A model generated the notes under the pieces. That model did no database searches. It was not told the origin of the DNA and worked only from the letters and a program-made list of their open reading frames with translations. Shown in pieces: positions 1 to 64,000 of a stretch of DNA of 64,000 nt. Every line of letters starts with the position of its first letter. The stretch's first letter is position 1. The stretch is taken from positions 27,079 through 91,078 of the forward strand of contig NZBZ01000004.1 of assembly GCA_002686365.1 (NCBI GenBank), given 5' to 3'. Both the position numbers and the translations under genes were made by a program. The stretch is from a bacterium. Its GTDB lineage: Bacteria; Patescibacteriota; Minisyncoccia; UBA6257; GWB1-50-10.

Positions 1-38
1 GACCGATATATTTTTTTGCGTTATATTTCACCAGTATT

Positions 39-344
39 ATGTTCGCAATTATTGAATCAGGGGGAAAGCAGTATAAAGTAGAACTGGGCACGAAGGCGCA
101 GGTTGAAAAGCTCCCAATGGATAAGAAGGGCAGTGTTGTATTTGATAAGGTGCTTTTGAAATCTGACGGGAAAAAAGTAGAAGTTGGGACTCCGTATATT
201 GATGGTGCTAGTATTGAGGCAAAGGCCTTGGGAGAGGGGCGTGAGAAAAAGAAAATTGTGTTTCGATACCACTCCAAGACGAGATATCGTAAGAAAAAAG
301 GGCACAGACAGCCTTATAGTGAAGTAGAAATTTCGAAGATATAA
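39..344 (+). CDS. rplU: 50S ribosomal protein L21
   Basis: N-terminus MFAIIESGGKQYKV is the canonical L21 start; 101 aa, basic C-terminus. Confidence 0.9.
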   Translation: MFAIIESGGKQYKVELGTKAQVEKLPMDKKGSVVFDKVLLKSDGKKVEVGTPYIDGASIEAKALGEGREKKKIVFRYHSKTRYRKKKGHRQPYSEVEISKI

Positions 345-355
345 AAAAGTCCTGT

Positions 356-1372
356 TCAGTCGGGGCTTTTTTGTTTTTCAGGCAGCATCCATTTTTGAGT
401 TGTTTCTACAAATCGTAGAGGGTCTACGGAAGCGCCCCCTGTTTTTATTGAGAAGTGGAGGTGGTGGTCTAGAGTGTAGAGTCCGGTATTTCCTACAGTG
501 CCGATTATTTTCTCTTGAGTTATGGTTTCGTTTTCTTGCACTTCCATTGTATCTAGATGGAGATAGAGAGAGAAGATAGATGCGCCGTGGTCGATTACAA
601 TTGTATTGCCAAAATTTTTCAGAGTTCTTGCAAGGCGTACTACTCCGTCATTTGACGCGTATACTGGATCTCCTTTTTTTGCATCAAGATCTACGCCGAG
701 GTGGCGGATAGAAGAGTTTCCGGATTTCCGGATGTTTCCGAATCCACCCGCGATTTCTTGGGTTGGGAGGGGATATATGAATGGTTTTTTGAAAAAGATT
801 TCAGGCAGCGGATTGTCCAGAACTGTATAGAGAATCTCTGTGTCATTTTGTGCAATGTCTTGTACTGCTGCAGATGGAGTATATCCCTGTTCTTTTTGTT
901 CTTTGCTTAAAGCGAGTTCTGTGACAGGGAATGCTCTTTCTCGTATTTGGATTGTTTTTTCCTGCAGTGTGTTTTCTTGGAGTTGAATGGATACTTCTCC
1001 GGGTTCTTTTCGTACATCAATTCCGTAGATTCCTATGTATTGTTTTTCTTCAATTGGAATGAGAGTTAGGGGAGTGTTTTCTATTTGTATATTTGGTTTG
1101 GATGTGGCGTATGCAGTTACTATGAGTGTATCGCCCTGTTCAAGACTTTTTGATGAGAGGGTGAGGCTCACGATTTCTTCTTGTGGTTTTTGTGGGGTCT
1201 CTTTTTTTGGCTCCCCGATTGTATAGGGAAGTGATGCCTGTGTTTCTTTTTTAGGCGAGGAAATAATATATTCGTTTTCTGGAATCGCATCCGGGAATAT
1301 CACGCGAAGAAGCATTCCTCCTGCTGTTCCGAGGCATGCGAGTATTATGAGACCTAGTAGAAGTTTTTTCAT
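356..1372 (-). CDS. Secreted M23/LytM-family metallopeptidase
   Basis: N-terminal signal-like hydrophobic segment; C-terminal HLGVDLD and LDHHLHFSI motifs (HxxxD and HxH of peptidase M23). Confidence 0.8.
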   Translation of the reverse strand: MKKLLLGLIILACLGTAGGMLLRVIFPDAIPENEYIISSPKKETQASLPYTIGEPKKETPQKPQEEIVSLTLSSKSLEQGDTLIVTAYATSKPNIQIENTPLTLIPIEEKQYIGIYGIDVRKEPGEVSIQLQENTLQEKTIQIRERAFPVTELALSKEQKEQGYTPSAAVQDIAQNDTEILYTVLDNPLPEIFFKKPFIYPLPTQEIAGGFGNIRKSGNSSIRHLGVDLDAKKGDPVYASNDGVVRLARTLKNFGNTIVIDHGASIFSLYLHLDTMEVQENETITQEKIIGTVGNTGLYTLDHHLHFSIKTGGASVDPLRFVETTQKWMLPEKQKSPD

Positions 1373-1378
1373 CCTTTT

Positions 1379-1978
1379 TTAACTTCTTCTTCTGAGGGCG
1401 TTTTTGAGTGTTTCTTCGTCTGCGAATTCTATCTCTCCTCCTGTTGGGAGGCCGCGTCCTAGGCGTGTGATGTGTGAGGTGAGGTGCTTGAAGTCACGTT
1501 TTAGGATTTCATAGAGCATGTCGCCAAGTGCATGCGGGTTTACTGCTAAAATAATCTCCTCTATGTTTCCTTCTGGTTCGCCTTCTATCCTTCTTTTTAG
1601 CTGTTCGATTCGGTTTTTGTGTGATTCTTCGAGAATTCCACGCCCACTTAGCTCTCCTAGTATGAGATAGGTTCCTCTGAATTCTCTTGGTTTTTCTAGT
1701 GTTAGAATATCCGTGTCTTTTTCTACTATTGCGATTATGCGGGAGTCTCTCCTCGAGTCAGAGCAGATTTCGCAAAGTTCCTGTTCCTTTTCTTTTATAA
1801 AAAAACAGCGTTTGCACCTTTCCAAATTTTCCAGATTTTTTAATGATTCTATGAGGTTTGATCTGGTTTGGGTGTCAAGTCGTGATATGAAGAAGGCGAG
1901 TCGGGTTGCTGCCCGTGGTCCGAGACCTGGGATTTTTCGGAAGTGCTCTATGAAATTTTTTATTGCGTTCGGGATCAT
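1379..1978 (-). CDS. recR: Recombination protein RecR
   Basis: MIPNAIKNFIEHFRKIPGLGPRAATRLAFF helix-hairpin-helix start, CxxC...CxxC zinc finger (CKRC...CEIC), Toprim-like C-terminus. Confidence 0.9.
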   Translation of the reverse strand: MIPNAIKNFIEHFRKIPGLGPRAATRLAFFISRLDTQTRSNLIESLKNLENLERCKRCFFIKEKEQELCEICSDSRRDSRIIAIVEKDTDILTLEKPREFRGTYLILGELSGRGILEESHKNRIEQLKRRIEGEPEGNIEEIILAVNPHALGDMLYEILKRDFKHLTSHITRLGRGLPTGGEIEFADEETLKNALRRRS

Positions 1979-1984
1979 GGGTTT

Positions 1985-2094
1985 AAAATTTTCAATTTCT
2001 AATTTTCAATTTTCAATAGATTTTCAATGTTAAAATGCTTAAATGTCTAGTTGTATTCATTGGAAATTGGTAATTGGTAATTGGAAATTGGACA
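1985..2094. repeat. AT-rich short tandem repeats (TTTTCAAT x4, then TAATTGG/GAAATTGG x5) ending in GAAATTGGACATT
   Basis: Read directly; same motif family recurs at 14866-14890 and 50955-51075. Confidence 0.6.
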
Positions 2095-3465
2095 TTACAG
2101 CTCGTCTTCTGTGTGGTATGTATCTATGTCTCGAAATGATACCTTCTCGTGATCGAACTTTAGCTCTGCTACGCCTTGTGGTCCATTTCTGTGTTTTGCA
2201 ATTATTACTCGTACTAGGTTTTGGTCTTCGTCTGAAAGTGATTCCTGTTTTTTTGATCCATATGCGTCTTTATCTTTGCGCGCTAGGAATAGTACAACAT
2301 CAGAGTCTTGTTCAAGAGATCCTGATTCACGGAGGTCGGAGAGGCGTGGTGTTTTGTCGTCCCGCTGGTCTACTGCTCTTGAGAGCTGTGATAGTGCGAG
2401 AATTGGAACGTTTAATTCTCTTGCGAGAGACTTTAGTCCTCGAGAAGTTTCGGTTACCTGCTGAACCATGCTTTGCATTTCAGCTCGGGGTTTTATTAGC
2501 TGTAGATAGTCGACAATGAGGAGGTCTAGTCCCTGTTCTATTTGAAGTCTGCGCGCCATTGAGCGCATTTGCAGAATGCTTGGGGATGGAGTGTCATCTA
2601 CAAAGAGCGGGAGTTCTGATAGTCTGCCGAGCGCGTTTTGGACGAGGGCGAAGTCAGTGTCTTCTTTTAGACGTCCTGTTCGCAGTTTCCATAGGTGCAC
2701 TTGTGCTTCTGCCGCAATTAAGCGGTCCATGATCTGTTCTCTGGACATTTCAATGGAGAATATGCCAACTGTGTGTTTTTCTTTTGCCGCGTGTCTCGCA
2801 ATGTCTAGGGCAAGCGATGTTTTTCCGTACGAAGGTCGTGCTCCTAATAGAATTAGATCTGAGCGCTGGAAGCCTGATAGTAGGGAATCGAGTTTTGCGA
2901 ATCCTATTGGGATTCCTCTAAGTGTTTTTCCTTCTCCTGCCTGAAGTTTTTGGAATCGTTCGAAGCTTTCAGCGAGCTCATCTTTTATGTGGGTGAATTT
3001 TTGGGTTTGGGAGAGTTGGGATATGCTGAATATTCGTTTTTCTACCTGGTCAAGAACTTCTTCAAAGTCTTCTTGGTCGAGTGCGCGTTCATTTATTTCT
3101 GTTGATGCTTGGAGCAGGTCTCGGCGAACTCGTTTTTCCCGCACGATTGTGGCATAGCTTGTGATGTGGGCGGAGGATGGGACGGATTCTATAAGATCGC
3201 TTAAGTAGCTTGCTCCTCCGATTTTTTTAAGCTGTTTTTTTTCTTTGAGGGCGGTGTTTACTGTTAGGACATCTATTGGCTTTCCTTTTTCAAATAGTTC
3301 GAGTATTGCCCCGTATACTTTTTGATGCGCTGGGTTGTAGAAGTCATTTGGAGATAGAATGTCTGCGACTTTAATAATTGCTTCTTTGTCTAGCATTAGG
3401 GCTCCTAATACGGATACTTCTGATTCCTGGTCCTGTGGAGGAAGTTTTGGTTGTTTTTCGGGCAT
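2095..3465 (-). CDS. dnaB: Replicative DNA helicase DnaB
   Basis: N-terminal DnaB domain (VLGALMLDKEAI), Walker A GARPSYGKTSLALD, RecA-like C-terminal domain; 456 aa. Confidence 0.9.
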   Translation of the reverse strand: MPEKQPKLPPQDQESEVSVLGALMLDKEAIIKVADILSPNDFYNPAHQKVYGAILELFEKGKPIDVLTVNTALKEKKQLKKIGGASYLSDLIESVPSSAHITSYATIVREKRVRRDLLQASTEINERALDQEDFEEVLDQVEKRIFSISQLSQTQKFTHIKDELAESFERFQKLQAGEGKTLRGIPIGFAKLDSLLSGFQRSDLILLGARPSYGKTSLALDIARHAAKEKHTVGIFSIEMSREQIMDRLIAAEAQVHLWKLRTGRLKEDTDFALVQNALGRLSELPLFVDDTPSPSILQMRSMARRLQIEQGLDLLIVDYLQLIKPRAEMQSMVQQVTETSRGLKSLARELNVPILALSQLSRAVDQRDDKTPRLSDLRESGSLEQDSDVVLFLARKDKDAYGSKKQESLSDEDQNLVRVIIAKHRNGPQGVAELKFDHEKVSFRDIDTYHTEDEL

Positions 3466-3533
3466 GAAATATCAACGAATAGGGTGGATTTGATTAACCC
3501 GCCCGTCGTTTATTACTAGAAAAGACTCTATGT

Positions 3534-4961
3534 CTATTTTTTTCGCGCAAGAGGTCCTAAGGGCGTGTCTTCTACTATATATCCTAACGCCTCTATTTTT
3601 TTTCTCAATGTGTCGGCTTGGACAAACTGTTTATGAGCTCTGGATAACTCGCGTTTTTTCATCATTTCCTGGATGTTTTTAGGCGTGAGAGAGGGGATTG
3701 TATTGATGCCAAGCACTCCGAGCGTCTCTTTTAGGAGGTTTAGTGTGTTTTCTACTTCTTTTTTTGTAAGGCTCCAGATTCGCGGATTTGTATTTCGGAG
3801 AAATTCAAAGATTTTTGCTGTTGCTTCTCTAGTATTAAAGTCGTCTTCCATTGCTTTCTCGAATGACTTTTTGGTGCTTTGTATTTCTTTTTGTATGTTT
3901 TGTTTTTTAGGGTGCGGAGCAGATTTTTTTGACTGTTTTCTTAGTGTGAGTTTTTGGATGAATTCGTCGAGACCCTCTCTTGCTTTTTTTGACTGCTCGA
4001 CAAGTTTTTCCGAGTAGTGCGCAGGGGAGCGGTAGTGATGCATGAGAATGATCCACCGGAATAGTTCGGCATCATGTTTTTTTAGGAAGCTTTCTATTGT
4101 AATAAAGTTTCCTAGGCTTTTTGACATTTTTTTGTTCTCGATGCGTATGAGTCCGGCGTGCATCCAGATTTTCACAAATGGCTTTTTGCCTGATGCAGCT
4201 TCCTGTTGCGCGATTTCTGCTTCGTGGTGTGGGAATTTAAGGTCTAGTCCTCCTCCGTGCAAATCATACTGTGGGCCAAAAAAACTCTCTGTCATTGCAG
4301 TATCTTCAATGTGCCATCCAGGTCGGCCCCAGCCGAGAGTGGTTTTCCATGCTGGCTCACCTTTTACGAGCTTGTACTTGTTAGAGCTTTTTGGTGCGTT
4401 TACGAATTTCCAGAGGGCGAAGTCTCCTTTATTTTTCTTTTTTATACTTTCATCAATGCGTGATACACCGTCTTCAGCCTGTGTTATTGTTCTTCGCGCG
4501 AGTTCTCCATAATTTTTAAACTTCTTGATGTTGAAGTAGTATCCTTGGTTTGGGATTTCATAGGCATATTCTTTTTTTATAAGAGTTTGCACTTGGCGCA
4601 CTATTTCCGGAATGAATTTGCTTGCTCTTGCATATGTATCTACTGTGTTTATTCCAAGGGCCTTCATATCTCGATAATAGGTTTCTTCGAATTCGTGTGC
4701 GAGTTTTAGCGGATCTTTCTTTTCTTTTTTTGCCCGGTCTATGATTTTGTCGTCTATATCTGTGATGTTTTGAAGATAAAAAATCTTCCATCCTTGTGCG
4801 CGGAGGTATTTTACGATTACGTCAAAGGCAAGCTGTGTTCTTGCGTGTCCAATGTGGGCAAGGTCGTATACAGTTGGGCCGCATACGAAGAGATTGATGG
4901 GCCGATTTTTTGGTTTTTTTAGGAGCTCTTTTTTTCCACTTAGGGTGTTAAATATATACAT
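3534..4961 (-). CDS. cysS: Cysteine--tRNA ligase
   Basis: Class I aaRS HIGH motif (CGPTVYDLAHIGHAR) and KMSKS motif (KMSKSLGN); 475 aa. Confidence 0.9.
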   Translation of the reverse strand: MYIFNTLSGKKELLKKPKNRPINLFVCGPTVYDLAHIGHARTQLAFDVIVKYLRAQGWKIFYLQNITDIDDKIIDRAKKEKKDPLKLAHEFEETYYRDMKALGINTVDTYARASKFIPEIVRQVQTLIKKEYAYEIPNQGYYFNIKKFKNYGELARRTITQAEDGVSRIDESIKKKNKGDFALWKFVNAPKSSNKYKLVKGEPAWKTTLGWGRPGWHIEDTAMTESFFGPQYDLHGGGLDLKFPHHEAEIAQQEAASGKKPFVKIWMHAGLIRIENKKMSKSLGNFITIESFLKKHDAELFRWIILMHHYRSPAHYSEKLVEQSKKAREGLDEFIQKLTLRKQSKKSAPHPKKQNIQKEIQSTKKSFEKAMEDDFNTREATAKIFEFLRNTNPRIWSLTKKEVENTLNLLKETLGVLGINTIPSLTPKNIQEMMKKRELSRAHKQFVQADTLRKKIEALGYIVEDTPLGPLARKK

Positions 4962-4965
4962 TGTG

Positions 4966-5922
4966 TTATCTGCTCCAGTTTAGGACGATGTCATTTATTT
5001 CCGGAGATTCTGTTCTTGATAGGTTGCTTATGAGGCGCACCTTGTATCGTAGATAGCGGCTGCTTGCGCTTTGGAGTTTGTCTATACAGATTGGAGTGTC
5101 AGCTCCTGCTCCGGGGAATGAAGTTGCTGCTGCAGGACAGGATGCTCCATAGTAGGTGAATTCGCTTCCGCCAGGCCCTATAAAGGTCCATGGTCCGGTT
5201 GGTGAGTTTGATACAGCGATTTGGAAATCAACAGAGGTTCCGCTTGGCTGTGTTCCTTGCCAGATGATGCTGTTTAATACAACTCCTCCTTCTTCTCCAG
5301 TGTCAAAGATAGATGATTCGAGGTAGGCGATAGAACTTGTTGCTCTCCATGTGGTTGCTACTTTTGTTGAGCTTCCGTGGAATCCAATCCATCCTTCGAT
5401 GTCATTCCATGCAAATCCTTCAAAGTCTCCTGATACTCCGTTTATTGTTACTCCGTATGGGTTTGATATACATACGTCTGGGCCTCCATGGTTTGTCTGG
5501 TTACAGTTGAAGCTTACCCAGCCGATTGCATCATTCCATGCATATCCTGAAAGGATTCCGCTGGCATTGCCGTTTGTGCAGGTTCCGTCTATGTTGTGTG
5601 GTCCTGGGCCATTGCAGATGCCGTAGTTTGATGATGTGCATATATTTCCGTTTCTTGTTGTTGCGCAGTCAAGCGATATATCTCCAATAGCTGATTCTGC
5701 GTATCCTTCTATCTTTGAACCAAAGACTGTAACTGTGTTGCTTATGTAAAAGTCCCAATATCCGCTTATATCGCTCCATGCTACTCGTTCAGCTGGGTCA
5801 GAGTGGATATTTGTGCCTGGATCAGCTTGTGCTTCAAAGAGATTTGTTGTAATGCTCGTTACAACGCCGAAAATGAGCACAATAGCTATAACAATCCAGA
5901 ATATGATTTTCCATGCTTTCAT
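4966..5922 (-). CDS. Membrane-anchored surface protein with three AW(S/N)D-x-IGW-x-F repeats
   Basis: Probable start MKAWKIIFWIVIAIVLIFGVV (single N-terminal TM helix); repeats AWSDISGYWDF, YAWNDAIGWVSFN, FAWNDIEGWIGFH; Cys/Gly/Asn-rich. The ORF track extends it to 6105, but the upstream 61 codons have no supporting signal. Confidence 0.5.
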   Translation of the reverse strand: MKAWKIIFWIVIAIVLIFGVVTSITTNLFEAQADPGTNIHSDPAERVAWSDISGYWDFYISNTVTVFGSKIEGYAESAIGDISLDCATTRNGNICTSSNYGICNGPGPHNIDGTCTNGNASGILSGYAWNDAIGWVSFNCNQTNHGGPDVCISNPYGVTINGVSGDFEGFAWNDIEGWIGFHGSSTKVATTWRATSSIAYLESSIFDTGEEGGVVLNSIIWQGTQPSGTSVDFQIAVSNSPTGPWTFIGPGGSEFTYYGASCPAAATSFPGAGADTPICIDKLQSASSRYLRYKVRLISNLSRTESPEINDIVLNWSR

Positions 5923-6062
5923 GGGTCTATTATATGATATTTTTTGTGTTTCTGCCTCTTTTGTGATACACTTTCCGCAACCTGGCGCTACGTATATGGC
6001 GTATATATGGTAGTTTCTGGGGGTGTTTGTTCGCTCGTTACCATACTCTTTCTTGCTCTGTT

Positions 6063-6095
6063 TCCCACTTCGCATCTTGGAAACAGAGTATAGGG
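6063..6095. promoter_or_regulatory. Perfect 10-bp inverted repeat hairpin (CTCTGTTTCC...GGAAACAGAG) at the left edge of GC-rich islet A
   Basis: Read directly; lies immediately upstream of ORF 6106. Confidence 0.4.
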
Positions 6096-6105
6096 GAATC
6101 ATCAC

Positions 6106-6462
6106 ATGTCCGCCCTGACCAAGGCTACGAGACTTCTCGAGGCTCGTAAGGCGAGCATCGCAAGCGCGTTCGGTCTTCAGTCTTTCGCTGGTTTCGTCAA
6201 TGTCGTTCCGTCAGCGGAGACTCGTGTGATCTGCGTTGCTGTCGGATCGTCCGGCAACCAGAGGTACGTTCGTTTCCGTGTGCGATTCAAGCGCAACGGA
6301 GACTTCTACCGCGTCGAGATGACTCCGCTCGGCCGCAATACTCTCAAGGTCTCTAAGACCTTCGATGACCTGAAGGCGGCTCTCGCGACAGAGTGCAATG
6401 CGGACGCTGCGACCGAGCCCGCGACAACCTCCGCCCTTCATGGGGCTATGGCTCCCGCTTAG
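6106..6462 (+). CDS. Hypothetical protein (GC-rich islet A)
   Basis: ORF begins exactly where composition jumps to high GC; AGGGGAA SD-like motif 11 nt upstream. Confidence 0.4.
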   Translation: MSALTKATRLLEARKASIASAFGLQSFAGFVNVVPSAETRVICVAVGSSGNQRYVRFRVRFKRNGDFYRVEMTPLGRNTLKVSKTFDDLKAALATECNADAATEPATTSALHGAMAPA

Positions 6463-6640
6463 AGGAGACCAAGGAGGCTCTCCTGGACTGGACTGGATTC
6501 TCTTGCCGGCTCACCGGCATCACGGAGGCGTTGCACGTATGCGCCTCCTTTTATTCGAAAATGTTTAGTTGTAGTGAGGTATTGACAATATGTATTTGGT
6601 GGGGTATTTTAATTGTTAGAAATGGAAATGGAGGTGCTTC

Positions 6641-7081
6641 GTGGCAGCACCAGCAACTAAGTTAACAGTTGCTCTTCACGCGAAAAAGCTTACGAATGAG
6701 GAGCTTACAGCTTTCGCGTCAGCCATACAGGGAGACGCGTGCTCAAAGGCGGAACTTCAGGAAGAGACGTGGTTCAACAAGGTCGAGGCGCTCTTCGATG
6801 ATGACGGTGAACTGCCTCGGGCTGTGAAGGATGCTGTTTTCGTCCTTGTGCAACAAAGGGCGTGCGTGGCAGCAGCTGCTCTTTGTGCGGAAGAGCTTGA
6901 GGATCATGAGCTTGTAGCTTTCGCGTTGAGCGTAAAGCTGGGCAGATGCTCGAAGGCGGATCTGCAGAAAAAGCCGTGGTTCAACGAGAGGATTGAGGAG
7001 CTCTTCGATGATGACGGCGAGCTGTCTCAGGCTGTGAAGGATGCCGTCTTCGCTCTTGCAAATACAAGAATGGAGGCGTAG
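6641..7081 (+). CDS. Hypothetical protein with internal ~55-aa tandem duplication
   Basis: GTG start preceded by GGAGG 6 nt upstream; halves TAFASAIQGDACSKAELQEETWFNKVEALFDDDGELPRAVKDAVF / VAFALSVKLGRCSKADLQKKPWFNERIEELFDDDGELSQAVKDAVF. Confidence 0.45.
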   Translation: MAAPATKLTVALHAKKLTNEELTAFASAIQGDACSKAELQEETWFNKVEALFDDDGELPRAVKDAVFVLVQQRACVAAAALCAEELEDHELVAFALSVKLGRCSKADLQKKPWFNERIEELFDDDGELSQAVKDAVFALANTRMEA

Positions 7082-7108
7082 GTATAAGCGTAATGGGTTT
7101 GGTACTAT

Positions 7109-7894
7109 GTGCTGAGCCTATCCATCCCTTTAAATTTGGCGGCGAGTTTTGATGAAGAGAATTCCGTTGTAGATTTTTCTTGGGCGAGTTCGACGGATTC
7201 TGATACGTTAGATAATTTAATTACATACGAGGTGGCGCATACGACTTCGACGGATTTGTCGGGGGTTTCGTGGAGTTCGGTTGGGTCGTTTTTGCAGACG
7301 AGTTTGGATTTGGGTTTTGGGGAGACGTATCTTATTGGTGTGCGAGCAAAGGATGATTTTGAGAATGTGTCGGATTCGACGGAGATTTTTTATGATGTGC
7401 CTGTTCCGGAGTTGCCGCTTACGATTTCAAATGTCTGGTGGGGATATGTTAGTAGTTCGGCGGCGCAGGAACTTAGTTTTGAATTTAGTAATTATGATGT
7501 GCTTGTGTCGAGTACGTGGACTGTTGCGGCGTTTTATTTGAATTCGATTGTGCCGGATAAAGGCCCGTGGCCGACAGGCTTAAATAATCTTTTGAATGAC
7601 GGTGAGGAGAAAATTTGGGTTCGGTATCAAGGGTGTTTTGGAAGTGCTATTACGACAGAATTTTCTTTGGCAGGGGATGGTGCGTCGTGTGCTGGCGATG
7701 TCAGGAATAGTTATGATCCGTCTGGGGTGGACTTTCCGGAAGTAGGGGAGGTGGTTATGGAAGTTAGTCCGCCAGCTGGTGAAGAATCTCATTCTTCAGA
7801 GGACTATATTACAATTCTTTTTCTTTCATCTAGTGATGGAAGTAATTTCCAACAAGTTGGGAGGTACCCTGTGCCGATTTACTTTACGGAGTGA
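7109..7894 (+). pseudogene. FN3-like domain protein fragment (no N-terminus or signal peptide, GTG start directly after an in-frame stop)
   Basis: Sequence ITYEVAHTTSTDLSGVSWSSVGS...TYLIGVRAKDDFENVS resembles a fibronectin type III fold but the ORF starts mid-domain; C-terminus FQQVGRYPVPIYFTE is repeated downstream. Confidence 0.4.
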
Positions 7895-7895
7895 T
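7849..7895 (+). repeat. Copy 1 of ~45-bp boundary repeat (encodes FQQVGRYPVPIYFTE-stop at the end of ORF 7109..7894)
   Basis: Near-identical to 8968-9015; partial copies at 10186-10215 and 10727-10750. Confidence 0.8.
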
Positions 7896-7908
7896 GCTTT
7901 GAAAACAT

Positions 7909-7955
7909 TTATTTTTACTTAGTTTAGTATCCGGCCGGATACTAAACTAAGTTTA
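7909..7955 (+). terminator. Perfect 18-bp-arm palindrome (ACTTAGTTTAGTATCCGG/CCGGATACTAAACTAAGT) followed by a T-tract and GGGAGG
   Basis: Read directly; rho-independent terminator geometry. Confidence 0.6.
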
Positions 7956-8085
7956 GGTTTTTGGGAGGGGGGGGTAGTGCTTGACGCGTAGTATGATGTG
8001 TGTTACTTTTTGTATCGGCAGGGTGGGGTACATTTCGGTAGCATGAGGTATGTTGCCTTGTGCAAAACAGCGAGGATGGAACAAC

Positions 8086-8874
8086 ATGTCGTTGGTTTTT
8101 ACAGATAAGGTAGCAAGCGTTGAAGTACTGGATGCGTTCCTTGTGGACAAGGGTGTTGACCCGGGATTCATCTCGAGGATGGTGAATGCTTTGACTCCGC
8201 TCGTTCAGGAGTATGAGCCCGAGGGACGGGAAAGGGAGTGGCCGCATCTCCTCGAGGCAGGATTTATGGACCCCGAGAGCCTGGGGAGGGCGATCGTTGG
8301 GGCGACCGGAGTAGATTTGCCCATCGTCTTGGTTCCACTTGCGGACGTTGAGTGTCCGCCCAATTGGGTCGCGGAGGACTTCAGGCCTTTGATTCAGGGG
8401 ATGAGCCGGCTGGCTCTCGATGCGTCGCTCGGCGCTCCCTTGTACGGGATGCTGGGGCATGATCCAGAGGCGCAAGTGGATGGTGATCCTCACGGAATCG
8501 TTCGGATGCTCGAGACCGCGTTCGCCACACACATCTGGCATAGTGATGATACGGGACAGCCCCTGATGACGGATGGAAACGTCGTGGGCTTCCTCCGCGG
8601 CCTCATTGTCCAGAGACTCCTCGAAGACGGAAACGCAGGGGCGATAAATGAGGCTAGTGGGTCTTCACTCGCGGACAGCGCATGGGCGCTTATCCGAAAG
8701 GTCCTCATTGAGGCGGTGGAAGGAAGGTGTGAGGAGGCAGAGAAAACATGCACGCTTCTCAAGTTCTGGATGACGAACTGGGTCTGGGGAAGATCCAGCG
8801 AGGATGTGGGCATTGGTAGGGGGATGATTGTTTTCGCGGGCGAGACACATCCAGCAAGATTGGTGAGTGTATGA
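8086..8874 (+). CDS. Hypothetical protein (cassette 1 of GC-rich array)
   Basis: ATG at 8086 with GAGGA SD 7 nt upstream (ORF track begins at 8050); GC-rich, Ala/Gly/Arg-rich product. Confidence 0.45.
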   Translation: MSLVFTDKVASVEVLDAFLVDKGVDPGFISRMVNALTPLVQEYEPEGREREWPHLLEAGFMDPESLGRAIVGATGVDLPIVLVPLADVECPPNWVAEDFRPLIQGMSRLALDASLGAPLYGMLGHDPEAQVDGDPHGIVRMLETAFATHIWHSDDTGQPLMTDGNVVGFLRGLIVQRLLEDGNAGAINEASGSSLADSAWALIRKVLIEAVEGRCEEAEKTCTLLKFWMTNWVWGRSSEDVGIGRGMIVFAGETHPARLVSV

Positions 8875-8967
8875 TTGTTTTCGTGGGCTAGGCTTGGCCA
8901 GAACGAATGACGATCATCGTCATCTCACATCGAACAAAAGGAAGGCACGTATGCCTTCCTCTTTTAT

Positions 8968-9015
8968 TTCCAACAAATTGGGAGGTATCCTGTGCCGATA
9001 TATTTCACGGAATAG
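8968..9015 (+). repeat. Copy 2 of boundary repeat (encodes FQQIGRYPVPIYFTE-stop as an orphan remnant, stop 19 codons upstream)
   Basis: Aligned by eye to 7849-7895 with a few substitutions. Confidence 0.8.
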
Positions 9016-9016
9016 G

Positions 9017-9056
9017 CAATGTTTACTCACTCGGAGAGTAAACATTGGGTTTTTTG
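9017..9056 (+). terminator. Hairpin CAATGTTTACTC...GAGTAAACATTG followed by GGTTTTTTGGGG
   Basis: 12-bp inverted repeat arms plus T-tract. Confidence 0.6.
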
Positions 9057-9214
9057 GGGATTTTGTTGGTGTATTTTTGATACATTGACAAAATGTGTGA
9101 TAAATGTTACTTTCTGTTTAGATCTAACTCTAGTCTAAATGTCATTTTTCATTGCGATCTGAGCAGCTGAACACTAAGTTTCGTTCATGTCTCGTACGCA
9201 CGAGGAGTGTTACG

Positions 9215-9715
9215 ATGTTAGGCATAGGACCGACGTCTAAGATACAGGCAGAGAATCTTCGTGACTTCGTTGGCCCCCTCTGCACGCGTTTCTACGTGAA
9301 GAGGCTCAGAGCCGCTCTCGTGAAGGAGGGGAGGGTTCTACTAGATGTGGGGTTGACTGAGAGGAAGTTGGAGAGTCTTCGTCGGCAAGGTGAGAAGCGG
9401 GCTGGGATGTATCATATGTCCTGGCGCAGGAGGAACTATCTTCATCTGGTGCGGCATCATCTGGGACTGGCGCATCTCAATCTCTTGCAATGGCTTCTGG
9501 CGCAGTTCGTTACCCGCCTTCCGCTCATGGGTCGGATGTGGGGAGCTGCTTTGTCCTCGATGGCATTCGTGCTCAGAGTTCCTGTTCCGGATGATCCTCA
9601 CAGGATCATTCGCGAAGATTACGAGCGGAGCATAGCGGAAGAGGATGATGGTGGTCTCTGGGGTCTAAGCCAATCTTCTCCTTCCTGGACTGGAGGGAAT
9701 TCTCATGACAGATAA
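9215..9715 (+). CDS. Hypothetical protein (cassette 2)
   Basis: ATG with GAGGAG SD 7 nt upstream (ORF track uses an upstream TTG at 9152). Confidence 0.4.
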   Translation: MLGIGPTSKIQAENLRDFVGPLCTRFYVKRLRAALVKEGRVLLDVGLTERKLESLRRQGEKRAGMYHMSWRRRNYLHLVRHHLGLAHLNLLQWLLAQFVTRLPLMGRMWGAALSSMAFVLRVPVPDDPHRIIREDYERSIAEEDDGGLWGLSQSSPSWTGGNSHDR

Positions 9716-10109
9716 ACTTCGGTTCTCGCGGGATGTGCTGGAGTTTCGCGATCCTCGGCCGGGGGAGGTCAAGGAGTCGAAGGAGCCGTCGCCAATACAG
9801 TCGTGGCGGATGAGGATCGTCGGTGAGGGGCGGGATGGTGTTTACGACGTCTTCGTTGATTTGGATGACGTCGTTTCCATCAACTTCTCGATCGACGATG
9901 CTAGCGTGAGGATTCTCATCAATAACAAGAGGTATTCGCTTCGGGCGTATACTCGTGTTGAAGGGTCTTCTCAAATAGTGGGCCTTCGTCCCGCGATTCT
10001 TCATCGGCTGTGTCCGGGAGTTGCTCTGAACTGCCCGTGGCAGTCAGAGCATGAGTCACAGGTATCATTGGATGACCTGGGCATCATCGAGGCGCAATTG
10101 GTGCGGTAG
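9705..10109 (+). CDS. Hypothetical protein (cassette 2, overlaps the previous gene by 11 nt)
   Basis: ATG with GGAGGG SD 8 nt upstream; overlapping two-gene arrangement. Confidence 0.4.
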   Translation: MTDKLRFSRDVLEFRDPRPGEVKESKEPSPIQSWRMRIVGEGRDGVYDVFVDLDDVVSINFSIDDASVRILINNKRYSLRAYTRVEGSSQIVGLRPAILHRLCPGVALNCPWQSEHESQVSLDDLGIIEAQLVR

Positions 10110-10185
10110 GTCACAGGCAGAGAGGTTCTGCTTGCTGTCGACGTAAGTGAGGGTTTGTCCAACGGACGCCCTCTTTTTTGTTTGT

Positions 10186-10215
10186 TAATATCCTGTTCCG
10201 ATATATTTTGAGGAG
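10186..10215 (+). repeat. Degenerate copy 3 of boundary repeat (TATCCTGTTCCGATATATTTTGAGGAGTAG)
   Basis: 25/30 identity to copy 2 by eye. Confidence 0.5.
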
Positions 10216-10239
10216 TAGGTTTTTTATGTCGGTGCTTGA

Positions 10240-10261
10240 CACACTATGTATAGTGTGTCAT
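10240..10261. promoter_or_regulatory. Perfect palindrome GACACACTATGTATAGTGTGTC overlapping a TTGACA hexamer
   Basis: Read directly; operator-like. Confidence 0.4.
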
Positions 10262-10299
10262 TGTTATATATAACTATCGTTCATTTAAATTGTTATGTA

Positions 10300-10352
10300 G
10301 CAGGTTAGAGCAACCGAATTGGTCTTTTTGGGAGATTAGTTCGGTTGCTCTA
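10300..10352 (+). promoter_or_regulatory. Long hairpin (GTTAGAGCAACCGAA...TTCGGTTGCTCTAAC, 15-bp arms) with TTTTTGGGAG in the loop
   Basis: Read directly; upstream of ORF 10398. Confidence 0.45.
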
Positions 10353-10397
10353 ACTATACGGTGCCGTTTGTCACTCTTGCAGGAGGAATGAGAAGTA

Positions 10398-10637
10398 ATG
10401 GTTTCTGATAAGAAGTCTAGTGAGGTCTGGGACGATGACATGACTGAGGAGGAGCGACTCGCTTTTCTCGAGTTGCTTGAGGGGTGTTCTCTCATCAGTC
10501 GGGAAAACTATCCGGATCTTTCCGACCTTGCTCAGAGGAGTTTCGACGACCTACCTTCCGCGCTCTGTGGCTGTCTCCGTTTGGCACGAGAAGGCGATGG
10601 ATTTAAGGCCATCTCATTGATGGATGCAACTCAGTAA
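10398..10637 (+). CDS. Small acidic hypothetical protein (cassette 3)
   Basis: GGAGG SD 8 nt upstream of ATG; 79 aa. Confidence 0.35.
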   Translation: MVSDKKSSEVWDDDMTEEERLAFLELLEGCSLISRENYPDLSDLAQRSFDDLPSALCGCLRLAREGDGFKAISLMDATQ

Positions 10638-10726
10638 GTAGGTGATGCGGTGGCTGAGTTACAATAGTGCACGTTTACGGCACTAAGTGGAGCGTTCGCG
10701 AAATAAGATTCGCTGCGCTCCCTTTT

Positions 10727-10750
10727 TATTTTAGGAATAGGCAATGTTTA
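10727..10750 (+). repeat. Remnant 4 of boundary repeat (GGAATAGGCAATGTTTA shared with 9009-9025)
   Basis: 17-nt identity to the distal part of copy 2. Confidence 0.45.
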
Positions 10751-10907
10751 TATGTTGGACTTTTAAACAAAATGTAGTCCCTCGTCGTCCCCCGACGTTA
10801 CGTCGGGGGACCCGCTCGGGATCCTGAATTTTCTAGTTTCCCTTGCCAAGGCGGGGTCAAAGAAAATTCGGGGGTTTTGGGAGGTTAAAAGTAGTATAAT
10901 TATAAAT

Positions 10908-11195
10908 ATGAAGAAGATATTTTCGTTTGTTATTTTATTATCACTCATTTCAATTGGAGGGACAGCTTTAGCTCAAGAGGCAGAGCTTCCGGATCCGGGA
11001 CTTACTCCTGATAGTCCATTTTATTTTCTAGAGAGACTTGTAGAGGGGATTGGCACTTTCTTTACTTTTGGGAATATTAAGAAGGCTGAAAGGTATACTG
11101 CTCTTGCTGCTGAAAGATTGGCTGAAGCAAAAGCTTTGGTGGAGAAGGGAAAGTCAAAACTTGTAGAAAAAATCCTTGCAAGGTATGAGGATTAG
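10908..11195 (+). CDS. Secreted hypothetical protein (signal peptide MKKIFSFVILLSLISIGGTALA)
   Basis: Typical Sec signal peptide; same frame as the next ORF, separated by a single TAG. Confidence 0.45.
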   Translation: MKKIFSFVILLSLISIGGTALAQEAELPDPGLTPDSPFYFLERLVEGIGTFFTFGNIKKAERYTALAAERLAEAKALVEKGKSKLVEKILARYED

Positions 11196-11255
11196 TTAGT
11201 AAAAGCTTCATTTAGAAAAGAGGAGGCTAGAATTAATGGGAAGGATACGAAGAGA

Positions 11256-11993
11256 GTGTCTGAGATCATAACTGAAGCCACGAATAAACATCTTATTGTA
11301 TTAGGGGTAGTATTAAAAAAAGTACCAGAAGAAGCGAAATCTGCTATTCAGCGGGCAATTACAGTTTCAACTAAAGAGGGGCTTGAGAGAGCAGTAGTAG
11401 AGTTTAAGCAAAAAAAAGATTCTAGTACAAATTATGAATTGATGAGAGCTAAATGTTTAGAATCGGGAGCGCCGCCAAATGTATGCGAGTCTCTTGAAGA
11501 GGCTCTTCAGAGTGGTATATCACCGAGAGAGATTTGTGAAAAATCAGGAGGGCCGCCAGAGATGTGCGAGATAATTCCTACCAAGGGCTTTAAATCGTTT
11601 GGACAGATTAAATCTTTCTGCACGGAATCAGGAGGGCCGGCAGAAATATGTGAATCGCTTGAATCTAACTGTAGAGAATTTGGAATAACAAAACCGGATG
11701 ATTGTTTTCGTGTTCTTTCAATTGCTACAGTAACGACTTATCAGGAGACTTCCCCTACAGCTTTTCCTATGCGTACTTTGGAAGCTGAGCGGGGTGCGGG
11801 CGTGGAATTGCAGAGCTGGGAGGAGCTTGAAGTTAGCTGTTTGAAAAATGGTTCAAGAACCGGAAAGACTCCGGAGTGGTGCGCGTCTCTTGAAGCTATA
11901 TGTAAGGAAGCGGGAGCAGAAACAGCAGATCAGTGTTATCGCGGAGTAGATTCAAAAGGGAAGTTAATACACCCATCAAAATTCTCACTATAG
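11256..11993 (+). CDS. Cys-rich repeat protein (four SG(G/A)P(P/A)E-x-CE-x-LE repeats)
   Basis: GTG start; repeats SGAPPNVCESLEEA, SGGPPEMCEII, SGGPAEICESLES, TPEWCASLEAIC. Confidence 0.45.
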   Translation: MSEIITEATNKHLIVLGVVLKKVPEEAKSAIQRAITVSTKEGLERAVVEFKQKKDSSTNYELMRAKCLESGAPPNVCESLEEALQSGISPREICEKSGGPPEMCEIIPTKGFKSFGQIKSFCTESGGPAEICESLESNCREFGITKPDDCFRVLSIATVTTYQETSPTAFPMRTLEAERGAGVELQSWEELEVSCLKNGSRTGKTPEWCASLEAICKEAGAETADQCYRGVDSKGKLIHPSKFSL

Positions 11994-12045
11994 GGTGTAG
12001 TCATAGTTAGGTTTTTGTTTGTTGAGTTGCTGTTTTAGGGTATAA

Positions 12046-12240
12046 TTGATGTATATGAAAAAAGGCATGCAATGTGGTGGTGGCTGCGCTGGCGCAATTT
12101 ATCTATTGGGCTTGGTTGGCGCGGCAATATATTACATTTCTACTGCAGCGGGTTTCTGGCTGGGTGTTTTAGGTTTACTTAAGGCGCTTGTATGGCCTGT
12201 TTTTCTTGTTTACGAACTTCTGAAGTTTTTGGGAGCGTAA
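12046..12240 (+). CDS. Small 2-TM membrane protein (64 aa)
   Basis: Two hydrophobic helices, Gly-rich. Confidence 0.35.
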   Translation: MMYMKKGMQCGGGCAGAIYLLGLVGAAIYYISTAAGFWLGVLGLLKALVWPVFLVYELLKFLGA

Positions 12241-12287
12241 GTTTCTTGCTGTATAAATCTAAATAGAAAAATAAAATAGGTTTTGAT

Positions 12288-12515
12288 ATGAAAGAAAAAA
12301 TTAACTCGTTTTTTGATTCGTTGTGGTTTAATGCCATTGCGAGCGTCGTATCTATTGGGGTGCTTGTTGAGCGTGTAGTTACAAATTATCTTTCTGGAGA
12401 TTATTATCATGAATTTATTTTGATAATAGTTTGGGTGGTTATATTGTTTCACTTTATAGCAGCTACTATAAAAGCTAATAAGAAAAGAAGAGAGGCTGTA
12501 TTAAATAATAAATAA
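12288..12515 (+). CDS. Small 2-TM membrane protein (75 aa)
   Basis: Hydrophobicity pattern only. Confidence 0.35.
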   Translation: MKEKINSFFDSLWFNAIASVVSIGVLVERVVTNYLSGDYYHEFILIIVWVVILFHFIAATIKANKKRREAVLNNK

Positions 12516-12528
12516 TAATAAAATATAT

Positions 12529-12729
12529 ATGCGTTTTGATAAATTGAACAATCGGTTTAAGTGGGGAATTATTGGAGGAGTTCTCGGAGGAGTAATTGCT
12601 ATAGTTGGTTTTTGGATATTATCGCCTCAAACAGACTCGGTTGTTCTTTTTGTATTACTTAGGGTTGTAATAGGAGCAATAGTTGCAATGATATTTGGGC
12701 CCATAATTACAACGAGATTAGTTAGATAA
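12529..12729 (+). CDS. Small 2-TM membrane protein (66 aa)
   Basis: Hydrophobicity pattern only. Confidence 0.35.
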   Translation: MRFDKLNNRFKWGIIGGVLGGVIAIVGFWILSPQTDSVVLFVLLRVVIGAIVAMIFGPIITTRLVR

Positions 12730-12752
12730 ATCTAAATAGAAATTAAAGTTCA

Positions 12753-12778
12753 AAAATCGTCACGAAGGCGATTTTTTG
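12753..12778 (+). terminator. Rho-independent terminator (AAATCG-loop-CGATTT then TTTTT)
   Basis: Read directly, downstream of 12529..12729. Confidence 0.5.
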
Positions 12779-12828
12779 ATAATGTGGTGTGAAATATTGC
12801 TTTTTTCTTTAGGGTATGGCGTACTGGT

Positions 12829-13320
12829 TTGCAGGTGTCGGGGTGGAGACTAATTACTATTTCGGATGCTGGAGGGGGATTTGTGAAATATCCTGTTGCT
12901 TTCGCTCTAGTTATTATCGCGTTTGTTGTTGTTGGAGACGGAGAGCGTGTGGGCTATGCGGTTTTGTATCTGACGTCCTCTCGAATTTCGGAGTATACGT
13001 CAGAGCAGATCGCAGACATGCAGAGCGCCTTGGAGGCTCGGTTCGAAGAGGTGTATTGGAGAGAGAAGATTCGCATTAGCGAATTTCATCCTCGCGCCGA
13101 GTTTATTCTTCCCGTTTTTGCCAGCTTCTTTGCTGATGATCCTAGGGTGCATGTGGAGCTTACGTTTATCATGCATCGTGAGGGCAGGGATCATATCATA
13201 TATGCTGACGGCGTGACAGCGCCTCAGCTAAAGGCGGATGAGGTGGCGCTGGATCGCGCCTTTCGGGCAATGTGCATCATTGTCTTGATCGCTGACAATG
13301 CGTCAGTGGCAGTGCAATAG
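12829..13320 (+). CDS. Hypothetical membrane protein (GC-rich islet C)
   Basis: TTG/GTG start uncertain; alternative overlapping ORF 12816..13079; high GC keeps several frames open. Confidence 0.3.
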   Translation: MQVSGWRLITISDAGGGFVKYPVAFALVIIAFVVVGDGERVGYAVLYLTSSRISEYTSEQIADMQSALEARFEEVYWREKIRISEFHPRAEFILPVFASFFADDPRVHVELTFIMHREGRDHIIYADGVTAPQLKADEVALDRAFRAMCIIVLIADNASVAVQ

Positions 13321-13459
13321 CGAGTGCAGCAGTCGAGGGGATATTATTGAGGGCTTGTCTATTGGGCATCCCTCTTTTTTGTTTATTTGTAAGCCGGATT
13401 TTTAGATATTGGAAATTATTGATTGTTTTTCTTGTTTATGGTCTAATTGCTTTTAGTTT

Positions 13460-14125
13460 GTGTACTGGGAATCTCGCGTGTCGTCCTGTAACTGTTCCGG
13501 AAGGAGGCCTCTAGTGGCCTTTCGTCGATCGTTCAGAAGGGCAGTGGACTTCGCTGGGATCGGGCCGTTCCTCGTGTTCTGCTTTCCTTACCTCTGGACG
13601 GATGTGTTCGTCGGTGGTGGGATCGAGTCCCTGTTAGCTCCCACGCTCATTTTGGTCTCCGCGGCCATCTTGTGGCTTGGGCGTTCTGTGGCCACGCTCT
13701 TTGAGGGAGACTGTAAGACTCCTAAGAGCATGAGGCAGTGTGGACTCCTTATCGTGCTGTTGTGGATTTCCACAACGTTGAGCACGCGGCTCTTCCTCGG
13801 TCTTCAGTGGGTTCCACTCGCCTTCCTGTCTGCGCCCATACTCTGGCATCTTGGGTGGGAGACATACTGGATCCGGCTCGCGTTCTGGCGATATTCCTAT
13901 AGGATAGAGGGTGACTTTCACGGCGTTGGGCCAGAAGATCTTGCCGAGATTCTCAGGGGTGCGACTGGGCGGGTCTGGGATGTTCCGGCTGTTCCTAGTG
14001 ATCCGTATATTCTTCCCTGGGATCCTCCGTCCAATGACGCGCTTGAGGATGCTGTTCTGTGGATTGGAGGGAAGCTGGGCGACGACGACAAGGTTCGAAT
14101 CGTCCCGTACTACAGGGGGTCTTGA
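13460..14125 (+). CDS. Hypothetical polytopic membrane protein (GC-rich islet C)
   Basis: GTG start; about four TM helices; 221 aa. Confidence 0.4.
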   Translation: MYWESRVSSCNCSGRRPLVAFRRSFRRAVDFAGIGPFLVFCFPYLWTDVFVGGGIESLLAPTLILVSAAILWLGRSVATLFEGDCKTPKSMRQCGLLIVLLWISTTLSTRLFLGLQWVPLAFLSAPILWHLGWETYWIRLAFWRYSYRIEGDFHGVGPEDLAEILRGATGRVWDVPAVPSDPYILPWDPPSNDALEDAVLWIGGKLGDDDKVRIVPYYRGS

Positions 14126-14139
14126 TTCGTGTTCGAAAA

Positions 14140-14172
14140 CCGGATAACTGCGTGTTATCCGGCCTTTTTTAT
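14140..14172 (+). terminator. Rho-independent terminator CCGGATAAC-TGCGT-GTTATCCGG then CCTTTTTT
   Basis: 9-bp perfect stem plus T-tract immediately after ORF 13460..14125. Confidence 0.65.
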
Positions 14173-14178
14173 TTCGAT

Positions 14179-14274
14179 ATATCGAGATTCTGACATATCG
14201 AGATTTAGAGATTTTGATATATCGAGGTGTAGAGATATTGAGATATCGAGATTTTGATATGTTGAGTTTATGAG
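14179..14274. repeat. 12 tandem units of an 8-bp repeat (consensus ATATCGAG) running into the mscS start codon
   Basis: Perfect 8-bp periodicity parsed by hand; same unit recurs inside capA at 20704-20791. Confidence 0.85.
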
Positions 14275-14863
14275 GGCTTGGGGTATACTGTTTTATATGG
14301 AAAATCTAAGTTTTGAATTCCTAAAAACTACTGGATTAGAGCTTTTGAGTACTTATGGATGGAAGATATTTTGGATATTAGTACTCTTTTTTGTTGGGCG
14401 AATAGTTCTTACTCTTGTTATTCATCGGATAGTGCGATTTGCAAGTGATGGGGATAATTCTACGACAACAGCTGTAGAGAAGCGCGCAAATACGCTTGGG
14501 CATGTGCTTCGGACTGTTGGGAATGTGGTGATTTATATTATTATCCTTCTTATGATTCTTGATTTATTTGGCGTGGATATTCGGCCAGTTTTAGCTGGCG
14601 CAGGAGTTTTGGGGCTTGCAATTGGGTTTGGAGCGCAGACTTTGGTGAAAGACTTTGTTTCAGGACTTTTTATTATTTTAGAGAATCAGTATGGAGTAGG
14701 AGATAGGGTAAAGATTGGGAGTGATGAGGGGAATGTTGTGAAAGTTTCTATGCGGTCTACGGTTTTGAAGGATGATGATGGGGGAATGCATTATTTTTCT
14801 AATAGCTTGGTAAAGAATGTGGCGAATCTTTCGAGGGTGAAAAAGAAGGAGGAGGCAGCTTAA
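14270..14863 (+). CDS. mscS: Small-conductance mechanosensitive channel MscS family (short form)
   Basis: TM helices followed by the MscS beta-domain signature LAIGFGAQTLVKDFVSGLFIILENQYGVGDRVKIG. Confidence 0.8.
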   Translation: MRAWGILFYMENLSFEFLKTTGLELLSTYGWKIFWILVLFFVGRIVLTLVIHRIVRFASDGDNSTTTAVEKRANTLGHVLRTVGNVVIYIIILLMILDLFGVDIRPVLAGAGVLGLAIGFGAQTLVKDFVSGLFIILENQYGVGDRVKIGSDEGNVVKVSMRSTVLKDDDGGMHYFSNSLVKNVANLSRVKKKEEAA

Positions 14864-14865
14864 AT

Positions 14866-14890
14866 TTTCAATTCTCAATTTTCAATGGCC
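14866..14890. repeat. AATTTTCAATTCTCAATTTTCAAT repeat (TTTTCAAT family)
   Basis: Same family as 1985-2094 and 50955-51075. Confidence 0.5.
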
Positions 14891-15007
14891 CTTTGGGGCT
14901 TTTTTGTTTGGATTTGACCAAAGCTTGGTTTTTTGTAAGAGTTTGGAGTGGTTCTTGTCTCGTTCGTGCTCGTCACCTTCTTCTGAGATTCTGAGAGAGG
15001 ATACGTA

Positions 15008-15409
15008 ATGTCTCCGAATATGAATATTAAGCTTTCGTTCCTGGATAGTCTCCCATTCTGGGGAGTGATCATCTCAGTGCTCTTGGTCCCCTTGGTCCCC
15101 GTGTATTTGTTTCACTTCTTCCTGCGCGAAATCGGCATGCCATGGAATCTGCTTCCTGTGTTTCCGACTGTTCTCGCGTTTTACCTTGGCTACACCTGTC
15201 GAAGGTATGGTAGTCGATCTGACGGCAGGGGTATTATGCGAGTTGCGGGCTCTATCGCGCTTGTCCTTGGTGTTCTTTGCGGAGGGGTTGGCGCTGCAAT
15301 TATTGTTAATGGCCTATGCGCCTTTTTCTTTGTAGGCGCGCCGATACTTTTTTGGGGTATTGGCTGGGGCATTGCTTGGGGCATTGGCTTAGCCTTGCCC
15401 CGCATATAA
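15008..15409 (+). CDS. Hypothetical membrane protein (small GC-richer islet, GAGAGAGGA SD)
   Basis: 133 aa, 3-4 TM helices, GWGIAWGIG tail. Confidence 0.35.
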   Translation: MSPNMNIKLSFLDSLPFWGVIISVLLVPLVPVYLFHFFLREIGMPWNLLPVFPTVLAFYLGYTCRRYGSRSDGRGIMRVAGSIALVLGVLCGGVGAAIIVNGLCAFFFVGAPILFWGIGWGIAWGIGLALPRI

Positions 15410-15467
15410 GTTGGCTAGATAGGGGAGGTAGTTTTCGTAGGGGATCTCTTGCAGCGTGCAGGAGATT

Positions 15468-16673
15468 TTATTTTTCAAATCTTGCGACTTCTTGGAAGAT
15501 GTTTTTTGTGTTTGCCTGCGTGTTCATGTTTTCAATAATCGCGGATATGGTGGTTTGGAATCCTCTGAATATTTTTGAGTTTGGTTCTGGGATGATGCGG
15601 CTTTGAAATAGTCCAATCAAGTAGCCTTTATAGAAGATGGGAGAGCCGGAGCGGCCTCCATAGGCGTCTGGAGAAGATTCGGTTTCGAGGACGTATGGAG
15701 TTTCTTCGAATGCTTTGTCTCCGGCATAGACTTCTGTAACTTTTGCGTCTTTTGTGAGAAGGCGAAATTCTTCAAATGAACTACTTCCTATTGCTTGATA
15801 GGCATATCCGGGGACTACAACTCTTTGGTCTTTTATTATTTCCAGCCATTCTTTTGGGTTTGAAATAAGGATTGGAGAGGCAGGGAGGCGGGGATTTTCA
15901 TGTTCGAAGTATTTACTTTCATTTTTTCCTGTGACTTCCAGAATGGCATAGTCGAGTTGTCGATTTTCATCTTCAGAGAGCTCTGTCTCTTCCGGGAGGT
16001 ATGCAAGGCGTGCTGTGAAGTCGTGTTGGATGCCGGAAGTGATTTTTAGGTCGTAGTAGGCGTATGGATATTTTTCATCTGGGAGAATTTCTCCATTTAC
16101 TCGGAGAATGTGTACATTGCAGGATGTTAGTTTGAGCGCTATGTCTAGATCCGGATCGTTATATGCCCAGCTGGTCCATTCAGGGTCTACAACATGTCTG
16201 TTTGTAAGAATGTATGATTCTTCTGTATAGGTATTTTCTTTGATAATTACGCCGGATCCGCGGGCGATTGCTGTATCTCCGTTGTCGTTTTTGAAATTGC
16301 AGGCAAGTCCTACAACAGAACGAAGGTCAATTGTGCGAGGTTCGAGGGTTGGAATTTTTTCAGTTTCCTGCTCGATTGGTTCAGGTTCTTTTATCTGCTC
16401 TGGCTTTGCTTCTTCTTTTTGTTCGGGCTCTGGTTCTTGTGTTTTAGCTGGTTCAGTACTTTCTGGTTCTTTGGCAGGAGGCGGTAGAGAGGGGCTTTCG
16501 ATTATTTCGAGCATTTCCGGAGGCATTGTATTTTCAGCTTCTTTTGGCAGTTTTGGGAGTTCCGCCTCTTCTTTTGTGTCCTGCGTTATCTCATCACTTG
16601 TTTCCGGTGTTTGGAAGGCCATTGTTAGTCCTAGGATTATAAGGACGAGAATTGAGACGATGTATTTAAACAT
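15468..16673 (-). CDS. Secreted or anchored trypsin-like serine protease with Pro/Glu-rich linker
   Basis: N-terminal TM/signal segment, PE-rich low-complexity linker, TNRHVV (His) and GGRSGSPIF (Gly-x-Ser-Gly-like catalytic Ser) motifs. Confidence 0.6.
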   Translation of the reverse strand: MFKYIVSILVLIILGLTMAFQTPETSDEITQDTKEEAELPKLPKEAENTMPPEMLEIIESPSLPPPAKEPESTEPAKTQEPEPEQKEEAKPEQIKEPEPIEQETEKIPTLEPRTIDLRSVVGLACNFKNDNGDTAIARGSGVIIKENTYTEESYILTNRHVVDPEWTSWAYNDPDLDIALKLTSCNVHILRVNGEILPDEKYPYAYYDLKITSGIQHDFTARLAYLPEETELSEDENRQLDYAILEVTGKNESKYFEHENPRLPASPILISNPKEWLEIIKDQRVVVPGYAYQAIGSSSFEEFRLLTKDAKVTEVYAGDKAFEETPYVLETESSPDAYGGRSGSPIFYKGYLIGLFQSRIIPEPNSKIFRGFQTTISAIIENMNTQANTKNIFQEVARFEK

Positions 16674-17173
16674 GTATTTACGATAGGGTTGTTTTTGGAT
16701 TGAGGCAAGGCCTATTAAAAGCGTAAAGGGCAGTCCCGCGTTGCACGAGGTGCCCTTTCGTGTTCCACACGTCTTGAAGCCTGTGGGGACTCATACTAAC
16801 TTTCTTCATGATGGGTATGTGCGCCGTTTGCCTCGCGGACACGCAACCCTGCAGCGAAGGCATGTGAAGAAAGTTCAAGAGCTTATTTTATTTTAGCATT
16901 TTCATTGGGGTTGTAAAAATTGGAACGTACCTAGCTTCCTAAAGTGGAAGAGGTCCGTTCATGATAGCCGGTCCCTGTTGGCGAGGAGCTTGGTTACAAC
17001 AAGCTGGGCAGGGATGGCAATATAGTGGTGATGTCACGATATGTGCGATCTGCGCGTTTCTTGGTCTCTCGTGCCAGGAGGGAATCTATGATATGCATGA
17101 GTGGTACAAGAAACGCCATTGGGTACCTTTTTTACTTTGCTATAAATTGTTTTTTATGTCAAGTCGTCTATTT

Positions 17174-17635
17174 TTATTCGCAGTTTGTAGTTGAGGAATT
17201 TTTATTGCCTTCTCCTGTTGCTGTTTTGTAAAGATTTGTTGTTACTTTATTTACAAGTCCCTGTTCGTCATTTATATCTTGGAGTTTTTTCAGAATCGTT
17301 TTTGTCTCTTGGAGTTTTTGAGCGAGTTCTTCCTGCTCTCTGTCTACAGGCTTTGGAACCTCTCCTTCCTCCGCATCATCAGTTTGGGTTGGTAGGCCGA
17401 GTTCTTTTTTAATATCCTCGATGTTTTTTTCAAGCTGCTCTATGAGCTTTTCTCTCCTCTGGGCTGGAGTGAAGATTATAGGCTCTATTTTTTCTTTTAC
17501 AGAGTCTGGTGTGATTTTGGATATTGTGTTTTTTATACCAGAGGTTGCGCTTTTTTTAATATCATCTGGAACAAGATAGGTTGCACCTATTATTAGGGCT
17601 ATTACTACTCCTATTTTTAGAATTGTTGCTAACAT
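17174..17635 (-). CDS. Membrane-anchored coiled-coil hypothetical protein
   Basis: Probable start MLATILKIGVVIALIIGATYL; charged helical remainder. Confidence 0.4.
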   Translation of the reverse strand: MLATILKIGVVIALIIGATYLVPDDIKKSATSGIKNTISKITPDSVKEKIEPIIFTPAQRREKLIEQLEKNIEDIKKELGLPTQTDDAEEGEVPKPVDREQEELAQKLQETKTILKKLQDINDEQGLVNKVTTNLYKTATGEGNKNSSTTNCE

Positions 17636-17680
17636 ATGTGTATACTCATAATATATTTTTTTAATGGAGTTGTCAGTTCT

Positions 17681-18211
17681 ATGATTGCAATACTTCATAA
17701 TATTCGGAGTGTTTATAATGTTGGGTCTATATTTCGGACTGCAGATGCCTGTGGAATAGAGAAGGTGTATTTGTGCGGGATAACGCCTTCGCCTTTAGAT
17801 CAGTTTGGAAAGTATCGGCAGGATTTTTCAAAGACTGCTCTTGGGGCGGAGAAGACAGTCGCGTGGGAGAAGATTAGTTCTACTACGCGTCTTTTGGATA
17901 AATTGAAGAAGGATGGATTTCAGATTTTTGCGGTGGAGCAGTCTACGAAGTCAGTTCCGTACCACAAACTAAATCTTACGAAGCCCGACTTCATAAGATT
18001 GGGGGTTGTGGTTGGTAGTGAAGTTAAAGGGTTGAGTGCAGGGGTTTTGAAGAGGGTTGATAAGACCTTGGAGATTCCTATGCGTGGTGTAGTGGTTCGA
18101 CAGGCTCACCATCCGCGACACTCGGGTCGCGGAAAGGAGTCGCTTAATGTGTCAGTTGCGTTTGGGATTGTTGTGTATCAGTTAAAGTTTGGGAATAAGA
18201 TGTATGGGTAA
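17681..18211 (+). CDS. TrmH/SpoU-family RNA 2-prime-O-methyltransferase
   Basis: MIAILHNIRSVYNVGSIFRTADACGIEKVYLCG matches the SpoU methylase N-terminal signature; ATG at 17681 preferred over ORF-track start 17636. Confidence 0.8.
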   Translation: MIAILHNIRSVYNVGSIFRTADACGIEKVYLCGITPSPLDQFGKYRQDFSKTALGAEKTVAWEKISSTTRLLDKLKKDGFQIFAVEQSTKSVPYHKLNLTKPDFIRLGVVVGSEVKGLSAGVLKRVDKTLEIPMRGVVVRQAHHPRHSGRGKESLNVSVAFGIVVYQLKFGNKMYG

Positions 18212-18698
18212 GGAGTTAGAAAAAAAGTTTGTTTGGATTGGAGTACTTTTATTTGTTTTGGGAGGTGCTTGGTTTTTATTCAGGCCTTATTCTAATGTTC
18301 CAGAGTCAGGTCTTGAAACATTGGTTAGCGTAAGTGTTGGAGAGAATGTTTTTGAGGCAGAGGTTGCGGATTCAATAGAGGAGCGAAGCAGAGGCTTGTC
18401 AGGCAGAGAGGGCCTGGAAGATGGGCGTGGAATGCTTTTTCTTTTTGAATACCCTGCTGTTCAGGGATTTTGGATGAAAGATATGAAGTTTCCAATTGAT
18501 ATTATTTGGGTTTTGGATGGGGAGGTGATTGGATTTGAGGAGAATGTGCCTATGCCTTTGTTTGATATTTCTGAGTCAGAACTGCCTGTGTATTTTTCGC
18601 CTGAAGAAGTAGATATGGTTCTTGAGATTGGCGCTCATGAGGTAGAGAGGCTTGGAATAGAGGTTGGTGATTTGGTGGATATAAAAGACCCCTCTTGA
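18204..18698 (+). CDS. DUF192 (COG1430) family protein
   Basis: Signature RGLSGREGLEDGRGMLFLFEYP...GFWMKDMKFPIDIIWV; N-terminal signal/TM. Confidence 0.7.
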   Translation: MGKELEKKFVWIGVLLFVLGGAWFLFRPYSNVPESGLETLVSVSVGENVFEAEVADSIEERSRGLSGREGLEDGRGMLFLFEYPAVQGFWMKDMKFPIDIIWVLDGEVIGFEENVPMPLFDISESELPVYFSPEEVDMVLEIGAHEVERLGIEVGDLVDIKDPS

Positions 18699-18741
18699 GT
18701 CAAGAAGGGGGTTAATGCGCACCAAGATGCTGTTGCGCTTG

Positions 18742-18987
18742 TTAGGCTTTGCCTTGCTTTCTTTGTCTTTGGACGAGGCGTATGATTATATATTCTCCTG
18801 CTAAGGCGATTAATAGCCAGGATATGATGACCAGAGCCCTTTTGAGTGTCACGGGTTGATTCATCCACTGCTCTGTTAGCTGTAGTAGTTCCAGCGTTAG
18901 TATGGCTATGCTTGTCCATGCTAGCCACCAAACGAGTGCTAGTGCTAATAACAGTCTGATCGCCCATAACAGTCCAAGCGTCTTCAT
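18742..18987 (-). CDS. Small 2-TM membrane protein
   Basis: Hydrophobicity only. Confidence 0.3.
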   Translation of the reverse strand: MKTLGLLWAIRLLLALALVWWLAWTSIAILTLELLQLTEQWMNQPVTLKRALVIISWLLIALAGEYIIIRLVQRQRKQGKA

Positions 18988-19085
18988 GGAACTGGCCCTT
19001 TCGTGTTGCCTACGGCTCTTTCTAGTCTATTTATAGCATGTGGATAAGGTGATGTACATATTCTGGTATAATTTTTAGATATAAT

Positions 19086-20102
19086 ATGGCAAACATTGCG
19101 ATAAATGGATTTGGCAGGATTGGGAGGTTGTTTTTTCGTCAGGCATTTGGGAAGAAGGGATTGAACATTGTTGCTATTAATGACTTGGGGGGCGCTGAAA
19201 ACTTGGCGCATCTTTTGCAGTATGACTCTGTATATCGGAGGTTTGATAAAGAGGTGTCTGTGAAGGGAGATAATCTAATTGTTGGAGGGAAGGAGATTAA
19301 GCTTTTGCAGGAGGAGGATCCGTTAAGGCTTCCGTGGAGGGAGCTGGGTGTTCAGATTGTTTTAGAATCTACTGGAGTTTTTGATTCGTATGAGAAGGCA
19401 AAGGCGCATGTGTGCGCTGGAGCAAAGCGAGTTGTGATTACTGCTCCTTCTAAAGATGAGGACGGCACAGAGGGGAAGACGGTTTTGATGGGAGTAAATG
19501 ATGGGGAGCTTGAGAAGGTGGTTTTGAGTTCTAATGCGTCATGTACGACTAATGCGGCATCTCCTATTATGCAGATTCTTTCTGAAAAGCCGGGTATTTC
19601 AAAGGCAATTTTGAATACTGTGCATGGGTATACTGCGACGCAGGCCTTGGTTGATAGTCCTACTCGCGGTAAGGATGTTCGGCGCGGACGGGCTGCTGCG
19701 CAGAATATTGTTCCATCTACTACTGGAGCTGCAAGCGCTGTTTCCCGCGCGCTTCCGGATTTTGAGGGTAAGTTTGACGGAATTGCAATGCGGGTTCCTG
19801 TGATTGCCGGGTCTTTGGCTGACATAACATTTATTTCTAAAAAGAAGACTTCTGCTCTTGAGGTTAATACTATTTTGAAGAAGGCGGCAAAGGCAGCTAG
19901 GTGGGATGGTATTTTTACTGTTATGGAGGATCCTATTGTTTCATCGGATATTGTTGGAGAGCCTTATGGCGCGATTGCGGATTTGTCATTTACGAAAGTT
20001 GTTGATGGAAATTTGGTTAAGGTACTTTCGTGGTATGACAATGAGTGGGGGTATGTTTCGACTTTGATGAAGCATGTGGATCGTGTTATTTCCTTAGTGT
20101 AG
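19086..20102 (+). CDS. gap: Glyceraldehyde-3-phosphate dehydrogenase
   Basis: MANIAINGFGRIGR NAD-binding start; SNASCTTN catalytic Cys segment; WYDNEWGY C-terminal signature. Confidence 0.9.
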   Translation: MANIAINGFGRIGRLFFRQAFGKKGLNIVAINDLGGAENLAHLLQYDSVYRRFDKEVSVKGDNLIVGGKEIKLLQEEDPLRLPWRELGVQIVLESTGVFDSYEKAKAHVCAGAKRVVITAPSKDEDGTEGKTVLMGVNDGELEKVVLSSNASCTTNAASPIMQILSEKPGISKAILNTVHGYTATQALVDSPTRGKDVRRGRAAAQNIVPSTTGAASAVSRALPDFEGKFDGIAMRVPVIAGSLADITFISKKKTSALEVNTILKKAAKAARWDGIFTVMEDPIVSSDIVGEPYGAIADLSFTKVVDGNLVKVLSWYDNEWGYVSTLMKHVDRVISLV

Positions 20103-20138
20103 TTGAGTTTTTTGTGAAAATAGAGGTAGGATGAGCCC

Positions 20139-21254
20139 ATGAGATATTGGGTTTTTGTTTTTGTTCTAGCCCTGATTTCGTTTGGTTTTTCAGGGGTGCT
20201 TTATATTGTCAGAGATTTTGATTATGTAGTGCAGGGCACAGAGACTGCTCAGCTTGAGGTTGGCTTTAACAGAATGCTGGGCAAGGTCCAGCCTGAGGAT
20301 TTTGAGCTTTTATTTGTCGGAGATGTGATGCTCTCCAGAGGAGTTGGTGCGCAGATGCTTAGGCGTCAGGATTTTTATTATCCGTTTCGGCGGATTGCGC
20401 TTACTTTGCGGGGAGCGGATTTTGTATTTGCGAATCTTGAGGGTCCAATTTCAAATCGCGGGATAAATCAGGGGTCAGAGTATTCTTTTCGGGCAGACCC
20501 GAGAGTTGTGGATGGTTTGAAGTTTGCTGGATTTGATGTTTTGTCTTTGGCTAATAATCATGCTTTGGACTGGGGAAGGGAGGCGATGTTTGATACTATA
20601 GATATTTTGGAGACGAATGATGTGTATACGGCTGGTGCTGGTGAGAATTTGGATTTGGCGAATCAGCCGGCTGTTTTATGTGTGGAGGATGGGACGTCAA
20701 AATATATCGAGATATCGAGATATCGAGATTCTGAGATGTCGAGATATCGAGATGGCGAGATTTTGGGATATCGAGATGGCGAGAATTTTTGTTCTGGGAT
20801 TAGTGTTGCAGTTTTCGCATATACGAATTTGTATCCATTGGGACTTGTTGCCAAAGAAGATTATTCCGGTGTGAGTGATTTTCGGCTGGTAAGGATTTTG
20901 AAGGATATTCGCGCAATCCGCGACGAAGTCGATTTTGTTGTTGTTTCATATCATTGGGGCGAGGAATACGCAGAGGAATCAAATGAGGAGCAGAGCATGC
21001 TTGCGCATGCGATTATTGATGCTGGCGCGGATTTTATTATTGGACATCATCCGCATGTTGTGCAGGAAATTGAGAAATATAAGGATGGCTGGATTGCGTA
21101 CAGTTTAGGGAATTTTGTGTTTGATCAGGATTTTTCAGATGAGACGATGAGGGGAGCTATTCTTAGGGTTCTGGTGCGGGATGGGAGGGTTTTTAGTGTG
21201 GAAGAGCTGGGGACGAGAATAAGTTCTACATATCAGGTTTATCTTGGGGAGTAG
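20139..21254 (+). CDS. CapA/PGA_cap-family metallophosphatase-like protein with in-frame minisatellite insertion
   Basis: FVGDVMLSRGV, ANLEGPIS, SLANNHALDWG, HWGEEY, IIGHHPHVVQEIE motifs of the CapA family; internal 8-aa repeats ISRYRDSE/MSRYRDGE/ILGYRDGE. Confidence 0.75.
   Translation: MRYWVFVFVLALISFGFSGVLYIVRDFDYVVQGTETAQLEVGFNRMLGKVQPEDFELLFVGDVMLSRGVGAQMLRRQDFYYPFRRIALTLRGADFVFANLEGPISNRGINQGSEYSFRADPRVVDGLKFAGFDVLSLANNHALDWGREAMFDTIDILETNDVYTAGAGENLDLANQPAVLCVEDGTSKYIEISRYRDSEMSRYRDGEILGYRDGENFCSGISVAVFAYTNLYPLGLVAKEDYSGVSDFRLVRILKDIRAIRDEVDFVVVSYHWGEEYAEESNEEQSMLAHAIIDAGADFIIGHHPHVVQEIEKYKDGWIAYSLGNFVFDQDFSDETMRGAILRVLVRDGRVFSVEELGTRISSTYQVYLGE
20704..20791. repeat. 11 tandem units of the 8-bp ATATCGAG repeat inside the capA-like CDS
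   Basis: Parsed by hand; frame preserved, read as a 24-bp (8-aa) period. Confidence 0.85.
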
Positions 21255-21366
21255 TGGTGGTCAGGCAGTGTTTTTTACTTCTTTTGAGGTTTTGTGTTAA
21301 GCTTCCCGGTGGCTTCAGAGGGGGGAGTTTCTGGCGCTGTGTTCACAACTTGTAGGAGGTTCTGTT

Positions 21367-21858
21367 ATGAAATGCTTTCTCTTGGCTGTTCTTCTGTGCA
21401 TCCTCGTCGCACCTCTTTGTTCTTGTAGTAAGTTGAGTCCTTATGTGGCTGAAGATGGTGTTCTTCGCTGGGATAGGGATGGAGCGTTTATTCCAGACCA
21501 AAGCATTAGGCGCTCTGCACTTCTGCCAATTGATGTGTGTGTTGTGGTGACTGGAGATGTGCCTGTTATAGGTGTTTCAATGGTCATTCGCGGTGATGTG
21601 GATCTTAGAGGCACGGCTGTCAGGTCGCGTATGGGTCTGATGTTGGCGTCGAATGTTCATAATGATGGGAGGCTTCATATAGAGGCTGCAGGTCTCTATC
21701 CTTTGCCTCAGGGGGTATATGAACTTTTCACGCTTCTCATTCCTGCATCTGGAATTTCGCAATTTCGACTTTGGCTTGACGAGGTCCAGTTTAATGAGAT
21801 GTTGGTCTTGGAGGGAGGCCTTCCTGTGCCTGGTCGTATTAGCGTTCTGTTCAGGTAG
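21367..21858 (+). CDS. Hypothetical lipoprotein-like protein
   Basis: LAVLLCILVAPLCSC signal plus lipobox-like Cys; GTAGGAGG SD; slightly GC-richer than its neighbours. Confidence 0.4.
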   Translation: MKCFLLAVLLCILVAPLCSCSKLSPYVAEDGVLRWDRDGAFIPDQSIRRSALLPIDVCVVVTGDVPVIGVSMVIRGDVDLRGTAVRSRMGLMLASNVHNDGRLHIEAAGLYPLPQGVYELFTLLIPASGISQFRLWLDEVQFNEMLVLEGGLPVPGRISVLFR

Positions 21859-21916
21859 GCGGTGTAGTTTCGTAGAGTCGCGCAGCGTTGTGCGACTTTT
21901 TCATTTTTTGGGTATA

Positions 21917-22393
21917 ATGGTTTTAATGGTTATTTATATTGGGGCAGATCATAGAGGGTTTGAGCTCAAGGCAGAACTTAAGGAGTTTATTCAGGGCCTT
22001 GGGTATCAGGTGTTTGATATGGGGGCAGAAACTTTAGATGAGAATGATGACTATCCGGATTTTGCAGCGGCTGTTGCGGGTAAGGTGAGTGATGACTATG
22101 AGAATGCGAAAGGCATTGTGATTTGCGGATCTGGAATTGGAGTTGATATTGTTGCGAATAAGTTTTCGAGGGTTCGGTGTTCTTTGGTTTCTACTTCTGA
22201 TCAGGCGTTTGACGCGCGTAGTGATGATGATGCAAATGTTTTGGCGCTTGGCGCGAATATTGTGAATTCGGAAGAGGTAAAAAAGATTTTAACTACTTGG
22301 CTGGGAACTCCTTTCTCTGATGAGGAGCGGCATCGAAGAAGGAGAGATAAGATTTCGAAACTTGAGATTGAGCTGGGAGAGAAGAATAAATAA
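21917..22393 (+). CDS. rpiB: Ribose-5-phosphate isomerase B
   Basis: IYIGADHRGFELK is the RpiB N-terminal signature; ATG at 21917 or 21926 (ORF track begins at 21719 with no supporting signal); TATAAT directly upstream. Confidence 0.85.
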   Translation: MVLMVIYIGADHRGFELKAELKEFIQGLGYQVFDMGAETLDENDDYPDFAAAVAGKVSDDYENAKGIVICGSGIGVDIVANKFSRVRCSLVSTSDQAFDARSDDDANVLALGANIVNSEEVKKILTTWLGTPFSDEERHRRRRDKISKLEIELGEKNK

Positions 22394-22411
22394 AGTTTGT
22401 AGTTTTTATTT

Positions 22412-23071
22412 GTGGAGGTTATACCATCAGTAAATTGTGAGGACTTTAAGTGCGTAAAAGAACTTCTTCCGAAGGTTAAGGAGATTGGTTCAGAGTGGGC
22501 GCATTTTGATGTTTCTGATGGGACATTTAATAGTGTTGTGACTTGGAATGAGCCAGAGCAGCTTTCACAATTCTCAAAAGCCGAACTTCCGAAAATTGAG
22601 GTTCATTTGATGGTGGATAATCCAAAGAAGTATTTGGATGAATGGGTTGAGGCAGGAGCAAAGAGGATTTTGGTGCAGGTTGAGGCATTGTCTGGTTCAA
22701 AGTTAAAAGTTTCCTCCCGAGGCGGATTCGCCTTTGGCGAAGAAAGTTTTTCCGGTTGTGAAATCGGATTGGTGTTAAATCCTGATACTCCTGTAGAGGA
22801 GGTGTTTTCATATTTGGATAAGATTCGATTTGTGCAGTTTTTGGCAGTTGTTCCCGGTCCTTCTGGACAGAAGTTTCAGGAAGAGATCTTGGAAAAAATT
22901 AGAGCGCTTAGGGAGAGAGATAAAGATGTTATAATAGAGGTAGATGGAGGAATAATTCCGGAAGTTGTTTTGCGTTTGAAGGAGGCAGGTGCGGATATAG
23001 TTATTTCTTCATCTTATATTTGGAAAAGTCGCAATCCTCGAGAAGCATTTTGCGCTTTGGGCGAGGTTTAG
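22412..23071 (+). CDS. rpe: Ribulose-phosphate 3-epimerase family protein (divergent)
   Basis: VIPSVNCEDF ~ IAPSILSADF; HFDVSDGTF ~ HVDVMDGHF; HLMV motif; GTG start. Confidence 0.7.
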   Translation: MEVIPSVNCEDFKCVKELLPKVKEIGSEWAHFDVSDGTFNSVVTWNEPEQLSQFSKAELPKIEVHLMVDNPKKYLDEWVEAGAKRILVQVEALSGSKLKVSSRGGFAFGEESFSGCEIGLVLNPDTPVEEVFSYLDKIRFVQFLAVVPGPSGQKFQEEILEKIRALRERDKDVIIEVDGGIIPEVVLRLKEAGADIVISSSYIWKSRNPREAFCALGEV

Positions 23072-23092
23072 ATTAAAGCTTTTGTTCTTTTT

Positions 23093-24469
23093 ATGAGTTC
23101 TTCAGAGGAATCTAAAAATTCTAAGAAGGTTGTTCTGCCTTCCTTTGTTGATATTTTTGTAACTTCCTTTCGGGCATTTGAGGGAAGATTTTTTACGTTT
23201 TTTATGATTTTGCTTATTCCGGTTCTGCTTTTTCTTATTCTTGGCGGAGGTGTTTATGGTGTAATTTATTGGGAACAGCAGACTTCTCCTTTTGTATCAG
23301 GGTTTAGTTTTCTTTTTTCTCCGGGTATTCTTTTTTCGCTTATGTTTTTTGGGATGCTTGTCATCCTTTTTCATGTGTGGGCGAATGCTGCTCTTTTGTA
23401 TTCAATTACTTCCGGCGCTAAAGATAACTTTCTTGTGGCTTATAGGGAAAGTTTTTCAAAAATTGGTTCGTACATTTGGATAGGCGTGCTTTCTACTCTT
23501 GCTGTTTTGGGAGGACTTCTTCTTTTTGTTATTCCCGGGATTATTATTTCAGTTGCGATTACTTTTGCCGCGTTTATTCTTTTTGTTGAGGGAGATAAGG
23601 GCTCTGCCGCGCTTTTTAAGAGCAGGGAGTATGTTCGGGGAAATTGGTGGGGGGTTTTGGGGAGGGTTCTTTTTGCCTTTCTTATTGTTAGTCTTTTCCT
23701 TAACCTGCTTCAGGCGCTTATTCGATATGTTTTTGGTTCGATGGCTTCTGAAATTGTTGTTGATGCTGTTTCTTCGTTTGTTGTCATTCCTTTTAGTTTT
23801 GTGTTTCTTTTCGAGATTTATAAATCACTTCGGAACGGTAAGCCATGGGTTGCGGAGGGTATTCTCTCCGGCAGGCTTCTTGCCTTTTCAGCTATCCTTG
23901 GATTTTTACTTATTCTTGCCGGCCCTGTTGTGCTTACTACAACGGGAATTTTTCGAACGGTTTTTTCTTTCTATTCTTCAAATATTTCTGATTTTTCCGG
24001 ACTTAACTTTCAGAGTTTTTTTGCAGGAGGAGCTTTTACTGAGTCTCCGGTGGTTTCCGGGTTTTCAGGGGAGGATCTTGGCAGGCTGCAGCGTATTCGG
24101 GATGCGCGGCGAATTTCAGACCTTTCCCGCCTAGGCATTGTTCTTAGTGTTATTTCCCGCCAGGATCCTAATTTTTGCAATGCTCCGCGAGGCGCTGTAT
24201 ACAGATCTACAAGCCCTTCCGGAGGCGGGAGCGCGTGGCTTCCAATCGACTTGAGTTTATCCGGCTTGAATGATCTTGCTGTTACGCATCCTCCTCGGGA
24301 TCCAATGAATACTTCTCAATATAGGTATTTGTTTTCTTGCGGTGAAGATGGAGGATATGAGCTGAATGCTCGCATGGAGGATCCGAGTAATTTTGTGAAG
24401 AGCGTGGGAGATAGAGGTGATGATGTAGATGCGTATGAGATTGGGACTAATTTAGGTTTGATTCCTTAA
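23093..24469 (+). CDS. Polytopic membrane protein with C-terminal pilin-headgroup-like domain
   Basis: About 8 TM helices in the first 320 aa; C-terminal RDARRISDLSRLGIVL...YEIGTNLGLIP resembles RDATRISDLEAINTALGFYL...YEVGNDPGLDL of the pilin at 41285. Confidence 0.5.
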   Translation: MSSSEESKNSKKVVLPSFVDIFVTSFRAFEGRFFTFFMILLIPVLLFLILGGGVYGVIYWEQQTSPFVSGFSFLFSPGILFSLMFFGMLVILFHVWANAALLYSITSGAKDNFLVAYRESFSKIGSYIWIGVLSTLAVLGGLLLFVIPGIIISVAITFAAFILFVEGDKGSAALFKSREYVRGNWWGVLGRVLFAFLIVSLFLNLLQALIRYVFGSMASEIVVDAVSSFVVIPFSFVFLFEIYKSLRNGKPWVAEGILSGRLLAFSAILGFLLILAGPVVLTTTGIFRTVFSFYSSNISDFSGLNFQSFFAGGAFTESPVVSGFSGEDLGRLQRIRDARRISDLSRLGIVLSVISRQDPNFCNAPRGAVYRSTSPSGGGSAWLPIDLSLSGLNDLAVTHPPRDPMNTSQYRYLFSCGEDGGYELNARMEDPSNFVKSVGDRGDDVDAYEIGTNLGLIP

Positions 24470-24480
24470 TTTTTTATATT

Positions 24481-25341
24481 ATGGGTTTACACGAAGGGAA
24501 AATAAAACATTTAGAGGAGCAGGCGTATCGGATGCGTGAACTTTTAATTGAGGAGCTTTTGGAGGCTGGGTCAGGGCATTCTGCTGGGTCATTGGGAACA
24601 GCAGAGATTTTCACTGCTCTTTATTTTCATATTTTGAATCATAATCCGAAGCGTCCTGATTGGAAGGATCGGGATCGATTAGTGCTTTCGTGCGGGCATA
24701 TTTGTCCTATACAGTACGCGGCACTTGCTCTTGCGGGGTATTTTCCGGTGGAGGAGCTTAAGACTTTGCGTAAGCTTGATTCCCGTCTTCAGGGGCATCC
24801 GCATCGCGGATCTTTGCCTGGAGTTGAGACTACGTCCGGGCCTTTGGGTTCAGGCCTTGCACAAGCTTCAGGAATTGCTCTTGCGGGACGACTTGATGAA
24901 AAGAAGTATCAGGTGTACTGCGTTACTTCAGATGGAGAACATCAGGAGGGAAATCATTGGGAGGCGGCCTTGTTCGCAAAGAGGCATCGGCTTGGGAATC
25001 TTACTGTGATTGTTGACAGGAATAATATTCAAATTGACGGGAATACAGAAAATGTAATGCCATTAGAGCCCTTCCGGGAGAAGTATGAGGCATTTGGATG
25101 GTATGTGCTGGAAATTGACGGGCATAATATTCGGGAGATTGTTGATGCGGCTACAGAGGCGAAGGTAATTCATGAGCAGCCCACTGTAATTATTGCGCAC
25201 ACGATTCCCGGGAAGGGCGTAAGCTTTATGGAAGAAGATTATTTGTGGCATGGGAAGCCTCCGAAAGATAGAGCAGAGGCAGATCGAGCTATTCGGGATA
25301 TTCACGCGGCTTTGAGCAAGTTAAGAAAAGAGCATAAGTAA
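24481..25341 (+). CDS. tkt: Transketolase, N-terminal (thiamine diphosphate-binding) subunit
   Basis: GHSAGSLGTAEIFTALYFHILNHNP and LQGHPHR motifs; split-gene arrangement. Confidence 0.85.
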   Translation: MGLHEGKIKHLEEQAYRMRELLIEELLEAGSGHSAGSLGTAEIFTALYFHILNHNPKRPDWKDRDRLVLSCGHICPIQYAALALAGYFPVEELKTLRKLDSRLQGHPHRGSLPGVETTSGPLGSGLAQASGIALAGRLDEKKYQVYCVTSDGEHQEGNHWEAALFAKRHRLGNLTVIVDRNNIQIDGNTENVMPLEPFREKYEAFGWYVLEIDGHNIREIVDAATEAKVIHEQPTVIIAHTIPGKGVSFMEEDYLWHGKPPKDRAEADRAIRDIHAALSKLRKEHK

Positions 25342-25350
25342 TAATTTTAT

Positions 25351-26343
25351 ATGTTGAATTCAAAAGTAAAACTATCGCGAAAAATTTTTGGCAAGGATGT
25401 GGAGATGATTCCTACGCGAGATGGATATGGCGATGGGTTAGTTATGGCAGGAGAGAAGAATGATGATGTAGTTGTGCTTACTGCTGATCTTGCAGACTCT
25501 ACGCGGGCGCAGGCGTTTGCAGAGAAGTTTCCGGAGAGATTTTTTGAGTGCGGAGTTGCAGAGCAGGCTATGGCTACTGTTGCGGCAGGGCTTGGAACAT
25601 CCGGGAAAATTCCTTTTATTTCATCGTACGCAACTTTTTCTCCGGGGCGAAACTGGGAGCAGATTCGGACATCGATTTCTTATAATGATTCAAATGTGAA
25701 GATTGCGGGGCATCATTCGGGGATTTCTGTTGGTCCTGACGGGGTAACGCATCAGGCAGTTGAGGATATTGCAACTATGCGGGTTATGGCGAATATGACT
25801 GTTATTCAGCCATGCGATGCAATAGAGGCGCGAAAGGCAACAATACAGGCGGCAAAGGTGTGGGGGCCAATGTACTTGCGGTTTTCTCGGGAGAAGACAG
25901 CAGTTTTAACAAGTGATACTTCTCCATTTACTATTGGCAGGGCAGAGGTGTTGTGGGAAGAGAAGGGAGCAAAGGTTTTGATTATTGGGTGCGGACCCTT
26001 ACTTCACCATGCTCTTTTGGCTGCAAAAGAGCTTAAGAAGGAAAAGGTTCCTGTTGTTGTTTTGAATTCTCATACCATAAAGCCATTGGACGCAAAGACG
26101 ATTTTGCCTTTGGCAAAGAAGATTGGCGCTGTTTTAACAGTTGAGGAGCATCAGGTGCATGGCGGGCTTGGAGGAGCTGTTGCTGAACTTTTAGCACGGG
26201 AGTGTCCAGTGCCTATTGAGTTTATAGGAATGCAGGATACGTTTGCAGAGTCTGGTCCGCCTGACGAATTGTGGAACAAATATGGTATGGGGGTAGAAGA
26301 TATAAAACGCGCTGTAAATAAAGTTTTAAAAAGAAAAAGATAA
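25351..26343 (+). CDS. tkt: Transketolase, C-terminal (pyrimidine-binding) subunit
   Basis: Transketolase Pyr and C-terminal domains; lies directly downstream of the N-terminal subunit. Confidence 0.85.
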   Translation: MLNSKVKLSRKIFGKDVEMIPTRDGYGDGLVMAGEKNDDVVVLTADLADSTRAQAFAEKFPERFFECGVAEQAMATVAAGLGTSGKIPFISSYATFSPGRNWEQIRTSISYNDSNVKIAGHHSGISVGPDGVTHQAVEDIATMRVMANMTVIQPCDAIEARKATIQAAKVWGPMYLRFSREKTAVLTSDTSPFTIGRAEVLWEEKGAKVLIIGCGPLLHHALLAAKELKKEKVPVVVLNSHTIKPLDAKTILPLAKKIGAVLTVEEHQVHGGLGGAVAELLARECPVPIEFIGMQDTFAESGPPDELWNKYGMGVEDIKRAVNKVLKRKR

Positions 26344-26408
26344 ATGTTACCTCGCCAAGGCGGGGTCCTCAACTTCGTGGCTTCGCTGCGCTCAGACGAA
26401 GTTGGGAA

Positions 26409-26471
26409 ATACGGAATGGGGGCTAAGGATATAAAGGAGGCGGTGAGGAGGGTATTGAAGAGAAAGAAATA
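26409..26471 (+). repeat. GC-richer duplicate of the transketolase 3-prime end (encodes YGMGAKDIKEAVRRVLKRKK-stop)
   Basis: Compared with 26281-26343 (YGMGVEDIKRAVNKVLKRKR-stop); preceded by hairpin CAACTTCGT...ACGAAGTTG at 26371-26405. Confidence 0.6.
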
Positions 26472-26542
26472 GATTGATTTTGTTTGTATAAAAACAGGAA
26501 CCTTTTGGAGGTTCCTTTTCGTGGACGGCCGAGTTGGTTCGG

Positions 26543-27142
26543 TCAGGCGGCTATCTTAGCGATTTGGATAGCCTTTTGTCGCACCCAGCTTACTCTTGCG
26601 AGGTCTTGTATGAGCTGTATGGCCTCTTCGGTGCTTCTGGTCAGCTCTACAGCTGTGTCGTCTTGTCCCTCGACTCGTTGTCCGAGCGCCTTCTCAGCCT
26701 CTCCTCGGTTGGTATCGTTGAGGTTGCATACGATTATTCGTAGTGCAACTCGTGCTGTTCCATCGTTCATGATGAGGGCTTCGGCTGTTTCCATGTCTAC
26801 ATGAACCCAGCTGACCTTACTCAGATCCACCTGCTCTGGCTGTTCACTGGTCAACACCACCTCGTCCGGTACGTGGGTGAGATGTATCGTGAGTATGTTC
26901 CCGGCATCATCTCCCAGATCCCGAACTATCTTCAGGTTTCTTACGGTGGTTTTCGTGGTGATTTCCACCGAACCCTCTGGCATGCCGAGTAGTTCTCTTA
27001 TCTCCGACATTGCCTGCTCGGCAACTCCCATTCCTCCCATGAGCATGCGGACCCCGACTTCTTTGTCGTCTGGCATTTGCTCGATGAAGCCATCCAGCCC
27101 TGGGGAGTTAAATATGGTGGGCATTCGTTCTTCCCTTCTCAT
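26543..27142 (-). CDS. Hypothetical protein (GC-rich islet D)
   Basis: 199 aa, acidic; composition differs sharply from flanking genes. Confidence 0.4.
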   Translation of the reverse strand: MRREERMPTIFNSPGLDGFIEQMPDDKEVGVRMLMGGMGVAEQAMSEIRELLGMPEGSVEITTKTTVRNLKIVRDLGDDAGNILTIHLTHVPDEVVLTSEQPEQVDLSKVSWVHVDMETAEALIMNDGTARVALRIIVCNLNDTNRGEAEKALGQRVEGQDDTAVELTRSTEEAIQLIQDLARVSWVRQKAIQIAKIAA

Positions 27143-27299
27143 CCATGAGTCTGTGGGCTGTTAGGCCCTTTTTGGCGCGTAAGGCGCGAGCGCGGATCCG
27201 AATTTAGGGTATCTTCTTTCTGTTTATTTTGCAATATTTTGCCATTATTTTGCGTTTTGAACAGTGGTTTCCGGAGCTTTTTTGAGATATAATGGTCTT

Positions 27300-28304
27300 A
27301 TGCATGATGTGGTGACTATTGGGACTGCGACGCGGGATGTCTATATTACAAATGAGTCTTTTAAGGTTTTAAAGGACCCTAAACATCTTGAGAAGATGGG
27401 TTTTGATACTGGAGTTGCTGAATGTTTTGCGCTGGGCACGAAGATGGATATTGAGAGGCCGGCGTTTACTATTGGAGGCGGGGCGATAAATACCGCAGTT
27501 TCGTTTTCTCGGCTTGGTCTGAATGCTGCATCCTCTTTTAAGGTGGGTGATGATGAGTTTGGAGATGTGCTTGTGCGAAAAGTAAAAGATGAAAAGATTT
27601 CTCCTATTGTTTCTCGGGATAAGTCTGTTGGAACCGCATATTCTACTATTCTTTTGAATCCGAATGGAGAACGAACTGTGCTGGCTTACAGGGGGGCATC
27701 GAATACGATTCGTAAGAGAGATATTGTTTTGAAAAAGCTCAGGGCGAGATGGGCCTATATTGTTTCAGGACATTTGCCGATTGCGCTTTTGAAATCTATT
27801 GTTGAACATTTAAAGAAGAGGGGCATATGTATTGCGTTTGCTCCTTCTCAATATCATGTAGATATGGGACATAAGAAGCTTCGAGTTGTTTTGAGACATG
27901 TGGACGTTGTGCTTATGAATCGGGAAGAGGCAGCGCGCTTTACGAAAGAGGATTATAAGCGTGAGAAGTTAATTTTTAGGAAGCTTGATGAGGCGGTGGA
28001 TGGGATTGCGGTTATGACTGAGGGGTCAGGCGGTTCTCTTGTTTCAGATGGGCAGTTTATGTATCGGGCGGGAGTATTTAAAGAAAAGGAGCTTATTGAC
28101 AGAACTGGAGCCGGAGATGCGTTTGGTTCCGGTTTTGTTGCCGGAATAATGCGCGGGCATGATATACCTCATGCTTTGCGGCTCGCGAGCGCGAATGCGA
28201 CTTCTGTGGTTGAGAAGGTTGGAGCATCTACTGGGTCACTTACAGATAGAGAGTTTAAGAAGAAGCGGTGGCAGTATTTGGATTTGGATGTTGAGCCTCT
28301 TTAG
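27300..28304 (+). CDS. PfkB-family carbohydrate kinase (ribokinase-like)
   Basis: N-terminal VVTIGTATRDV and C-terminal DRTGAGDAFGSGFVAG motifs; ATG 27300 with TATAAT directly upstream (ORF track begins at GTG 27264). Confidence 0.8.
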   Translation: MHDVVTIGTATRDVYITNESFKVLKDPKHLEKMGFDTGVAECFALGTKMDIERPAFTIGGGAINTAVSFSRLGLNAASSFKVGDDEFGDVLVRKVKDEKISPIVSRDKSVGTAYSTILLNPNGERTVLAYRGASNTIRKRDIVLKKLRARWAYIVSGHLPIALLKSIVEHLKKRGICIAFAPSQYHVDMGHKKLRVVLRHVDVVLMNREEAARFTKEDYKREKLIFRKLDEAVDGIAVMTEGSGGSLVSDGQFMYRAGVFKEKELIDRTGAGDAFGSGFVAGIMRGHDIPHALRLASANATSVVEKVGASTGSLTDREFKKKRWQYLDLDVEPL

Positions 28305-28403
28305 ACTATACGAATATGCGAATCAAGCACGAATATCTAATATACGAAATGTACGAATAAGGAATTCGTATATTTGTGCCCCATTCGATATTCGTGAAGT
28401 TTT

Positions 28404-29654
28404 ATGACTCCACATGAAAAATTAGCAAATATATTACGTACTGATAAGGATTATATTCTGAAGATTAGCGAGAGGTTTCAGAAGGCGACAGGGAAGAAGG
28501 GCGTGATTGAGAATCTTGTAGAGGAGAATGAAAAACAGATTTCCGGACATCTGAAACGGATGGGAGTTTCTCGTGATGCAGGGCCTCAGGAGATTTTTTT
28601 GTCATTGGCAGATAAGATTGATTCTGATGAAGACAGGCTTCAAAAAGTTCTTCAGAATCCAAATGCTTCAAAGTCTGAGGATTTGGAGCGAGTACTTGCA
28701 TCAATTATAGACGTTGCTGGTAAGCACGTTGGCTTTTTTCTAAAGAAGGAGAAGGCAAGAGAATTTTTAATAAATGAGCCCCCAAAGAACGTGATGAAGT
28801 ATCTCAAGTATTCTTCGGTTGAGAAGATGCTTGCGAAAGAAGATCTTTTTGAGGTGTATAGTTCTTTGCGTTTTGTTGAGGATGAGGAGTGGATGAATAG
28901 CGTATTTTTTAAGCAGTATGAGAGTTTGAAGCCGGAAGATTTTGAGGAGCGGGAGATGAGGCTTCAGGTGTTGGATAAAAAGTGGGTGAAGGCTGCAGAT
29001 GGTTTTTTGAAACATAAGTGGCACAATATTAGCCATCTAAAGGAGATGGGCGTTGTGTTTGTTATTCCTGCAACATTTGGGATTGCTGGCGAGATTCTTC
29101 GTATGATGAGTCTCATATTCCATTACTTGAGTGAGGTGCCGTATTATTCTGATATATTTCGCGGTCTTGCAGAGAAGCCGTCATTCTCTAAAAACTTTAT
29201 CTCTCTTCTTCGCGGAGATGTTCTTGATAAAAAAATGCAGGAAGATGAGAAGTCTTTGTGGTTTGTTATTCAAAGGTATTTGGCAAAGGATGATCCAAAT
29301 GAGTGGAGATTATTTGTTCCGCATATTAATCCAGAGGCAATACACTGGTTGAGGGCAGAGGAAAATTTAATTGAGGCGGGTAAGCGGCTGGATGGCAATC
29401 ATGATGATTTGGGATTTTGGTTTCATTTGGATTGGGTCGGAGACTTTTTTAAGGATAAGAATGGAAATGATATTTTGATAAGCTTTGACTTGGTTGATGT
29501 TGTAATGAGTCTGGTTAAGAAGAAGGAGCAGATAAAGTTTTTGTATCATCATCAGGAGGCGCTGTGGAATAAGATTTTTATGGAGTATTTTGGGCGGGAG
29601 GAGTTAGTTAAACGTTCGCAGGATTATCTGCTTAAGGGGTATTTTAAGGTTTAG
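28404..29654 (+). CDS. Hypothetical protein (416 aa)
   Basis: Long ORF in core composition; no motif recognised. Confidence 0.5.
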   Translation: MTPHEKLANILRTDKDYILKISERFQKATGKKGVIENLVEENEKQISGHLKRMGVSRDAGPQEIFLSLADKIDSDEDRLQKVLQNPNASKSEDLERVLASIIDVAGKHVGFFLKKEKAREFLINEPPKNVMKYLKYSSVEKMLAKEDLFEVYSSLRFVEDEEWMNSVFFKQYESLKPEDFEEREMRLQVLDKKWVKAADGFLKHKWHNISHLKEMGVVFVIPATFGIAGEILRMMSLIFHYLSEVPYYSDIFRGLAEKPSFSKNFISLLRGDVLDKKMQEDEKSLWFVIQRYLAKDDPNEWRLFVPHINPEAIHWLRAEENLIEAGKRLDGNHDDLGFWFHLDWVGDFFKDKNGNDILISFDLVDVVMSLVKKKEQIKFLYHHQEALWNKIFMEYFGREELVKRSQDYLLKGYFKV

Positions 29655-29745
29655 GATTTATGAAGACATTACTTGAAGTAGTGCGCGATGCGGATCCCTC
29701 ACATAACAAGTTATGTAAGGGACAAGGAATACTAGATATTAATTT

Positions 29746-30606
29746 ATGAAAAGTTTAATAGAAGTATTACGGGAAGCAGAAAAGAAGCGTGTTGCGATTG
29801 GGCATTTTAACTTTTCCACGATTGCTCAGCTTCGGGCAATTGTAAGTGTTGCTCGAAAACTTGATAAGCCGATTGTGTTAGGGCTTTCTGAGGGGGAGCG
29901 TAGTTATTTTGGTCTTAAGTCCGCGGTGCATATTGTTCGGAATCTTCGGAGCGAGGGACTTCCCATTTTTCTGAACGCGGATCATACGTATAATCTTGGC
30001 GGTGTTCGAGAGGCAGCAGAGGCGGGAGTAGACTCGATTATTTTTGACGGAGCAAAGCTTTCGTATAAAGAAAACGAGAAGAAAACAAAACAGGCAGTTA
30101 AGCTTGTGAAGGATATTAATCCCGATATTTTGATAGAGGGGGAGTTGGGGTACATCGGGGAGTCATCTAAGGTTTTGGATGCAATACCGGATAAGATTGA
30201 TTTGGAGCATTTGCCGACTGTAGATCAGGCAAAATATTTTGTAGATGAGACTGGGGTGGATATGCTTGCTCCTGCAGTTGGAAATATTCATGGAATGTTT
30301 GGTAAGGCAAAGAATCCTCGTCTTCAGATTGATAGAATCCATAATATTAAAGATGCTGTGAAGATTCCTTTAGTTCTTCATGGGGGATCTGGAGTTACAG
30401 ATGAAGATTTTCAGGCTGCGATAAAGTCAGGAATAAGCCTTATTCATATTAGTACGGAGATTCGGGCTGTGTGGCGTGAAAGTTTGGAGCAGATACTTAA
30501 AAAGCATCCAAAGGAGATTGCTCCGTATAAGCTTATGTCTTCTGTTGTGCGTGACGTGGAGGGTGTTGTTGAGGAACGAGTGCGTTTGTTTTCCAAAACA
30601 TCTTAA
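29746..30606 (+). CDS. fba: Class II fructose-bisphosphate aldolase
   Basis: LNADHTY, FDGA, EGELGYIGE, HGGSG motifs of class II aldolases. Confidence 0.85.
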   Translation: MKSLIEVLREAEKKRVAIGHFNFSTIAQLRAIVSVARKLDKPIVLGLSEGERSYFGLKSAVHIVRNLRSEGLPIFLNADHTYNLGGVREAAEAGVDSIIFDGAKLSYKENEKKTKQAVKLVKDINPDILIEGELGYIGESSKVLDAIPDKIDLEHLPTVDQAKYFVDETGVDMLAPAVGNIHGMFGKAKNPRLQIDRIHNIKDAVKIPLVLHGGSGVTDEDFQAAIKSGISLIHISTEIRAVWRESLEQILKKHPKEIAPYKLMSSVVRDVEGVVEERVRLFSKTS

Positions 30607-30688
30607 TTTTTGATTAGTTTTTTGTTTTTTACCGCGTCTAGTAAGGCGTTTTTTGTTTGTGTTTTTACTCTAATGTATACTTAATGTA

Positions 30689-31975
30689 ATGGCAGAAAAA
30701 AAGACAGTGCCGGCAGAGAATCAGCAGGCAGCTCCGGCTGCTCCTGTGAAGGATGCTGGAGGGCTTAGAGCTGAGATAGAGAAGCTTCTTTTAGAGAAGG
30801 AGGATATTTCTATTATTCGGCTTGTTGATGCCCTTGTTCAGTATGCGAATCTTGCGCGCGCGTCAGATATTCATATTGATCCTGATGCTAAACGTCTTCG
30901 TGTTAGGTTTCGTATTGATGGGGTGATGCATGATGAGTTTGAATTTTTGAAAGATATCCAGTCAGAGGTTATTACCCGTATTAAGGTAGTTTCCGGACTT
31001 CGTACAGATGAACATCAGGCAGCGCAGGACGGCAGGTTTCGAATGCAGGTTGAGGGAATGGGAGATATTGATGTTAGAGTTTCTATTGCTCCTACGTATT
31101 ATGGTGAGAATTGTGTGATGCGGGTTCTTGCGGGCCAGTCGGAGAGTTTTGCGGTTGAGACTTTAGGTCTTTCGCAGAGCAATTTAAAAAAAGTTCTTCA
31201 GGCAATTGGAAGGCCGTATGGGATGATTCTTGTTACTGGTCCTACTGGGTCTGGAAAGACGACTACTCTTTACTCGATTCTTCGGAGGCTGAATACTCCG
31301 GAGGTTTCTATTATTACAATTGAGGGTCCTATTGAGTATTCGATTGCAGGCATTGATCAGATTCCTGTCCATAAAGATACAAATCTTACGTTTGCCGCAG
31401 GACTTAGATTTATTTTGAGGCAGGATCCTGATGTGATTATGGTAGGGGAGATTAGGGATGAGGAGACGGCAAATATTGCGGTGAATGCCGCAATGACAGG
31501 ACATTTGCTTTTGTCTACTCTTCATACTAATGATGCGGCGACTACTCTTCCCCGGCTTTTGGATATGAAGATTGAGCCGTTTCTTATTGCTTCGACAATG
31601 AATATTGCTATAAATCAGCGTTTAGTCAGGAAGATATGCCCTGATTGCCGTAAGGAGAAGAAAATCGGCGATTTGGAGCTTTCAAATATTAAAGAGATTG
31701 TTTCTGAAGAAATTCTGCAGGGAAGGCAGTCGTTTTATGTTGGGGAGGGATGTGATTTGTGCGGAGGGTCTGGATATCGTGGGAGAATTGGAATTCATGA
31801 GGTTTTGGAGGTTAGTGAGGAGATTCGGAAGCTTATTATGCAGCGCGCTGATGCGGATCAGATAAAACAGGCGTCTGTCCGCGGAGGCATGAGGACGATA
31901 TTGGAAGATGGATTTGAGAAGGCGCTTCAGGGCATTACTACGATTGAAGAGGTTCTTAGGGTTTCACGCGAATAA
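30689..31975 (+). CDS. GspE/PilB-family type IV pilus ATPase, short paralogue (no N-terminal MshEN/GspE_N extension)
   Basis: Walker A GPTGSGKTTTLYS, Asp box, His box, C-terminal tetracysteine CPDC...CDLCGGSGYRGR; 428 aa. Confidence 0.8.
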   Translation: MAEKKTVPAENQQAAPAAPVKDAGGLRAEIEKLLLEKEDISIIRLVDALVQYANLARASDIHIDPDAKRLRVRFRIDGVMHDEFEFLKDIQSEVITRIKVVSGLRTDEHQAAQDGRFRMQVEGMGDIDVRVSIAPTYYGENCVMRVLAGQSESFAVETLGLSQSNLKKVLQAIGRPYGMILVTGPTGSGKTTTLYSILRRLNTPEVSIITIEGPIEYSIAGIDQIPVHKDTNLTFAAGLRFILRQDPDVIMVGEIRDEETANIAVNAAMTGHLLLSTLHTNDAATTLPRLLDMKIEPFLIASTMNIAINQRLVRKICPDCRKEKKIGDLELSNIKEIVSEEILQGRQSFYVGEGCDLCGGSGYRGRIGIHEVLEVSEEIRKLIMQRADADQIKQASVRGGMRTILEDGFEKALQGITTIEEVLRVSRE

Positions 31976-31977
31976 TT

Positions 31978-32337
31978 ATGAAGGATATTGTACTTTTTCA
32001 GTCAGTTCCATTGCAGGAGAGGATAAACTTTGCCCGTCATTTGCATCTTATGATTAAGACGGGCCTTTCTTTGGTTGATGGGCTGCGTCTGATTCAGGAT
32101 CAGACTCCATCCAAGTCTTTAAAGAGGATTGTTACGGATCTTATTAAAGAGATAAATAATGGACACTTCCTTTCTGAGGGACTTAAGCGATATCGTCGTG
32201 TATTTGGCGAGTTTTTTGTGAGTGTGGTTGAGATTGGAGAGAAGAGTGGGAATTTATCAGAAAGCTTGCTTCATCTTGCTGTTGAGCTTCAGAAGAAGAA
32301 GGAGCTGCGGCAGAGGTTCGATGTCGTCCAGCCCTAA
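31978..32337 (+). pseudogene. pilC: PilC/GspF N-terminal fragment truncated by GC-rich islet E
   Basis: 119 aa matching the cytoplasmic N-terminus of GspF (compare with the intact copy at 44316); composition switches to GC-rich at about 32300, where the reading frame terminates. Confidence 0.6.
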
Positions 32338-32799
32338 TCGCTCGGCGAGCTGAGAAAGCTCGTTGTCTCCAAAGAGACTGTATTCTCGCTCCCGCATGGA
32401 AAGAAGTCTGTCAAAGAAGCGGCTGGGCTTCGTATCATACTCCGCACGCTCACCAAGCTCGTCACGGATCCGCTCGCGTTCAACATCGACATTCTCAGCT
32501 GGTATTCGGCCGCGCAGCAAAAGCCGATCGAACTTCCTCTTCACGAAGCTATCGACAAACGCACTCGCGGCCAGAAGCATGAAACAGGAGGCGCCGATGT
32601 AGTCTACCCACGTATCCCCACGCGCTTGCAGTTCTTCCGGAATCGAGTAGAACCGCACCTCGTGAAACCATGCTCGAAGCCTGTCTATCCCATAGGGGAC
32701 GAGAAAGAAGATGGCGTAGATGAGGACGGGCAGACTGAGACCACACATTGTGGCTCTGATTCTCCACAATGCTTGCTTTGCACGCTCAAACTCCCCCAT
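32257..32799 (-). CDS. Hypothetical membrane protein (GC-rich islet E)
   Basis: ATG with AGGAGG SD 9 nt upstream; one TM helix; its C-terminus is read through former pilC sequence. Confidence 0.4.
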   Translation of the reverse strand: MGEFERAKQALWRIRATMCGLSLPVLIYAIFFLVPYGIDRLRAWFHEVRFYSIPEELQARGDTWVDYIGASCFMLLAASAFVDSFVKRKFDRLLLRGRIPAENVDVERERIRDELGERAEYDTKPSRFFDRLLSMREREYSLFGDNELSQLAERLGLDDIEPLPQLLLLLKLNSKMKQAF

Positions 32800-32967
32800 C
32801 TCCCGACCTCCTATTGACAAAAATCTACGTATGTGTTACAGTAGATTCTTATTGTGGTAGGATGACATCTGCTCATTAAAAACTGAGGTCTCCCTCCTTC
32901 ACAGGGAGAAGCGCCGTAGCACGTTGGTTTGGGCGCTTCTCCACTGTTTGAAGAAGGGAGATAGACC

Positions 32968-33330
32968 GTGCTTATAGAAGTGCCTGATGACTTCGGCGAA
33001 CGTCTCATCAATCTGTTGGACAAGCTCGACGCCAAATCGTATGCGCGCATAGCAACCGCTCTGCACGCACAACGTCTACTCCGCCAGTTGAAGGTCAGCG
33101 ACGCACCCGGCTCCGTTTGCCGGAAGTGTTGGAAACAGGTTGATCCCATCGTCTGCGCGTTCACAAGAGATGACCACTCTGACGAGGCGGCGGTTTCTGT
33201 GACCGATGCTGTGGAGGAGATTCTCGACTGCATAAACTTCAGAGACGCCGCTGACACTCCAATCCGCGTGGATCTGGTCATCACGCCACAGCATGAGATC
33301 GCCGAGCCACAGCCCGGTCTTACAACGTAG
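32968..33330 (+). CDS. Hypothetical protein (GC-rich islet E)
   Basis: GTG start with AAGGGAG SD. Confidence 0.35.
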   Translation: MLIEVPDDFGERLINLLDKLDAKSYARIATALHAQRLLRQLKVSDAPGSVCRKCWKQVDPIVCAFTRDDHSDEAAVSVTDAVEEILDCINFRDAADTPIRVDLVITPQHEIAEPQPGLTT

Positions 33331-33472
33331 TGTAATGCGATACGCTACCAGCGTAAACGAGCCGCCCTTTGGGTGGCTTTTCCATTCCTTCCCCACCGTC
33401 TCGTCATTACAGCCCGTCCCACTTCACGTATACTCGCCTTACCCCAAACCAGACCAACATGAGGGAAGGCAC

Positions 33473-33889
33473 ATGACTCCGAACGCCGGGCGTTCACAAC
33501 CGTCCTCAGAATCAGGCGACGTCGGATCCTCAAACGCCTTCATAGACTCTTGGTACGAGAAACTAGGGCAGCAAGTCCCCCGCCCCGTGCTGGACGACGC
33601 CCTAAACGCCATGTTTGATGGCGGCCACGAGGCCCGGATCTCCTTGTATGAGTTTCTAGATTCGGACGAATTACAGGCCAGCGAGAAAGCTGCACGCATG
33701 TGGTCGTTCTACGTCGAGTGGGCCAAAGTGCAGCGCGCTCTCAAACTCTTGCAGCTCGACAGGGCAGAAGACGCTCAGGAACTGCTAGATGATCCGCTCG
33801 TCTTTCAAGGGCGTGTGCCAGACTTACAGCTTCAGGTTGATAGCTACACCTTAGAAAGGATTTCGTTTATGGAAGTAGGTCAGTTCTAG
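33473..33889 (+). CDS. Hypothetical protein (GC-rich islet E)
   Basis: ATG with GAGGGAAGG SD; the ORF track extends upstream to 33293. Confidence 0.3.
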   Translation: MTPNAGRSQPSSESGDVGSSNAFIDSWYEKLGQQVPRPVLDDALNAMFDGGHEARISLYEFLDSDELQASEKAARMWSFYVEWAKVQRALKLLQLDRAEDAQELLDDPLVFQGRVPDLQLQVDSYTLERISFMEVGQF

Positions 33890-33958
33890 CTTTTAGCTTC
33901 ATTTCCGCCAGAGGCGGATCCGCCTTGGGCGGAAGCTATTAGCTTCATTAGCTTATAG
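33886..33958. repeat. AGCTTTTAGCTTCATT...AGCTTCATTAGCTTATAG repeat unit interrupted by two small GC hairpins (TCCGCCAGAGGCGGA, TCCGCCTTGGGCGGA)
   Basis: Member of the repeat family also at 42489, 45532, 46727, 48496, 52577 and 54403. Confidence 0.7.
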
Positions 33959-33962
33959 ATTT

Positions 33963-33977
33963 TATAATAGATGTATG
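33963..33977 (+). promoter_or_regulatory. TATAAT box 6 nt upstream of the ATG of the pilin gene (leaderless-type promoter)
   Basis: TTTTATAATAGATGTATG module conserved at 45570 and 46766. Confidence 0.5.
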
Positions 33978-34463
33978 TTTTTGTTTTTCCTAAAAGCTAA
34001 AAGCTATAAGCTAAAAGCTGAAAGGGGTTTTACTCTTTTAGAGGTGCTTGTCGTGTTAGCTATTATTGCTGTGGTTGGGGCAGTGGTTTTGATGCTGATA
34101 AATCCTTCAGCACGATTTGCAAAATCGAGAAATAATGAGCGAGCTGCGGATTTGAATGTGATTTTGAATGCAGTAAGTCAGAACATTGCTGATAACAAGG
34201 GGAGTTTTTCCTGCAGTGCTGGGTACTTGCCTTCTACTTCGACGCGGATGGCTGTTGGGTTGGGAGATTATGATATTGTTCCATGTCTTTTTCCAACATA
34301 TCTTGTTGTTGTGCCTTATGATCCGAATGGGGAGGGTGTATTTTATACAAGTACTTCGAGTTATGATTCGGGTTATGACATTTTTCAGGATTCAGTTACG
34401 GGTAGGGTTATAATAGAGGCGCCGCTTGCAGAGCTTAGTGAGACGATTTCTGCGACGAGGTAG
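33975..34463 (+). CDS. Type IV prepilin-like protein with 18-aa leader (MFLFFLKAKSYKLKAERG then FTLLEV)
   Basis: Class III signal: Gly then F-T-L-L-E-V plus hydrophobic helix; the leader is encoded by the AAAGCTATAAGCT repeat. Confidence 0.75.
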   Translation: MFLFFLKAKSYKLKAERGFTLLEVLVVLAIIAVVGAVVLMLINPSARFAKSRNNERAADLNVILNAVSQNIADNKGSFSCSAGYLPSTSTRMAVGLGDYDIVPCLFPTYLVVVPYDPNGEGVFYTSTSSYDSGYDIFQDSVTGRVIIEAPLAELSETISATR

Positions 34464-34516
34464 TTTTTCTGGTCTTCTTGTGCGCGCGGTTTTTTTGTTG
34501 TTTAATACTCATTGTT

Positions 34517-35260
34517 ATGGAAGATATAAAACATATTATTTTAGAGATTCGTGCCGGTACTGGAGGGGATGAGGCGGCTCTTTTTGCTGCAGATTTGGAG
34601 AGTATGTATCAGAAGTATGCGGAAGATAAGGAGTTGAAGTTTGTGAAACTTGATTCGAGCGCTAACTCATTGGGGGGATATAAGAGTTTTTCAGCCCGGA
34701 TTTCAGGAGAGGGAGCATATAAGGACTTTCAGCACGAATCAGGAGTTCATCGTGTTCAGAGGATTCCTGCCACAGAGAAGTCTGGACGAGTTCATACCTC
34801 AACTGCATCAGTTGCAATTTTGCCTGAGGTAGAGCCGGAGGAGATAGAGATTAATCAATCTGACTTGGAGATTTCGTTTTTTCGGTCTTCGGGTCCTGGA
34901 GGGCAGAATGTGAATAAGGTGGAGACTGCAGTGCGTATTCTGCATAAGCCGACTGGTCTTGTGGTTTCATCGCAGGCTGGTAGGGCGCAGCATGCAAATC
35001 GTGAGACTGCTTTGTCTATGCTTCGGGCAAAGCTCTATGAGGCAAAGCGTGAGCAGGAAGTAGGGTCTGTTTCAGAGCTTCGGCGGGAGCAGATTGGTTC
35101 TGCGGAGCGGGCAGAGAAGATTCGTACGTATAATATTCCGCAGGACAGGATTACAGATCATAGGATTGGGAAGAAGTGGGGTAATGCTACAAAGATTTTG
35201 GAAGGAGATTTTGGAAAGATTGTGAAGGGGTTTCAAAAGGCGGAAAAAGGTAAGAAGTAA
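34517..35260 (+). CDS. prfA: Peptide chain release factor 1-like protein lacking N-terminal domain 1
   Basis: IRAGTGGDEAALFA, PAT tripeptide (RF1-type), GGQ motif SGPGGQNVNK; only about 247 aa. Confidence 0.7.
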   Translation: MEDIKHIILEIRAGTGGDEAALFAADLESMYQKYAEDKELKFVKLDSSANSLGGYKSFSARISGEGAYKDFQHESGVHRVQRIPATEKSGRVHTSTASVAILPEVEPEEIEINQSDLEISFFRSSGPGGQNVNKVETAVRILHKPTGLVVSSQAGRAQHANRETALSMLRAKLYEAKREQEVGSVSELRREQIGSAERAEKIRTYNIPQDRITDHRIGKKWGNATKILEGDFGKIVKGFQKAEKGKK

Positions 35261-35290
35261 AAATCTCATCTTATAAGATGAGATTTTTTA

Positions 35291-36682
35291 CTATCCCTCC
35301 AGAATATCGATGTCGCGTTGGAATTTTTGGGCTTTTACTACAACTGGTTCTCCGTATACCCATCTATAGGTATACCATCTGCCTCCGGAGTAGTACTGGG
35401 CTGCGGCGCATCTCTCAGAGAGAATTTGAGCATCTACAATGTGTTTGTTTTCGCTCACATAGTTTCTGCAGGAGCGGGAGTTTAAGGAGTCTCTTAAATA
35501 GAGCGCTGTTGCTGAGAATGCGTCTGCATTGTTCCATGGGTTGGGCGGATTGTTTCCTGTTACTTTTTTAATTGAGGACTCATATAGTTTCCATGTAGAG
35601 GGAATGAATTGCGCTGGTCCCATTGCTCCTCCGTGATTTCCATCTCGAAGAATTGGACAGGAGACATACGCGGCGCGGGAGCTTGGATTAATATCTAGTC
35701 GTTTTAAGATGTCTTCGAAGACTGGAATGTCTTTTGAGCGCATAACAGTAGTGCCTGTTTGAGGGAGTACTTTGTCGTATCTGCACTGACCTACATTTCT
35801 GCCTAGGGCGGATTCTTGGTTTAGGATCGCTAGGATGAAGGCGGCGCGTACCCCTGTAGCTTTTTCCGCAAGTTTCGCATATTCGTATGCTTTTTCAAAT
35901 GTGAGTTCTCCGCCGCCCAGAAGCTGGAATATGCGTTTTCGGATTTCTGCCGCAGTTTCCTGTGACTCTTTTAGGAGTTTTTGGTATTTTGATTCTTCTC
36001 CCTCGGTTATTTCCAGAAGATCTTCTTTTTCGTTTTGTGTGTACTGGACATTTTTTTTCTGTCCCTGCTGGGCAGTCTTTAAATTTTTAGTGTCTTCTTT
36101 TTCGAGTACAAGCTCACTTTTTTTAGTGACTAGTTCTCCTCGGAGATTTACTATTTCCTGAAGAGCAAGGCGTAGGTTGTCTTGTACGCGCGCGATTTCG
36201 TTTATTTCTCCGAAGAAGTCTGAAATTTGTTCGTTTGCCAGAAGGATTTGGATAAGGCCCTGTCTGTCCTGTTCGTAGATTTGCTGGACAGCGCTGGCTA
36301 ATGCGTCTTTGTGGTCGTCTATTCTATTTTCAGTGTGGTTAATATTTTTTTGTGTTTCTATAATGTTCTGTCCAACTTTTTCGATTGTAATGTCAGTTGC
36401 CTGTATTTGGAGATTAAGTTTTTTAATTCTGGAGTTTAAGGAGTATATCTCGTTTTTTAGAGTTTTTCCCTGTGTTTGGTATGTTTCTACCTGCCCGCGC
36501 TGCTCTTCTATCTGTTCTTCCAATTCTTCGAGTTCACGCTCGAGTTCTTCTCTTGATCTATTGTCGTCCTCTGCTGCAATGGCTTGCTGCGCAGAAAGAT
36601 AGCTCGTTTGCGTAAAGACGATGGTTTGTATAAGTAGTATTGCTAGTATGAGGATTTTTAGTCTTTCCATCGGGTTTATCAT
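35291..36682 (-). CDS. Secreted coiled-coil protein with C-terminal lytic transglycosylase (MltB-like) domain
   Basis: Signal peptide, long heptad-rich region, C-terminal GGAMGPAQFIPSTW motif. Confidence 0.6.
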   Translation of the reverse strand: MINPMERLKILILAILLIQTIVFTQTSYLSAQQAIAAEDDNRSREELERELEELEEQIEEQRGQVETYQTQGKTLKNEIYSLNSRIKKLNLQIQATDITIEKVGQNIIETQKNINHTENRIDDHKDALASAVQQIYEQDRQGLIQILLANEQISDFFGEINEIARVQDNLRLALQEIVNLRGELVTKKSELVLEKEDTKNLKTAQQGQKKNVQYTQNEKEDLLEITEGEESKYQKLLKESQETAAEIRKRIFQLLGGGELTFEKAYEYAKLAEKATGVRAAFILAILNQESALGRNVGQCRYDKVLPQTGTTVMRSKDIPVFEDILKRLDINPSSRAAYVSCPILRDGNHGGAMGPAQFIPSTWKLYESSIKKVTGNNPPNPWNNADAFSATALYLRDSLNSRSCRNYVSENKHIVDAQILSERCAAAQYYSGGRWYTYRWVYGEPVVVKAQKFQRDIDILEG

Positions 36683-36754
36683 ATCACAAAACCCCCACGC
36701 CTATGCATAGGTGTGGGGGTGTACCTTTTTAGTTGTTGTGATTTTGGATGAGTT

Positions 36755-37486
36755 TTATTTCTTTTCTTCTTGTTTTTCTGCTTTTGCAGGCTGGCCTCCT
36801 TTATCTTCTACAGGCGTTGCTCCTTCGCCTTCCGCAGGTGTTTCTCCTTCGCCTTCTGCGGGCGCTTCTCCTTCACCTTCTGTTCCTTCTGCTCCTTCTT
36901 CACCTTCTGCTGGTTCCGGCTCTTCAATCTCTTCTTCTTTTGGTTCGGAGATTGTTGCGACTACTGTTTCAGGCTGAACGAGTACTTTTACATTTTTTGG
37001 AATTTCCAGATTGCTTACATGGAGTGTGTCTCCTGCCTCTTCCAGGCTCTCGAGGGATATTTCTATTTTATGCGGGAGATCTGCGGGCAGAGCTTCTATC
37101 TCAAGCTCTTCTGTAACTTTTACCAGAATGAGTCCAAGTTTAATTCCTGGAGCTTCACCTGTGAATTCAATGGGTATGTGAGTTTGAATTTTTTCATCCA
37201 TCCGGATTTGGTGCAGATCAACGGATAAATACTTTCCTGTTACAGGATTTTTCTGCACCTCTGCTATTAGCGTAGGGACTTTTTCTTTTCCTCCAATGGA
37301 AACTTGGATGATAGTGTGTTCCCCTGCTTCTTTGTAGACTTTGTCGAATTCTTTTTCAGAAATACTAATATGTTTATTTTTTTCTCCGTGTCCGTAGATT
37401 TCCGCAGGAATGAGCCCTTCTTTGCGGAGGGTTTTTACCTTTTTGCCAAGGACTGTGCGGGTTTGAATGTTTAGTTCAATTGCCAT
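36755..37486 (-). CDS. rplY: 50S ribosomal protein L25 / general stress protein Ctc with Glu/Pro/Ala-rich tail
   Basis: MAIELNIQTRTVLGKKVKTLRKEGLIPAEIYGHG start typical of L25. Confidence 0.85.
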   Translation of the reverse strand: MAIELNIQTRTVLGKKVKTLRKEGLIPAEIYGHGEKNKHISISEKEFDKVYKEAGEHTIIQVSIGGKEKVPTLIAEVQKNPVTGKYLSVDLHQIRMDEKIQTHIPIEFTGEAPGIKLGLILVKVTEELEIEALPADLPHKIEISLESLEEAGDTLHVSNLEIPKNVKVLVQPETVVATISEPKEEEIEEPEPAEGEEGAEGTEGEGEAPAEGEGETPAEGEGATPVEDKGGQPAKAEKQEEKK

Positions 37487-37496
37487 ATTTGTGGAA

Positions 37497-37778
37497 TTAT
37501 TCTTTTTCCTTCTTTTCTATCTTCTTTTTAGCTCTTGTTACTTTTTTGGTTTTCTTTTTCTGTATTTTCTCTTTGTTTGCTTTTGCAGCGCGCGCTTTGA
37601 AGCGTTCAGCTCGGCCTGCTGTGTCAATTAGGGTCTGCTTGCCTGTATAGAAGGGGTGGCAGTTAGAGCAGATTTCCACCTCTAGTTTTTCTTTTGTTCC
37701 TCCAATAGTAAAAGAGTGCCCGCATGCGCAGGTTGTTTTTGCTTTAGGATAGTAGGCTGGATGTATATCTTTTTTCAT
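37497..37778 (-). CDS. rpmE: 50S ribosomal protein L31
   Basis: [10 protein letters not shown] start; CxxC...CxxH zinc ribbon. Confidence 0.9.
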
Positions 37779-37797
37779 AACGTACTAGATTGTAGGG

Positions 37798-37817
37798 GTT
37801 TTTAGCTTGTTTGGCAA
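37798..37817 (+). repeat. Left copy of 20-bp perfect direct repeat GTTTTTAGCTTGTTTGGCAA flanking islet F
   Basis: Identical to 38652-38671. Confidence 0.85.
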
Positions 37818-37920
37818 CCCCTGTTTTCGGGTTTTGTAAAAAAATCCGCCTCGGCAGTGAGATGCTTTGGCGGGTGTACGATGTTTGCGGGGCGTGATGG
37901 CTCGGCCACGTTCGCGCGGG

Positions 37921-38571
37921 TCAGGCGGTGAGTGCGACCCAGACGTTGGGATCTTGTCCCCATTTGCCCGTAGGAGGATGCGCGACGATGACTTCCACGA
38001 GAGGCTTCCACTTCGTGAGCATGTCGGTGTTGTCATTTGCCGCACAGGCTATGAGTATTCGTAGGATGTAGTCGATTCCTCCCTCCAGACACTTCTGGGG
38101 CGTTTCGGGGAGGCCGATGTTCCTGACAGTGGAGCACACTTCTTGGGAGAAGGCTTCGTATGCCTCGTCGAGGCCTTTCGGCATCTCCAGGCCTTCGGCC
38201 AGCTTGTCGAGTATGATCGTAGATACGTACCCGTCGTCTGGAACGCTATCTACGAAGAGTGTCTCGAGCTCGCCTTTGGTGATAGGGCCGTATGCAAGGA
38301 GATTCTCCCACAGCTCTTCGTCGGCCCATTCGGGTCGCGTGTCAGGTACTGGATTGCTTGCCGAGAGATGAATTACTCTCTCGACTCTTTCTGTCAGCGT
38401 TCTCAGAAGTGCCTGTTGGATCTTCTTTGTGTCGCAGTCGTCTCCTGATGTCAGGCTCCATCCAGCTTCGGTTGCCTGGAGAATGGGCCTGATTGTTTCC
38501 TCCAAGGCATCAACTGTTGTCTCGTCCGTGTGTTCGAGCAGAGCGACTTGCAGACGTTCCCAGCTTTCCAT
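37921..38571 (-). CDS. Hypothetical protein (GC-rich islet F)
   Basis: ATG with AGGGAGG SD 9 nt upstream; 216 aa acidic. Confidence 0.45.
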   Translation of the reverse strand: MESWERLQVALLEHTDETTVDALEETIRPILQATEAGWSLTSGDDCDTKKIQQALLRTLTERVERVIHLSASNPVPDTRPEWADEELWENLLAYGPITKGELETLFVDSVPDDGYVSTIILDKLAEGLEMPKGLDEAYEAFSQEVCSTVRNIGLPETPQKCLEGGIDYILRILIACAANDNTDMLTKWKPLVEVIVAHPPTGKWGQDPNVWVALTA

Positions 38572-38651
38572 TGGGGAGCCTCCCTTTTGGCGGCGCTGGC
38601 GTTTAGGGCGTCACTGTGTTTTTTGTACTTGTTTTTTACTTGTGTGTCAAT

Positions 38652-38671
38652 GTTTTTAGCTTGTTTGGCAA
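38652..38671 (+). repeat. Right copy of 20-bp perfect direct repeat GTTTTTAGCTTGTTTGGCAA
   Basis: Identical to 37798-37817; brackets an 834-bp GC-rich insert. Confidence 0.85.
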
Positions 38672-38688
38672 GGTTTTGTTGACAATCA

Positions 38689-38720
38689 GGACCCCTTCCT
38701 TATAATAAGGGCGAGCTTAG
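38689..38720 (+). promoter_or_regulatory. Consensus sigma70-type rRNA promoter TTGACA-17 nt-TATAAT
   Basis: TTGACAATCAGGACCCCTTCCTTATAATAAGG read directly, about 110 nt upstream of the 16S gene. Confidence 0.6.
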
Positions 38721-38823
38721 AGAAGCTGGTTTTTTTCTGCCCTGACAGATGTTTGACATATGTAGTAGTAGGTAATTAACAGAGGTGTTAATAATAGAGA
38801 ATTTTTTTAGTTGTCCCAATTTA

Positions 38824-40312
<1,489 letters not shown>

Positions 40313-40614
40313 CGACTATACAATTTGTATAGTACCTTCTGCGGAAGGTAACTCGCCTTTGCATAAAGCTTTGGCGAGAAAAACCCGCCTTTGCTCACTT
40401 TGTGAGCTATGGCGTGGTAAAGGATGTTGGCCGAGGAGTCCTATGTGTTTCGGCTTCTGTTTAAACTCTTATGTGTGCGAAAGCACACGAATTATGACCT
40501 GCCTGTTGGTAGGTAGGTTCGTGTGAATTTCGTACACACTATTTGAGTGTGGACAGATTCTTGGGACAACTAAAAAAATTCTTTACTTTATCTTTTAGAG
40601 ATTTTGTTTAACAC

Positions 40615-40645
40615 AAAAACAGCCAATAGGCTGTTTTTGTGTTTT
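40615..40645 (+). terminator. Rho-independent terminator AACAGCC-AATA-GGCTGTT then TTTTGTGTTTTT
   Basis: Read directly at the end of the rRNA trailer. Confidence 0.6.
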
Positions 40646-40701
40646 TCTTGGCATTGTCTTTGTGTGGAGCTTCAATAGTAAAAGGTGATATACTACTGGT
40701 A

Positions 40702-41163
40702 ATGGAAGAGCAACAACAGCCTATTCAGTCTGCGCAGCCCGCCTCTGGCGCGGCAAAGTCCGCCTCTGCCCAAAGCTCTGGTCAGGCAAAGAGGGTGCTT
40801 ATTGTTGAAGATGAGCCACTTTTGGGGAATCTTTTGAAACAGCGTCTTGGGAAAGAGGGCATCAGTGTTACTCTTGTTCGTGATGGAGAGGAGGCACTTC
40901 GTTCTTTACAGAACGAAGTGCCTGATTTGGTTCTTTTGGATATTATTCTGCCTAAGGTTTCCGGCTTTGAGCTTATGGAGAAGATTAATAGTGATCCTGC
41001 ACTTGCAGGGAAAAAGGTTTCTATTGTGGTGATTTCTAATTTGGGACAGGAGGGAGATGTTCAGAAGGGACAGCAGCTTGGAGCTATAGGGTATTTTGTA
41101 AAGGCACAGCTTTCAATCGAGGGCTTGGTTTCGCAGGTTAGGGAGTTTTTTAGTAAGAATTAG
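40702..41163 (+). CDS. Stand-alone response regulator receiver protein (CheY-like) with Gln/Ser-rich N-terminus
   Basis: VLIVEDEPLL...LVLLDIILPKVSGFEL...IVVISN receiver-domain motifs (phospho-acceptor Asp in LLDI); ORF track begins at 40639. Confidence 0.75.
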   Translation: MEEQQQPIQSAQPASGAAKSASAQSSGQAKRVLIVEDEPLLGNLLKQRLGKEGISVTLVRDGEEALRSLQNEVPDLVLLDIILPKVSGFELMEKINSDPALAGKKVSIVVISNLGQEGDVQKGQQLGAIGYFVKAQLSIEGLVSQVREFFSKN

Positions 41164-41284
41164 GCATAGGAGTGGGATTTCTCTCCATATTGTTATCCCC
41201 AGTAACTTTGCATAAAATTTGTTATAATACTAGTATTAATGAAACTTTACTCAAGGTCGAACCCGTTATTTTAGAAGTGTTTTT

Positions 41285-41863
41285 ATGAAAAAAGGATTTA
41301 CACTTATTGAGCTTCTTGTTGTAATCGCGATTCTTGCTGTACTTGCGACAGCAGTTGTTTTGGTTTTGAACCCTGCAGAGCTTATTAGGCAGAGCCGTGA
41401 TGCAACGAGAATATCTGATTTAGAGGCGATAAATACTGCTTTGGGATTCTATTTGGCTGATGTTGATCCTTCTAATATTAGTCTTGCTGAAGCATCAAGT
41501 GATGTTTGTCCAGCAACTGCGCGATGCACTTTTGCAAGCAGTACTTCTCCACTTGGAGGTAGGACGTGTGTTGTGCCTAGCGCAGCAGACTTATCTACGG
41601 TAGGTGGCGCTGGATGGATTGACGTGAATCTTGGAGCAATTACAGGAGGTTCCCCGCTTTCGTCACTTCCAATTGATCCTCGTAATACTGCTCCGCATCT
41701 TTTCTACTCATATGCGTGCGATAGCGCGAGTACATGGTATGAGATTAATGCGGATATGGAGAGCATAAAGTATAGTTCAGGCTCTTCAAATGTAGAGGCT
41801 AATGATGGAGGAGATAATGATAATGTGTATGAGGTTGGAAATGATCCGGGACTTGATCTGTAG
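41285..41863 (+). CDS. Type IV pilin (short leader MKKG then FTLIELLVVIAILAVLA), candidate major pilin
   Basis: Canonical class III signal and N-terminal hydrophobic helix; 192 aa. Confidence 0.8.
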   Translation: MKKGFTLIELLVVIAILAVLATAVVLVLNPAELIRQSRDATRISDLEAINTALGFYLADVDPSNISLAEASSDVCPATARCTFASSTSPLGGRTCVVPSAADLSTVGGAGWIDVNLGAITGGSPLSSLPIDPRNTAPHLFYSYACDSASTWYEINADMESIKYSSGSSNVEANDGGDNDNVYEVGNDPGLDL

Positions 41864-41898
41864 ATAGTTCTTGATTTGTTTTTGGGAAGCGTCGGCAT

Positions 41899-42519
41899 TT
41901 GGTCGGCGTTTTCTTTTCTAGTAAAATAGAGCTTATGACTTTATCCTTTCTAACGGGGTTTACCATTTTGTTTTTGACCGTAGGTCTGTTTTTTCAGATA
42001 TTTTTGAGAGGCAGGATTCGGTTTTTTCAGTATCTATTTTTTATAGCTCTTTTGGGAATTTTGGGGGTTTATCTGTATCTTGTGTATGGACAGTATGTGC
42101 TCTGGCGTGATTCAGGTCCTCCGTCCAGCTTTTTTGTTCCTCCGCATAGAAGCGCTTTGTATGTTTTTGGGTATCATTTTACTCGTTTTGGTCTGCAGTA
42201 TCTTATTTCTTTAGGGGTTTCGATTTTGTTTTTCTTTCTTTCTTTGCGTCTGAATCAAAGATTTGGAGAGAGATTTTTTGAAAGAGAAGAGTTGTGGCTT
42301 GGGGCATTTTCTATTTTTCTTTTAGGGAATCCAGTATGGAATTACGCATGGATTTATTACCTTTTACTTCTAGGTCTTTTGTCAGTCTTGGGGTCTCTTT
42401 TTGCGCAGTATGTTTTTCGTATTCGTGAGAGATTTCCTTTGTACTGGTTATGGATTCCGTGTGCTCTTGGAGTTATACTTATACAAAAGCTTATAGCTTA
42501 TGGCTTCATTAGCTTTTAG
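41899..42519 (+). CDS. Polytopic membrane protein, unknown function
   Basis: 5-6 TM helices; its C-terminus KLIAYGFISF is encoded by the AGCTTATAGCTTATGGCTTCATTAGCTTTTAG repeat. Confidence 0.4.
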   Translation: MVGVFFSSKIELMTLSFLTGFTILFLTVGLFFQIFLRGRIRFFQYLFFIALLGILGVYLYLVYGQYVLWRDSGPPSSFFVPPHRSALYVFGYHFTRFGLQYLISLGVSILFFFLSLRLNQRFGERFFEREELWLGAFSIFLLGNPVWNYAWIYYLLLLGLLSVLGSLFAQYVFRIRERFPLYWLWIPCALGVILIQKLIAYGFISF

Positions 42520-42588
42520 CTTTTTGTTATCTTGTCGAATTTTTTCCGTAAAGCTAACAAGCTATAAGCTAACACACTAGAAGCTAAT
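42489..42588. repeat. AGCTTATAGCTTATGGCTTCATTAGCTTTTAGC ... AAGCTAACAAGCTATAAGCTAACACACTAGAAGCTAAT repeat block
   Basis: Family member; overlaps the stop of 41899..42519 and precedes pilB. Confidence 0.7.
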
Positions 42589-42590
42589 TT

Positions 42591-44315
42591 ATGATTCCAT
42601 TACCTCCAGATAAAATTAAGAATCTTCTTGTTCAGGAGGGGCTTGTTGATGTTGAAAAGTTTGATGCTGCACTTGGGGAGGCGCAGCGTAAGCGTCAGGA
42701 AGTTGTTGAGGTTCTTATCTCACAGGGACTCTTGAACAAGGATTATTTTTATACTCTTCTTGCAAAGCATTTGGGAGTAGATCGGATACGGATTCGTACT
42801 TCTGATATTGATGAGAAGGTTCTTCGGATGCTTCCGGAGGATGTAGCTCGTGAGAGGCGGGCTATTGTTTTTGCCAGAGAGACAGATGGTACGTTTGATG
42901 TGGCAATGGAGAATCCTACAGATCTTGAGACTACTGATTTTTTGTCTTTGAAGCTTGATGGATCGGTGAAGGCATACTTGGCAACAGATGAGGATTTGAA
43001 TAGGGGATTTTCTTTGTATGAGGAGAAGTTAACTCAGGACTTTAAGAAAATTATTGAGGATAGTATTCGGGAGTCTTTGAGGTCAAAGGTTCAGGGTGAG
43101 GAGGATCTTGAACAGGCTGCTGAAGATCTTCCTATTGTTGCGATTGTTGATAATTTGCTTGCTTATTCGGTATCTTCTAGGGCTTCTGATATCCATGTGG
43201 AGATTTTAGATGATGCGGTTCTTGTTCGATTTCGTATTGATGGCGTTCTCCATGAGATTATTCGTATGCCTAAAGAGATTCATCCTGCAGTTATTGCCAG
43301 GATTAAGATTCTTTCCGGACTTCGGGTTGATGAACATTCGAAGCCGCAGGATGGGCGTTTTCGGCATAAGATAGGAGATGAGAATATTGATATTCGTGTT
43401 TCCGCGCTCCCAACGTTTTATGGAGAGAAGATTGTCATGCGTCTTTTGAAGGGCGCGGACCGGCCTCTTTCTTTAGCTGAACTTGGAATTGTTGATGATC
43501 GTATGCGTGATGTAATTGTAGATGCGATTTCGAAGAGCTATGGAATGTTTTTGGTGTGTGGTCCTACTGGGTCTGGAAAGACGACGACGCTTTATTCAAT
43601 TCTTAATATGTTGAATCGTCCTGAGGTGAATATTGTCACAGTTGAGGATCCAATTGAGTATGATATGCGGTTTGTGAATCAGGTTCAGGTGAATGCTGCT
43701 GCTGGTATTACGTTTGCCGGCGGTCTTCGGTCAATCTTGAGGCAGGATCCTAATATTATTATGGTTGGTGAGGTTCGGGATGCTGACACTGCAAGCATTG
43801 CTGTGCAGTCCGCGCTTACCGGGCATCTTGTTCTTTCTAGTTTGCATACGAATGATGCTCCTACTGCAATTCCACGGCTTTTTGATATGAAACTTCCTCC
43901 ATTTTTGATTGCTGCGGTTTTGAACGCGGTATTTGCTCAGCGTCTTACTCGGAGGATCCATCTTCAGTGCATAGAGTCGTATACGCCGGATTCTGCGACG
44001 CTTGATAGTATCTCTGATCAGTTAAAGGCATTGAATGTGGATCCCGGAGCAATAAAGATGCCTACTACGTTTTATCGCGGGAAGGGGTGTGATGCGTGCA
44101 GCGGCACTGGGTATTTGGGGCGAGTTGGTATTTTTGAGGTCTTGCATATTACGGGGGCGCTTCGAAAGCTTATTGTTAGTCCTCAATTTTCTCTTGACGC
44201 GCTTCGGCAGGCTGCTCGTAAGGAGGGAATGGTGACGATGTTTGAAGATGGTTTGCAGAAGGTTGAGCGTGGTGTTACTACAATTGATGAGGTGTTTAGA
44301 GTAATTCGTGAATAA
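42591..44315 (+). CDS. pilB: Type IV pilus assembly ATPase PilB (GspE family, full length)
   Basis: N-terminal GspE_N-like domain, Walker A GPTGSGKTTTLYS, Walker B/Asp box, tetracysteine CDACSGTGYLGR; 574 aa. Confidence 0.9.
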   Translation: MIPLPPDKIKNLLVQEGLVDVEKFDAALGEAQRKRQEVVEVLISQGLLNKDYFYTLLAKHLGVDRIRIRTSDIDEKVLRMLPEDVARERRAIVFARETDGTFDVAMENPTDLETTDFLSLKLDGSVKAYLATDEDLNRGFSLYEEKLTQDFKKIIEDSIRESLRSKVQGEEDLEQAAEDLPIVAIVDNLLAYSVSSRASDIHVEILDDAVLVRFRIDGVLHEIIRMPKEIHPAVIARIKILSGLRVDEHSKPQDGRFRHKIGDENIDIRVSALPTFYGEKIVMRLLKGADRPLSLAELGIVDDRMRDVIVDAISKSYGMFLVCGPTGSGKTTTLYSILNMLNRPEVNIVTVEDPIEYDMRFVNQVQVNAAAGITFAGGLRSILRQDPNIIMVGEVRDADTASIAVQSALTGHLVLSSLHTNDAPTAIPRLFDMKLPPFLIAAVLNAVFAQRLTRRIHLQCIESYTPDSATLDSISDQLKALNVDPGAIKMPTTFYRGKGCDACSGTGYLGRVGIFEVLHITGALRKLIVSPQFSLDALRQAARKEGMVTMFEDGLQKVERGVTTIDEVFRVIRE

Positions 44316-45530
44316 ATGCGGTATAAATACACAGCGACACAATCTGATGGGAAGATTGCAGATGGTGAGATGGATGCTGTAGATGTTCCTCAGGTATTGC
44401 AGTTTATCGCCTCCAGAGGGTTGAAGCCTATCAGTGTTCAGAAGACTGGAGGTTTTTGGCAGAAGCTGAAGCATGTTCAGGTTTTTGGCGGCAGTATTAC
44501 GCCCATAGATCAGATTTTTATATCAAAGTATTTGGGGCTTATGCTTAAGATTGGCACGAGTCTTTTGCAGGCAATTAATATTCTTCTTGAAGACTTTAAG
44601 AAGCCTGCTGTGAGAGAGTTTCTTGTTCGGGTGCGTACTAGTCTTGAGCAGGGTCAGCCCTTCCACCTCGTTTTTCAGAATTATCCTAAGGTGTTTAGTT
44701 CTGTGTATGTGAATCTTGTAAAAGCCGGAGAGTCATCTGGAAATCTTGATAGTACATTTGAGAATTTGAGCGAATCTCTTGCTAAAGAGAAGGATTTGAA
44801 AGATCAGGTGAGAGGAGCTCTTGTCTATCCTATTATTCTGCTTGGCGCTTCATTTCTTATTCTTGTGTTTTTGATAACATTTGCTCTTCCTCGAATTTCT
44901 CAGGTTTTTACTGATGGAGGATTTGATCCTCCCCTTTTTTCTCGTGTTGTATTTAGCATAGGTCTTTTGTTTGGCAAGATTGGCTGGATTGTTGTAGTTG
45001 GTTTTATTTTGGCCATTATTCTCGCGTTTTATTTCTACCGCGCCTCTATTTTGTTTAAGCGGTTTGTTATTAGAACTCTTTCCGGGCTTCCTATGATTCG
45101 GGATGTTGTGCGAAAGATTGCGCTCCAGCGATTTTCTGCTACGCTTTCGTCTCTTATTCGTGCTGGCATGCCTTTTACTGAATCGCTTGAAATTACGGCC
45201 GATGCTGTCGGAAATACAGAGCTTAAAGACGCTCTTCTTCGAATTTCTCGAGAGGGAATTTCTAAGGGTCTTACTGTTGGAGAGGCGTTCAAACGAGAAA
45301 CTTTTTTCCCGCAGACTGTGATAAATCTTATTTCTGTTTCAGAGAGAGCCGGTCATATTGAAGAGGTGCTTGACGCTCTTTCGGATTTTTACGCAAAGGA
45401 AGTTTCTAGTTCTTTGAAGACGGTAGTGTCATTTCTTGAGCCTGTTCTTCTTATGTTTGTTGGCGGTATTGTGGGAGTTATTGCTTTATCTGTGATTATT
45501 CCGGTGTATCAGCTTACGTCGCAGTTTTAA
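44316..45530 (+). CDS. pilC: Type IV pilus platform protein PilC (GspF family)
   Basis: Two GspF repeats, three TM segments; start overlaps the pilB stop (TAAATG); 404 aa. Confidence 0.9.
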   Translation: MRYKYTATQSDGKIADGEMDAVDVPQVLQFIASRGLKPISVQKTGGFWQKLKHVQVFGGSITPIDQIFISKYLGLMLKIGTSLLQAINILLEDFKKPAVREFLVRVRTSLEQGQPFHLVFQNYPKVFSSVYVNLVKAGESSGNLDSTFENLSESLAKEKDLKDQVRGALVYPIILLGASFLILVFLITFALPRISQVFTDGGFDPPLFSRVVFSIGLLFGKIGWIVVVGFILAIILAFYFYRASILFKRFVIRTLSGLPMIRDVVRKIALQRFSATLSSLIRAGMPFTESLEITADAVGNTELKDALLRISREGISKGLTVGEAFKRETFFPQTVINLISVSERAGHIEEVLDALSDFYAKEVSSSLKTVVSFLEPVLLMFVGGIVGVIALSVIIPVYQLTSQF

Positions 45531-45531
45531 T

Positions 45532-45566
45532 CTAGCTTATAGCTTTTAGCTTCATTAGCTTTTAGG
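45532..45566. repeat. TCTAGCTTATAGCTTTTAGCTTCATTAGCTTTTAG repeat followed by the TTTTATAAT-ATG module
   Basis: Family member. Confidence 0.75.
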
Positions 45567-45581
45567 TTTTATAATAGATGT

Positions 45582-46724
45582 ATGTTTTTATCTTTCTTGA
45601 AAGTTATAAAGACTTGCTTGCCGGTAGGCGGGGCAGGTAGGTATAAGTTACGAACTTGTAAGGGCTTTACTCTTGTTGAGGTGATGATTGCTCTTGCTGT
45701 GCTTGTAGCCCTTTCAACTTTTGGGTTTACAAGCTTGTTTGGTATTCGTGAGTCCAGGAGTGTTCGAAGCGCTGCCCAGGGAATTAATTCTGTACTGCAG
45801 GATGCCAGAGAGCGTTCTCTTACTCAGGCAGACGGCATGAGCTGGGGAGTGCGTTTTCTTCATCCTTCAGAGGATGTTTATGAGTATCAGGAGTTTTTTG
45901 ATGCTCCGTTTGGAGTACACAAGGCGCATTTTTTGTCGAACGGCGTGCAGTTTTCTGATTTGCCTTTAGGAGATACATTTGATGTTGCGTTTCAGTCGGT
46001 GAACGGAATGTCGTCGTTGGATAAAATTATCTCAGTTGCCAGCTCTGGAAAGGGAGGAGTTGTAGGAGATGTAATTCTTCGTTCTGTTGGTTTTATTTCT
46101 CCTCGTCTTGAGAAGGGAGTTGCGGGGTATTGGCATTTTGATCAAGAGAATGGTTCAGTGGCCTATGATGCGAGTGGTCTTGAAGGAAATGGAAGTATTT
46201 CCGGCGCAGTGTGGGATGGGCCATGTAGGGCTGGGGGATGCCTTCGATTTGATGGGGCAGATGATTATGTTTCTGGATCTTTTCCTCACACATTTTCTTC
46301 TTTTTCTATTTTGGGATGGGTTCGATTGGATGGAGATGGTGGTAATAAGGGGGCTCTTTGGTCTGGGTATGATGGTTCTTTGGGGCGGATATACGCACGA
46401 GTTTTGGGCTCATCCCGGAAGCCAAGCTTTTATACGAATCCTGGCGGCGGTGAGGGGACGACTGCTGCTATGACAGCTCTTTCAGATGGATGGCATCATC
46501 TTGCGTATGTATATGATGGTATCTCAAAGAAGATTTATATAGATGGCGTTGAGGATGTTTCAGAGGATAGCCCTGATCTTTTATTTCCTCTTGATTCTTT
46601 TGAGATTGGGAGGAGTGAGCAGGATGGGGCTAATGTTCTTCGGGGATGGATTGATGAGCCTCGTGTGTACGACAGAGCGCTTTCCTCAGAAGAGATTTGG
46701 GATCGGTATAATGATTTACGTTAA
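45582..46724 (+). CDS. Prepilin-type protein (pseudopilin) with C-terminal LamG/concanavalin-like lectin domain
   Basis: Leader MFLSFLKVIKTCLPVGGAGRYKLRTCKG then FTLVEVMIALAVL; LamG-like motifs LRFDGADDYV...GWHHLAYVYDG...KIYIDGV...RVYDRALS. Confidence 0.7.
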   Translation: MFLSFLKVIKTCLPVGGAGRYKLRTCKGFTLVEVMIALAVLVALSTFGFTSLFGIRESRSVRSAAQGINSVLQDARERSLTQADGMSWGVRFLHPSEDVYEYQEFFDAPFGVHKAHFLSNGVQFSDLPLGDTFDVAFQSVNGMSSLDKIISVASSGKGGVVGDVILRSVGFISPRLEKGVAGYWHFDQENGSVAYDASGLEGNGSISGAVWDGPCRAGGCLRFDGADDYVSGSFPHTFSSFSILGWVRLDGDGGNKGALWSGYDGSLGRIYARVLGSSRKPSFYTNPGGGEGTTAAMTALSDGWHHLAYVYDGISKKIYIDGVEDVSEDSPDLLFPLDSFEIGRSEQDGANVLRGWIDEPRVYDRALSSEEIWDRYNDLR

Positions 46725-46726
46725 TT

Positions 46727-46762
46727 TATAGCTTATGGCTTTTAGCTTCATTAGCTTTTAGG
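46727..46762. repeat. TAGCTTATGGCTTTTAGCTTCATTAGCTTTTAGG repeat plus TTTTATAAT module
   Basis: Family member. Confidence 0.75.
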
Positions 46763-46779
46763 TTTTATAATAAATGTGT

Positions 46780-48042
46780 ATGTTTTCGTTTTTTCTAAAA
46801 GCTATTACCTATAAGCTAAAAGCTAGGTCCGGTCAGTCTCTTATTGAGATTATTGTTGGGCTTGCGATTGGCGCGGTTCTTATTGGCGCTGCTGTGGTAG
46901 GTATTACATTTGTGCTTCGTTCTGGATCTTTGAATCAGCAGTCTCGAACTGCCTCAGGAGTTAGCCGGGCTCTTCTTCAAGAGGTACGGTCTGTATCGGA
47001 TTCAAGCTGGCTGGATGTTTATAATCTTGATAGAGGAATTTCTCATTATATTGTTGCAAGCGGTACTTCTCTTTCTGCGTTTGAAGGGAAGGAGGGTGTT
47101 GTAGTTAACGCGCCTCAGGACGAGCTTCAAGCTCATTGGAATTTTGATGAGTCAGTTGAGAATATTGTTCACAATTCCGTTGCTTCAGGTGTTCGCGGAG
47201 ATATTATCGGTACAATGCCTGTTTTTTCGTGCCGTGTGGGGACGTGTCGTTCGTTTGAGGGCTCTCAATATATGTTTTTTGGAGATGATTCGTCTTTAGA
47301 TCTTCAGGCTGATTTTTCAGTGGCATTGTGGATGTATCCGGATGCTGTTCCTGTTTCTAATGTCGGGCTTGTGAGTAAGGAGGGGTCTCCGTATGGCTAT
47401 GGCATTACATATGACTATGATGTGGATGGGCAGGTTCGATTTTTTGTTCGGGATGAGGGAAGCAGTGTGCAGGCGCCAATGCCGCCTCAGGGCTGGCATC
47501 ATGTTGTTGGAGTATTTGGCAGCTCCCCAAGTTCGTTTCTTAATCTTTACGTAGATGGTCTTCTTGCGGCGACAAGCACATTAGGATTTTCTGCGTCGGG
47601 CGCTTCTGGAGATTTTTTTGTTGGTCGGCATAGTTCCGGTTTTTTTGATGGAATGATTGATGATGTTCGCGTGTATTCTAGGGCGTTTGACGCGAATGAT
47701 GTTTGGTCTCTTTATAATGGAAGAGTTTTTGTTCGTTCTTTTTATGTGGAGGACGTGTTTCGGGATTCTGTTGGAGAAATTGTGTCTTCAGGAGGAAGTC
47801 TTGATCCATCTACTTTGAAAGTTACGATTGTTGTTGAGTGGAATCCTGTTGGATCTGCGGCAGCGCGTCATGAGGTGGAGGATTATTTTACTCGATGGAG
47901 GAATGATGTATTTCATCAGAGTGATTGGTCAGAGGGGCCGGAGTCTTTAGTTCCTATTCCAGAGCCGGGAGGCGGATTTTCTAATTCATCGAATATTCGA
48001 TTTTCTCCCGGGTCTATTCAGATTGATGAGTTAAATGAGTGA
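46780..48042 (+). CDS. Prepilin-type protein (pseudopilin) with LamG-like lectin domain, second paralogue
   Basis: Leader MFSFFLKAITYKLKARSG then QSLIEIIVGLAIGAVL; LamG-like motifs SFEGSQYMFFGDD...GWHHVVGVF...LYVDGL...VRVYSRAF; ATG 46780 preferred (7 nt after TATAAT) over ORF-track 46774. Confidence 0.7.
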   Translation: MFSFFLKAITYKLKARSGQSLIEIIVGLAIGAVLIGAAVVGITFVLRSGSLNQQSRTASGVSRALLQEVRSVSDSSWLDVYNLDRGISHYIVASGTSLSAFEGKEGVVVNAPQDELQAHWNFDESVENIVHNSVASGVRGDIIGTMPVFSCRVGTCRSFEGSQYMFFGDDSSLDLQADFSVALWMYPDAVPVSNVGLVSKEGSPYGYGITYDYDVDGQVRFFVRDEGSSVQAPMPPQGWHHVVGVFGSSPSSFLNLYVDGLLAATSTLGFSASGASGDFFVGRHSSGFFDGMIDDVRVYSRAFDANDVWSLYNGRVFVRSFYVEDVFRDSVGEIVSSGGSLDPSTLKVTIVVEWNPVGSAAARHEVEDYFTRWRNDVFHQSDWSEGPESLVPIPEPGGGFSNSSNIRFSPGSIQIDELNE

Positions 48043-48061
48043 TTTATAGTACAATACACTT

Positions 48062-48493
48062 ATGGTAAAGGTTCAGCATTTTACAGAGAATTTTGAGCAG
48101 AATGTTCAGCATGCTGGGGAGCGTGTTCAGGAGTATAAAGAGAGTCCTGATTTTCGAGAGGCGCCAAAACGGGAAGTTGTGAAGAAGTCTCTTCGGCAAG
48201 AGAAGGCGCCTTTGCCTCCACCGCCCAGTGCTTCTCAGGATGAGGACGATGATGTAAAGAAGGAGAAGGATTCTCCGGAGAATATGAATTCATTTCTTCC
48301 TGATTATTTCAATGGTGGAGATGCAGAGGGTATGGGTGAGGCAGTAGGACGACTTGCTGAGACAGCTCTTCATGGGAACCTTGAGAAGTCTCTTAAGGAT
48401 GCGCGAAAGCTTACTCCTTTTCTTGAAGATGCGTTTCATGATTCGTTGGTTGATAAGTTATTGCCGGAGATGAAGAGGCGGGGAATTATTTGA
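48062..48493 (+). CDS. Acidic hypothetical protein
   Basis: 143 aa, Glu/Asp/Lys-rich. Confidence 0.4.
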   Translation: MVKVQHFTENFEQNVQHAGERVQEYKESPDFREAPKREVVKKSLRQEKAPLPPPPSASQDEDDDVKKEKDSPENMNSFLPDYFNGGDAEGMGEAVGRLAETALHGNLEKSLKDARKLTPFLEDAFHDSLVDKLLPEMKRRGII

Positions 48494-48495
48494 CG

Positions 48496-48531
48496 AGCTT
48501 TTAGCTTCTAGCTTCATTAGCTTTTAGGGGA
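48496..48531. repeat. GAGCTTTTAGCTTCTAGCTTCATTAGCTTTTAG repeat
   Basis: Family member. Confidence 0.75.
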
Positions 48532-48541
48532 GAATCTCTTT

Positions 48542-48574
48542 TAGCTATAAGCTATAAGCTATAAGCTATAAGCT
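48542..48574. repeat. (AGCTATA)x5 heptanucleotide tandem repeat ending 5 nt before the ATG of the ATPase gene
   Basis: Read directly. Confidence 0.85.
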
Positions 48575-48579
48575 ATTTT

Positions 48580-50940
48580 ATGTTAGTAGGTACACTTTTT
48601 GGAGCTGTTTTACTTCTAGTTGTTGGGGTGGTAGCGTTTTTTTTCTTTCGTAAATCGCAGGGAAATACACTTGTTGAGAAACTTAGTCTTGAGCTTTTTC
48701 TTGTTCGGCTTCCATATACTTCTTCTGAAGGTAAGGATTTAAAGGAAGAGATAGGTTTTTTTGAACAGCTTTTGAGTTCTCTCTCGTCTTTTAAAAAACC
48801 TTTTGTGTTTGAAGTTGCTGTTCCTCATGTGGGGGAGGAGATTCATTTTTATGCTGCTGTTCCTTTGCATCTTGGAGAGACGTTTTCTCGGCAGGTTCAT
48901 GCTGTTTGGGCTGGGGCAGAGGTAGAAAAGGCTTCTGACTATACAATTTTTAGTCCTCATGGAGTATACGAGGGCGCGTGGGTGAAGCAGAGGGATAAGT
49001 TTATTCTTCCGGTCCGCACTTATCAGGATGTAGACGGAGATCCTTTTTCTTCAATTGTTGGCGCGCTTTCAAAGATTCAGGAGATTGGAGAGGGGGCTGT
49101 GATTCAGGTTCTTGTACAACCTGCGTCTCGAGCTTTGCGTACGAAGATTTTGAGCGCGCTTCGTAGACTGCAGAAGGGGGAGGAGTTTAAGAAGGTGATT
49201 CGGTCTTCGTTTTCTTTTGAGAGTATTACGGAAGCAGTTGTTCCTAAAGACAATACAAAACAGAAAGAGGAGGGCTTTCGGGAGAAGACAGTTGAGGATG
49301 TTGCGGTTCAGGCGCTTCAGAAGAAGGCCTCGACTCCTTTATTTCGTGTGAATATTCGGCTTCTGGCGTCCGCCCCCACAAAGGAGAAGGCAGAGATTCT
49401 TCTCTGGAGTTTGACCTCTGGATTTTCTCAGTTTGGAGCTCCAGACCGAAATGATTTGAAGATCGTGAGGGTGCGGTCAAATAAGGATTTTGCCCACAAG
49501 TTTTCTTTTCGGGAGTTTTCAAAGAATCAGGAGATGATTTTGAATTCGGAAGAGCTTACGAGCATGTTTCATTTCACCACTCCATTTTCTGAGATTCCTA
49601 AGGTGAAGTCCTTAAAGGCTAAACAGTCAGCTCCTCCTGCAGAGCTTCCAAAAGAGGGCGTTCTTATTGGAGAGAGTGCGTATAGAGGGGAGAAGAAAGA
49701 GGTGCGTGTTGCTAACGATGATCGCAGGCGGCATGTCTATCTTATTGGGCAGACAGGAACTGGGAAGTCTAATCTTATTACGAATATGGCTGCCTATGAT
49801 GTAGCTCACGGCAAGGGAGTTGCGGTTATTGATCCTCATGGGGATTTAGTGGAGGCGGTTTTGAGGCAGGTGCCTGAATCCCGTGCTCAGGATGTTGTTG
49901 TATTTGATCCTTCAGACCTTGAGCGTCCTTTGGGGCTTAATATGATTGAGTATAATCTTGATAGACCGGAGGAGAAGACGTTTATTGTAAATGAGATGGT
50001 TAGTATTTTTGATAAGCTTTATGACTTGAAGGCTACTGGCGGGCCTATGTTTGAGCAGTATATGCGAAATGCTCTCCTGCTTTTAATGGAGGATTCGGCA
50101 AATGAGCCCGCGACCCTTATGGAGGTTGCGCGAATATTTACTGATAAGGGATATCGGGATAGGAAGCTTCAGCGTATTAAAAATCCAACAGTTCAGGATT
50201 TTTGGCAGAAGGAGGCAGAGAAGGCCGGAGGAGAGGCTTCGCTTCAAAATATTACTCCGTACATTACTTCTAAGTTCAATACATTTACTGCAAATGATTA
50301 TATGCGTGTAATTATTGGGCAGGAGAGGTCTTCATTTAATTTTCGGCAGATTATGGATGAGGGAAAGATACTTCTTATTAATCTTTCTAAAGGAAGAATT
50401 GGAGATATAAATGCGAATCTGCTTGGAATGATCTTTGTAGGTAAGATTCTTATGGCTGCGCTCTCTCGGGTTGATATTAAGGAGGATGAGAGGAGAGATT
50501 TTAATTTGTATATTGATGAGTTTCAGAATTTCACAACAGATTCCATTGCTACAATTCTTTCAGAAGCTCGGAAGTATCGTTTGAATCTTGTGATTGCACA
50601 TCAGTTTATTGCGCAGTTGTCGGATACGATACGGGACGCAGTATTTGGAAATGTTGGATCATTTGTTTCGTTTCGCGTTGGTGTGCAGGATACGGAGACT
50701 TTGATAAAGGAATTTGCTCCTGAATTTGATGAGCATGATCTTTCTAATATTGATAATTTTAATGCGTATGTGCGGCTTTTGGTGGATAATCAGACAACGA
50801 AGCCGTTTAATATTCGTACGATTCCGAGTGGAAAGGGAAGTGACGAGATTGCGGAGCGTCTTCGGGGCATATCTCAAGAGAAGCATGGAAGGCCGAGAGA
50901 TGAAGTTGAAGATAGTATTTATCGACGTCTACGCGATTGA
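48580..50940 (+). CDS. Membrane-anchored TraD/VirD4/FtsK-HerA-like P-loop ATPase (type IV coupling protein-like)
   Basis: N-terminal TM helix, Walker A LIGQTGTGKSN, Walker B NLYIDEFQNF, C-terminal TraD/TraG-like region; 786 aa. Confidence 0.7.
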   Translation: MLVGTLFGAVLLLVVGVVAFFFFRKSQGNTLVEKLSLELFLVRLPYTSSEGKDLKEEIGFFEQLLSSLSSFKKPFVFEVAVPHVGEEIHFYAAVPLHLGETFSRQVHAVWAGAEVEKASDYTIFSPHGVYEGAWVKQRDKFILPVRTYQDVDGDPFSSIVGALSKIQEIGEGAVIQVLVQPASRALRTKILSALRRLQKGEEFKKVIRSSFSFESITEAVVPKDNTKQKEEGFREKTVEDVAVQALQKKASTPLFRVNIRLLASAPTKEKAEILLWSLTSGFSQFGAPDRNDLKIVRVRSNKDFAHKFSFREFSKNQEMILNSEELTSMFHFTTPFSEIPKVKSLKAKQSAPPAELPKEGVLIGESAYRGEKKEVRVANDDRRRHVYLIGQTGTGKSNLITNMAAYDVAHGKGVAVIDPHGDLVEAVLRQVPESRAQDVVVFDPSDLERPLGLNMIEYNLDRPEEKTFIVNEMVSIFDKLYDLKATGGPMFEQYMRNALLLLMEDSANEPATLMEVARIFTDKGYRDRKLQRIKNPTVQDFWQKEAEKAGGEASLQNITPYITSKFNTFTANDYMRVIIGQERSSFNFRQIMDEGKILLINLSKGRIGDINANLLGMIFVGKILMAALSRVDIKEDERRDFNLYIDEFQNFTTDSIATILSEARKYRLNLVIAHQFIAQLSDTIRDAVFGNVGSFVSFRVGVQDTETLIKEFAPEFDEHDLSNIDNFNAYVRLLVDNQTTKPFNIRTIPSGKGSDEIAERLRGISQEKHGRPRDEVEDSIYRRLRD

Positions 50941-50954
50941 GATCGCGTAGACAC

Positions 50955-51075
50955 GGAATTTTTAATTTTCAATTATCAATTTTTACCGGCTAACTCAATG
51001 TTCACTTTTGACTGTTTGAAAATTGTTGCATTGAACATTGATTGAAAATTGGACATTGGAAATTGGTCATTAGTA
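50955..51075. repeat. AATTTTCAATTATCAATTTTT ... ATTGAAAATTGGACATTGGAAATTGGTCATT repeat block
   Basis: Shares GAAATTGGACATT with 2080-2092. Confidence 0.55.
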
Positions 51076-51084
51076 ATATTTATT

Positions 51085-52110
51085 ATGTCATCATCTGAAC
51101 TTCGAAAAGACATTGTATCAGGAGAGTGGGTTGTGCTTGCGCCTGGGAGGGCCAAGAGGCCTGATGCGTTTATAAAAAAGATTAAACGTGAGCGGGTTTC
51201 AAAGAAGGATTGCCCGTTTGAGGATCCGCAGACTACAAATCATGGTGACCCTCTTTTGGTATATCCTAAAGACGCGCTTCATTCGACTTCTCGGCTTAAT
51301 AAGCGTGACAAGTGGAGGATACAGATTATTCGGAACAAGTATCCCGCATTTCGGCATGAGCGGAAGTGTATCCCTGCAATTTCTCGCGGTCCGTATGAGG
51401 TGATGGAGGGGATTGGATATCATCATCTTCTGCTTACCAGAGATCATCATAGGAACTACCCGCGTCTTTCTTCTTCTGAAGCAGCATTGGTGTTTTTATC
51501 TTTTCAGGAGCATTATAAGGATCTTGCGCGGGATAAGTGTGTGAAGTATGTTTCTTTTTTCCATAACTGGGGTCCTAAGGCAGGAGCTTCGGTTTATCAT
51601 CCTCACTATCAGATTATGGCTCTTCCTATGATTCCGCCGGATGTTGGCAGATCTCTTAAGGGTTCACAGCAATATTATAATAAGCATAAGAAGTGTGTGC
51701 ATTGCACCATTTTAGGCTGGGAGCGGAAGGAGAAGAAGCGGATTATATATGAGACTAAGAATGTGATTGCGTTTATTCCTTACATTTCACGGGAGCCGTT
51801 TGAGGCGCGAATTTTTCCCAAGAAACATTCTTCGTATTTTGAAGATGCTTCTTCTAAGATTGTGGAGGAGGTGTCGCATGCTTTGCGGCTTGTGCTTCAG
51901 AGGATGGAGAGGAGATTGAAGGATCCGGATTATAATTTTTTTATTCATTCTGCGCCTACGCACAGACGGGATAAGTTCGCTCATTATCATTGGCACATTG
52001 AGGTTTTGCCAAAGATGAGTGTCTATGCTGGATTTGAGCTGGGGACGGGGATTGAGGTGACTGTTGTGGATCCGGATGATGCGGCTCGATTATTAAAAAT
52101 AAAAAAATAG
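51085..52110 (+). CDS. galT: Galactose-1-phosphate uridylyltransferase-like HIT-superfamily nucleotidyltransferase
   Basis: ELRKDIVSGEWVVLAPGRAKRP N-terminal signature; Cys/His zinc site; YHPHYQIMAL and HYHWHIEVLPK histidine motifs. Confidence 0.65.
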   Translation: MSSSELRKDIVSGEWVVLAPGRAKRPDAFIKKIKRERVSKKDCPFEDPQTTNHGDPLLVYPKDALHSTSRLNKRDKWRIQIIRNKYPAFRHERKCIPAISRGPYEVMEGIGYHHLLLTRDHHRNYPRLSSSEAALVFLSFQEHYKDLARDKCVKYVSFFHNWGPKAGASVYHPHYQIMALPMIPPDVGRSLKGSQQYYNKHKKCVHCTILGWERKEKKRIIYETKNVIAFIPYISREPFEARIFPKKHSSYFEDASSKIVEEVSHALRLVLQRMERRLKDPDYNFFIHSAPTHRRDKFAHYHWHIEVLPKMSVYAGFELGTGIEVTVVDPDDAARLLKIKK

Positions 52111-52126
52111 TAATACTGATTACTAG

Positions 52127-52579
52127 ATGACTATCTATTGGATACTAACTGTTTTAATTGCGGCATTGCCTGTGGCAGAGCTTCGTGGGGCAATACCTTT
52201 GGCTGTTTTTGTATGGAATATTTCTCCGCTTACTGCTTTTTTTCTTGCTGTTATTGGAAATTTTTTGATAGTTATTCCGCTGCTATGGTTTTGGCATTTT
52301 GCTGTTCACAGACTCGCAAAGAGATATCATTTTGTGCATCGTTGTAAGGAGTGGATGTTTGATAGGACGCATCGCAGGCATGGCGGGAAGTTTGAGCTTT
52401 TGAAGGAGTTTGCATTGTTTTTCTTAGTCGCAATTCCTTTGCCTTTTACCGGAGCATGGACTGGAACTGTTGCTGCTTATCTTTTTGGCGTGCCGTTTTG
52501 GAGGGCAGTTTTATGGATTGGTCTTGGAATTATTTTCGCAGGAATTTTGGTTGGTGTGGGGGTGGGGCTTTTTGTGTAG
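52127..52579 (+). CDS. COG2426-like small polytopic membrane protein
   Basis: PVAELRGAIPLAV motif, four TM helices. Confidence 0.5.
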   Translation: MTIYWILTVLIAALPVAELRGAIPLAVFVWNISPLTAFFLAVIGNFLIVIPLLWFWHFAVHRLAKRYHFVHRCKEWMFDRTHRRHGGKFELLKEFALFFLVAIPLPFTGAWTGTVAAYLFGVPFWRAVLWIGLGIIFAGILVGVGVGLFV

Positions 52580-52610
52580 CTTATAGCTTTTAGCTTCATT
52601 AGCTTTTAGC
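52577..52610. repeat. TAGCTTATAGCTTTTAGCTTCATTAGCTTTTAGC repeat
   Basis: Family member, overlaps the stop of the preceding gene. Confidence 0.75.
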
Positions 52611-52645
52611 ACGAAAAAAACCGCTTAATGCGGGTAGTAGTTGGC

Positions 52646-52687
52646 GGACGCCTTTTCTCTCGGATGAGTAGGCGTCCGCCAATGCGT
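52646..52687. promoter_or_regulatory. 12-bp-arm inverted repeat TTGGCGGACGCC...GGCGTCCGCCAA at the left edge of islet G
   Basis: Read directly. Confidence 0.4.
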
Positions 52688-53113
52688 TCTCTAGCTGGGT
52701 CTTGGGTGATGCGTGCATGCCTTTCACCGGTGTTTGCACGCCCTCTTTGTGAGCTGGGCAAGCACCGCAGTTTTCCCCCGTTTCCCGGCACTCTACAGCG
52801 CCCTCGTTGATACCCACCTACACTCTCTCCGTAGAGAGAGGAGGTGGGTATCAGGACGTGTCGTGCTTGTCAAAGCAGATGCGCATTTCTGCGCTTAACT
52901 CCTTGTGGCTGGGTCTGACGTAGTCCCTTGTGGGTTTTATCTCAGGCCACAGTAGGTAACTAGCTAGGAGTGTATCACAATTTTTGTGTTTTGCAATTTC
53001 ATTGATTTTGGGGAGTTTGTGGAGATTGACAGAGGTTTTATGGGGTGATATATAGAAGTTAGGTCTTGAGTCGTGTCTTGAAGTCTGGGGCCTCTGGATT
53101 GGGAAGGAAGGAC

Positions 53114-53350
53114 ATGCCAGACACATCTTTTGGCGGTGACAATTATGGCGAGTGCTCTGACTGTGGCGATGAGGCCACTTGCAGTCATTGGGGACCCCTT
53201 GCTCCTCTGGGAGAGGTGTGGCGTTTCTGCGAGCACTGCTTTGGCTGGCGCAGGCATGAGCACGATGAGCATGATGGGGGCGGTGAGGAGTTTTCTCCCA
53301 AGCCCCTTGGTCATACATGGCCTGAACAGGATCCACCGCAGGCGTCTTAG
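53114..53350 (+). CDS. Small Cys/His-rich hypothetical protein (islet G)
   Basis: GGAAGGAAGG SD; CSDCGDEATCSHW...CEHCFGW zinc-ribbon-like spacing; several overlapping ORFs in this GC-rich stretch make the call uncertain. Confidence 0.3.
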   Translation: MPDTSFGGDNYGECSDCGDEATCSHWGPLAPLGEVWRFCEHCFGWRRHEHDEHDGGGEEFSPKPLGHTWPEQDPPQAS

Positions 53351-53408
53351 CAGCTTAGCATTGCAGCAGCAGTGTGAGGCGCGCGATTAGAGAGGATGTG
53401 AGAGGCTT

Positions 53409-53702
53409 ATGTCAAAATCTCTTACTGGGTGGGAAGTTCACGCTGGCAGGAGACGAGGCAGTGGTGTGGTTTTCAGGATTTGGATTCCACGTGCGCGGCA
53501 GTACGCAACCTCGGCTCTGTCTGAGTGCAGCGTACGGGCCTGGATCGAACGGGATTTCACTGAGCGTGACGTGTTATGGTGGGACATCAATTCCCTGGTG
53601 GATAACGCTAGGGCGTTTGGAGCCTCTTGGCAGCCGAGCGAGAGACGTAACAAGCGTCGCATGGGTCGTTGGGCGAGGGAGTTGCGACGAGTAGCGGCAT
53701 AA
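53409..53702 (+). CDS. Hypothetical basic protein (islet G)
   Basis: GAGAGG SD 8 nt upstream of ATG. Confidence 0.3.
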   Translation: MSKSLTGWEVHAGRRRGSGVVFRIWIPRARQYATSALSECSVRAWIERDFTERDVLWWDINSLVDNARAFGASWQPSERRNKRRMGRWARELRRVAA

Positions 53703-53794
53703 CCCCGGATTCATCAACCATAAGAGTTCTTTCGAGGCAGTCAAGCATGGCTGTCTTTTTTCTTTTATGACTGGAACTTGTTATTATAAGTAGT

Positions 53795-54565
53795 ATGAAA
53801 TTAGTGATAGCAAACTGGAAACTTAATCCTTCTACTGAAGATGAAGCTATAGAGCTTGCAAAGAAAGAGGATTTGGATGGAGTGATTCTAATGCCTCCTT
53901 TGTCTTTTTTGGCTGGAGTTGGGGATGTTTTGAAGAAGGCAAAACTTGGATCGCAGGATGTGTTTTATGAAGATGAGGGGGCGTACACTGGAGAGGTGTC
54001 TTCAGAGCAGCTGGAGTCAGTTGGGGTGAAGTATGTGCTTGTGGGTCATTCAGAGAGGCGTGCAATGGGTGAGACAGAGACGCAAATTAATAAGAAGGTA
54101 CGAGCTGCTTTGAAAGAGGGGCTTATAGTTGTGTTGTGTGTTGGGGAGAAGGAGCGAAAGGATATTACTGGAGCAAAAGATTTTGTGAAAGCACAGTTGG
54201 AGAGTGCGTTGGATAAGGTAGCTTCTAGCCAGCTGGCGGGTCGGGACGATAAGGTAGCCCCTCGCTGCGCTCGGGACGATTGTGACGCGGGACGCGTCAT
54301 AATCGCATACGAGCCAGTGTGGGCGATTTCATCGCATAGTGGGGGAGCGTCAGATACTCCAGAAGATGCTGCAGAAATGATTGGTTCTATAAAGGAGTTC
54401 CTAGAAGCTAAAAGCTATAAGCTAGAAGCTATTTTATATGGCGGGTCAGTGAATGGGGAAGATGCGAAAGGATTTTTAGATAAGGAGGAAATTGATGGAG
54501 TGTTGGTGGGAAGTGCGAGTTTGAAGTCAGAGGAGTTTAAAAAGATTGTAGAGACAGCATCATGA
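53795..54565 (+). CDS. tpiA: Triosephosphate isomerase with GC-rich in-frame insertion
   Basis: ANWKLN, VGHSERR, IIAYEPVWAI, YGGSV motifs; about 17 extra residues (RDDKVAPRCARDDCDAG) before AYEPVW relative to E. coli TIM; EAKSYKLEA segment is encoded by the AGCTATAAGCT repeat. Confidence 0.85.
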   Translation: MKLVIANWKLNPSTEDEAIELAKKEDLDGVILMPPLSFLAGVGDVLKKAKLGSQDVFYEDEGAYTGEVSSEQLESVGVKYVLVGHSERRAMGETETQINKKVRAALKEGLIVVLCVGEKERKDITGAKDFVKAQLESALDKVASSQLAGRDDKVAPRCARDDCDAGRVIIAYEPVWAISSHSGGASDTPEDAAEMIGSIKEFLEAKSYKLEAILYGGSVNGEDAKGFLDKEEIDGVLVGSASLKSEEFKKIVETAS

Positions 54566-55293
54566 ATCGTTCTACAAAAAAACTTGTGTATGGACTGTTT
54601 TACTTGGTCGTGTTTGCGATTATTGGTCTTTTAGTTTTTCTAATTGTTCGTCCTAGGGAGCAGGGTCCGGCTGCTGTAGGCGTTCCAACAGGTCCTCGAA
54701 TTTTAGACTTAATGGTTCAAGAGAGCGAGGTGTTTCGTTTGTCGAGTGTGAATCCGGCATTTCTTTTTGCGCGAGTTTCGAATCCTAATGAAAAGTATAG
54801 AGCTTCCCACTTCTCTTATTCTTTTCTTTTGTATGGTTTTGAGGGTGAGCTTTTAGAGCAGGTTTCCGGAGAGGCGAATGTACTTCCTCGAGAGGAGACT
54901 ATTTTATATGAGACGAGCGCAACGGCTTTTTCTCGGGATGTTCAGGAGATTCGTTTTTACATTGTGGATGTGGAGTGGTCTTCTGTGGGCCAGTCTTCCG
55001 GCTTAGAATTTTCTTTGCCTAGTGAGCCGCAGATTGAGATAGATGATGAGGCGCGAGAGATGCGTGTAAAGGGAGAGGTGCGGAATGATGGAGGGTCTCG
55101 TATTTCTGAGGCGCGAGTAGTTGTCGCGCTTCGGGATAGTTTTGGCTTTCGTGTGTTTGTGTCAGGGACGATTCTTTCAAACTTGCGGAGTTTTGCCTCA
55201 AAAGACTTTGTTGTATCTGTTCCTTATGATGAGGATTTGGTTCGGAGAGTTAGAGATGGAGCAGTAGAAGTGTTCTTATATCCGGTGTTTTAG
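54562..55293 (+). CDS. Membrane-anchored hypothetical protein
   Basis: N-terminal TM helix; start overlaps the tpiA stop (ATGA). Confidence 0.45.
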   Translation: MNRSTKKLVYGLFYLVVFAIIGLLVFLIVRPREQGPAAVGVPTGPRILDLMVQESEVFRLSSVNPAFLFARVSNPNEKYRASHFSYSFLLYGFEGELLEQVSGEANVLPREETILYETSATAFSRDVQEIRFYIVDVEWSSVGQSSGLEFSLPSEPQIEIDDEAREMRVKGEVRNDGGSRISEARVVVALRDSFGFRVFVSGTILSNLRSFASKDFVVSVPYDEDLVRRVRDGAVEVFLYPVF

Positions 55294-55317
55294 TGATCGG
55301 TAATGCGCAGGGCGTGA

Positions 55318-56481
55318 TTGCGGCCATTATTTTTGTGGAGGGTTTTATTTGTCATTGTCATTGTTATTTGTCATAGTGGGTATCTAGCTATGTCTTCTTT
55401 TTTTCACACTTTTTTTGCGAGCTTGCGGAGATTTGACTGGTTTTTAGTTGTAGGGATTGTGATTCTTTCTGCGATTGGCTTGGTTTCTCTTGCAAGTCTT
55501 AATACTGAACTTTTTAACCGTCAGATTTTGTGGTACGTGCTTTTTGTTTTAACAATTCTTGTTGGCAGTCAGATTCATTGGCGATGGCTTGTGGGGCGGG
55601 GATGGTTTCGGCAGGGAGCATATTGGTTTTTTGTCCTGCTTATTCTTTTTACTATGTTTCAGTCTGGGACGATTCGCGGTACGAAGAGCTGGATTTTTAT
55701 CGGGAGCTTTCAGTTTCAGCCGTCTGAATTTTTGAAGATTGCCCTTATTTTTCTTCTGGCTGGCTTTTTTTCGAGAAAGTTTGAGGGGGCGTGGTTAGGG
55801 AAGAATATATTTGTTTCCTTTTTATACGCAGCGATTCCTTCGGCTCTTGTTGTTCTTCAGCCGGATTTGGGGACAGCGCTTGTTATTATGGGAGTTTGGG
55901 TGGGATTTCTTTTTATGAGCGGGTTTCATTTGAAGAGGGTTATTTTTATGTTTTTTACGCTTTTGTTTGCCGGAGCGCTTAGCTGGTTTTTTCTGCTTCA
56001 GCCGTATCAGAAGGAGCGTATAACTTCATTTCTTTTTCCGGACAGGGATCCTTTGGGCGCGAGTTATAACGTTATTCAGTCAAAGATTGCCGTTGGGTCG
56101 GCTGGATTTTTAGGCAAGGGCTTTGGATTCGGTACGCAGAGTCATCTTCAGTTTTTACCTGAGGCAGAGACAGATTTTCTTTTCGCGTCTTTTATTGAAG
56201 AATGGGGGATTCTTGGGGGTATTATTCTTCTATTGACATTTTTGTTTGTCGTTTTTAGAATTATGAATATTGGTTTGCGCTCTGCAAACAATGATTATCG
56301 GTTTATTAGCTTAGGGGTCGCGTTGGTTTTAATGATTCATTTTTTTATAAACGCGGGCTCAAATTTGGGTTTTACCCCTGTGACTGGCATTCCGTTTCCG
56401 TTTTTGAGTTATGGGGGGTCCCATTTGTTGACATTAGGAGTCCTCATTAGTATAATTCAACGGGTTAAAATTGAATCTTGA
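55318..56481 (+). CDS. SEDS-family peptidoglycan glycosyltransferase (FtsW/RodA)
   Basis: About 10 TM helices; FLPEAETDFLFASFIEEWG and GIPFPFLSYGGSHLL motifs; alternative start at 55390. Confidence 0.85.
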   Translation: MRPLFLWRVLFVIVIVICHSGYLAMSSFFHTFFASLRRFDWFLVVGIVILSAIGLVSLASLNTELFNRQILWYVLFVLTILVGSQIHWRWLVGRGWFRQGAYWFFVLLILFTMFQSGTIRGTKSWIFIGSFQFQPSEFLKIALIFLLAGFFSRKFEGAWLGKNIFVSFLYAAIPSALVVLQPDLGTALVIMGVWVGFLFMSGFHLKRVIFMFFTLLFAGALSWFFLLQPYQKERITSFLFPDRDPLGASYNVIQSKIAVGSAGFLGKGFGFGTQSHLQFLPEAETDFLFASFIEEWGILGGIILLLTFLFVVFRIMNIGLRSANNDYRFISLGVALVLMIHFFINAGSNLGFTPVTGIPFPFLSYGGSHLLTLGVLISIIQRVKIES

Positions 56482-57503
56482 TTAGCCACGAGAAGCCACA
56501 ACTATTGTTTTGGAGGAGTCCTCTTTTTCTTTCTGTTGTATTCGGGGGCCTGATTTTTGTTTTTGGGGTTGCGTATTTTTTTTACGGCCTTCAGCCTATT
56601 TCTTCAGACGGAGATATACAGACATTTCAGATTACTCGAGGGGAGAGATTTGCCGGAATTGGCGCGCGTCTTTCTCAGGGCGGCCTCATAAAATCGATTT
56701 CTGTGTTTAAGATGTACTCTCTTGTTTCGGGCCGCGCTCAACGGTTTCAGCCTGGGACGTATGAGCTTGATGTCTCAATGAGCGTCCCGCAGATTGTCCG
56801 TACTCTTACAACTCATGGAAGTAATGAGGTTGAGATAACTATTCCTGAGGGGTACACGCTTCGTGATATTGACTCTCTTCTTTCTGAGGCTTTAGTGATA
56901 GATGAGGGAGAGCTGATTCAGACGCAGGTGGAGGATTTGGTTTCCGGATTTCCATTTCTTGAGGGAGTTGATAGTTTAGAGGGATTTTTATTCCCTGATA
57001 CGTATCGTTTTGAGCGGCAGTCTCTTGTATCTCAGGTGCTTTCTCGTTTTCTTGAAAATTTTAGAGATAAGGCATGGCTTCACCTCCGGGATGAGGAAGA
57101 TTGGTATGATCGTTTGATTCTTGCATCTTTTCTTGAGCGGGAAGTTCCAAAATTTGAAGATCGGAGGCTGGTTGCCGGAGTTTTATTGAAACGTTTGGAT
57201 CTTGGTATGCGATTACAGGTGGACGCGACTATTAGTTACGCAAAGTGCAATGGAACGTTTTTTGAATGTGAAGAGGGTCGAGTTTTGAGGGAAGATTTAG
57301 ATATTTCTTCTCCTTACAATACATATGAGCGTCGAGGATGGACGCCAACACCGATTTCAAGTCCTGGTGAGGAGGCGGTGCGTGCCGCTGTTACTCCTAG
57401 AAAGAGTTCATATTTGTATTATCTTTCTGCGCGGGATACAGGAGAGACGATTTTTTCACGAACGCTTGATGAACATAATACTAATCGGGTGAAGTATCTT
57501 TGA
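56478..57503 (+). CDS. mltG: Endolytic murein transglycosylase MltG (YceG-like)
   Basis: N-terminal TM helix, YceG domain motifs LFPDTYRF, RLQVDATISY, YNTYERRGWTPTPISSPG; TTG start inferred. Confidence 0.8.
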   Translation: MISHEKPQLLFWRSPLFLSVVFGGLIFVFGVAYFFYGLQPISSDGDIQTFQITRGERFAGIGARLSQGGLIKSISVFKMYSLVSGRAQRFQPGTYELDVSMSVPQIVRTLTTHGSNEVEITIPEGYTLRDIDSLLSEALVIDEGELIQTQVEDLVSGFPFLEGVDSLEGFLFPDTYRFERQSLVSQVLSRFLENFRDKAWLHLRDEEDWYDRLILASFLEREVPKFEDRRLVAGVLLKRLDLGMRLQVDATISYAKCNGTFFECEEGRVLREDLDISSPYNTYERRGWTPTPISSPGEEAVRAAVTPRKSSYLYYLSARDTGETIFSRTLDEHNTNRVKYL

Positions 57504-57554
57504 CGAGGATATAGGACTTAAGACTTAGGATATAGGAGTTAGGGTAATTATTTT

Positions 57555-60500
57555 ATGTCTACTTTGCTGAATAAAAAAGTATTTTCTACATATAAGAGGC
57601 CGGCGTTTAAAGAGAGGAGTCTTATTGAGGTTCAGAAGGATTCATTTGATTGGTTTCTGGAGGATGGGCTTCGGGAGCTTTTTGATGAGATTTCTCCGAT
57701 TCAGGATCATACCGGAGAGGAGCTTGAACTTCATTTTTTGGATTATACGTTTGATAAGCCGAAATATACGGAAGAGCAGGCAAAGGCAAAAGATCAGACG
57801 TATGAGTCATCGCTTCGGGTAAAGCTGAAGCTTACTGATACAAAGCGGAATACAAAGGATGTCCAGGAGGTATATCTGGGAGATTTTCCAATGATGACGG
57901 ATCGGGGAACGTTTATTATCAATGGCGTTGATCGTGTTGTTATTTCTCAGATTGTTCGATCTCCCGGTGCCTATTTTTTGATGAAAGTATTTCGAGGAAG
58001 GAAGTTTTTTGGAGCAAAGATTATTCCTAACAGGGGATCGTGGCTTGAGTTTGATACTGATCCTGATGGTTTTCTTGGGGTTCGAATTGATCGAAAGAGA
58101 AAGACTCCGGTTACGCAGCTTCTTCGGATATTTGGCTTTGAAACGAATGAGGAGATTTTAGAAGCGTTTAAAGATGTTGATACTGGAGAGGTGAATCATA
58201 TTGAGGCGACTCTTAAGAAGGATGATGTTGAGGATGCCGCCCAATCATATGTAGAGATTTATAGACGTCTTAGGCCTGGAGATCTTGCTACTGCTGAAAA
58301 TGCTCAATCTTTGATTGATGCTATGTTTCAGCGATTTGATAGGTACGATCTTAGTAAGGTTGGACGATTTAAACTTAATCAGCGGCTTGGGCTTTCTGAT
58401 AAGAAGGAGGGCGGACTTTTGGACAAGGAGGACATCGTGGGTGTTTTGAAGGAGATTATTCGTTTGAATAATAATATTGAAGCAGGGCCTGATGATATTG
58501 ATCATTTGGGAAATCGCAGAGTGCGGGCTGTTGGAGAGCTTGTGCAGTCTCGGCTTCGAGTTGGTTTTGCGCGGCTTAGGCGAGGAGTGCAGGATAGGAT
58601 GTCTACTATTGAGCGGGATGAGCTTCAGCCGGTTCAGCTGGTAAATTATAAGGTTCTTTCTGCTGTGGTTCGTGACTTTTTCTCTTCTTCTCAGCTTTCT
58701 CAGTTTATGGATCAGGTAAATCCTTTGGCAGAGCTTGAGCATAAGCGCCGTCTTTCAGCAATGGGACCAGGAGGGCTTACGCGGGAGCGTGCTGGCTTTG
58801 AAGTTCGTGATGTGCATCCTTCGTATTATGGAAGGATTTGTCCGATTCAGACTCCAGAGGGAGCAAATATTGGTCTTGTGAGTTATCTGGCTAGCCATAC
58901 ACGTCTTAATGAGTTTGGATTTTTGGAAACTCCTTATTATAGGGTGGAGGATGGTGTAGTGACGTCCAAATTAGATTGGCTGGATGCGATTAAGGATGAG
59001 GAATATAACATTGCTCAGGCTGATGTTCGGCTTGATGATAATGGGAAGATTTTAGAAGATAATGTTTCTGCGCGTATTAAGGGCAGAGCTGGAACTTGTC
59101 TTCGGGAGGACGTTGATTATATGGATGTGTCTCCTGATCAGTTTACTAGTATTGCTGCGTCTCTTATACCGTTTCTTGAGCACAATGATGCAAACCGCGC
59201 GCTTATGGGTTCAAACATGCAGAGACAGGCAGTTCCTTCTATTGTGCCAGAGGCTCCTCTTGTGGGGACGGGTCGTGAAGAGAAGGCGGCGCAGGATTCT
59301 CAGCAGGTTATTCTTTCCGGAGTGAATGGGAGAGTGAGCGCTGTAGAGGCTGATGGGATTGATGTGAAGGCTTCGGGCGGCATTATTCATTCATATCCTC
59401 TTGTTAAATTTGTTCGTTCTAACCAGTCTACCTGCCTTTCTCAACGTCCTGTTGTGTCGGTTGGCGATAAAGTTAAGAAGGGTGATGTGCTTGCCGATGG
59501 TCCTGCAACTGATAATGGAGTACTTGCTCTTGGACAGAATCTTGTTGTTGCATTTGTCCCTTGGAGGGGGGCGAATTTTGAGGATGCTATTGTTCTTTCA
59601 GAGAGGGTTGCGCAGCATGATAGATTTACCTCTATTCATATTGAAACTTTCGTTTGCGCAGTTCGAGATACTAAGCTTGGCCCTGAGGTTACTACTCCGG
59701 ATATTCCGAATGTTTCTGAGGATAAGCTTAGGAATTTAGATGAAGAAGGAGTTGTTAGAATTGGAGCCGAGGTTCGTTCTAATGATATTTTGGTTGGAAA
59801 AATTTCTCCTAAGGGTGAGTCTGAACTTACTTCTGAAGAACGTCTTCTTCGGGCTATTTTTGGCGAGAAGGCGCGGGATGTGAAAGATTCATCTCTTACT
59901 GTTCCTCATGGAAAGAAGGGACGTGTGATTGGCGTGAAGATTTTTTCTCGAGAGAAGGGAGATAAGCTTGAGCCGGGAATTATTCAGAAGATTCAGATTG
60001 AGGTTGCACAGCTTCGAAAGATTCGCGCCGGAGATAAGCTTACTGGCCGATATGGAAATAAGGGGGTAATTTCGCAGGTGAGGCCTGTGGAGGATATGCC
60101 GTATTTGGAAGATGGAACTCCTGTTGATGTGGTACTGAATCCTCTTGGTGTTCCTTCTCGAATGAACCTTGGTCAGATTCTTGAAATTCATACTGGATTT
60201 GCTGCCAAGCTTAATGGGTATCGTGCTGTGGTGCCGAACTTTGTTGGCGCGACTGAAGATGATATTCGTAAGGAGCTTGAAGAGGCTGGCGTTTCTCCGG
60301 AAGGAAAGGTTACGCTCTACGATGGTGTGACTGGACAGTGTTTCCGGGAGAAGATTGCTGTGGGAGTCATGTATGTTATGAAACTTAATCACTTGGTTGA
60401 GGATAAGATCCATATGCGTTCCACGGGTCCTTATTCTCTTATCACGCAGCAGCCGCTTGGCGGAAAGGCGCAGCTTGGAGGTCAGCGATTTGGAGAGATG

Positions 60501-60815
60501 GAAGTTTGGGCGCTTGAGGGATATGGCGCGGCGCACACTTTGCAGGAGATGCTTACTATTAAGTCAGATGATGTTTTGGGTCGAGCTTCTGCCTTTGAGT
60601 CTATTATTCGAGGGAGGGAGATTCGGAAGCCGAATATTCCGGCGTCATTTAATGTGCTTGTAAGTGAGCTCAAGTCTTTAGGTCTTAGCGTTGGATATGA
60701 AGGAAAGAGTATAGATGAGGGAGAAGAGGATGGAGCAGAAGACGGAAAAGAAGAGCAGGCAGAGGAAGAGACGAAGACTGAGGAGAATAAGAAGGAGGTC
60801 GGTTCGACAAATTAA
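57555..60815 (+). CDS. rpoB: DNA-directed RNA polymerase subunit beta
   Basis: 1086 aa with the conserved RpoB regions (for example GRYGNKGVIS and NMQRQAVP-like segments). Confidence 0.95.
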   Translation: MSTLLNKKVFSTYKRPAFKERSLIEVQKDSFDWFLEDGLRELFDEISPIQDHTGEELELHFLDYTFDKPKYTEEQAKAKDQTYESSLRVKLKLTDTKRNTKDVQEVYLGDFPMMTDRGTFIINGVDRVVISQIVRSPGAYFLMKVFRGRKFFGAKIIPNRGSWLEFDTDPDGFLGVRIDRKRKTPVTQLLRIFGFETNEEILEAFKDVDTGEVNHIEATLKKDDVEDAAQSYVEIYRRLRPGDLATAENAQSLIDAMFQRFDRYDLSKVGRFKLNQRLGLSDKKEGGLLDKEDIVGVLKEIIRLNNNIEAGPDDIDHLGNRRVRAVGELVQSRLRVGFARLRRGVQDRMSTIERDELQPVQLVNYKVLSAVVRDFFSSSQLSQFMDQVNPLAELEHKRRLSAMGPGGLTRERAGFEVRDVHPSYYGRICPIQTPEGANIGLVSYLASHTRLNEFGFLETPYYRVEDGVVTSKLDWLDAIKDEEYNIAQADVRLDDNGKILEDNVSARIKGRAGTCLREDVDYMDVSPDQFTSIAASLIPFLEHNDANRALMGSNMQRQAVPSIVPEAPLVGTGREEKAAQDSQQVILSGVNGRVSAVEADGIDVKASGGIIHSYPLVKFVRSNQSTCLSQRPVVSVGDKVKKGDVLADGPATDNGVLALGQNLVVAFVPWRGANFEDAIVLSERVAQHDRFTSIHIETFVCAVRDTKLGPEVTTPDIPNVSEDKLRNLDEEGVVRIGAEVRSNDILVGKISPKGESELTSEERLLRAIFGEKARDVKDSSLTVPHGKKGRVIGVKIFSREKGDKLEPGIIQKIQIEVAQLRKIRAGDKLTGRYGNKGVISQVRPVEDMPYLEDGTPVDVVLNPLGVPSRMNLGQILEIHTGFAAKLNGYRAVVPNFVGATEDDIRKELEEAGVSPEGKVTLYDGVTGQCFREKIAVGVMYVMKLNHLVEDKIHMRSTGPYSLITQQPLGGKAQLGGQRFGEMEVWALEGYGAAHTLQEMLTIKSDDVLGRASAFESIIRGREIRKPNIPASFNVLVSELKSLGLSVGYEGKSIDEGEEDGAEDGKEEQAEEETKTEENKKEVGSTN

Positions 60816-60850
60816 CCTAATTATTCTAATTGACTTAATTGTTTTAATTT

Positions 60851-63800
60851 ATGGAAGCAAAATTAAAAGATGTACATAGTATTTCAATACGGCTTGCGTC
60901 TCCGGAGGAGATTCATTCCTGGTCTTATGGAGAGGTTTTGAAGCCGGAGACTTTGAATTATCGTACGCAGCGGCCAGAGAAGGATGGACTTTTTTCTGAG
61001 CGTATTTTTGGTCCTACAAAGGACTATGAGTGTTATTGCGGGAAGTATAAGAAGTATAGATATAAGGGAATTGTGTGTGAGAAGTGCGGAGTTGAAGTAA
61101 CGCGTTCGGTTGTCCGGCGCGAGCGTATGGGGCATATTTCACTTGCAGTTCCTGTTACGCATATTTGGTTTCTTCGAACCATTCCTTCAAAACTTAGTCT
61201 TATTTTGGATATTTCTGTTCCAAAGCTTGAGAAGGTTATTTATTATGCTGCGTTTATCGTGACATCTGTGGATGAGGATGCGAAAAAGCGCGCGCTTGAA
61301 GATATTAAACGTGAGTACAAGTCGCTTAAGGATGAGGAGGGGGTAGAGAGTGCAAAGACCGCAAAAGAGCGGAGCGAGGAGATTGTGAAGGTTTTGGAGC
61401 CCGGACTTATTCTTACGGAGGAGGAGTATTATATGCTTTCTCAGAGATTTGGAGAGGTGTTTGAGGCGGATCGGGGAGCTGGTGCGGTTCGGAAGATTCT
61501 TGAGCAGGTAGAGCTTGATAAGCTTTATCGGCAGCTTATGAAAGATCTTGATTCGGTAAAAGACTTTAGCCGTAAGAAGAGAGCGCTTCGGCGTATTCGT
61601 GTTGTTCGTTCTTTCCTGCGGTCAGAGGTGAGGCCGGAGTGGATGGTCTTTACTGAACTTCCAATACTTCCGCCTGATCTTCGTCCAATGGTTGCTCTTG
61701 ATGGCGGCCGGTATGCGACTGCGGACTTGAATGATTTATATCGACGGGTAATTAATAGAAATAATCGCTTGAAGAGACTTATTGAACTTCGATCTCCTGA
61801 CGTTATTGTTACGAATGAGAAGAGAATGCTTCAGGAGGCGGTTGATGCTCTTATTGATAACTCTTCGCATGCTGGGTCTCAGATTCTTTCAAGCAGACGG
61901 CGGCCTCTGAAGTCTTTGGCTGACATGCTTAAAGGAAAGCAGGGAAGGTTTCGGCAGAATCTTTTGGGTAAACGAGTTGATTATTCTGCACGCAGTGTGA
62001 TTGTAGTTGGTCCGGAGCTTGCTATTAATGAGTGTGGACTGCCGAAGAATTTGGCTCTTGAGGTATTTCGTCCGTTTGTTATTAATAAAATTATTGAGAG
62101 GGGTTTGGCATATAACATTAAACAGGCCAATCGTCTTATTGAGCATGGTCCGCCTGAAGTGTGGGCAATCCTTGAAGAGGTGATTGAGAATCGGCTTGTG
62201 CTTTTGAATCGCGCGCCTACTCTTCATAGGTTGGGAGTTCAGGCATTTAAGCCTCTTCTTATTGAAGACCTTGCAATTCGTATTCCTTCATTAGTCTGCG
62301 CTGCATTTAATGCTGACTTTGATGGTGATCAGATGGCAGTTCATCTTCCGCTTACTGTTGAGGCGCAGTATGAGGCGCGGGAGCTTATGGATGCCGCAAA
62401 GAATATTTTGAAGCCTGCAGATGGAGAGCCGATTGCTGATCCTACAAAGGATATTGTACTTGGGTGTTATGCCTTGACTCAGATGAGAGAGGGTGCGAAA
62501 GGGGATGGGCATACGTTCTCCGGCTTTACAGAGGCCACTCTTGCGTATGAATCCGGATTTATTGATTTGTGCGCGAAGATTCATGCGCGCGTACCTCTTT
62601 CTGATGGTACGGAGGAAGTTTATGAGACTACATATGGGAGACTTATCTTTAATCGTGTTTTGCCGAAAGAGTTTGAGTTTGTGAATGATCATCTTGGAAA
62701 GAAAAAGCTGGTGGCACTGGTTTCCCGCATTGTTGAGACATATGGAATTCAGGAGGCGCATGAGTATGTTGATAAGATTAAGAGTATTGGATTTGAGTAT
62801 TCCACGATTTCCGGCATTACGTGGGGCATGGATGACACCAAAGTTCCTCCGGAGAAGGATCAGATTATTAAAGATGGAGAGGAACAGGTTGAGGTTATTG
62901 AGTCTCAGTTTGCCGAAGGACTTCTTACTTCTGAAGAGAGGAGAGAGAAGGTTATTATGATATGGACTGAGGCTCGAGAGAAAATTGCAGAGCTTATTCC
63001 TAAGACGCTTTCTGTTGATAATCCAGTGTATACCATTATTGACTCTGGAGCGCGAGGAAGCTGGTCTCAGCCTATTCAGATGATGGGCATGAAGGGGCTT
63101 GTGATTAACCCTAATGGTGAGATTATTGAGCTTCCTGTGAAGAAGTCATATAAAGAAGGCCTTAGTATTCTTGAATATTTTATTTCTTCTCACGGAGCCA
63201 GAAAGGGTTCAACAGATACTGCGCTTAAGACTGCGTCTGCCGGATATCTTACTCGTCGTCTTGTTGATGTTTCACAGGATCTTATTATTCGGGGTGAAGA
63301 TTGTAAGACGAAAGAAGGAATTGAGGTGTTTCGAGCTGATGGAGAGGAGTTCGGATATAAGCTTTCTGAGCGATTATATTCTCGGGCTGCTTCCGAAGAT
63401 ATAAAGGATGGGCGGAAAACACTTGTGAAGGCGGGCGAGATTATTACGAAAGATATTGCTGCTGCTATTGAAGAGACTTCGTTAGATGTTGTGAAGATTC
63501 GTTCTCCTATTACATGTAAGACTCTTTACGGCGTGTGTCCTCGCTGCTATGGCTTGGATTTGAGCAGAGGAGATATTATTAATGAGGGTGAGGCGATTGG
63601 TATTGTTGCAGCTCAGTCTATTGGTGAGCCGGGTACACAGCTTACTATGAGGACTTTCCATGTCGGAGGTGTTGCAGGAGTTGATATTACTCATGGACTT
63701 CCAAGGGTTGAGGAGATTTTCGAAGCTCGAATTCCAAAAGGTAAGGCGCCTCTTGCTAAGATTGACGGCGTTATAGAAGATATTGAGTCTCGAGGCCTTA

Positions 63801-64000
63801 CTCAGGTTGTGAAGATTAAAGCGTTTTCCGGAAAGGTTAAGAAGTCTTTGCAGGAGTATGTTCTGCCTGCAGGTGCAACGTTATATGTAAAGAAGGGAGA
63901 TAATGTGGAGAAGGGGCTGCAGCTTGCTGAGGGCTCTTTGGATATTCAAGAGATTGCTGAGTTTCTGGGAATAAAGGAGGCACAGAGGTATATCATTAAT
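60851..64000 (+). CDS. rpoC: DNA-directed RNA polymerase subunit beta-prime (5-prime partial, runs off the window end)
   Basis: [29 protein letters not shown] start, zinc finger [37 protein letters not shown] catalytic motif; not in the ORF track because there is no stop inside the window. Confidence 0.9.

What the first reader, a model, noticed from the sequence alone, without database searches (positions are those of the whole stretch)
33886..54430. Genome-specific repeat family AGCTTTTAGCTTCATTAGC / AGCTATAAGCT concentrated in the pilus cluster and read in frame by several genes
Near-identical 30-40-bp units occur at 33886, 42489, 45532, 46727, 48496 and 52577, plus fragments at 33991 and 54403. 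Three pilin-like genes (33975, 45582, 46780) are each preceded by the same roughly 60-bp module: repeat, then TTTTATAAT, then ATG. Their unusual long leaders (MFLFFLKAKSYKLKA…, MFLSFLKVIK…YKLRT…, MFSFFLKAITYKLKA…) are encoded by the repeat itself. The C-terminus KLIAYGFISF of the membrane protein 41899..42519 and the EAKSYKLEA segment of tpiA are also repeat-encoded. This suggests either cassette-style duplication of pilin genes together with their promoter, or a REP-like element that doubles as promoter and leader.
Basis: seen in the sequence. Interest (0 to 1): 0.55.

Follow-up and report, generated by a model that had tools for sequence, protein, structure and literature searches.

The report
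Heptad-built palindromic repeats at gene junctions
A short hairpin-forming repeat made of 7- and 9-letter units fills the gaps between genes in this tiny marine bacterium and in related uncultured bacteria, and in three pilus genes it now encodes the start of the protein. It is a new example of a poorly understood kind of bacterial repeat, not a pilus-specific gene cassette.

Summary
The repeats are real and sit at the stated coordinates. They have two orientations. A T-rich arm (TAGCTTn units every 7 or 9 nt) starts at or just after a stop codon. Its reverse complement, an A-rich arm (AAGCTAn), ends 5-7 nt before the next start codon or lies inside a prepilin leader. "Genome-specific" is wrong: the same 24-mer occurs in 20 other Patescibacteria assemblies and 51 metagenome contigs, mostly beside ribosomal-protein and other housekeeping genes. 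Locally the pilus cluster is enriched (5 of 9 junctions against 2-3 of about 67). Relatives with the same gene order have 0-29 nt junctions and short pilin leaders, so the window's modules are additions, not duplicated pilin genes. Five assemblies of this population carry two alleles that differ by one 7-nt unit in a pilin leader; both keep the reading frame through twin ATGs. Period-7 arrays of many sequences are about tenfold over-represented in these genomes, which lack the anti-Shine-Dalgarno tail. Best reading: a REP/MITE/STRR-like heptad palindrome that folds into an intercistronic hairpin bracketing stop and start. A pilin sub-variant adds TATAAT-N6-ATG. Its identity as a repeat family is well supported; its mechanism is inferred.

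The parts
33884..33903 (+). Outer part of a T-rich arm. Its first TAG (33887-33889) is the stop codon of ORF 33293-33889.
33903..33934 (.). GC-rich palindrome of about 30 nt (CCGCCAGAGGCGG / CCGCCTTGGGCGG) nested exactly between two units of the T-arm
   Evidence: (I12)
33934..33959 (+). Inner part of the T-rich arm (AGCTATT AGCTTCATT AGCTTAT AG)
33963..33977 (+). Loop: TATAAT (33963-33968), then twin ATGs 4 nt apart (33971 and 33975). The second is in frame here; the first is in frame in the one-heptad-shorter allele.
33989..34019 (+). A-rich arm (CTAAAAG x4) translated as the ..LKAKSYKLKA.. part of the prepilin leader of ORF 33975-34463. This is the site of the 7-nt length polymorphism.
42488..42521 (+). 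T-rich arm read through by ORF 41899-42519 (C-terminus ..KLIAYGFISF*), which ends at the last TAG of the arm
42551..42588 (+). A-rich arm ending 5 nt before the pilB start (42591)
45533..45566 (+). T-rich arm 3 nt after the pilC stop
45570..45584 (+). Loop: TATAAT (45570-45575) and twin ATGs (45578, 45582)
45597..45656 (+). Degenerate A-arm inside the leader of pilin ORF 45582-46724, split by a GC-rich insertion of about 30 nt (about 45608-45637)
46729..46762 (+). T-rich arm 5 nt after the stop of pilin 45582-46724
46766..46782 (+). Loop: TATAAT (46766-46771) and in-frame ATGs at 46774 and 46780
46795..46825 (+). A-rich arm translated as ..LKAITYKLKA.. in the leader of pilin ORF 46774-48042
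48495..48528 (+). T-rich arm 2 nt after the stop of ORF 48062-48493
48543..48577 (+). A-rich arm, about five perfect AGCTATA units, ending 5 nt before the start of the VirD4/TraG-like gene (48580)
52577..52610 (+). Single T-rich arm whose first TAG is the stop of ORF 52127-52579. It is followed by a terminator-like hairpin for the opposite strand.
54404..54434 (+). Single A-rich arm read in frame inside tpiA (..EAKSYKLEA..). It does not lengthen the protein.

Best explanation
The repeats are copies of a small non-coding palindromic element built from 7-nt units (sometimes 9-nt) around the self-complementary core AGCT. The left arm is (TAGCTTn)3-5 and the right arm is its reverse complement (AAGCTAn)3-5, with 6-66 nt between them. 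It is one of several heptad-repeat families that populate gene junctions in this Parcubacteria-type (Patescibacteria) bacterium, which lacks the anti-Shine-Dalgarno tail, and in its relatives.

Shown:
- The family is shared by many genomes.
- The arms always have the order T-arm then A-arm.
- The outer end of each arm abuts a coding boundary: the stop codon is often the arm's own TAG, and the start codon lies 5-7 nt after the A-arm.
- The copies in the pilus cluster are additions to junctions that are 0-29 nt long in relatives.
- Unit number varies by whole heptads among assemblies of one natural population.

Inferred:
- Transcribed as part of an operon, a full copy folds into a long A-U-rich hairpin whose base contains or touches the upstream stop codon and ends a few nt before the downstream start.
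- The hairpin therefore ties downstream initiation to upstream termination: a terminating ribosome opens the stem, or re-initiates across its base. Alternatively it is a double-strand RNA processing site. This would matter in an organism that cannot use Shine-Dalgarno pairing.
- Arrays grow and shrink by slippage. AGCT plus 3 nt is the smallest self-folding unit.

In the three pilin genes a sub-variant with TATAAT-N6-ATG in its loop has replaced the short native leader. It supplies the start codon. The only open frame of the A-arm (..LKAxSYKLKA..) is tolerated because the leader is cut off at the conserved G|F(Q) site. It probably also provides a promoter for a leaderless pilin transcript.
For: Reality and anatomy.

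Sharing across genomes: the exact 24-mer occurs in 40 stretches from 20 assemblies and in 51 metagenome contigs. The source itself is a Tara Oceans MAG that was not among them.

Polarity: 35 T-arm-then-A-arm pairs within 90 nt against 0 A-then-T pairs.

Abutment: from the end of the stop codon to the first AGCT is -2 to +8 nt in 37 of 45 cases, with the mode at -2 (TAG shared with the arm). From the last AGCT to the start codon is 5-7 nt in 19 of 31 cases.

Hairpins: 12 elements gave z-scores of -0.8 to -8.9. In 19 complete elements the main stem begins -3 to +5 nt from the stop in 16 and ends 0-7 nt before the start in 13.

Location inside operons: elements lie between consecutive ribosomal-protein genes (S19, L22, S3; S3, L14, L24, SecY).

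Insertion status: orthologous pilC-pilin1, pilin1-pilin2 and hyp-VirD4 junctions are 0-29 nt long and lack the element. Orthologous leaders are MNYGKGG|F, MRG|F and MRKFWKDKRG|Q. The membrane protein's C-terminus is extended into the T-arm.

Slippage: there is a 7-nt indel within 4.47 kb of 99.7% identity. The two alleles occur in 3 and 2 assemblies. A second 7-nt indel occurs in another heptad family.

General heptad excess: 96 non-AGCT period-7 arrays against 32 of period 6 and 10 of period 8.

No anti-SD; PMC9297842.

Constraint: arms are 93-100% identical where adjacent coding DNA is 65-86% identical.

Pilin module.
Against: There is no RNA evidence, so the hairpin and the coupling or processing role are predictions.

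Cognate arms are not more complementary or more mirror-symmetric than non-cognate arms, although ascertainment on one canonical arm biases that test. About 115 of 190 arrays are single arms, which cannot form the hairpin.

No transposase-bearing parent and no clear target-site duplication were found, so 'mobile' is unproven.

Identical 33-mers in genomes from sea, groundwater and lakes are hard to explain by slippage alone. They hint at a sequence-specific partner that was not identified.

The promoter in the pilin loop has no recognisable -35.
Confidence: 0.55

Rival explanations
1. DNA-level binding array. The AGCT hexamer arrays are operator or architectural sites for a conserved sequence-specific DNA-binding protein, or an RNA-binding oligomer in the manner of HutP or TRAP sites (analogy from my own knowledge). 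The protein would act at gene boundaries, and the hairpin potential would be a by-product.
For: Identical arms occur in diverged genomes, and arms are more conserved than flanking coding DNA. Many arms are single. There is no arm-arm covariation. Unit spacing is regular at 7 or 9 nt.
Against: No candidate protein was found. A 7-bp spacing puts successive sites on different faces of the helix. Several other heptad families with unrelated cores (AATT, CATG, TCGA, ACGAAT) show the same junction architecture in the same genomes, which argues against one specific binder. The positions between consecutive ribosomal-protein genes and the exact abutment to stop and start codons are not what operators usually show.
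Confidence: 0.15
2. Promoter arrays for leaderless mRNAs. The A-arm is a run of -10-like hexamers (TAWAAG) whose last copy fires a transcript that begins at or next to the ATG. The T-arm is the same signal on the other strand.
For: The organism lacks the anti-SD tail and its genes lack SD motifs. TANNNT peaks 6 nt before start codons in 9 of 53 genes. The A-arm ends at a tightly fixed 5-7 nt before the ATG. The pilin loops carry a perfect TATAAT 6 nt before the ATG.
Against: The last TAWAAG lies 7-9 nt from the ATG, which is 1-3 nt too far for a start at the A of the ATG. T-arms would then drive antisense transcription into upstream genes. A promoter before each consecutive ribosomal-protein gene is unusual. 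The sigma-70 scan shows no enrichment and does not call these sites.
Confidence: 0.15
3. Contingency (phase-variation) switch for pili. Gain or loss of 7-nt units in the leader-coding A-arm shifts the reading frame and turns pilin genes on and off, as CTCTT repeats do in the Neisseria opa signal-peptide region (own knowledge).
For: A 7-nt indel sits exactly in the leader-coding array among near-identical assemblies, and the two alleles are found in 3 and 2 assemblies. The long allele occurs on both linked haplotypes, which suggests recurrence or recombination. The twin ATGs give ON in two phases and OFF in the third (read from the sequence).
Against: Both observed alleles are ON. The units are imperfect copies, which slip poorly. 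Most copies are non-coding and lie next to housekeeping genes. Polymorphism was seen at only one pilin.
Confidence: 0.1
4. Cassette-style duplication of pilin genes together with their promoter.
For: Three pilin genes share a module of about 95 nt, including the loop. The pilus cluster is locally enriched.
Against: The similarity stops at the G|F site and the mature parts differ. The orthologous pilins are present in the same order in relatives, without the module. The same arms occur at many non-pilin junctions here and elsewhere.
Confidence: 0.04

Closest known systems
Intergenic heptameric tandem repeats: Xanthomonas GGGAATC, Nostoc GGGGA(T/C)T, and the three tandemly repeated heptanucleotides of Calothrix PCC7601 (PMC4692102; known as cyanobacterial STRR, a name I add from my own knowledge)
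   Same: The period is 7 nt and the repeats are overwhelmingly intergenic. They lie within 0-50 bp of ORF ends and sometimes overlap the stop codon. Polarity is the same: one strand sits next to stops and the complementary strand next to starts. Some occur as inverted pairs. The repeats were not found tied to cell-surface genes or to IS elements, and their function is unknown.
   Different: Those units are G-rich and were studied as quadruplex formers. Here the units are A/T-rich around a 4-nt palindrome, mix 7- and 9-nt spacings, are usually arranged as two inverted arms, are shared between distantly related genomes, and are translated in several genes.
REP / BIME / REPIN elements of proteobacteria (own knowledge; PMC3733652 was seen in a search listing but not read)
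   Same: They are short extragenic repeats at operon junctions and gene ends, often within a few nt of stop codons. They fold as RNA hairpins, and pairs occur in inverted orientation.
   Different: A single arm here is not itself a palindrome. There is no GTAG/CGTC tag and no RAYT transposase was seen. The arms are internally tandem-repetitive.
MITEs, for example Neisseria Correia elements and Rickettsia palindromic elements (own knowledge; reviews listed)
   Same: Terminal inverted repeats enclose a short centre, the size is 50-120 nt, and orthologous sites differ in presence or absence. Some copies carry promoter-like boxes. Some are read in frame by host genes, as RPEs are.
   Different: No autonomous parent and no demonstrable target duplication were found. 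Arm length varies by whole units. Single arms are commoner than complete elements. The tpiA copy does not lengthen the protein.
Simple-sequence contingency loci, for example the opa CTCTT repeats in a signal-peptide region and the 7-bp repeats in the hmw promoters (own knowledge)
   Same: A repeat unit that is not a multiple of 3 lies in the coding region of a cleavable leader of a surface-structure gene, with natural length polymorphism.
   Different: The units are imperfect, both alleles seen are in frame, and most family members are non-coding.

Membership tests
Intergenic heptameric tandem repeats (STRR-like) | Tandem units with a 7-nt period | tested here: met
   AGCT-to-AGCT spacing of 7 occurs 26 times and spacing of 9 occurs 7 times. 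TRF reports period 7 for every arm.
Intergenic heptameric tandem repeats (STRR-like) | Intergenic position close to ORF ends, with strand polarity | tested here: met
   compare PMC4692102 section 13
Intergenic heptameric tandem repeats (STRR-like) | Over-representation of period 7 relative to neighbouring periods | tested here: met
   138 arrays of period 7 against 33 of period 6 and 12 of period 8 in 575 kb of loci; 96 of the period-7 arrays remain without AGCT
MITE | Terminal inverted repeats flanking a short non-coding centre | tested here: met
MITE | Target-site duplication | tested here: inconclusive
   By my own count of the flanks printed, outer ends read CTAGCTT.../...AAGCTAG in about 10 of 17 cases. 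No empty site close enough in sequence was available; the nearest relatives have 62-70% PilC identity.
MITE | Autonomous IS with the same ends | tested here: not met
   No arm has its inner end facing a gene in about 650 kb of loci. This covers the sampled DNA only.
MITE | Presence/absence polymorphism at orthologous sites | tested here: met
REP/BIME | Each unit is a 20-40 nt imperfect palindrome with a GTAG/CGTC tag | tested here: not met
   A single arm is T-rich or A-rich and is not self-complementary beyond the AGCT cores. No tag is present.
REP/BIME | Associated RAYT (TnpA-REP) gene | not tested
   The whole genome is not available. None was seen among the Pfam-scanned ORFs of the window.
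Contingency SSR | Unit length not divisible by 3, inside the 5' coding region, with length variation between strains | tested here: met
Contingency SSR | Length variants that switch the gene off | tested here: not met
   Both observed alleles are in frame through alternative ATGs. Out-of-frame alleles could not be looked for.
Type IV prepilin (class III signal peptide) | G at -1, F or Q at +1, E at +5, hydrophobic helix, N_methyl motif | tested here: met
   Pfam PF07963 matches at residues 14-39, 24-46 and 16-40 of the three ORFs; translations
Known RNA families (Rfam) | Match to a curated covariance model | tested here: not met
   Only the 16S rRNA was found in the window.

The most novel reading that the evidence does not exclude
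In Parcubacteria that have lost the anti-Shine-Dalgarno tail, heptad palindromes may be a functional, lineage-wide substitute for SD-guided internal initiation. The hairpin would place the upstream stop next to the downstream start so that the terminating ribosome opens the stem or re-initiates. Alternatively a double-strand RNase would cut the stem to release near-leaderless cistrons. A dedicated factor that recognises the AGCT arrays would explain why identical arms persist in genomes whose proteins are only 60-65% identical.
Probability: 0.12. Interest if true: 0.85.

Novelty: new variant of a known kind. Interest (0 to 1): 0.55.

Why it matters
If the reading is right, three points follow.

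- It describes a previously unreported repeat family, and a general excess of 7-nt arrays, in the Candidate Phyla Radiation, a very large and almost uncultured part of bacterial diversity.
- It shows how a non-coding repeat can be recruited as the start codon and cleavable leader of surface-filament proteins.
- It gives a concrete, testable handle on how genes inside operons are translated in bacteria whose ribosomes cannot use Shine-Dalgarno pairing. That loss is on record in the literature (PMC9297842), which leaves its functional context unclear.

The 7-nt length alleles in a natural marine population also offer a direct way to ask whether these bacteria phase-vary their pili, which are generally thought to be important for CPR bacteria (own knowledge).

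Tried and rejected
- **Rfam.** A gathering-threshold scan of the window, and an E-value scan of 52500-53900, gave nothing for the repeats.
- **Literature by sequence.** A search for the exact repeat strings gave only chance primer matches.
- **CRISPR-like reading.** The three copies at 56-nt period in L004, L005 and L025 are tandem duplications of T-arm plus loop directly after a gene. They have no variable spacers.
- **New Shine-Dalgarno.** The 16S tail here is GAUUAAUUCGUUU. The AGCT arms are not complementary to it, although a different repeat (ACGAAT) is. I did not pursue this.
- **Three-frame stop signal.** The T-arm does give TAG in all three frames by its end, but other heptad families at the same kind of site contain no stop codon. 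I rejected this as a general explanation.
- **General composition rule.** A T-rich-then-A-rich pattern is absent from the 29 intergenic regions without AGCT arrays.
- **Arm-arm covariation.** Local-alignment and unit-register tests were both negative. Both are biased, because loci were selected on one canonical arm.
- **tpiA copy as an RPE-like insertion.** Solved TIMs are 4-5 residues longer at that place, so I rejected this.
- **Sigma-70 consensus scan.** It showed no enrichment and did not call the pilin modules.
- **Source genome.** I could not find the whole source genome to map all copies. Only about 10 kb more on the left and about 7 kb more on the right could be read.

Full report

Yes. 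The 19-mer AGCTTTTAGCTTCATTAGC occurs 7 times (up to 3 mismatches), all on the + strand, against 0.05 expected. AGCTATAAGCT occurs 28 times (up to 1 mismatch) against 1.16 expected. AGCT tetramers are spaced by exactly 7 nt 26 times and by 9 nt 7 times.

The sequences show two kinds of array that are reverse complements of each other.
- The T-rich arm has the consensus TAGCTTA TAGCTTT TAGCTTCAT TAGCTTT TAG. It lies at 33884/33934, 42488, 45533, 46729, 48495 and 52577.
- The A-rich arm has the form CTAAAAG CTATAAG CTAAAAG CT. It lies at 33989, 42551, 46795, 48543 and 54404, with a degenerate copy at about 45597-45656.

A profile built from the T-arm finds no further copy anywhere else in the 64 kb.

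**2. Gene context in the window.**

Pfam annotation and Rfam give this order:
- hypothetical gene
- [element] pilin 33975
- prfB
- (opposite strand) SLT, L25, hypothetical gene
- 16S rRNA (38823-40312)
- response regulator
- pilin 41285
- membrane protein 41899
- [element] pilB
- pilC
- [element] pilin+LamG 45582
- [element] pilin+LamG 46774
- hypothetical gene
- [element] VirD4/TraG-like ATPase
- GalT/HIT
- small exporter
- [T-arm only]
- tpiA [A-arm inside]

The T-arm always starts at or a few nt after a stop codon; twice its first TAG is the stop. The A-arm ends 5 nt before the pilB and VirD4-like starts.

In the three pilin genes the A-arm lies after the ATG and is translated. The leaders are:
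- MFLFFLKAKSYKLKAERG|FTLLE
- MFLSFLKVIK..YKLRTCKG|FTLVE
- MFSFFLKAITYKLKARSG|QSLIE

All three keep the prepilin cleavage signature. They share a module of about 95 nt: T-arm, (G/A)TTTTATAAT, ATG after 6 nt (8 nt at 46780), then A-arm.

**3. The family is not genome-specific.**

An exact degenerate 24-mer (GCTNNTRGCTTCATTAGCTTWTAG; chance expectation below one hit by my own estimate) matched 40 stretches in 20 species-representative assemblies. Most are labelled Patescibacteria, including Saccharibacteria, Moraniibacteriota, Azambacteria, Vogelbacteria and Paceibacterota. Three are labelled Bdellovibrionales or Gammaproteobacteria; I did not verify any of these labels. The same pattern matched 51 metagenome contigs.

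The source itself is a Tara Oceans MAG. The exact PilC is 'CL629_01255 [bacterium]'. Its nearest PilC relatives (62-70% identity) carry names such as Jorgensenbacteria, Brennerbacteria, Paceibacterota and Minisyncoccia.

Because the search required one canonical arm, the apparent invariance of the TCATT unit is partly ascertainment. Other arms in the same loci carry TCGTT, GCGTT, TCTCT and similar units.

**4. Rules that hold across about 600 kb of loci.**

- *Order.* A T-arm is followed by an A-arm within 90 nt 35 times; the reverse order never occurs. Because the reverse complement of T...A is again T...A, this holds for genes on either strand.
- *Outer ends abut genes.* From the end of the stop codon to the first AGCT is -2 to +8 nt in 37 of 45 cases, with the mode at -2 (TAG shared with the arm). 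From the last AGCT to the start codon is 5-7 nt in 19 of 31 cases.
- *Single arms obey the same rule.* About 115 of the 190 arrays are single. Single T-arms follow stops and are often followed in turn by an ordinary intrinsic terminator. Single A-arms precede starts.
- *Downstream genes are mostly housekeeping.* They include S10, S19, L22, S3, L14, L24, SecY, Adk, RpoA, L13, L10, S12, NusA, NusG, EF-P, LysRS, SerRS, TatD, MurB and ParB. They also include pilB (twice) and pilins. In two contigs consecutive ribosomal-protein genes are each separated by an element (L047, L091).
- *The A-arm has one open frame.* Its 9-nt unit AGCTAATGA carries an ATG in that frame. TatD orthologues apparently start there (MKLKAKSY-LIDTHAH), and an Azambacteria contig has two pilins with ..KAISYKLKAERG|F leaders.

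**5. Insertions, not duplicated genes.**

Four orthologous pilus loci have the same gene order (L25 - 16S - RR - pilin - membrane protein - pilB - pilC - pilin+LamG - pilin+LamG ... VirD4-like). Their pilC-pilin1, pilin1-pilin2 and hyp-VirD4 junctions are 0-29 nt long and lack the AGCT element. Their leaders are short: MNYGKGG|F, MRG|F and MRKFWKDKRG|Q.

The window's membrane protein is about 7 residues longer than the L096 orthologue, because it reads into the T-arm. One relative (L095) has an AGCT element at the same membrane-protein/pilB junction.

Two relatives (L094 and L095) have a different heptad family (GAATTAT) at the pilC-pilin junction, including the start codon. The closest relative (L098) has a third family there (GACCTAG / TAGGA). 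So 'some heptad array at this junction' recurs, while the sequence family changes.

Within the 84 kb readable for the source strain, the element occupies 5 of 9 pilus-gene junctions against 2-3 of about 67 others (p about 1e-4). One more T-arm follows rpsF just beyond the window.

**6. The arrays are unstable in whole units.**

A Tara contig that is 99.73% identical over 4.47 kb lacks exactly one heptad in the leader-coding A-arm of pilin 33975. The reading frame is rescued by an ATG 4 nt upstream (ATGTATG), which gives MYVFVFPKSYKLKAERG|F.

Among five assemblies, three carry the long allele and two the short one. The long allele occurs on both linked haplotypes. A second one-heptad difference was seen in an unrelated TTCCAAT array.

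Period-7 arrays in general are about tenfold above the trend set by periods 6 and 8, even after removing AGCT arrays. Many of their units consist of a 4-nt palindrome (AGCT, AATT, CATG) plus 3 nt. This is the smallest unit that can fold back on itself, which suggests hairpin-assisted slippage as the generating process (inference).

**7. What it may do.**

The 16S tail reads GAUUAAUUCGUUU, with no CCUCC, and genes have no SD motif. Two relatives are the same. Loss of the motif in about half of Parcubacteria is on record (PMC9297842).

Full elements fold into long hairpins, with z-scores down to -8.9. In 19 complete elements the stem starts -3 to +5 nt from the stop in 16 and ends 0-7 nt before the start in 13. 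A ribosome terminating at that stop must open the base of the stem next to the start codon. I therefore favour an intercistronic role: coupling of initiation to upstream termination, or a double-strand processing site.

This would also explain why such insertions are tolerated inside tightly coupled operons. It is an inference. Arm-arm covariation was not detected, and single arms need another explanation, such as decay products, a 3'-UTR or 5'-leader role, or a binding factor.

Arms are 93-100% identical between orthologous sites whose flanking genes are 65-86% identical. Either selection or continual replacement from a conserved source is therefore at work.

For the pilin sub-variant the loop holds a perfect TATAAT 6 nt (8 nt at 46780) before the ATG. 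In this window TANNNT peaks at that distance in 9 of 53 genes, so a leaderless pilin transcript is plausible. A sigma-70 scan does not call the site.

**8. Comparison with known elements.**

The nearest described phenomenon is the intergenic heptameric repeats of Xanthomonas and Nostoc/Calothrix. They share the 7-nt period, the closeness to ORF ends with the same strand polarity, the overlap with stop codons, occasional inverted pairs, the lack of any tie found to cell-surface genes or IS elements, and an unknown function (PMC4692102).

REP/BIME elements and MITEs (Correia, RPE) are functional and structural analogues. Defining features of both, namely the palindromic tagged unit with RAYT and the parent IS with target duplication, were not met or could not be shown. 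The leader-coding copy resembles contingency repeats, but no OFF allele was seen.

**9. Verdict.**

'Genome-specific' and 'pilin cassette' are wrong. 'REP-like element that supplies the start and leader, and perhaps a promoter' is right for the pilin copies.

I am confident that the family is a new A/T-rich, palindromic variant of intergenic heptad repeats shared among Patescibacteria (about 0.8). The proposed RNA-level mechanism is moderately likely (about 0.35) and untested.

Noticed in passing
window 33903-33934 and about 45608-45637: Two GC-rich palindromic insertions of about 30 nt are nested inside AGCT arms. One sits exactly between two units of a T-arm. The other sits in the A-arm of the pilin 45582 leader, where it is read in frame (..KTCLPVGGAG..). 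They may represent a second, smaller inserted-element family.
   Followed up: partly
window 1979-2094, 14863-14886, 50957-51071, 14171-14266, 20704-20784, 28305-28403, 57512-57543: Other short-period arrays lie at gene junctions. They include TTCCAAT x5 followed by TTGAAAA x4; AATTTTC and ATTGAAA; the 8-mer ATATCGAG (one array lies inside ORF 20139-21254); ACGAAT repeats followed by inverted ATTCGT repeats; and TAGGACT before rpoB. Period 7 is about tenfold over-represented in all related loci.
   Followed up: partly
window 40300-40312 (also L096 and L097): The 16S rRNA 3' tail is GAUUAAUUCGUUU, with no CCUCC. The ACGAAT repeat at 28305-28360 is complementary to AUUCGU in this tail, and the GAATTAA/GAATTAT heptads of relatives would be complementary to a tail of this type (UUAAUUC); the 16S tails of those two relatives (L094, L095) were not read. 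This may be a coincidence or an altered SD-like pairing.
   Followed up: no
window 34478-35260: The prfB-like ORF is only 260 aa, and the Pfam PCRF match begins at model position 96. The N-terminal domain therefore seems to be missing or mis-called. The gene starts 15 nt after the pilin 33975 stop.
   Followed up: no
window 54222-54296: tpiA carries an extra GC-rich segment of about 10 aa (..SSQLAGRDDKVAPRCARDDCDAGR..) with repeated CGGGACGAT, relative to solved TIM structures.
   Followed up: no
window 52600-53790: About 1.2 kb has no confident gene and no Rfam match, but it has strong hairpins (for example 52808-52853, 21 nt arms, 90% complementary) and a terminator-like hairpin facing the minus strand at 52612-52632.
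   Followed up: partly
window 6000-10200: A GC-rich stretch (0.49-0.53, against about 0.44 elsewhere) contains only short overlapping ORFs on both strands and has no rRNA match. One assembly's contig (L093) breaks at about 7240.
   Followed up: no
L004:12-210, L005:3141-3324, L025:1095-1348: In two related MAGs the T-arm plus a loop segment (a 56-nt unit) is tandemly repeated three to five times directly after what I took by eye to be a CHAP-domain gene (not checked with Pfam). An ACGAAT-type repeat and a terminator follow, and contigs break inside the array.
   Followed up: partly
whole window: No tRNA gene was found in 64 kb, and the 16S rRNA gene has no 23S gene next to it.
   Followed up: no

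Follow-up and report, generated by a model that had tools for sequence, protein, structure and literature searches.

In an uncultured marine Patescibacterium, a perfect 20-bp direct repeat flanks a compositionally foreign gene located between rpmE and 16S rRNA

The interval between rpmE and the 16S rRNA gene

The window analyzed here is a stretch of 64,000 nt from contig NZBZ01000004.1 (assembly GCA_002686365.1) of an uncultured marine Patescibacterium. It contains a GC-rich insert with rpmE and the L25 gene on its left and the 16S rRNA gene on its right. A reading of the DNA from sequence only had reported that this insert of 834 bp is bracketed by a perfect 20-bp direct repeat, which it judged long for a transposition target duplication and more in keeping with the att core of a site-specific integration event. 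The repeat was confirmed, with both pairs of coordinates exact: the 20-mer GTTTTTAGCTTGTTTGGCAA occurs in exactly two copies, identical at 20/20 positions and separated by 834 bp. The features of the locus, in order along the forward strand, are as follows.

37497 to 37778, minus strand: rpmE, encoding ribosomal protein L31 of 93 aa (PF01197 assigned to the identical protein in public contigs)
37789 to 37817, minus strand: predicted rpmE promoter, TTGCCA-17-TACAAT (consensus scan, 10/12)
37798 to 37817: left copy of the 20-mer, comprising the −35 hexamer (37812 to 37817) and 14 nt of the rpmE promoter spacer
37818 to 37845: AT-rich, host-like frame from the left repeat to the terminator, including an A-run at 37838 to 37844
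37838 to 37874, minus strand: intrinsic terminator of the gene occupying the slot, with the hairpin CCGCC-AAA-GCA-loop-TGC-CGA-GGCGG and then AUUUUUUU
37921 to 38571, minus strand: p216, encoding an acidic protein of 216 aa (pI 4.3) and of foreign composition
38579 to 38585, minus strand: Shine-Dalgarno sequence AGGGAGG, 7 nt before the p216 ATG
38622 to 38650, minus strand: likely p216 promoter, TTGACA (38645 to 38650)-17-TACAAA (38622 to 38627), read from the sequence
38631 to 38651: diverged third repeat copy (16/21), forming a tandem with the one on the right
38652 to 38671: right copy of the 20-mer, followed after 7 nt by the 16S −35 hexamer
38679 to 38706, plus strand: 16S rRNA promoter, TTGACA-16-TATAAT (consensus, 12/12)
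38823 to 40312, plus strand: 16S rRNA gene (Rfam RF00177, 1428 bits)

No further match to GTTTTTAGCTTGTTTGGCAA with up to three mismatches was found on either strand of the 64-kb window, and two matches arose by chance in 0/100 dinucleotide shuffles. The concern raised with the initial proposal, that the 20-mer might be a common repeat unconnected with the insert, is thus not borne out within the window, which holds the two copies only. The edges of the repeat are sharp, similarity past the 20 nt being nonsignificant on either side (p = 0.13 and 0.37); a longer repeat, consisting of the 20-mer plus GGTTTTGT with a 12-nt indel, did not reach significance either. Neither a repeat scan nor inspection by eye detected dyad symmetry or an inverted repeat within or across the 20-mer. 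When the search was relaxed to at least 16/21 identity to the repeat unit, just three positions were found in the whole window on both strands, the third being the diverged copy that forms a tandem of 21-nt period with the right copy, which shows that duplication of promoter modules at this locus was not a single occurrence. Other perfect repeats of 20 to 35 bp in the window are not att sites but regulatory modules duplicated between genes.

To compare the site across relatives, their loci were fetched via L25 proteins, and one further contig was fetched via the small ORF that occupies the slot there. The L25 homologues place the window in the Patescibacteria, with Paceibacteria-like neighbors, e.g., Jorgensenbacteria and Wolfebacteria. 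On the minus strand, the left copy of the repeat reads TTGCCA-AACAAGCTAAAAAC, that is, the −35 hexamer and 14 of the 17 spacer bases of the predicted rpmE promoter, the −10 of which lies only 10 nt from the rpmE ATG. Because this segment aligns with the rpmE promoters of loci L020, L023, L024, and L027, the left copy is the native, orthologous one. In these four relatives (62 to 76% L25 identity), two of which carry another gene in the slot, the segment is single copy. Behind the right copy, the consensus scan listed no minus-strand −10 that could be used. The 16S promoter that begins 7 nt past it is probably the only rRNA promoter of the genome, and the leader downstream is conserved with L020; the initial description placed the right copy just upstream of this consensus promoter, correctly, but gave the spacer as 17 nt where it is 16. 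The likely p216 promoter was absent from the scanner's list, the last base of its −10 being an A. Its −35 is provided by the third repeat copy, and it matches the rpmE promoter at 21/29 positions, with the −10 included in the comparison.

Both repeat copies and the insert were 100% identical in MEGAHIT contig k127_877497, SPAdes NODE_816, and TARA_SAMEA2619974 scaffold_54, the latter a 137-kb scaffold from a second strain with zero differences across positions 37700 to 38800. The left junction was also present in CEPX01183585.1 and NODE_353334. The structure is common to four independent assemblies and two strains, which revealed neither an empty site nor a second copy nor any variation between strains, and all five assemblies reaching the site are occupied. 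The insert is fixed and invariant in the sampled population. Elsewhere, exact stretches of the 20-mer were found 4 times in JGI metagenome contigs and 10 times in GTDB species genomes. Of the exact matches, one comes from a relative, the Tara contig CEPX01183585.1, in which the site is occupied; the remainder are single occurrences in unrelated organisms with no further similarity to the window, as chance predicts. The 2.9 million viral contigs of IMG/VR contained no 20-mer.

The gene p216 and the same site in related genomes

The bracketed DNA had been described as GC-rich, which holds for its average (GC 0.55 over the 834 bp between the copies) and more so for its core at 37846 to 38610 (0.571 versus 0.43 in the host part of the window). 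Its outer margins, i.e., 28 bp on the left (37818 to 37845) and 41 bp on the right (38611 to 38651), are AT-rich and host-like. On the minus strand, the A-run in the left margin forms the terminator's T-tail. The similarity of this margin to the L027 and L024 spacers was marginal (p about 0.05 to 0.06), and its candidacy as a decayed second 16S promoter resembling that of L027 was rejected on the same grounds (p about 0.05).

The single minus-strand ORF with its AGGGAGG Shine-Dalgarno sequence was present as originally claimed. Its GC content by codon position (GC1, 0.62; GC2, 0.41; GC3, 0.62) follows a coding-type pattern, with a GC3 well apart from the 0.31 to 0.43 of ten host genes. An HMMER scan of 1.84 billion representatives returned p216 itself and one distant homologue, P0122, aligned over its full length (E = 5e-6). 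The coding-type pattern and this full-length homologue together indicate that p216 is a real gene; they also speak against a structured RNA, for which no Rfam match was obtained even at E values up to 1. P0122 is compositionally atypical in its own, unrelated contig too (about 57% GC compared to 65 to 73% for the other genes), and no flanking repeat surrounds it there. No p216 family match was found in Pfam, PHROGs, PADLOC, or NCBIfam, and tblastn searches of phage and plasmid collections and IMG/VR returned no relative. AlphaFold models were of low confidence (pLDDT of 54 for p216 and 46 for P0122), and a Foldseek search of the p216 model against the PDB gave nothing below an E value of 0.7. 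Within the window, the insert and p216 are single copy. As to function, we can offer no more than a low-confidence guess that p216 is a cytoplasmic accessory protein, for example an immunity or anti-defense factor. Its atypical composition, its absence from the site in relatives, and the location of its only homologue in an unrelated high-GC contig mark p216 as a horizontally acquired islet gene.

Downstream of p216, folding revealed the hairpin and T-run of an intrinsic terminator (37838 to 37874) that is unique in the window. This terminator, conserved over 37846 to 37874 and some flanking bases, has 27 positions that are invariant across the window, L039, L023, and L020. BLAST matches to it in relatives (E = 1e-5 and 3e-4) lie at the same relative position, and its left flank is significantly similar to that of L023 (p = 0.000; 0/2000 shuffles). 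In L020, L023, and L039, the terminator follows a different, unrelated small ORF, belonging to a family of 89 to 99 aa with three members in 5.8 billion sequences. These ORFs have a codon composition native to their respective genomes, and no significant imperfect flanking repeats were found around any of the three. In L039, the outer neighbor of the terminator is not the rpmE promoter. The hairpin was also considered as a viral cassette-end motif, but all ten of the matches in IMG/VR fell within GC-rich coding sequence and were attributable to chance.

L25 identities group the loci as ((window,(L020,L023)),(L024,L027,L028)), under which the terminator is most simply ancestral. The rpmE and 16S rRNA genes are divergent neighbors in L020, L024, and L027. 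Measured from the start of rpmE to the 5′ end of 16S, the interval is 218 bp in L024, 388 bp in L027, and 1,044 bp in the window, or 190 bp in the latter after subtraction of the 854-bp unit. In the distant L024 and L027, the rpmE-16S spacer is uninterrupted, with no gene in between, and in L024 the rpmE and 16S −35 hexamers overlap (TTTGACAA). p216 was missing from the same site in every relative examined. Since the terminator inside the left repeat is kept in three related genomes, the bracketed DNA is not one foreign unit; it is a mosaic of an old terminator, probably vertically inherited, a foreign ORF, and modules resembling the rpmE promoter. By the same token, the repeat does not mark the boundary between host and foreign DNA, because native terminator sequence continues past its left copy.

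The window contains seven more GC-rich islets with genes lacking known relatives, making eight with p216, and the p216 islet is the sole one with a significant flanking repeat. No shared ends were found among the eight, save for TAGCTT arrays at two borders. At the islet spanning 32301 to 33819 (frame 32767 to 33460), a strain that differs by 1 SNP over the adjoining 9 kb has an unrelated ORF of 112 aa in place of the 120-aa ORF at 32968 to 33330, direct evidence of in situ ORF replacement in this population.

Origin of the repeat

No integrase, transposase, or other recombinase domain was detected in p216 or in about 60 other sizeable ORFs across the 64-kb window, a repeat scan found no terminal inverted repeats on the insert, no intI was present in the window, and the 3′ hairpin is a 28-nt terminator stem-loop with a T-run rather than an attC site. 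Measured against known element types, the unit has the identical core in direct orientation at both ends that is expected of an att-flanked element, but host homology does not stop at the repeat. It differs from integron cassettes in having its own predicted promoter and in being a single unit outside any array. What it does share with insertions of the long-target-duplication type is a gene unit without mobility genes between direct repeats, although at 20 bp the repeat falls short of the >30 bp used in the screen of Furuta et al. We take the unit for the product of ordinary gene acquisition, not for an active or autonomous mobile element.

In the scenario we favor, with moderate confidence, a foreign ORF was acquired into a conserved expression slot, or replaced the gene of that slot, and the event duplicated 20 bp. 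In this clade of Patescibacteria, rpmE and 16S are transcribed in divergent directions from back-to-back promoters. In the sub-clade of the window, a promoter-ORF-terminator slot lies between the two promoters, and it would already have been present in the ancestor that the window shares with L020 and L023. In the window lineage, foreign DNA carrying p216 most probably replaced the resident small ORF together with its promoter. p216 has its own likely sigma-70-type promoter and a Shine-Dalgarno sequence, and it ends at the older, inherited terminator. The same event would have copied 20 bp of the rpmE core promoter (the −35 and 14 spacer bases) beyond the new DNA, perhaps by staggered-break repair or by a short-homology template switch while the cell was capturing DNA that it had taken up. 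The duplication would have been retained for leaving rpmE with a complete promoter and the single 16S promoter with its upstream DNA. Given that the rpmE −10 lies 10 nt from the ATG and that the −35 hexamers are 7 nt apart, an insertion that did not duplicate sequence would disable the rpmE or the rRNA promoter, and selection would explain why the promoter-duplicating product is the one seen. We infer both the order of these events and the repair mechanism.

Several observations are consistent with this acquisition scenario. The repeat is confined to the lineage with p216, which links it to the foreign gene and makes it probably a scar of the acquisition; a flanking repeat is significant at none of the other seven islets, nor in L020, L023, and L039. 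Type IV pilus genes, which could serve DNA uptake, are present in the window. That an ORF was replaced, as opposed to an insertion into an empty site, is suggested by parsimony over distant relatives (74 to 76% L25 identity). Two further points weaken the scenario. Keeping the terminator yet copying the 20-mer from beyond it is not the textbook product of any one-step process, and there is a third, diverged copy, so that the perfect repeat could come from a separate event.

This last point leads to the main alternative, which we regard as somewhat unlikely, namely, that the repeat is unrelated to the arrival of p216 and resulted from local duplication of a 21-nt promoter module, through slippage, template switching, or conversion, the product being kept because it serves p216, the 16S promoter, or both as a promoter or upstream element. 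The three copies of the unit, two of them in tandem, and the resemblance between the p216 and rpmE promoters, extending to the −10, are what local duplication would produce, and the regulatory nature of the other perfect repeats of this size in the window points the same way. Against this, the perfect copy lacks a usable −10, so it is not itself a working promoter; slippage or conversion would not usually copy 20 bp across a distance of 854 bp with such abrupt edges and without homology in the flanks; and the repeat is restricted to the lineage bearing the foreign gene. Lower still in our estimation, and hence unlikely, is the site-specific integration proposed by the sequence-only reading, which we spell out as follows: the 854-bp unit (20-mer plus 834 bp, terminator included) would be a circular cassette integrating at a 20-bp att core in the rpmE promoter by means of a recombinase encoded elsewhere, and the shared terminator would be the constant end of a family of cassettes that differ in cargo. 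This predicts an empty site ...TAGGGGTTTTTAGCTTGTTTGGCAAGGTTTTGTTGACAATC... and a circle junction ...GTGTGTCAATGTTTTTAGCTTGTTTGGCAACCCCTGTTTTCGG.... The part of the proposal that stood is the compositionally foreign cargo between perfect, sharp-edged direct repeats, to which can be added the different ORFs found at the same site across genomes beside a conserved, hairpin-containing 3′ end. The att identity of the 20-mer fared less well: no recombinase is encoded in the 64 kb, the 20-mer is devoid of dyad symmetry, its left copy is the rpmE promoter, and native terminator sequence extends past it. Moreover, the putative cassettes of relatives have no flanking repeat, the terminator of L039 is not next to the rpmE promoter, the four assemblies and two strains showed neither another cassette nor an empty site nor any polymorphism, and the 20-mer is absent from the 2.9 million viral contigs, with its other exact matches being chance-like.

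Two further explanations carry little weight. A target-site duplication made by a DDE transposase acting on a nonautonomous element would fit the repeat in length, as the IS30-family element IS1630 of Mycoplasma fermentans generates variable target duplications of 19 to 26 bp (cited in PMC2853133). IS1630 nevertheless needs a transposase and inverted-repeat ends; here, there are no terminal inverted repeats, no transposase domain is found in the window, the unit is single copy, and native sequence continues inside the left repeat, all of which makes this explanation highly improbable. An assembly artifact, with a foreign fragment joined via a shared k-mer, might be suspected from the abrupt change in composition and from two short contigs that end 66 to 79 nt inside the insert, but both junctions are identical in the MEGAHIT, SPAdes, and Tara assemblies, from different samples and including a second strain, and the insert has host-type expression signals; we consider the chances of an artifact to be almost negligible.

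Relation to known systems and implications

The scenario that we favor corresponds to the long-target-duplication class of insertions, here with no recombinase encoded by the element (Nobusato et al. 2000; Furuta, Abe and Kobayashi 2010, PMC2853133). Insertions of this class have no mobility genes and are documented chiefly from competent bacteria; in many cases the duplication covers the start or stop of a gene, leaving the target intact (PMC2853133). The p216 locus is alike in comprising a small gene unit with no mobility gene, in having a repeat that would be the duplicated target and that spans a functional signal with the neighboring gene left intact, and in the presence of uptake machinery. 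It differs in its cargo, which is of no recognizable family in place of restriction-modification genes; in the length of the repeat, most of those in the class being 26 to 500 bp; in that the known cases have an empty site in a sister genome, the empty spacers here being those of the distant L024 and L027; and in that part of the bracketed DNA, the terminator, looks native. Pili and competence genes are common in the Patescibacteria, which also have many genomic islands (PMC12455944).

With site-specific islands and integron cassettes, the locus shares identical short repeats, a conserved housekeeping site, variable cargo, and a 3′ hairpin. There is, however, no integrase in or near the unit, and the repeat is a promoter core without dyad symmetry; the hairpin is an ordinary intrinsic terminator, the gene has its own promoter, and the occupants of the site in relatives lack repeats. 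A third comparison is with the replacement-type flexible genomic islets reportedly described by Rodriguez-Valera and colleagues and with homology-facilitated illegitimate recombination, reportedly described in transformable bacteria by de Vries and Wackernagel in 2002. The similarity is that, in related genomes, one and the same stretch between core genes is filled by genes of no common origin, which in this population is seen directly at 32767 to 33460. Unlike the p216 locus, neither process normally leaves a 20-bp direct repeat.

A more far-reaching interpretation, which we think is quite doubtful, is that the rpmE-16S gap is, in this clade, a dedicated, integron-like cassette slot at which unrelated ORFs are exchanged in units of ~0.5 to 0.9 kb that end in the conserved hairpin, with the 20-mer as the crossover site and a recombinase encoded elsewhere, or with no need of one, and that the other seven islets are products of the same capture process. 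If true, this would amount to a minimal integron-like capture site beside the cell's only rRNA promoter.

Under the preferred reading, in which a foreign ORF entered an existing expression slot, the locus does not reveal a new kind of mobile element; the kind is already known, while the gene itself has no known close relatives. What it would illustrate is how a very small, streamlined genome can accommodate a foreign gene between two essential promoters that together fill about 50 bp, a short promoter duplication letting both neighbors keep working. The data also point to a recurrent variable slot beside the single 16S rRNA gene in one clade of Patescibacteria. Together with the other islets of foreign composition in the window, they bear on how episymbiotic, probably competent bacteria gain genes.

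GC-rich islets of the window

Besides the islet that carries p216, the foreign-composition gene between rpmE and the 16S rRNA promoter, the window holds seven further GC-rich islets, with a GC of 0.54-0.60 versus 0.43 for the host.

Further GC-rich islets of the window
6108-7053, GC-rich islet
8128-8855, GC-rich islet
9260-10171, GC-rich islet
13465-14119, GC-rich islet
26520-27200, GC-rich islet
32301-33819, GC-rich islet
52630-53708, GC-rich islet

Together the eight islets cover ~10% of the window. ORFs in the seven further islets have a GC3 of 0.52-0.67 and gave zero matches in Pfam, PHROGs, PADLOC, and NCBIfam; a search for flanking direct repeats around these islets found none that was significant. 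Because the foreign composition is uniform across the islets, it suggests a single donor pool.

The sole p216 homologue, at positions 210-818 of contig L026 (Logan SRR22387992), has a GC of ~57%, and the ComM-like and TrmB-like genes on the same contig have 65-73%. Judged by composition, this indicates that the p216 family is atypical in both known hosts, in opposite directions.

ORF exchange and gene truncation at the islet at 32301-33819

Across 33461-42486, a single SNP (1 SNP) separates the window from a second strain (L041, TARA_SAMEA2619974 scaffold_54). Within the islet at 32301-33819, by contrast, L041 diverges by 12-30% (compared region, 32767-33460). Here the 120-aa ORF at 32968-33330 of the window is replaced in L041 by an unrelated 112-aa ORF, the two having in common only the motif D-x-P-[IV]-RVDLVIT. 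This amounts to an in situ ORF swap between two near-identical strains at 32767-33460. The substitutions lack adenine specificity, so the swap does not resemble the work of a diversity-generating retroelement.

The adjacent T2SSF (PilC-like) gene (31978-32337) is shortened to 119 aa, corresponding to profile positions 1-97 of 125. The cut point coincides exactly with the start of the islet, which indicates that the arrival of this islet cost the host coding sequence.

The rpmE leader and its counterparts in relatives

In the window, only 10 nt separate the rpmE -10 hexamer from the ATG (37779-37794), and a Shine-Dalgarno sequence is absent before the gene. For these reasons the rpmE mRNA is probably leaderless or almost so in the window and in the related loci L024 and L027. 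The rpmE leaders of two other relatives, L020 and L023, are longer.

L020, the closest relative, has ~440 bp of extra DNA (L020 5050-5480) between the rpmE promoter and the terminator of the slot, i.e., the promoter-ORF-terminator unit between rpmE and 16S. This DNA contains a promoter-like site, TTGACA-17-TAGACT, as well as a GC-rich segment whose distant parts are complementary (GGTGTGTGTTG...CAACACACACC). It may correspond to a small RNA, and Rfam gave zero matches. Separately, the L023 contig (GCA_964457195.1, CAYWEG010000030.1) ends in the Illumina adapter AGATCGGAAGAGCACACGTCTGAACTCCAGTCAC at positions 1-34, left untrimmed in the public MAG.

Pilus surroundings and intergenic repeats

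No 23S gene follows the 16S gene (38823-40312), and no tRNAs were found across the 64-kb window. A VirD4/TraG-like coupling ATPase of 786 aa (48580-50940) adjoins the type IV pilus gene cluster. Intergenic regions, mostly upstream of pilin-like genes, carry arrays of TAGCTT-containing heptads, with forward units first and often the reverse complement next.

TAGCTT heptad arrays of the window
33887-34008, heptad array
42494-42581, heptad array
45533-45576, heptad array
46729-46820, heptad array
48499-48575, heptad array
52577-52609, heptad array
54405-54426, heptad array

Two paralogous N_methyl plus Laminin_G_3 genes are preceded by copies of a perfect 35-bp repeat that belongs to these arrays (copies at 45542 and 46738). 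The arrays may act as binding sites for a regulator or as promoter modules; their overlap with the 20-mer, the direct repeat whose left copy is a piece of the rpmE promoter, is limited to TTTTAGCTT. A double hairpin, CCGCCAGAGGCGGA(T/C)CCGCCTT(G/T)GGCGG, is common to an intergenic region of the window (33905-33932) and to L020 (5545-5575), where it lies directly upstream of rpmE, and may represent a dispersed intergenic element of the clade.
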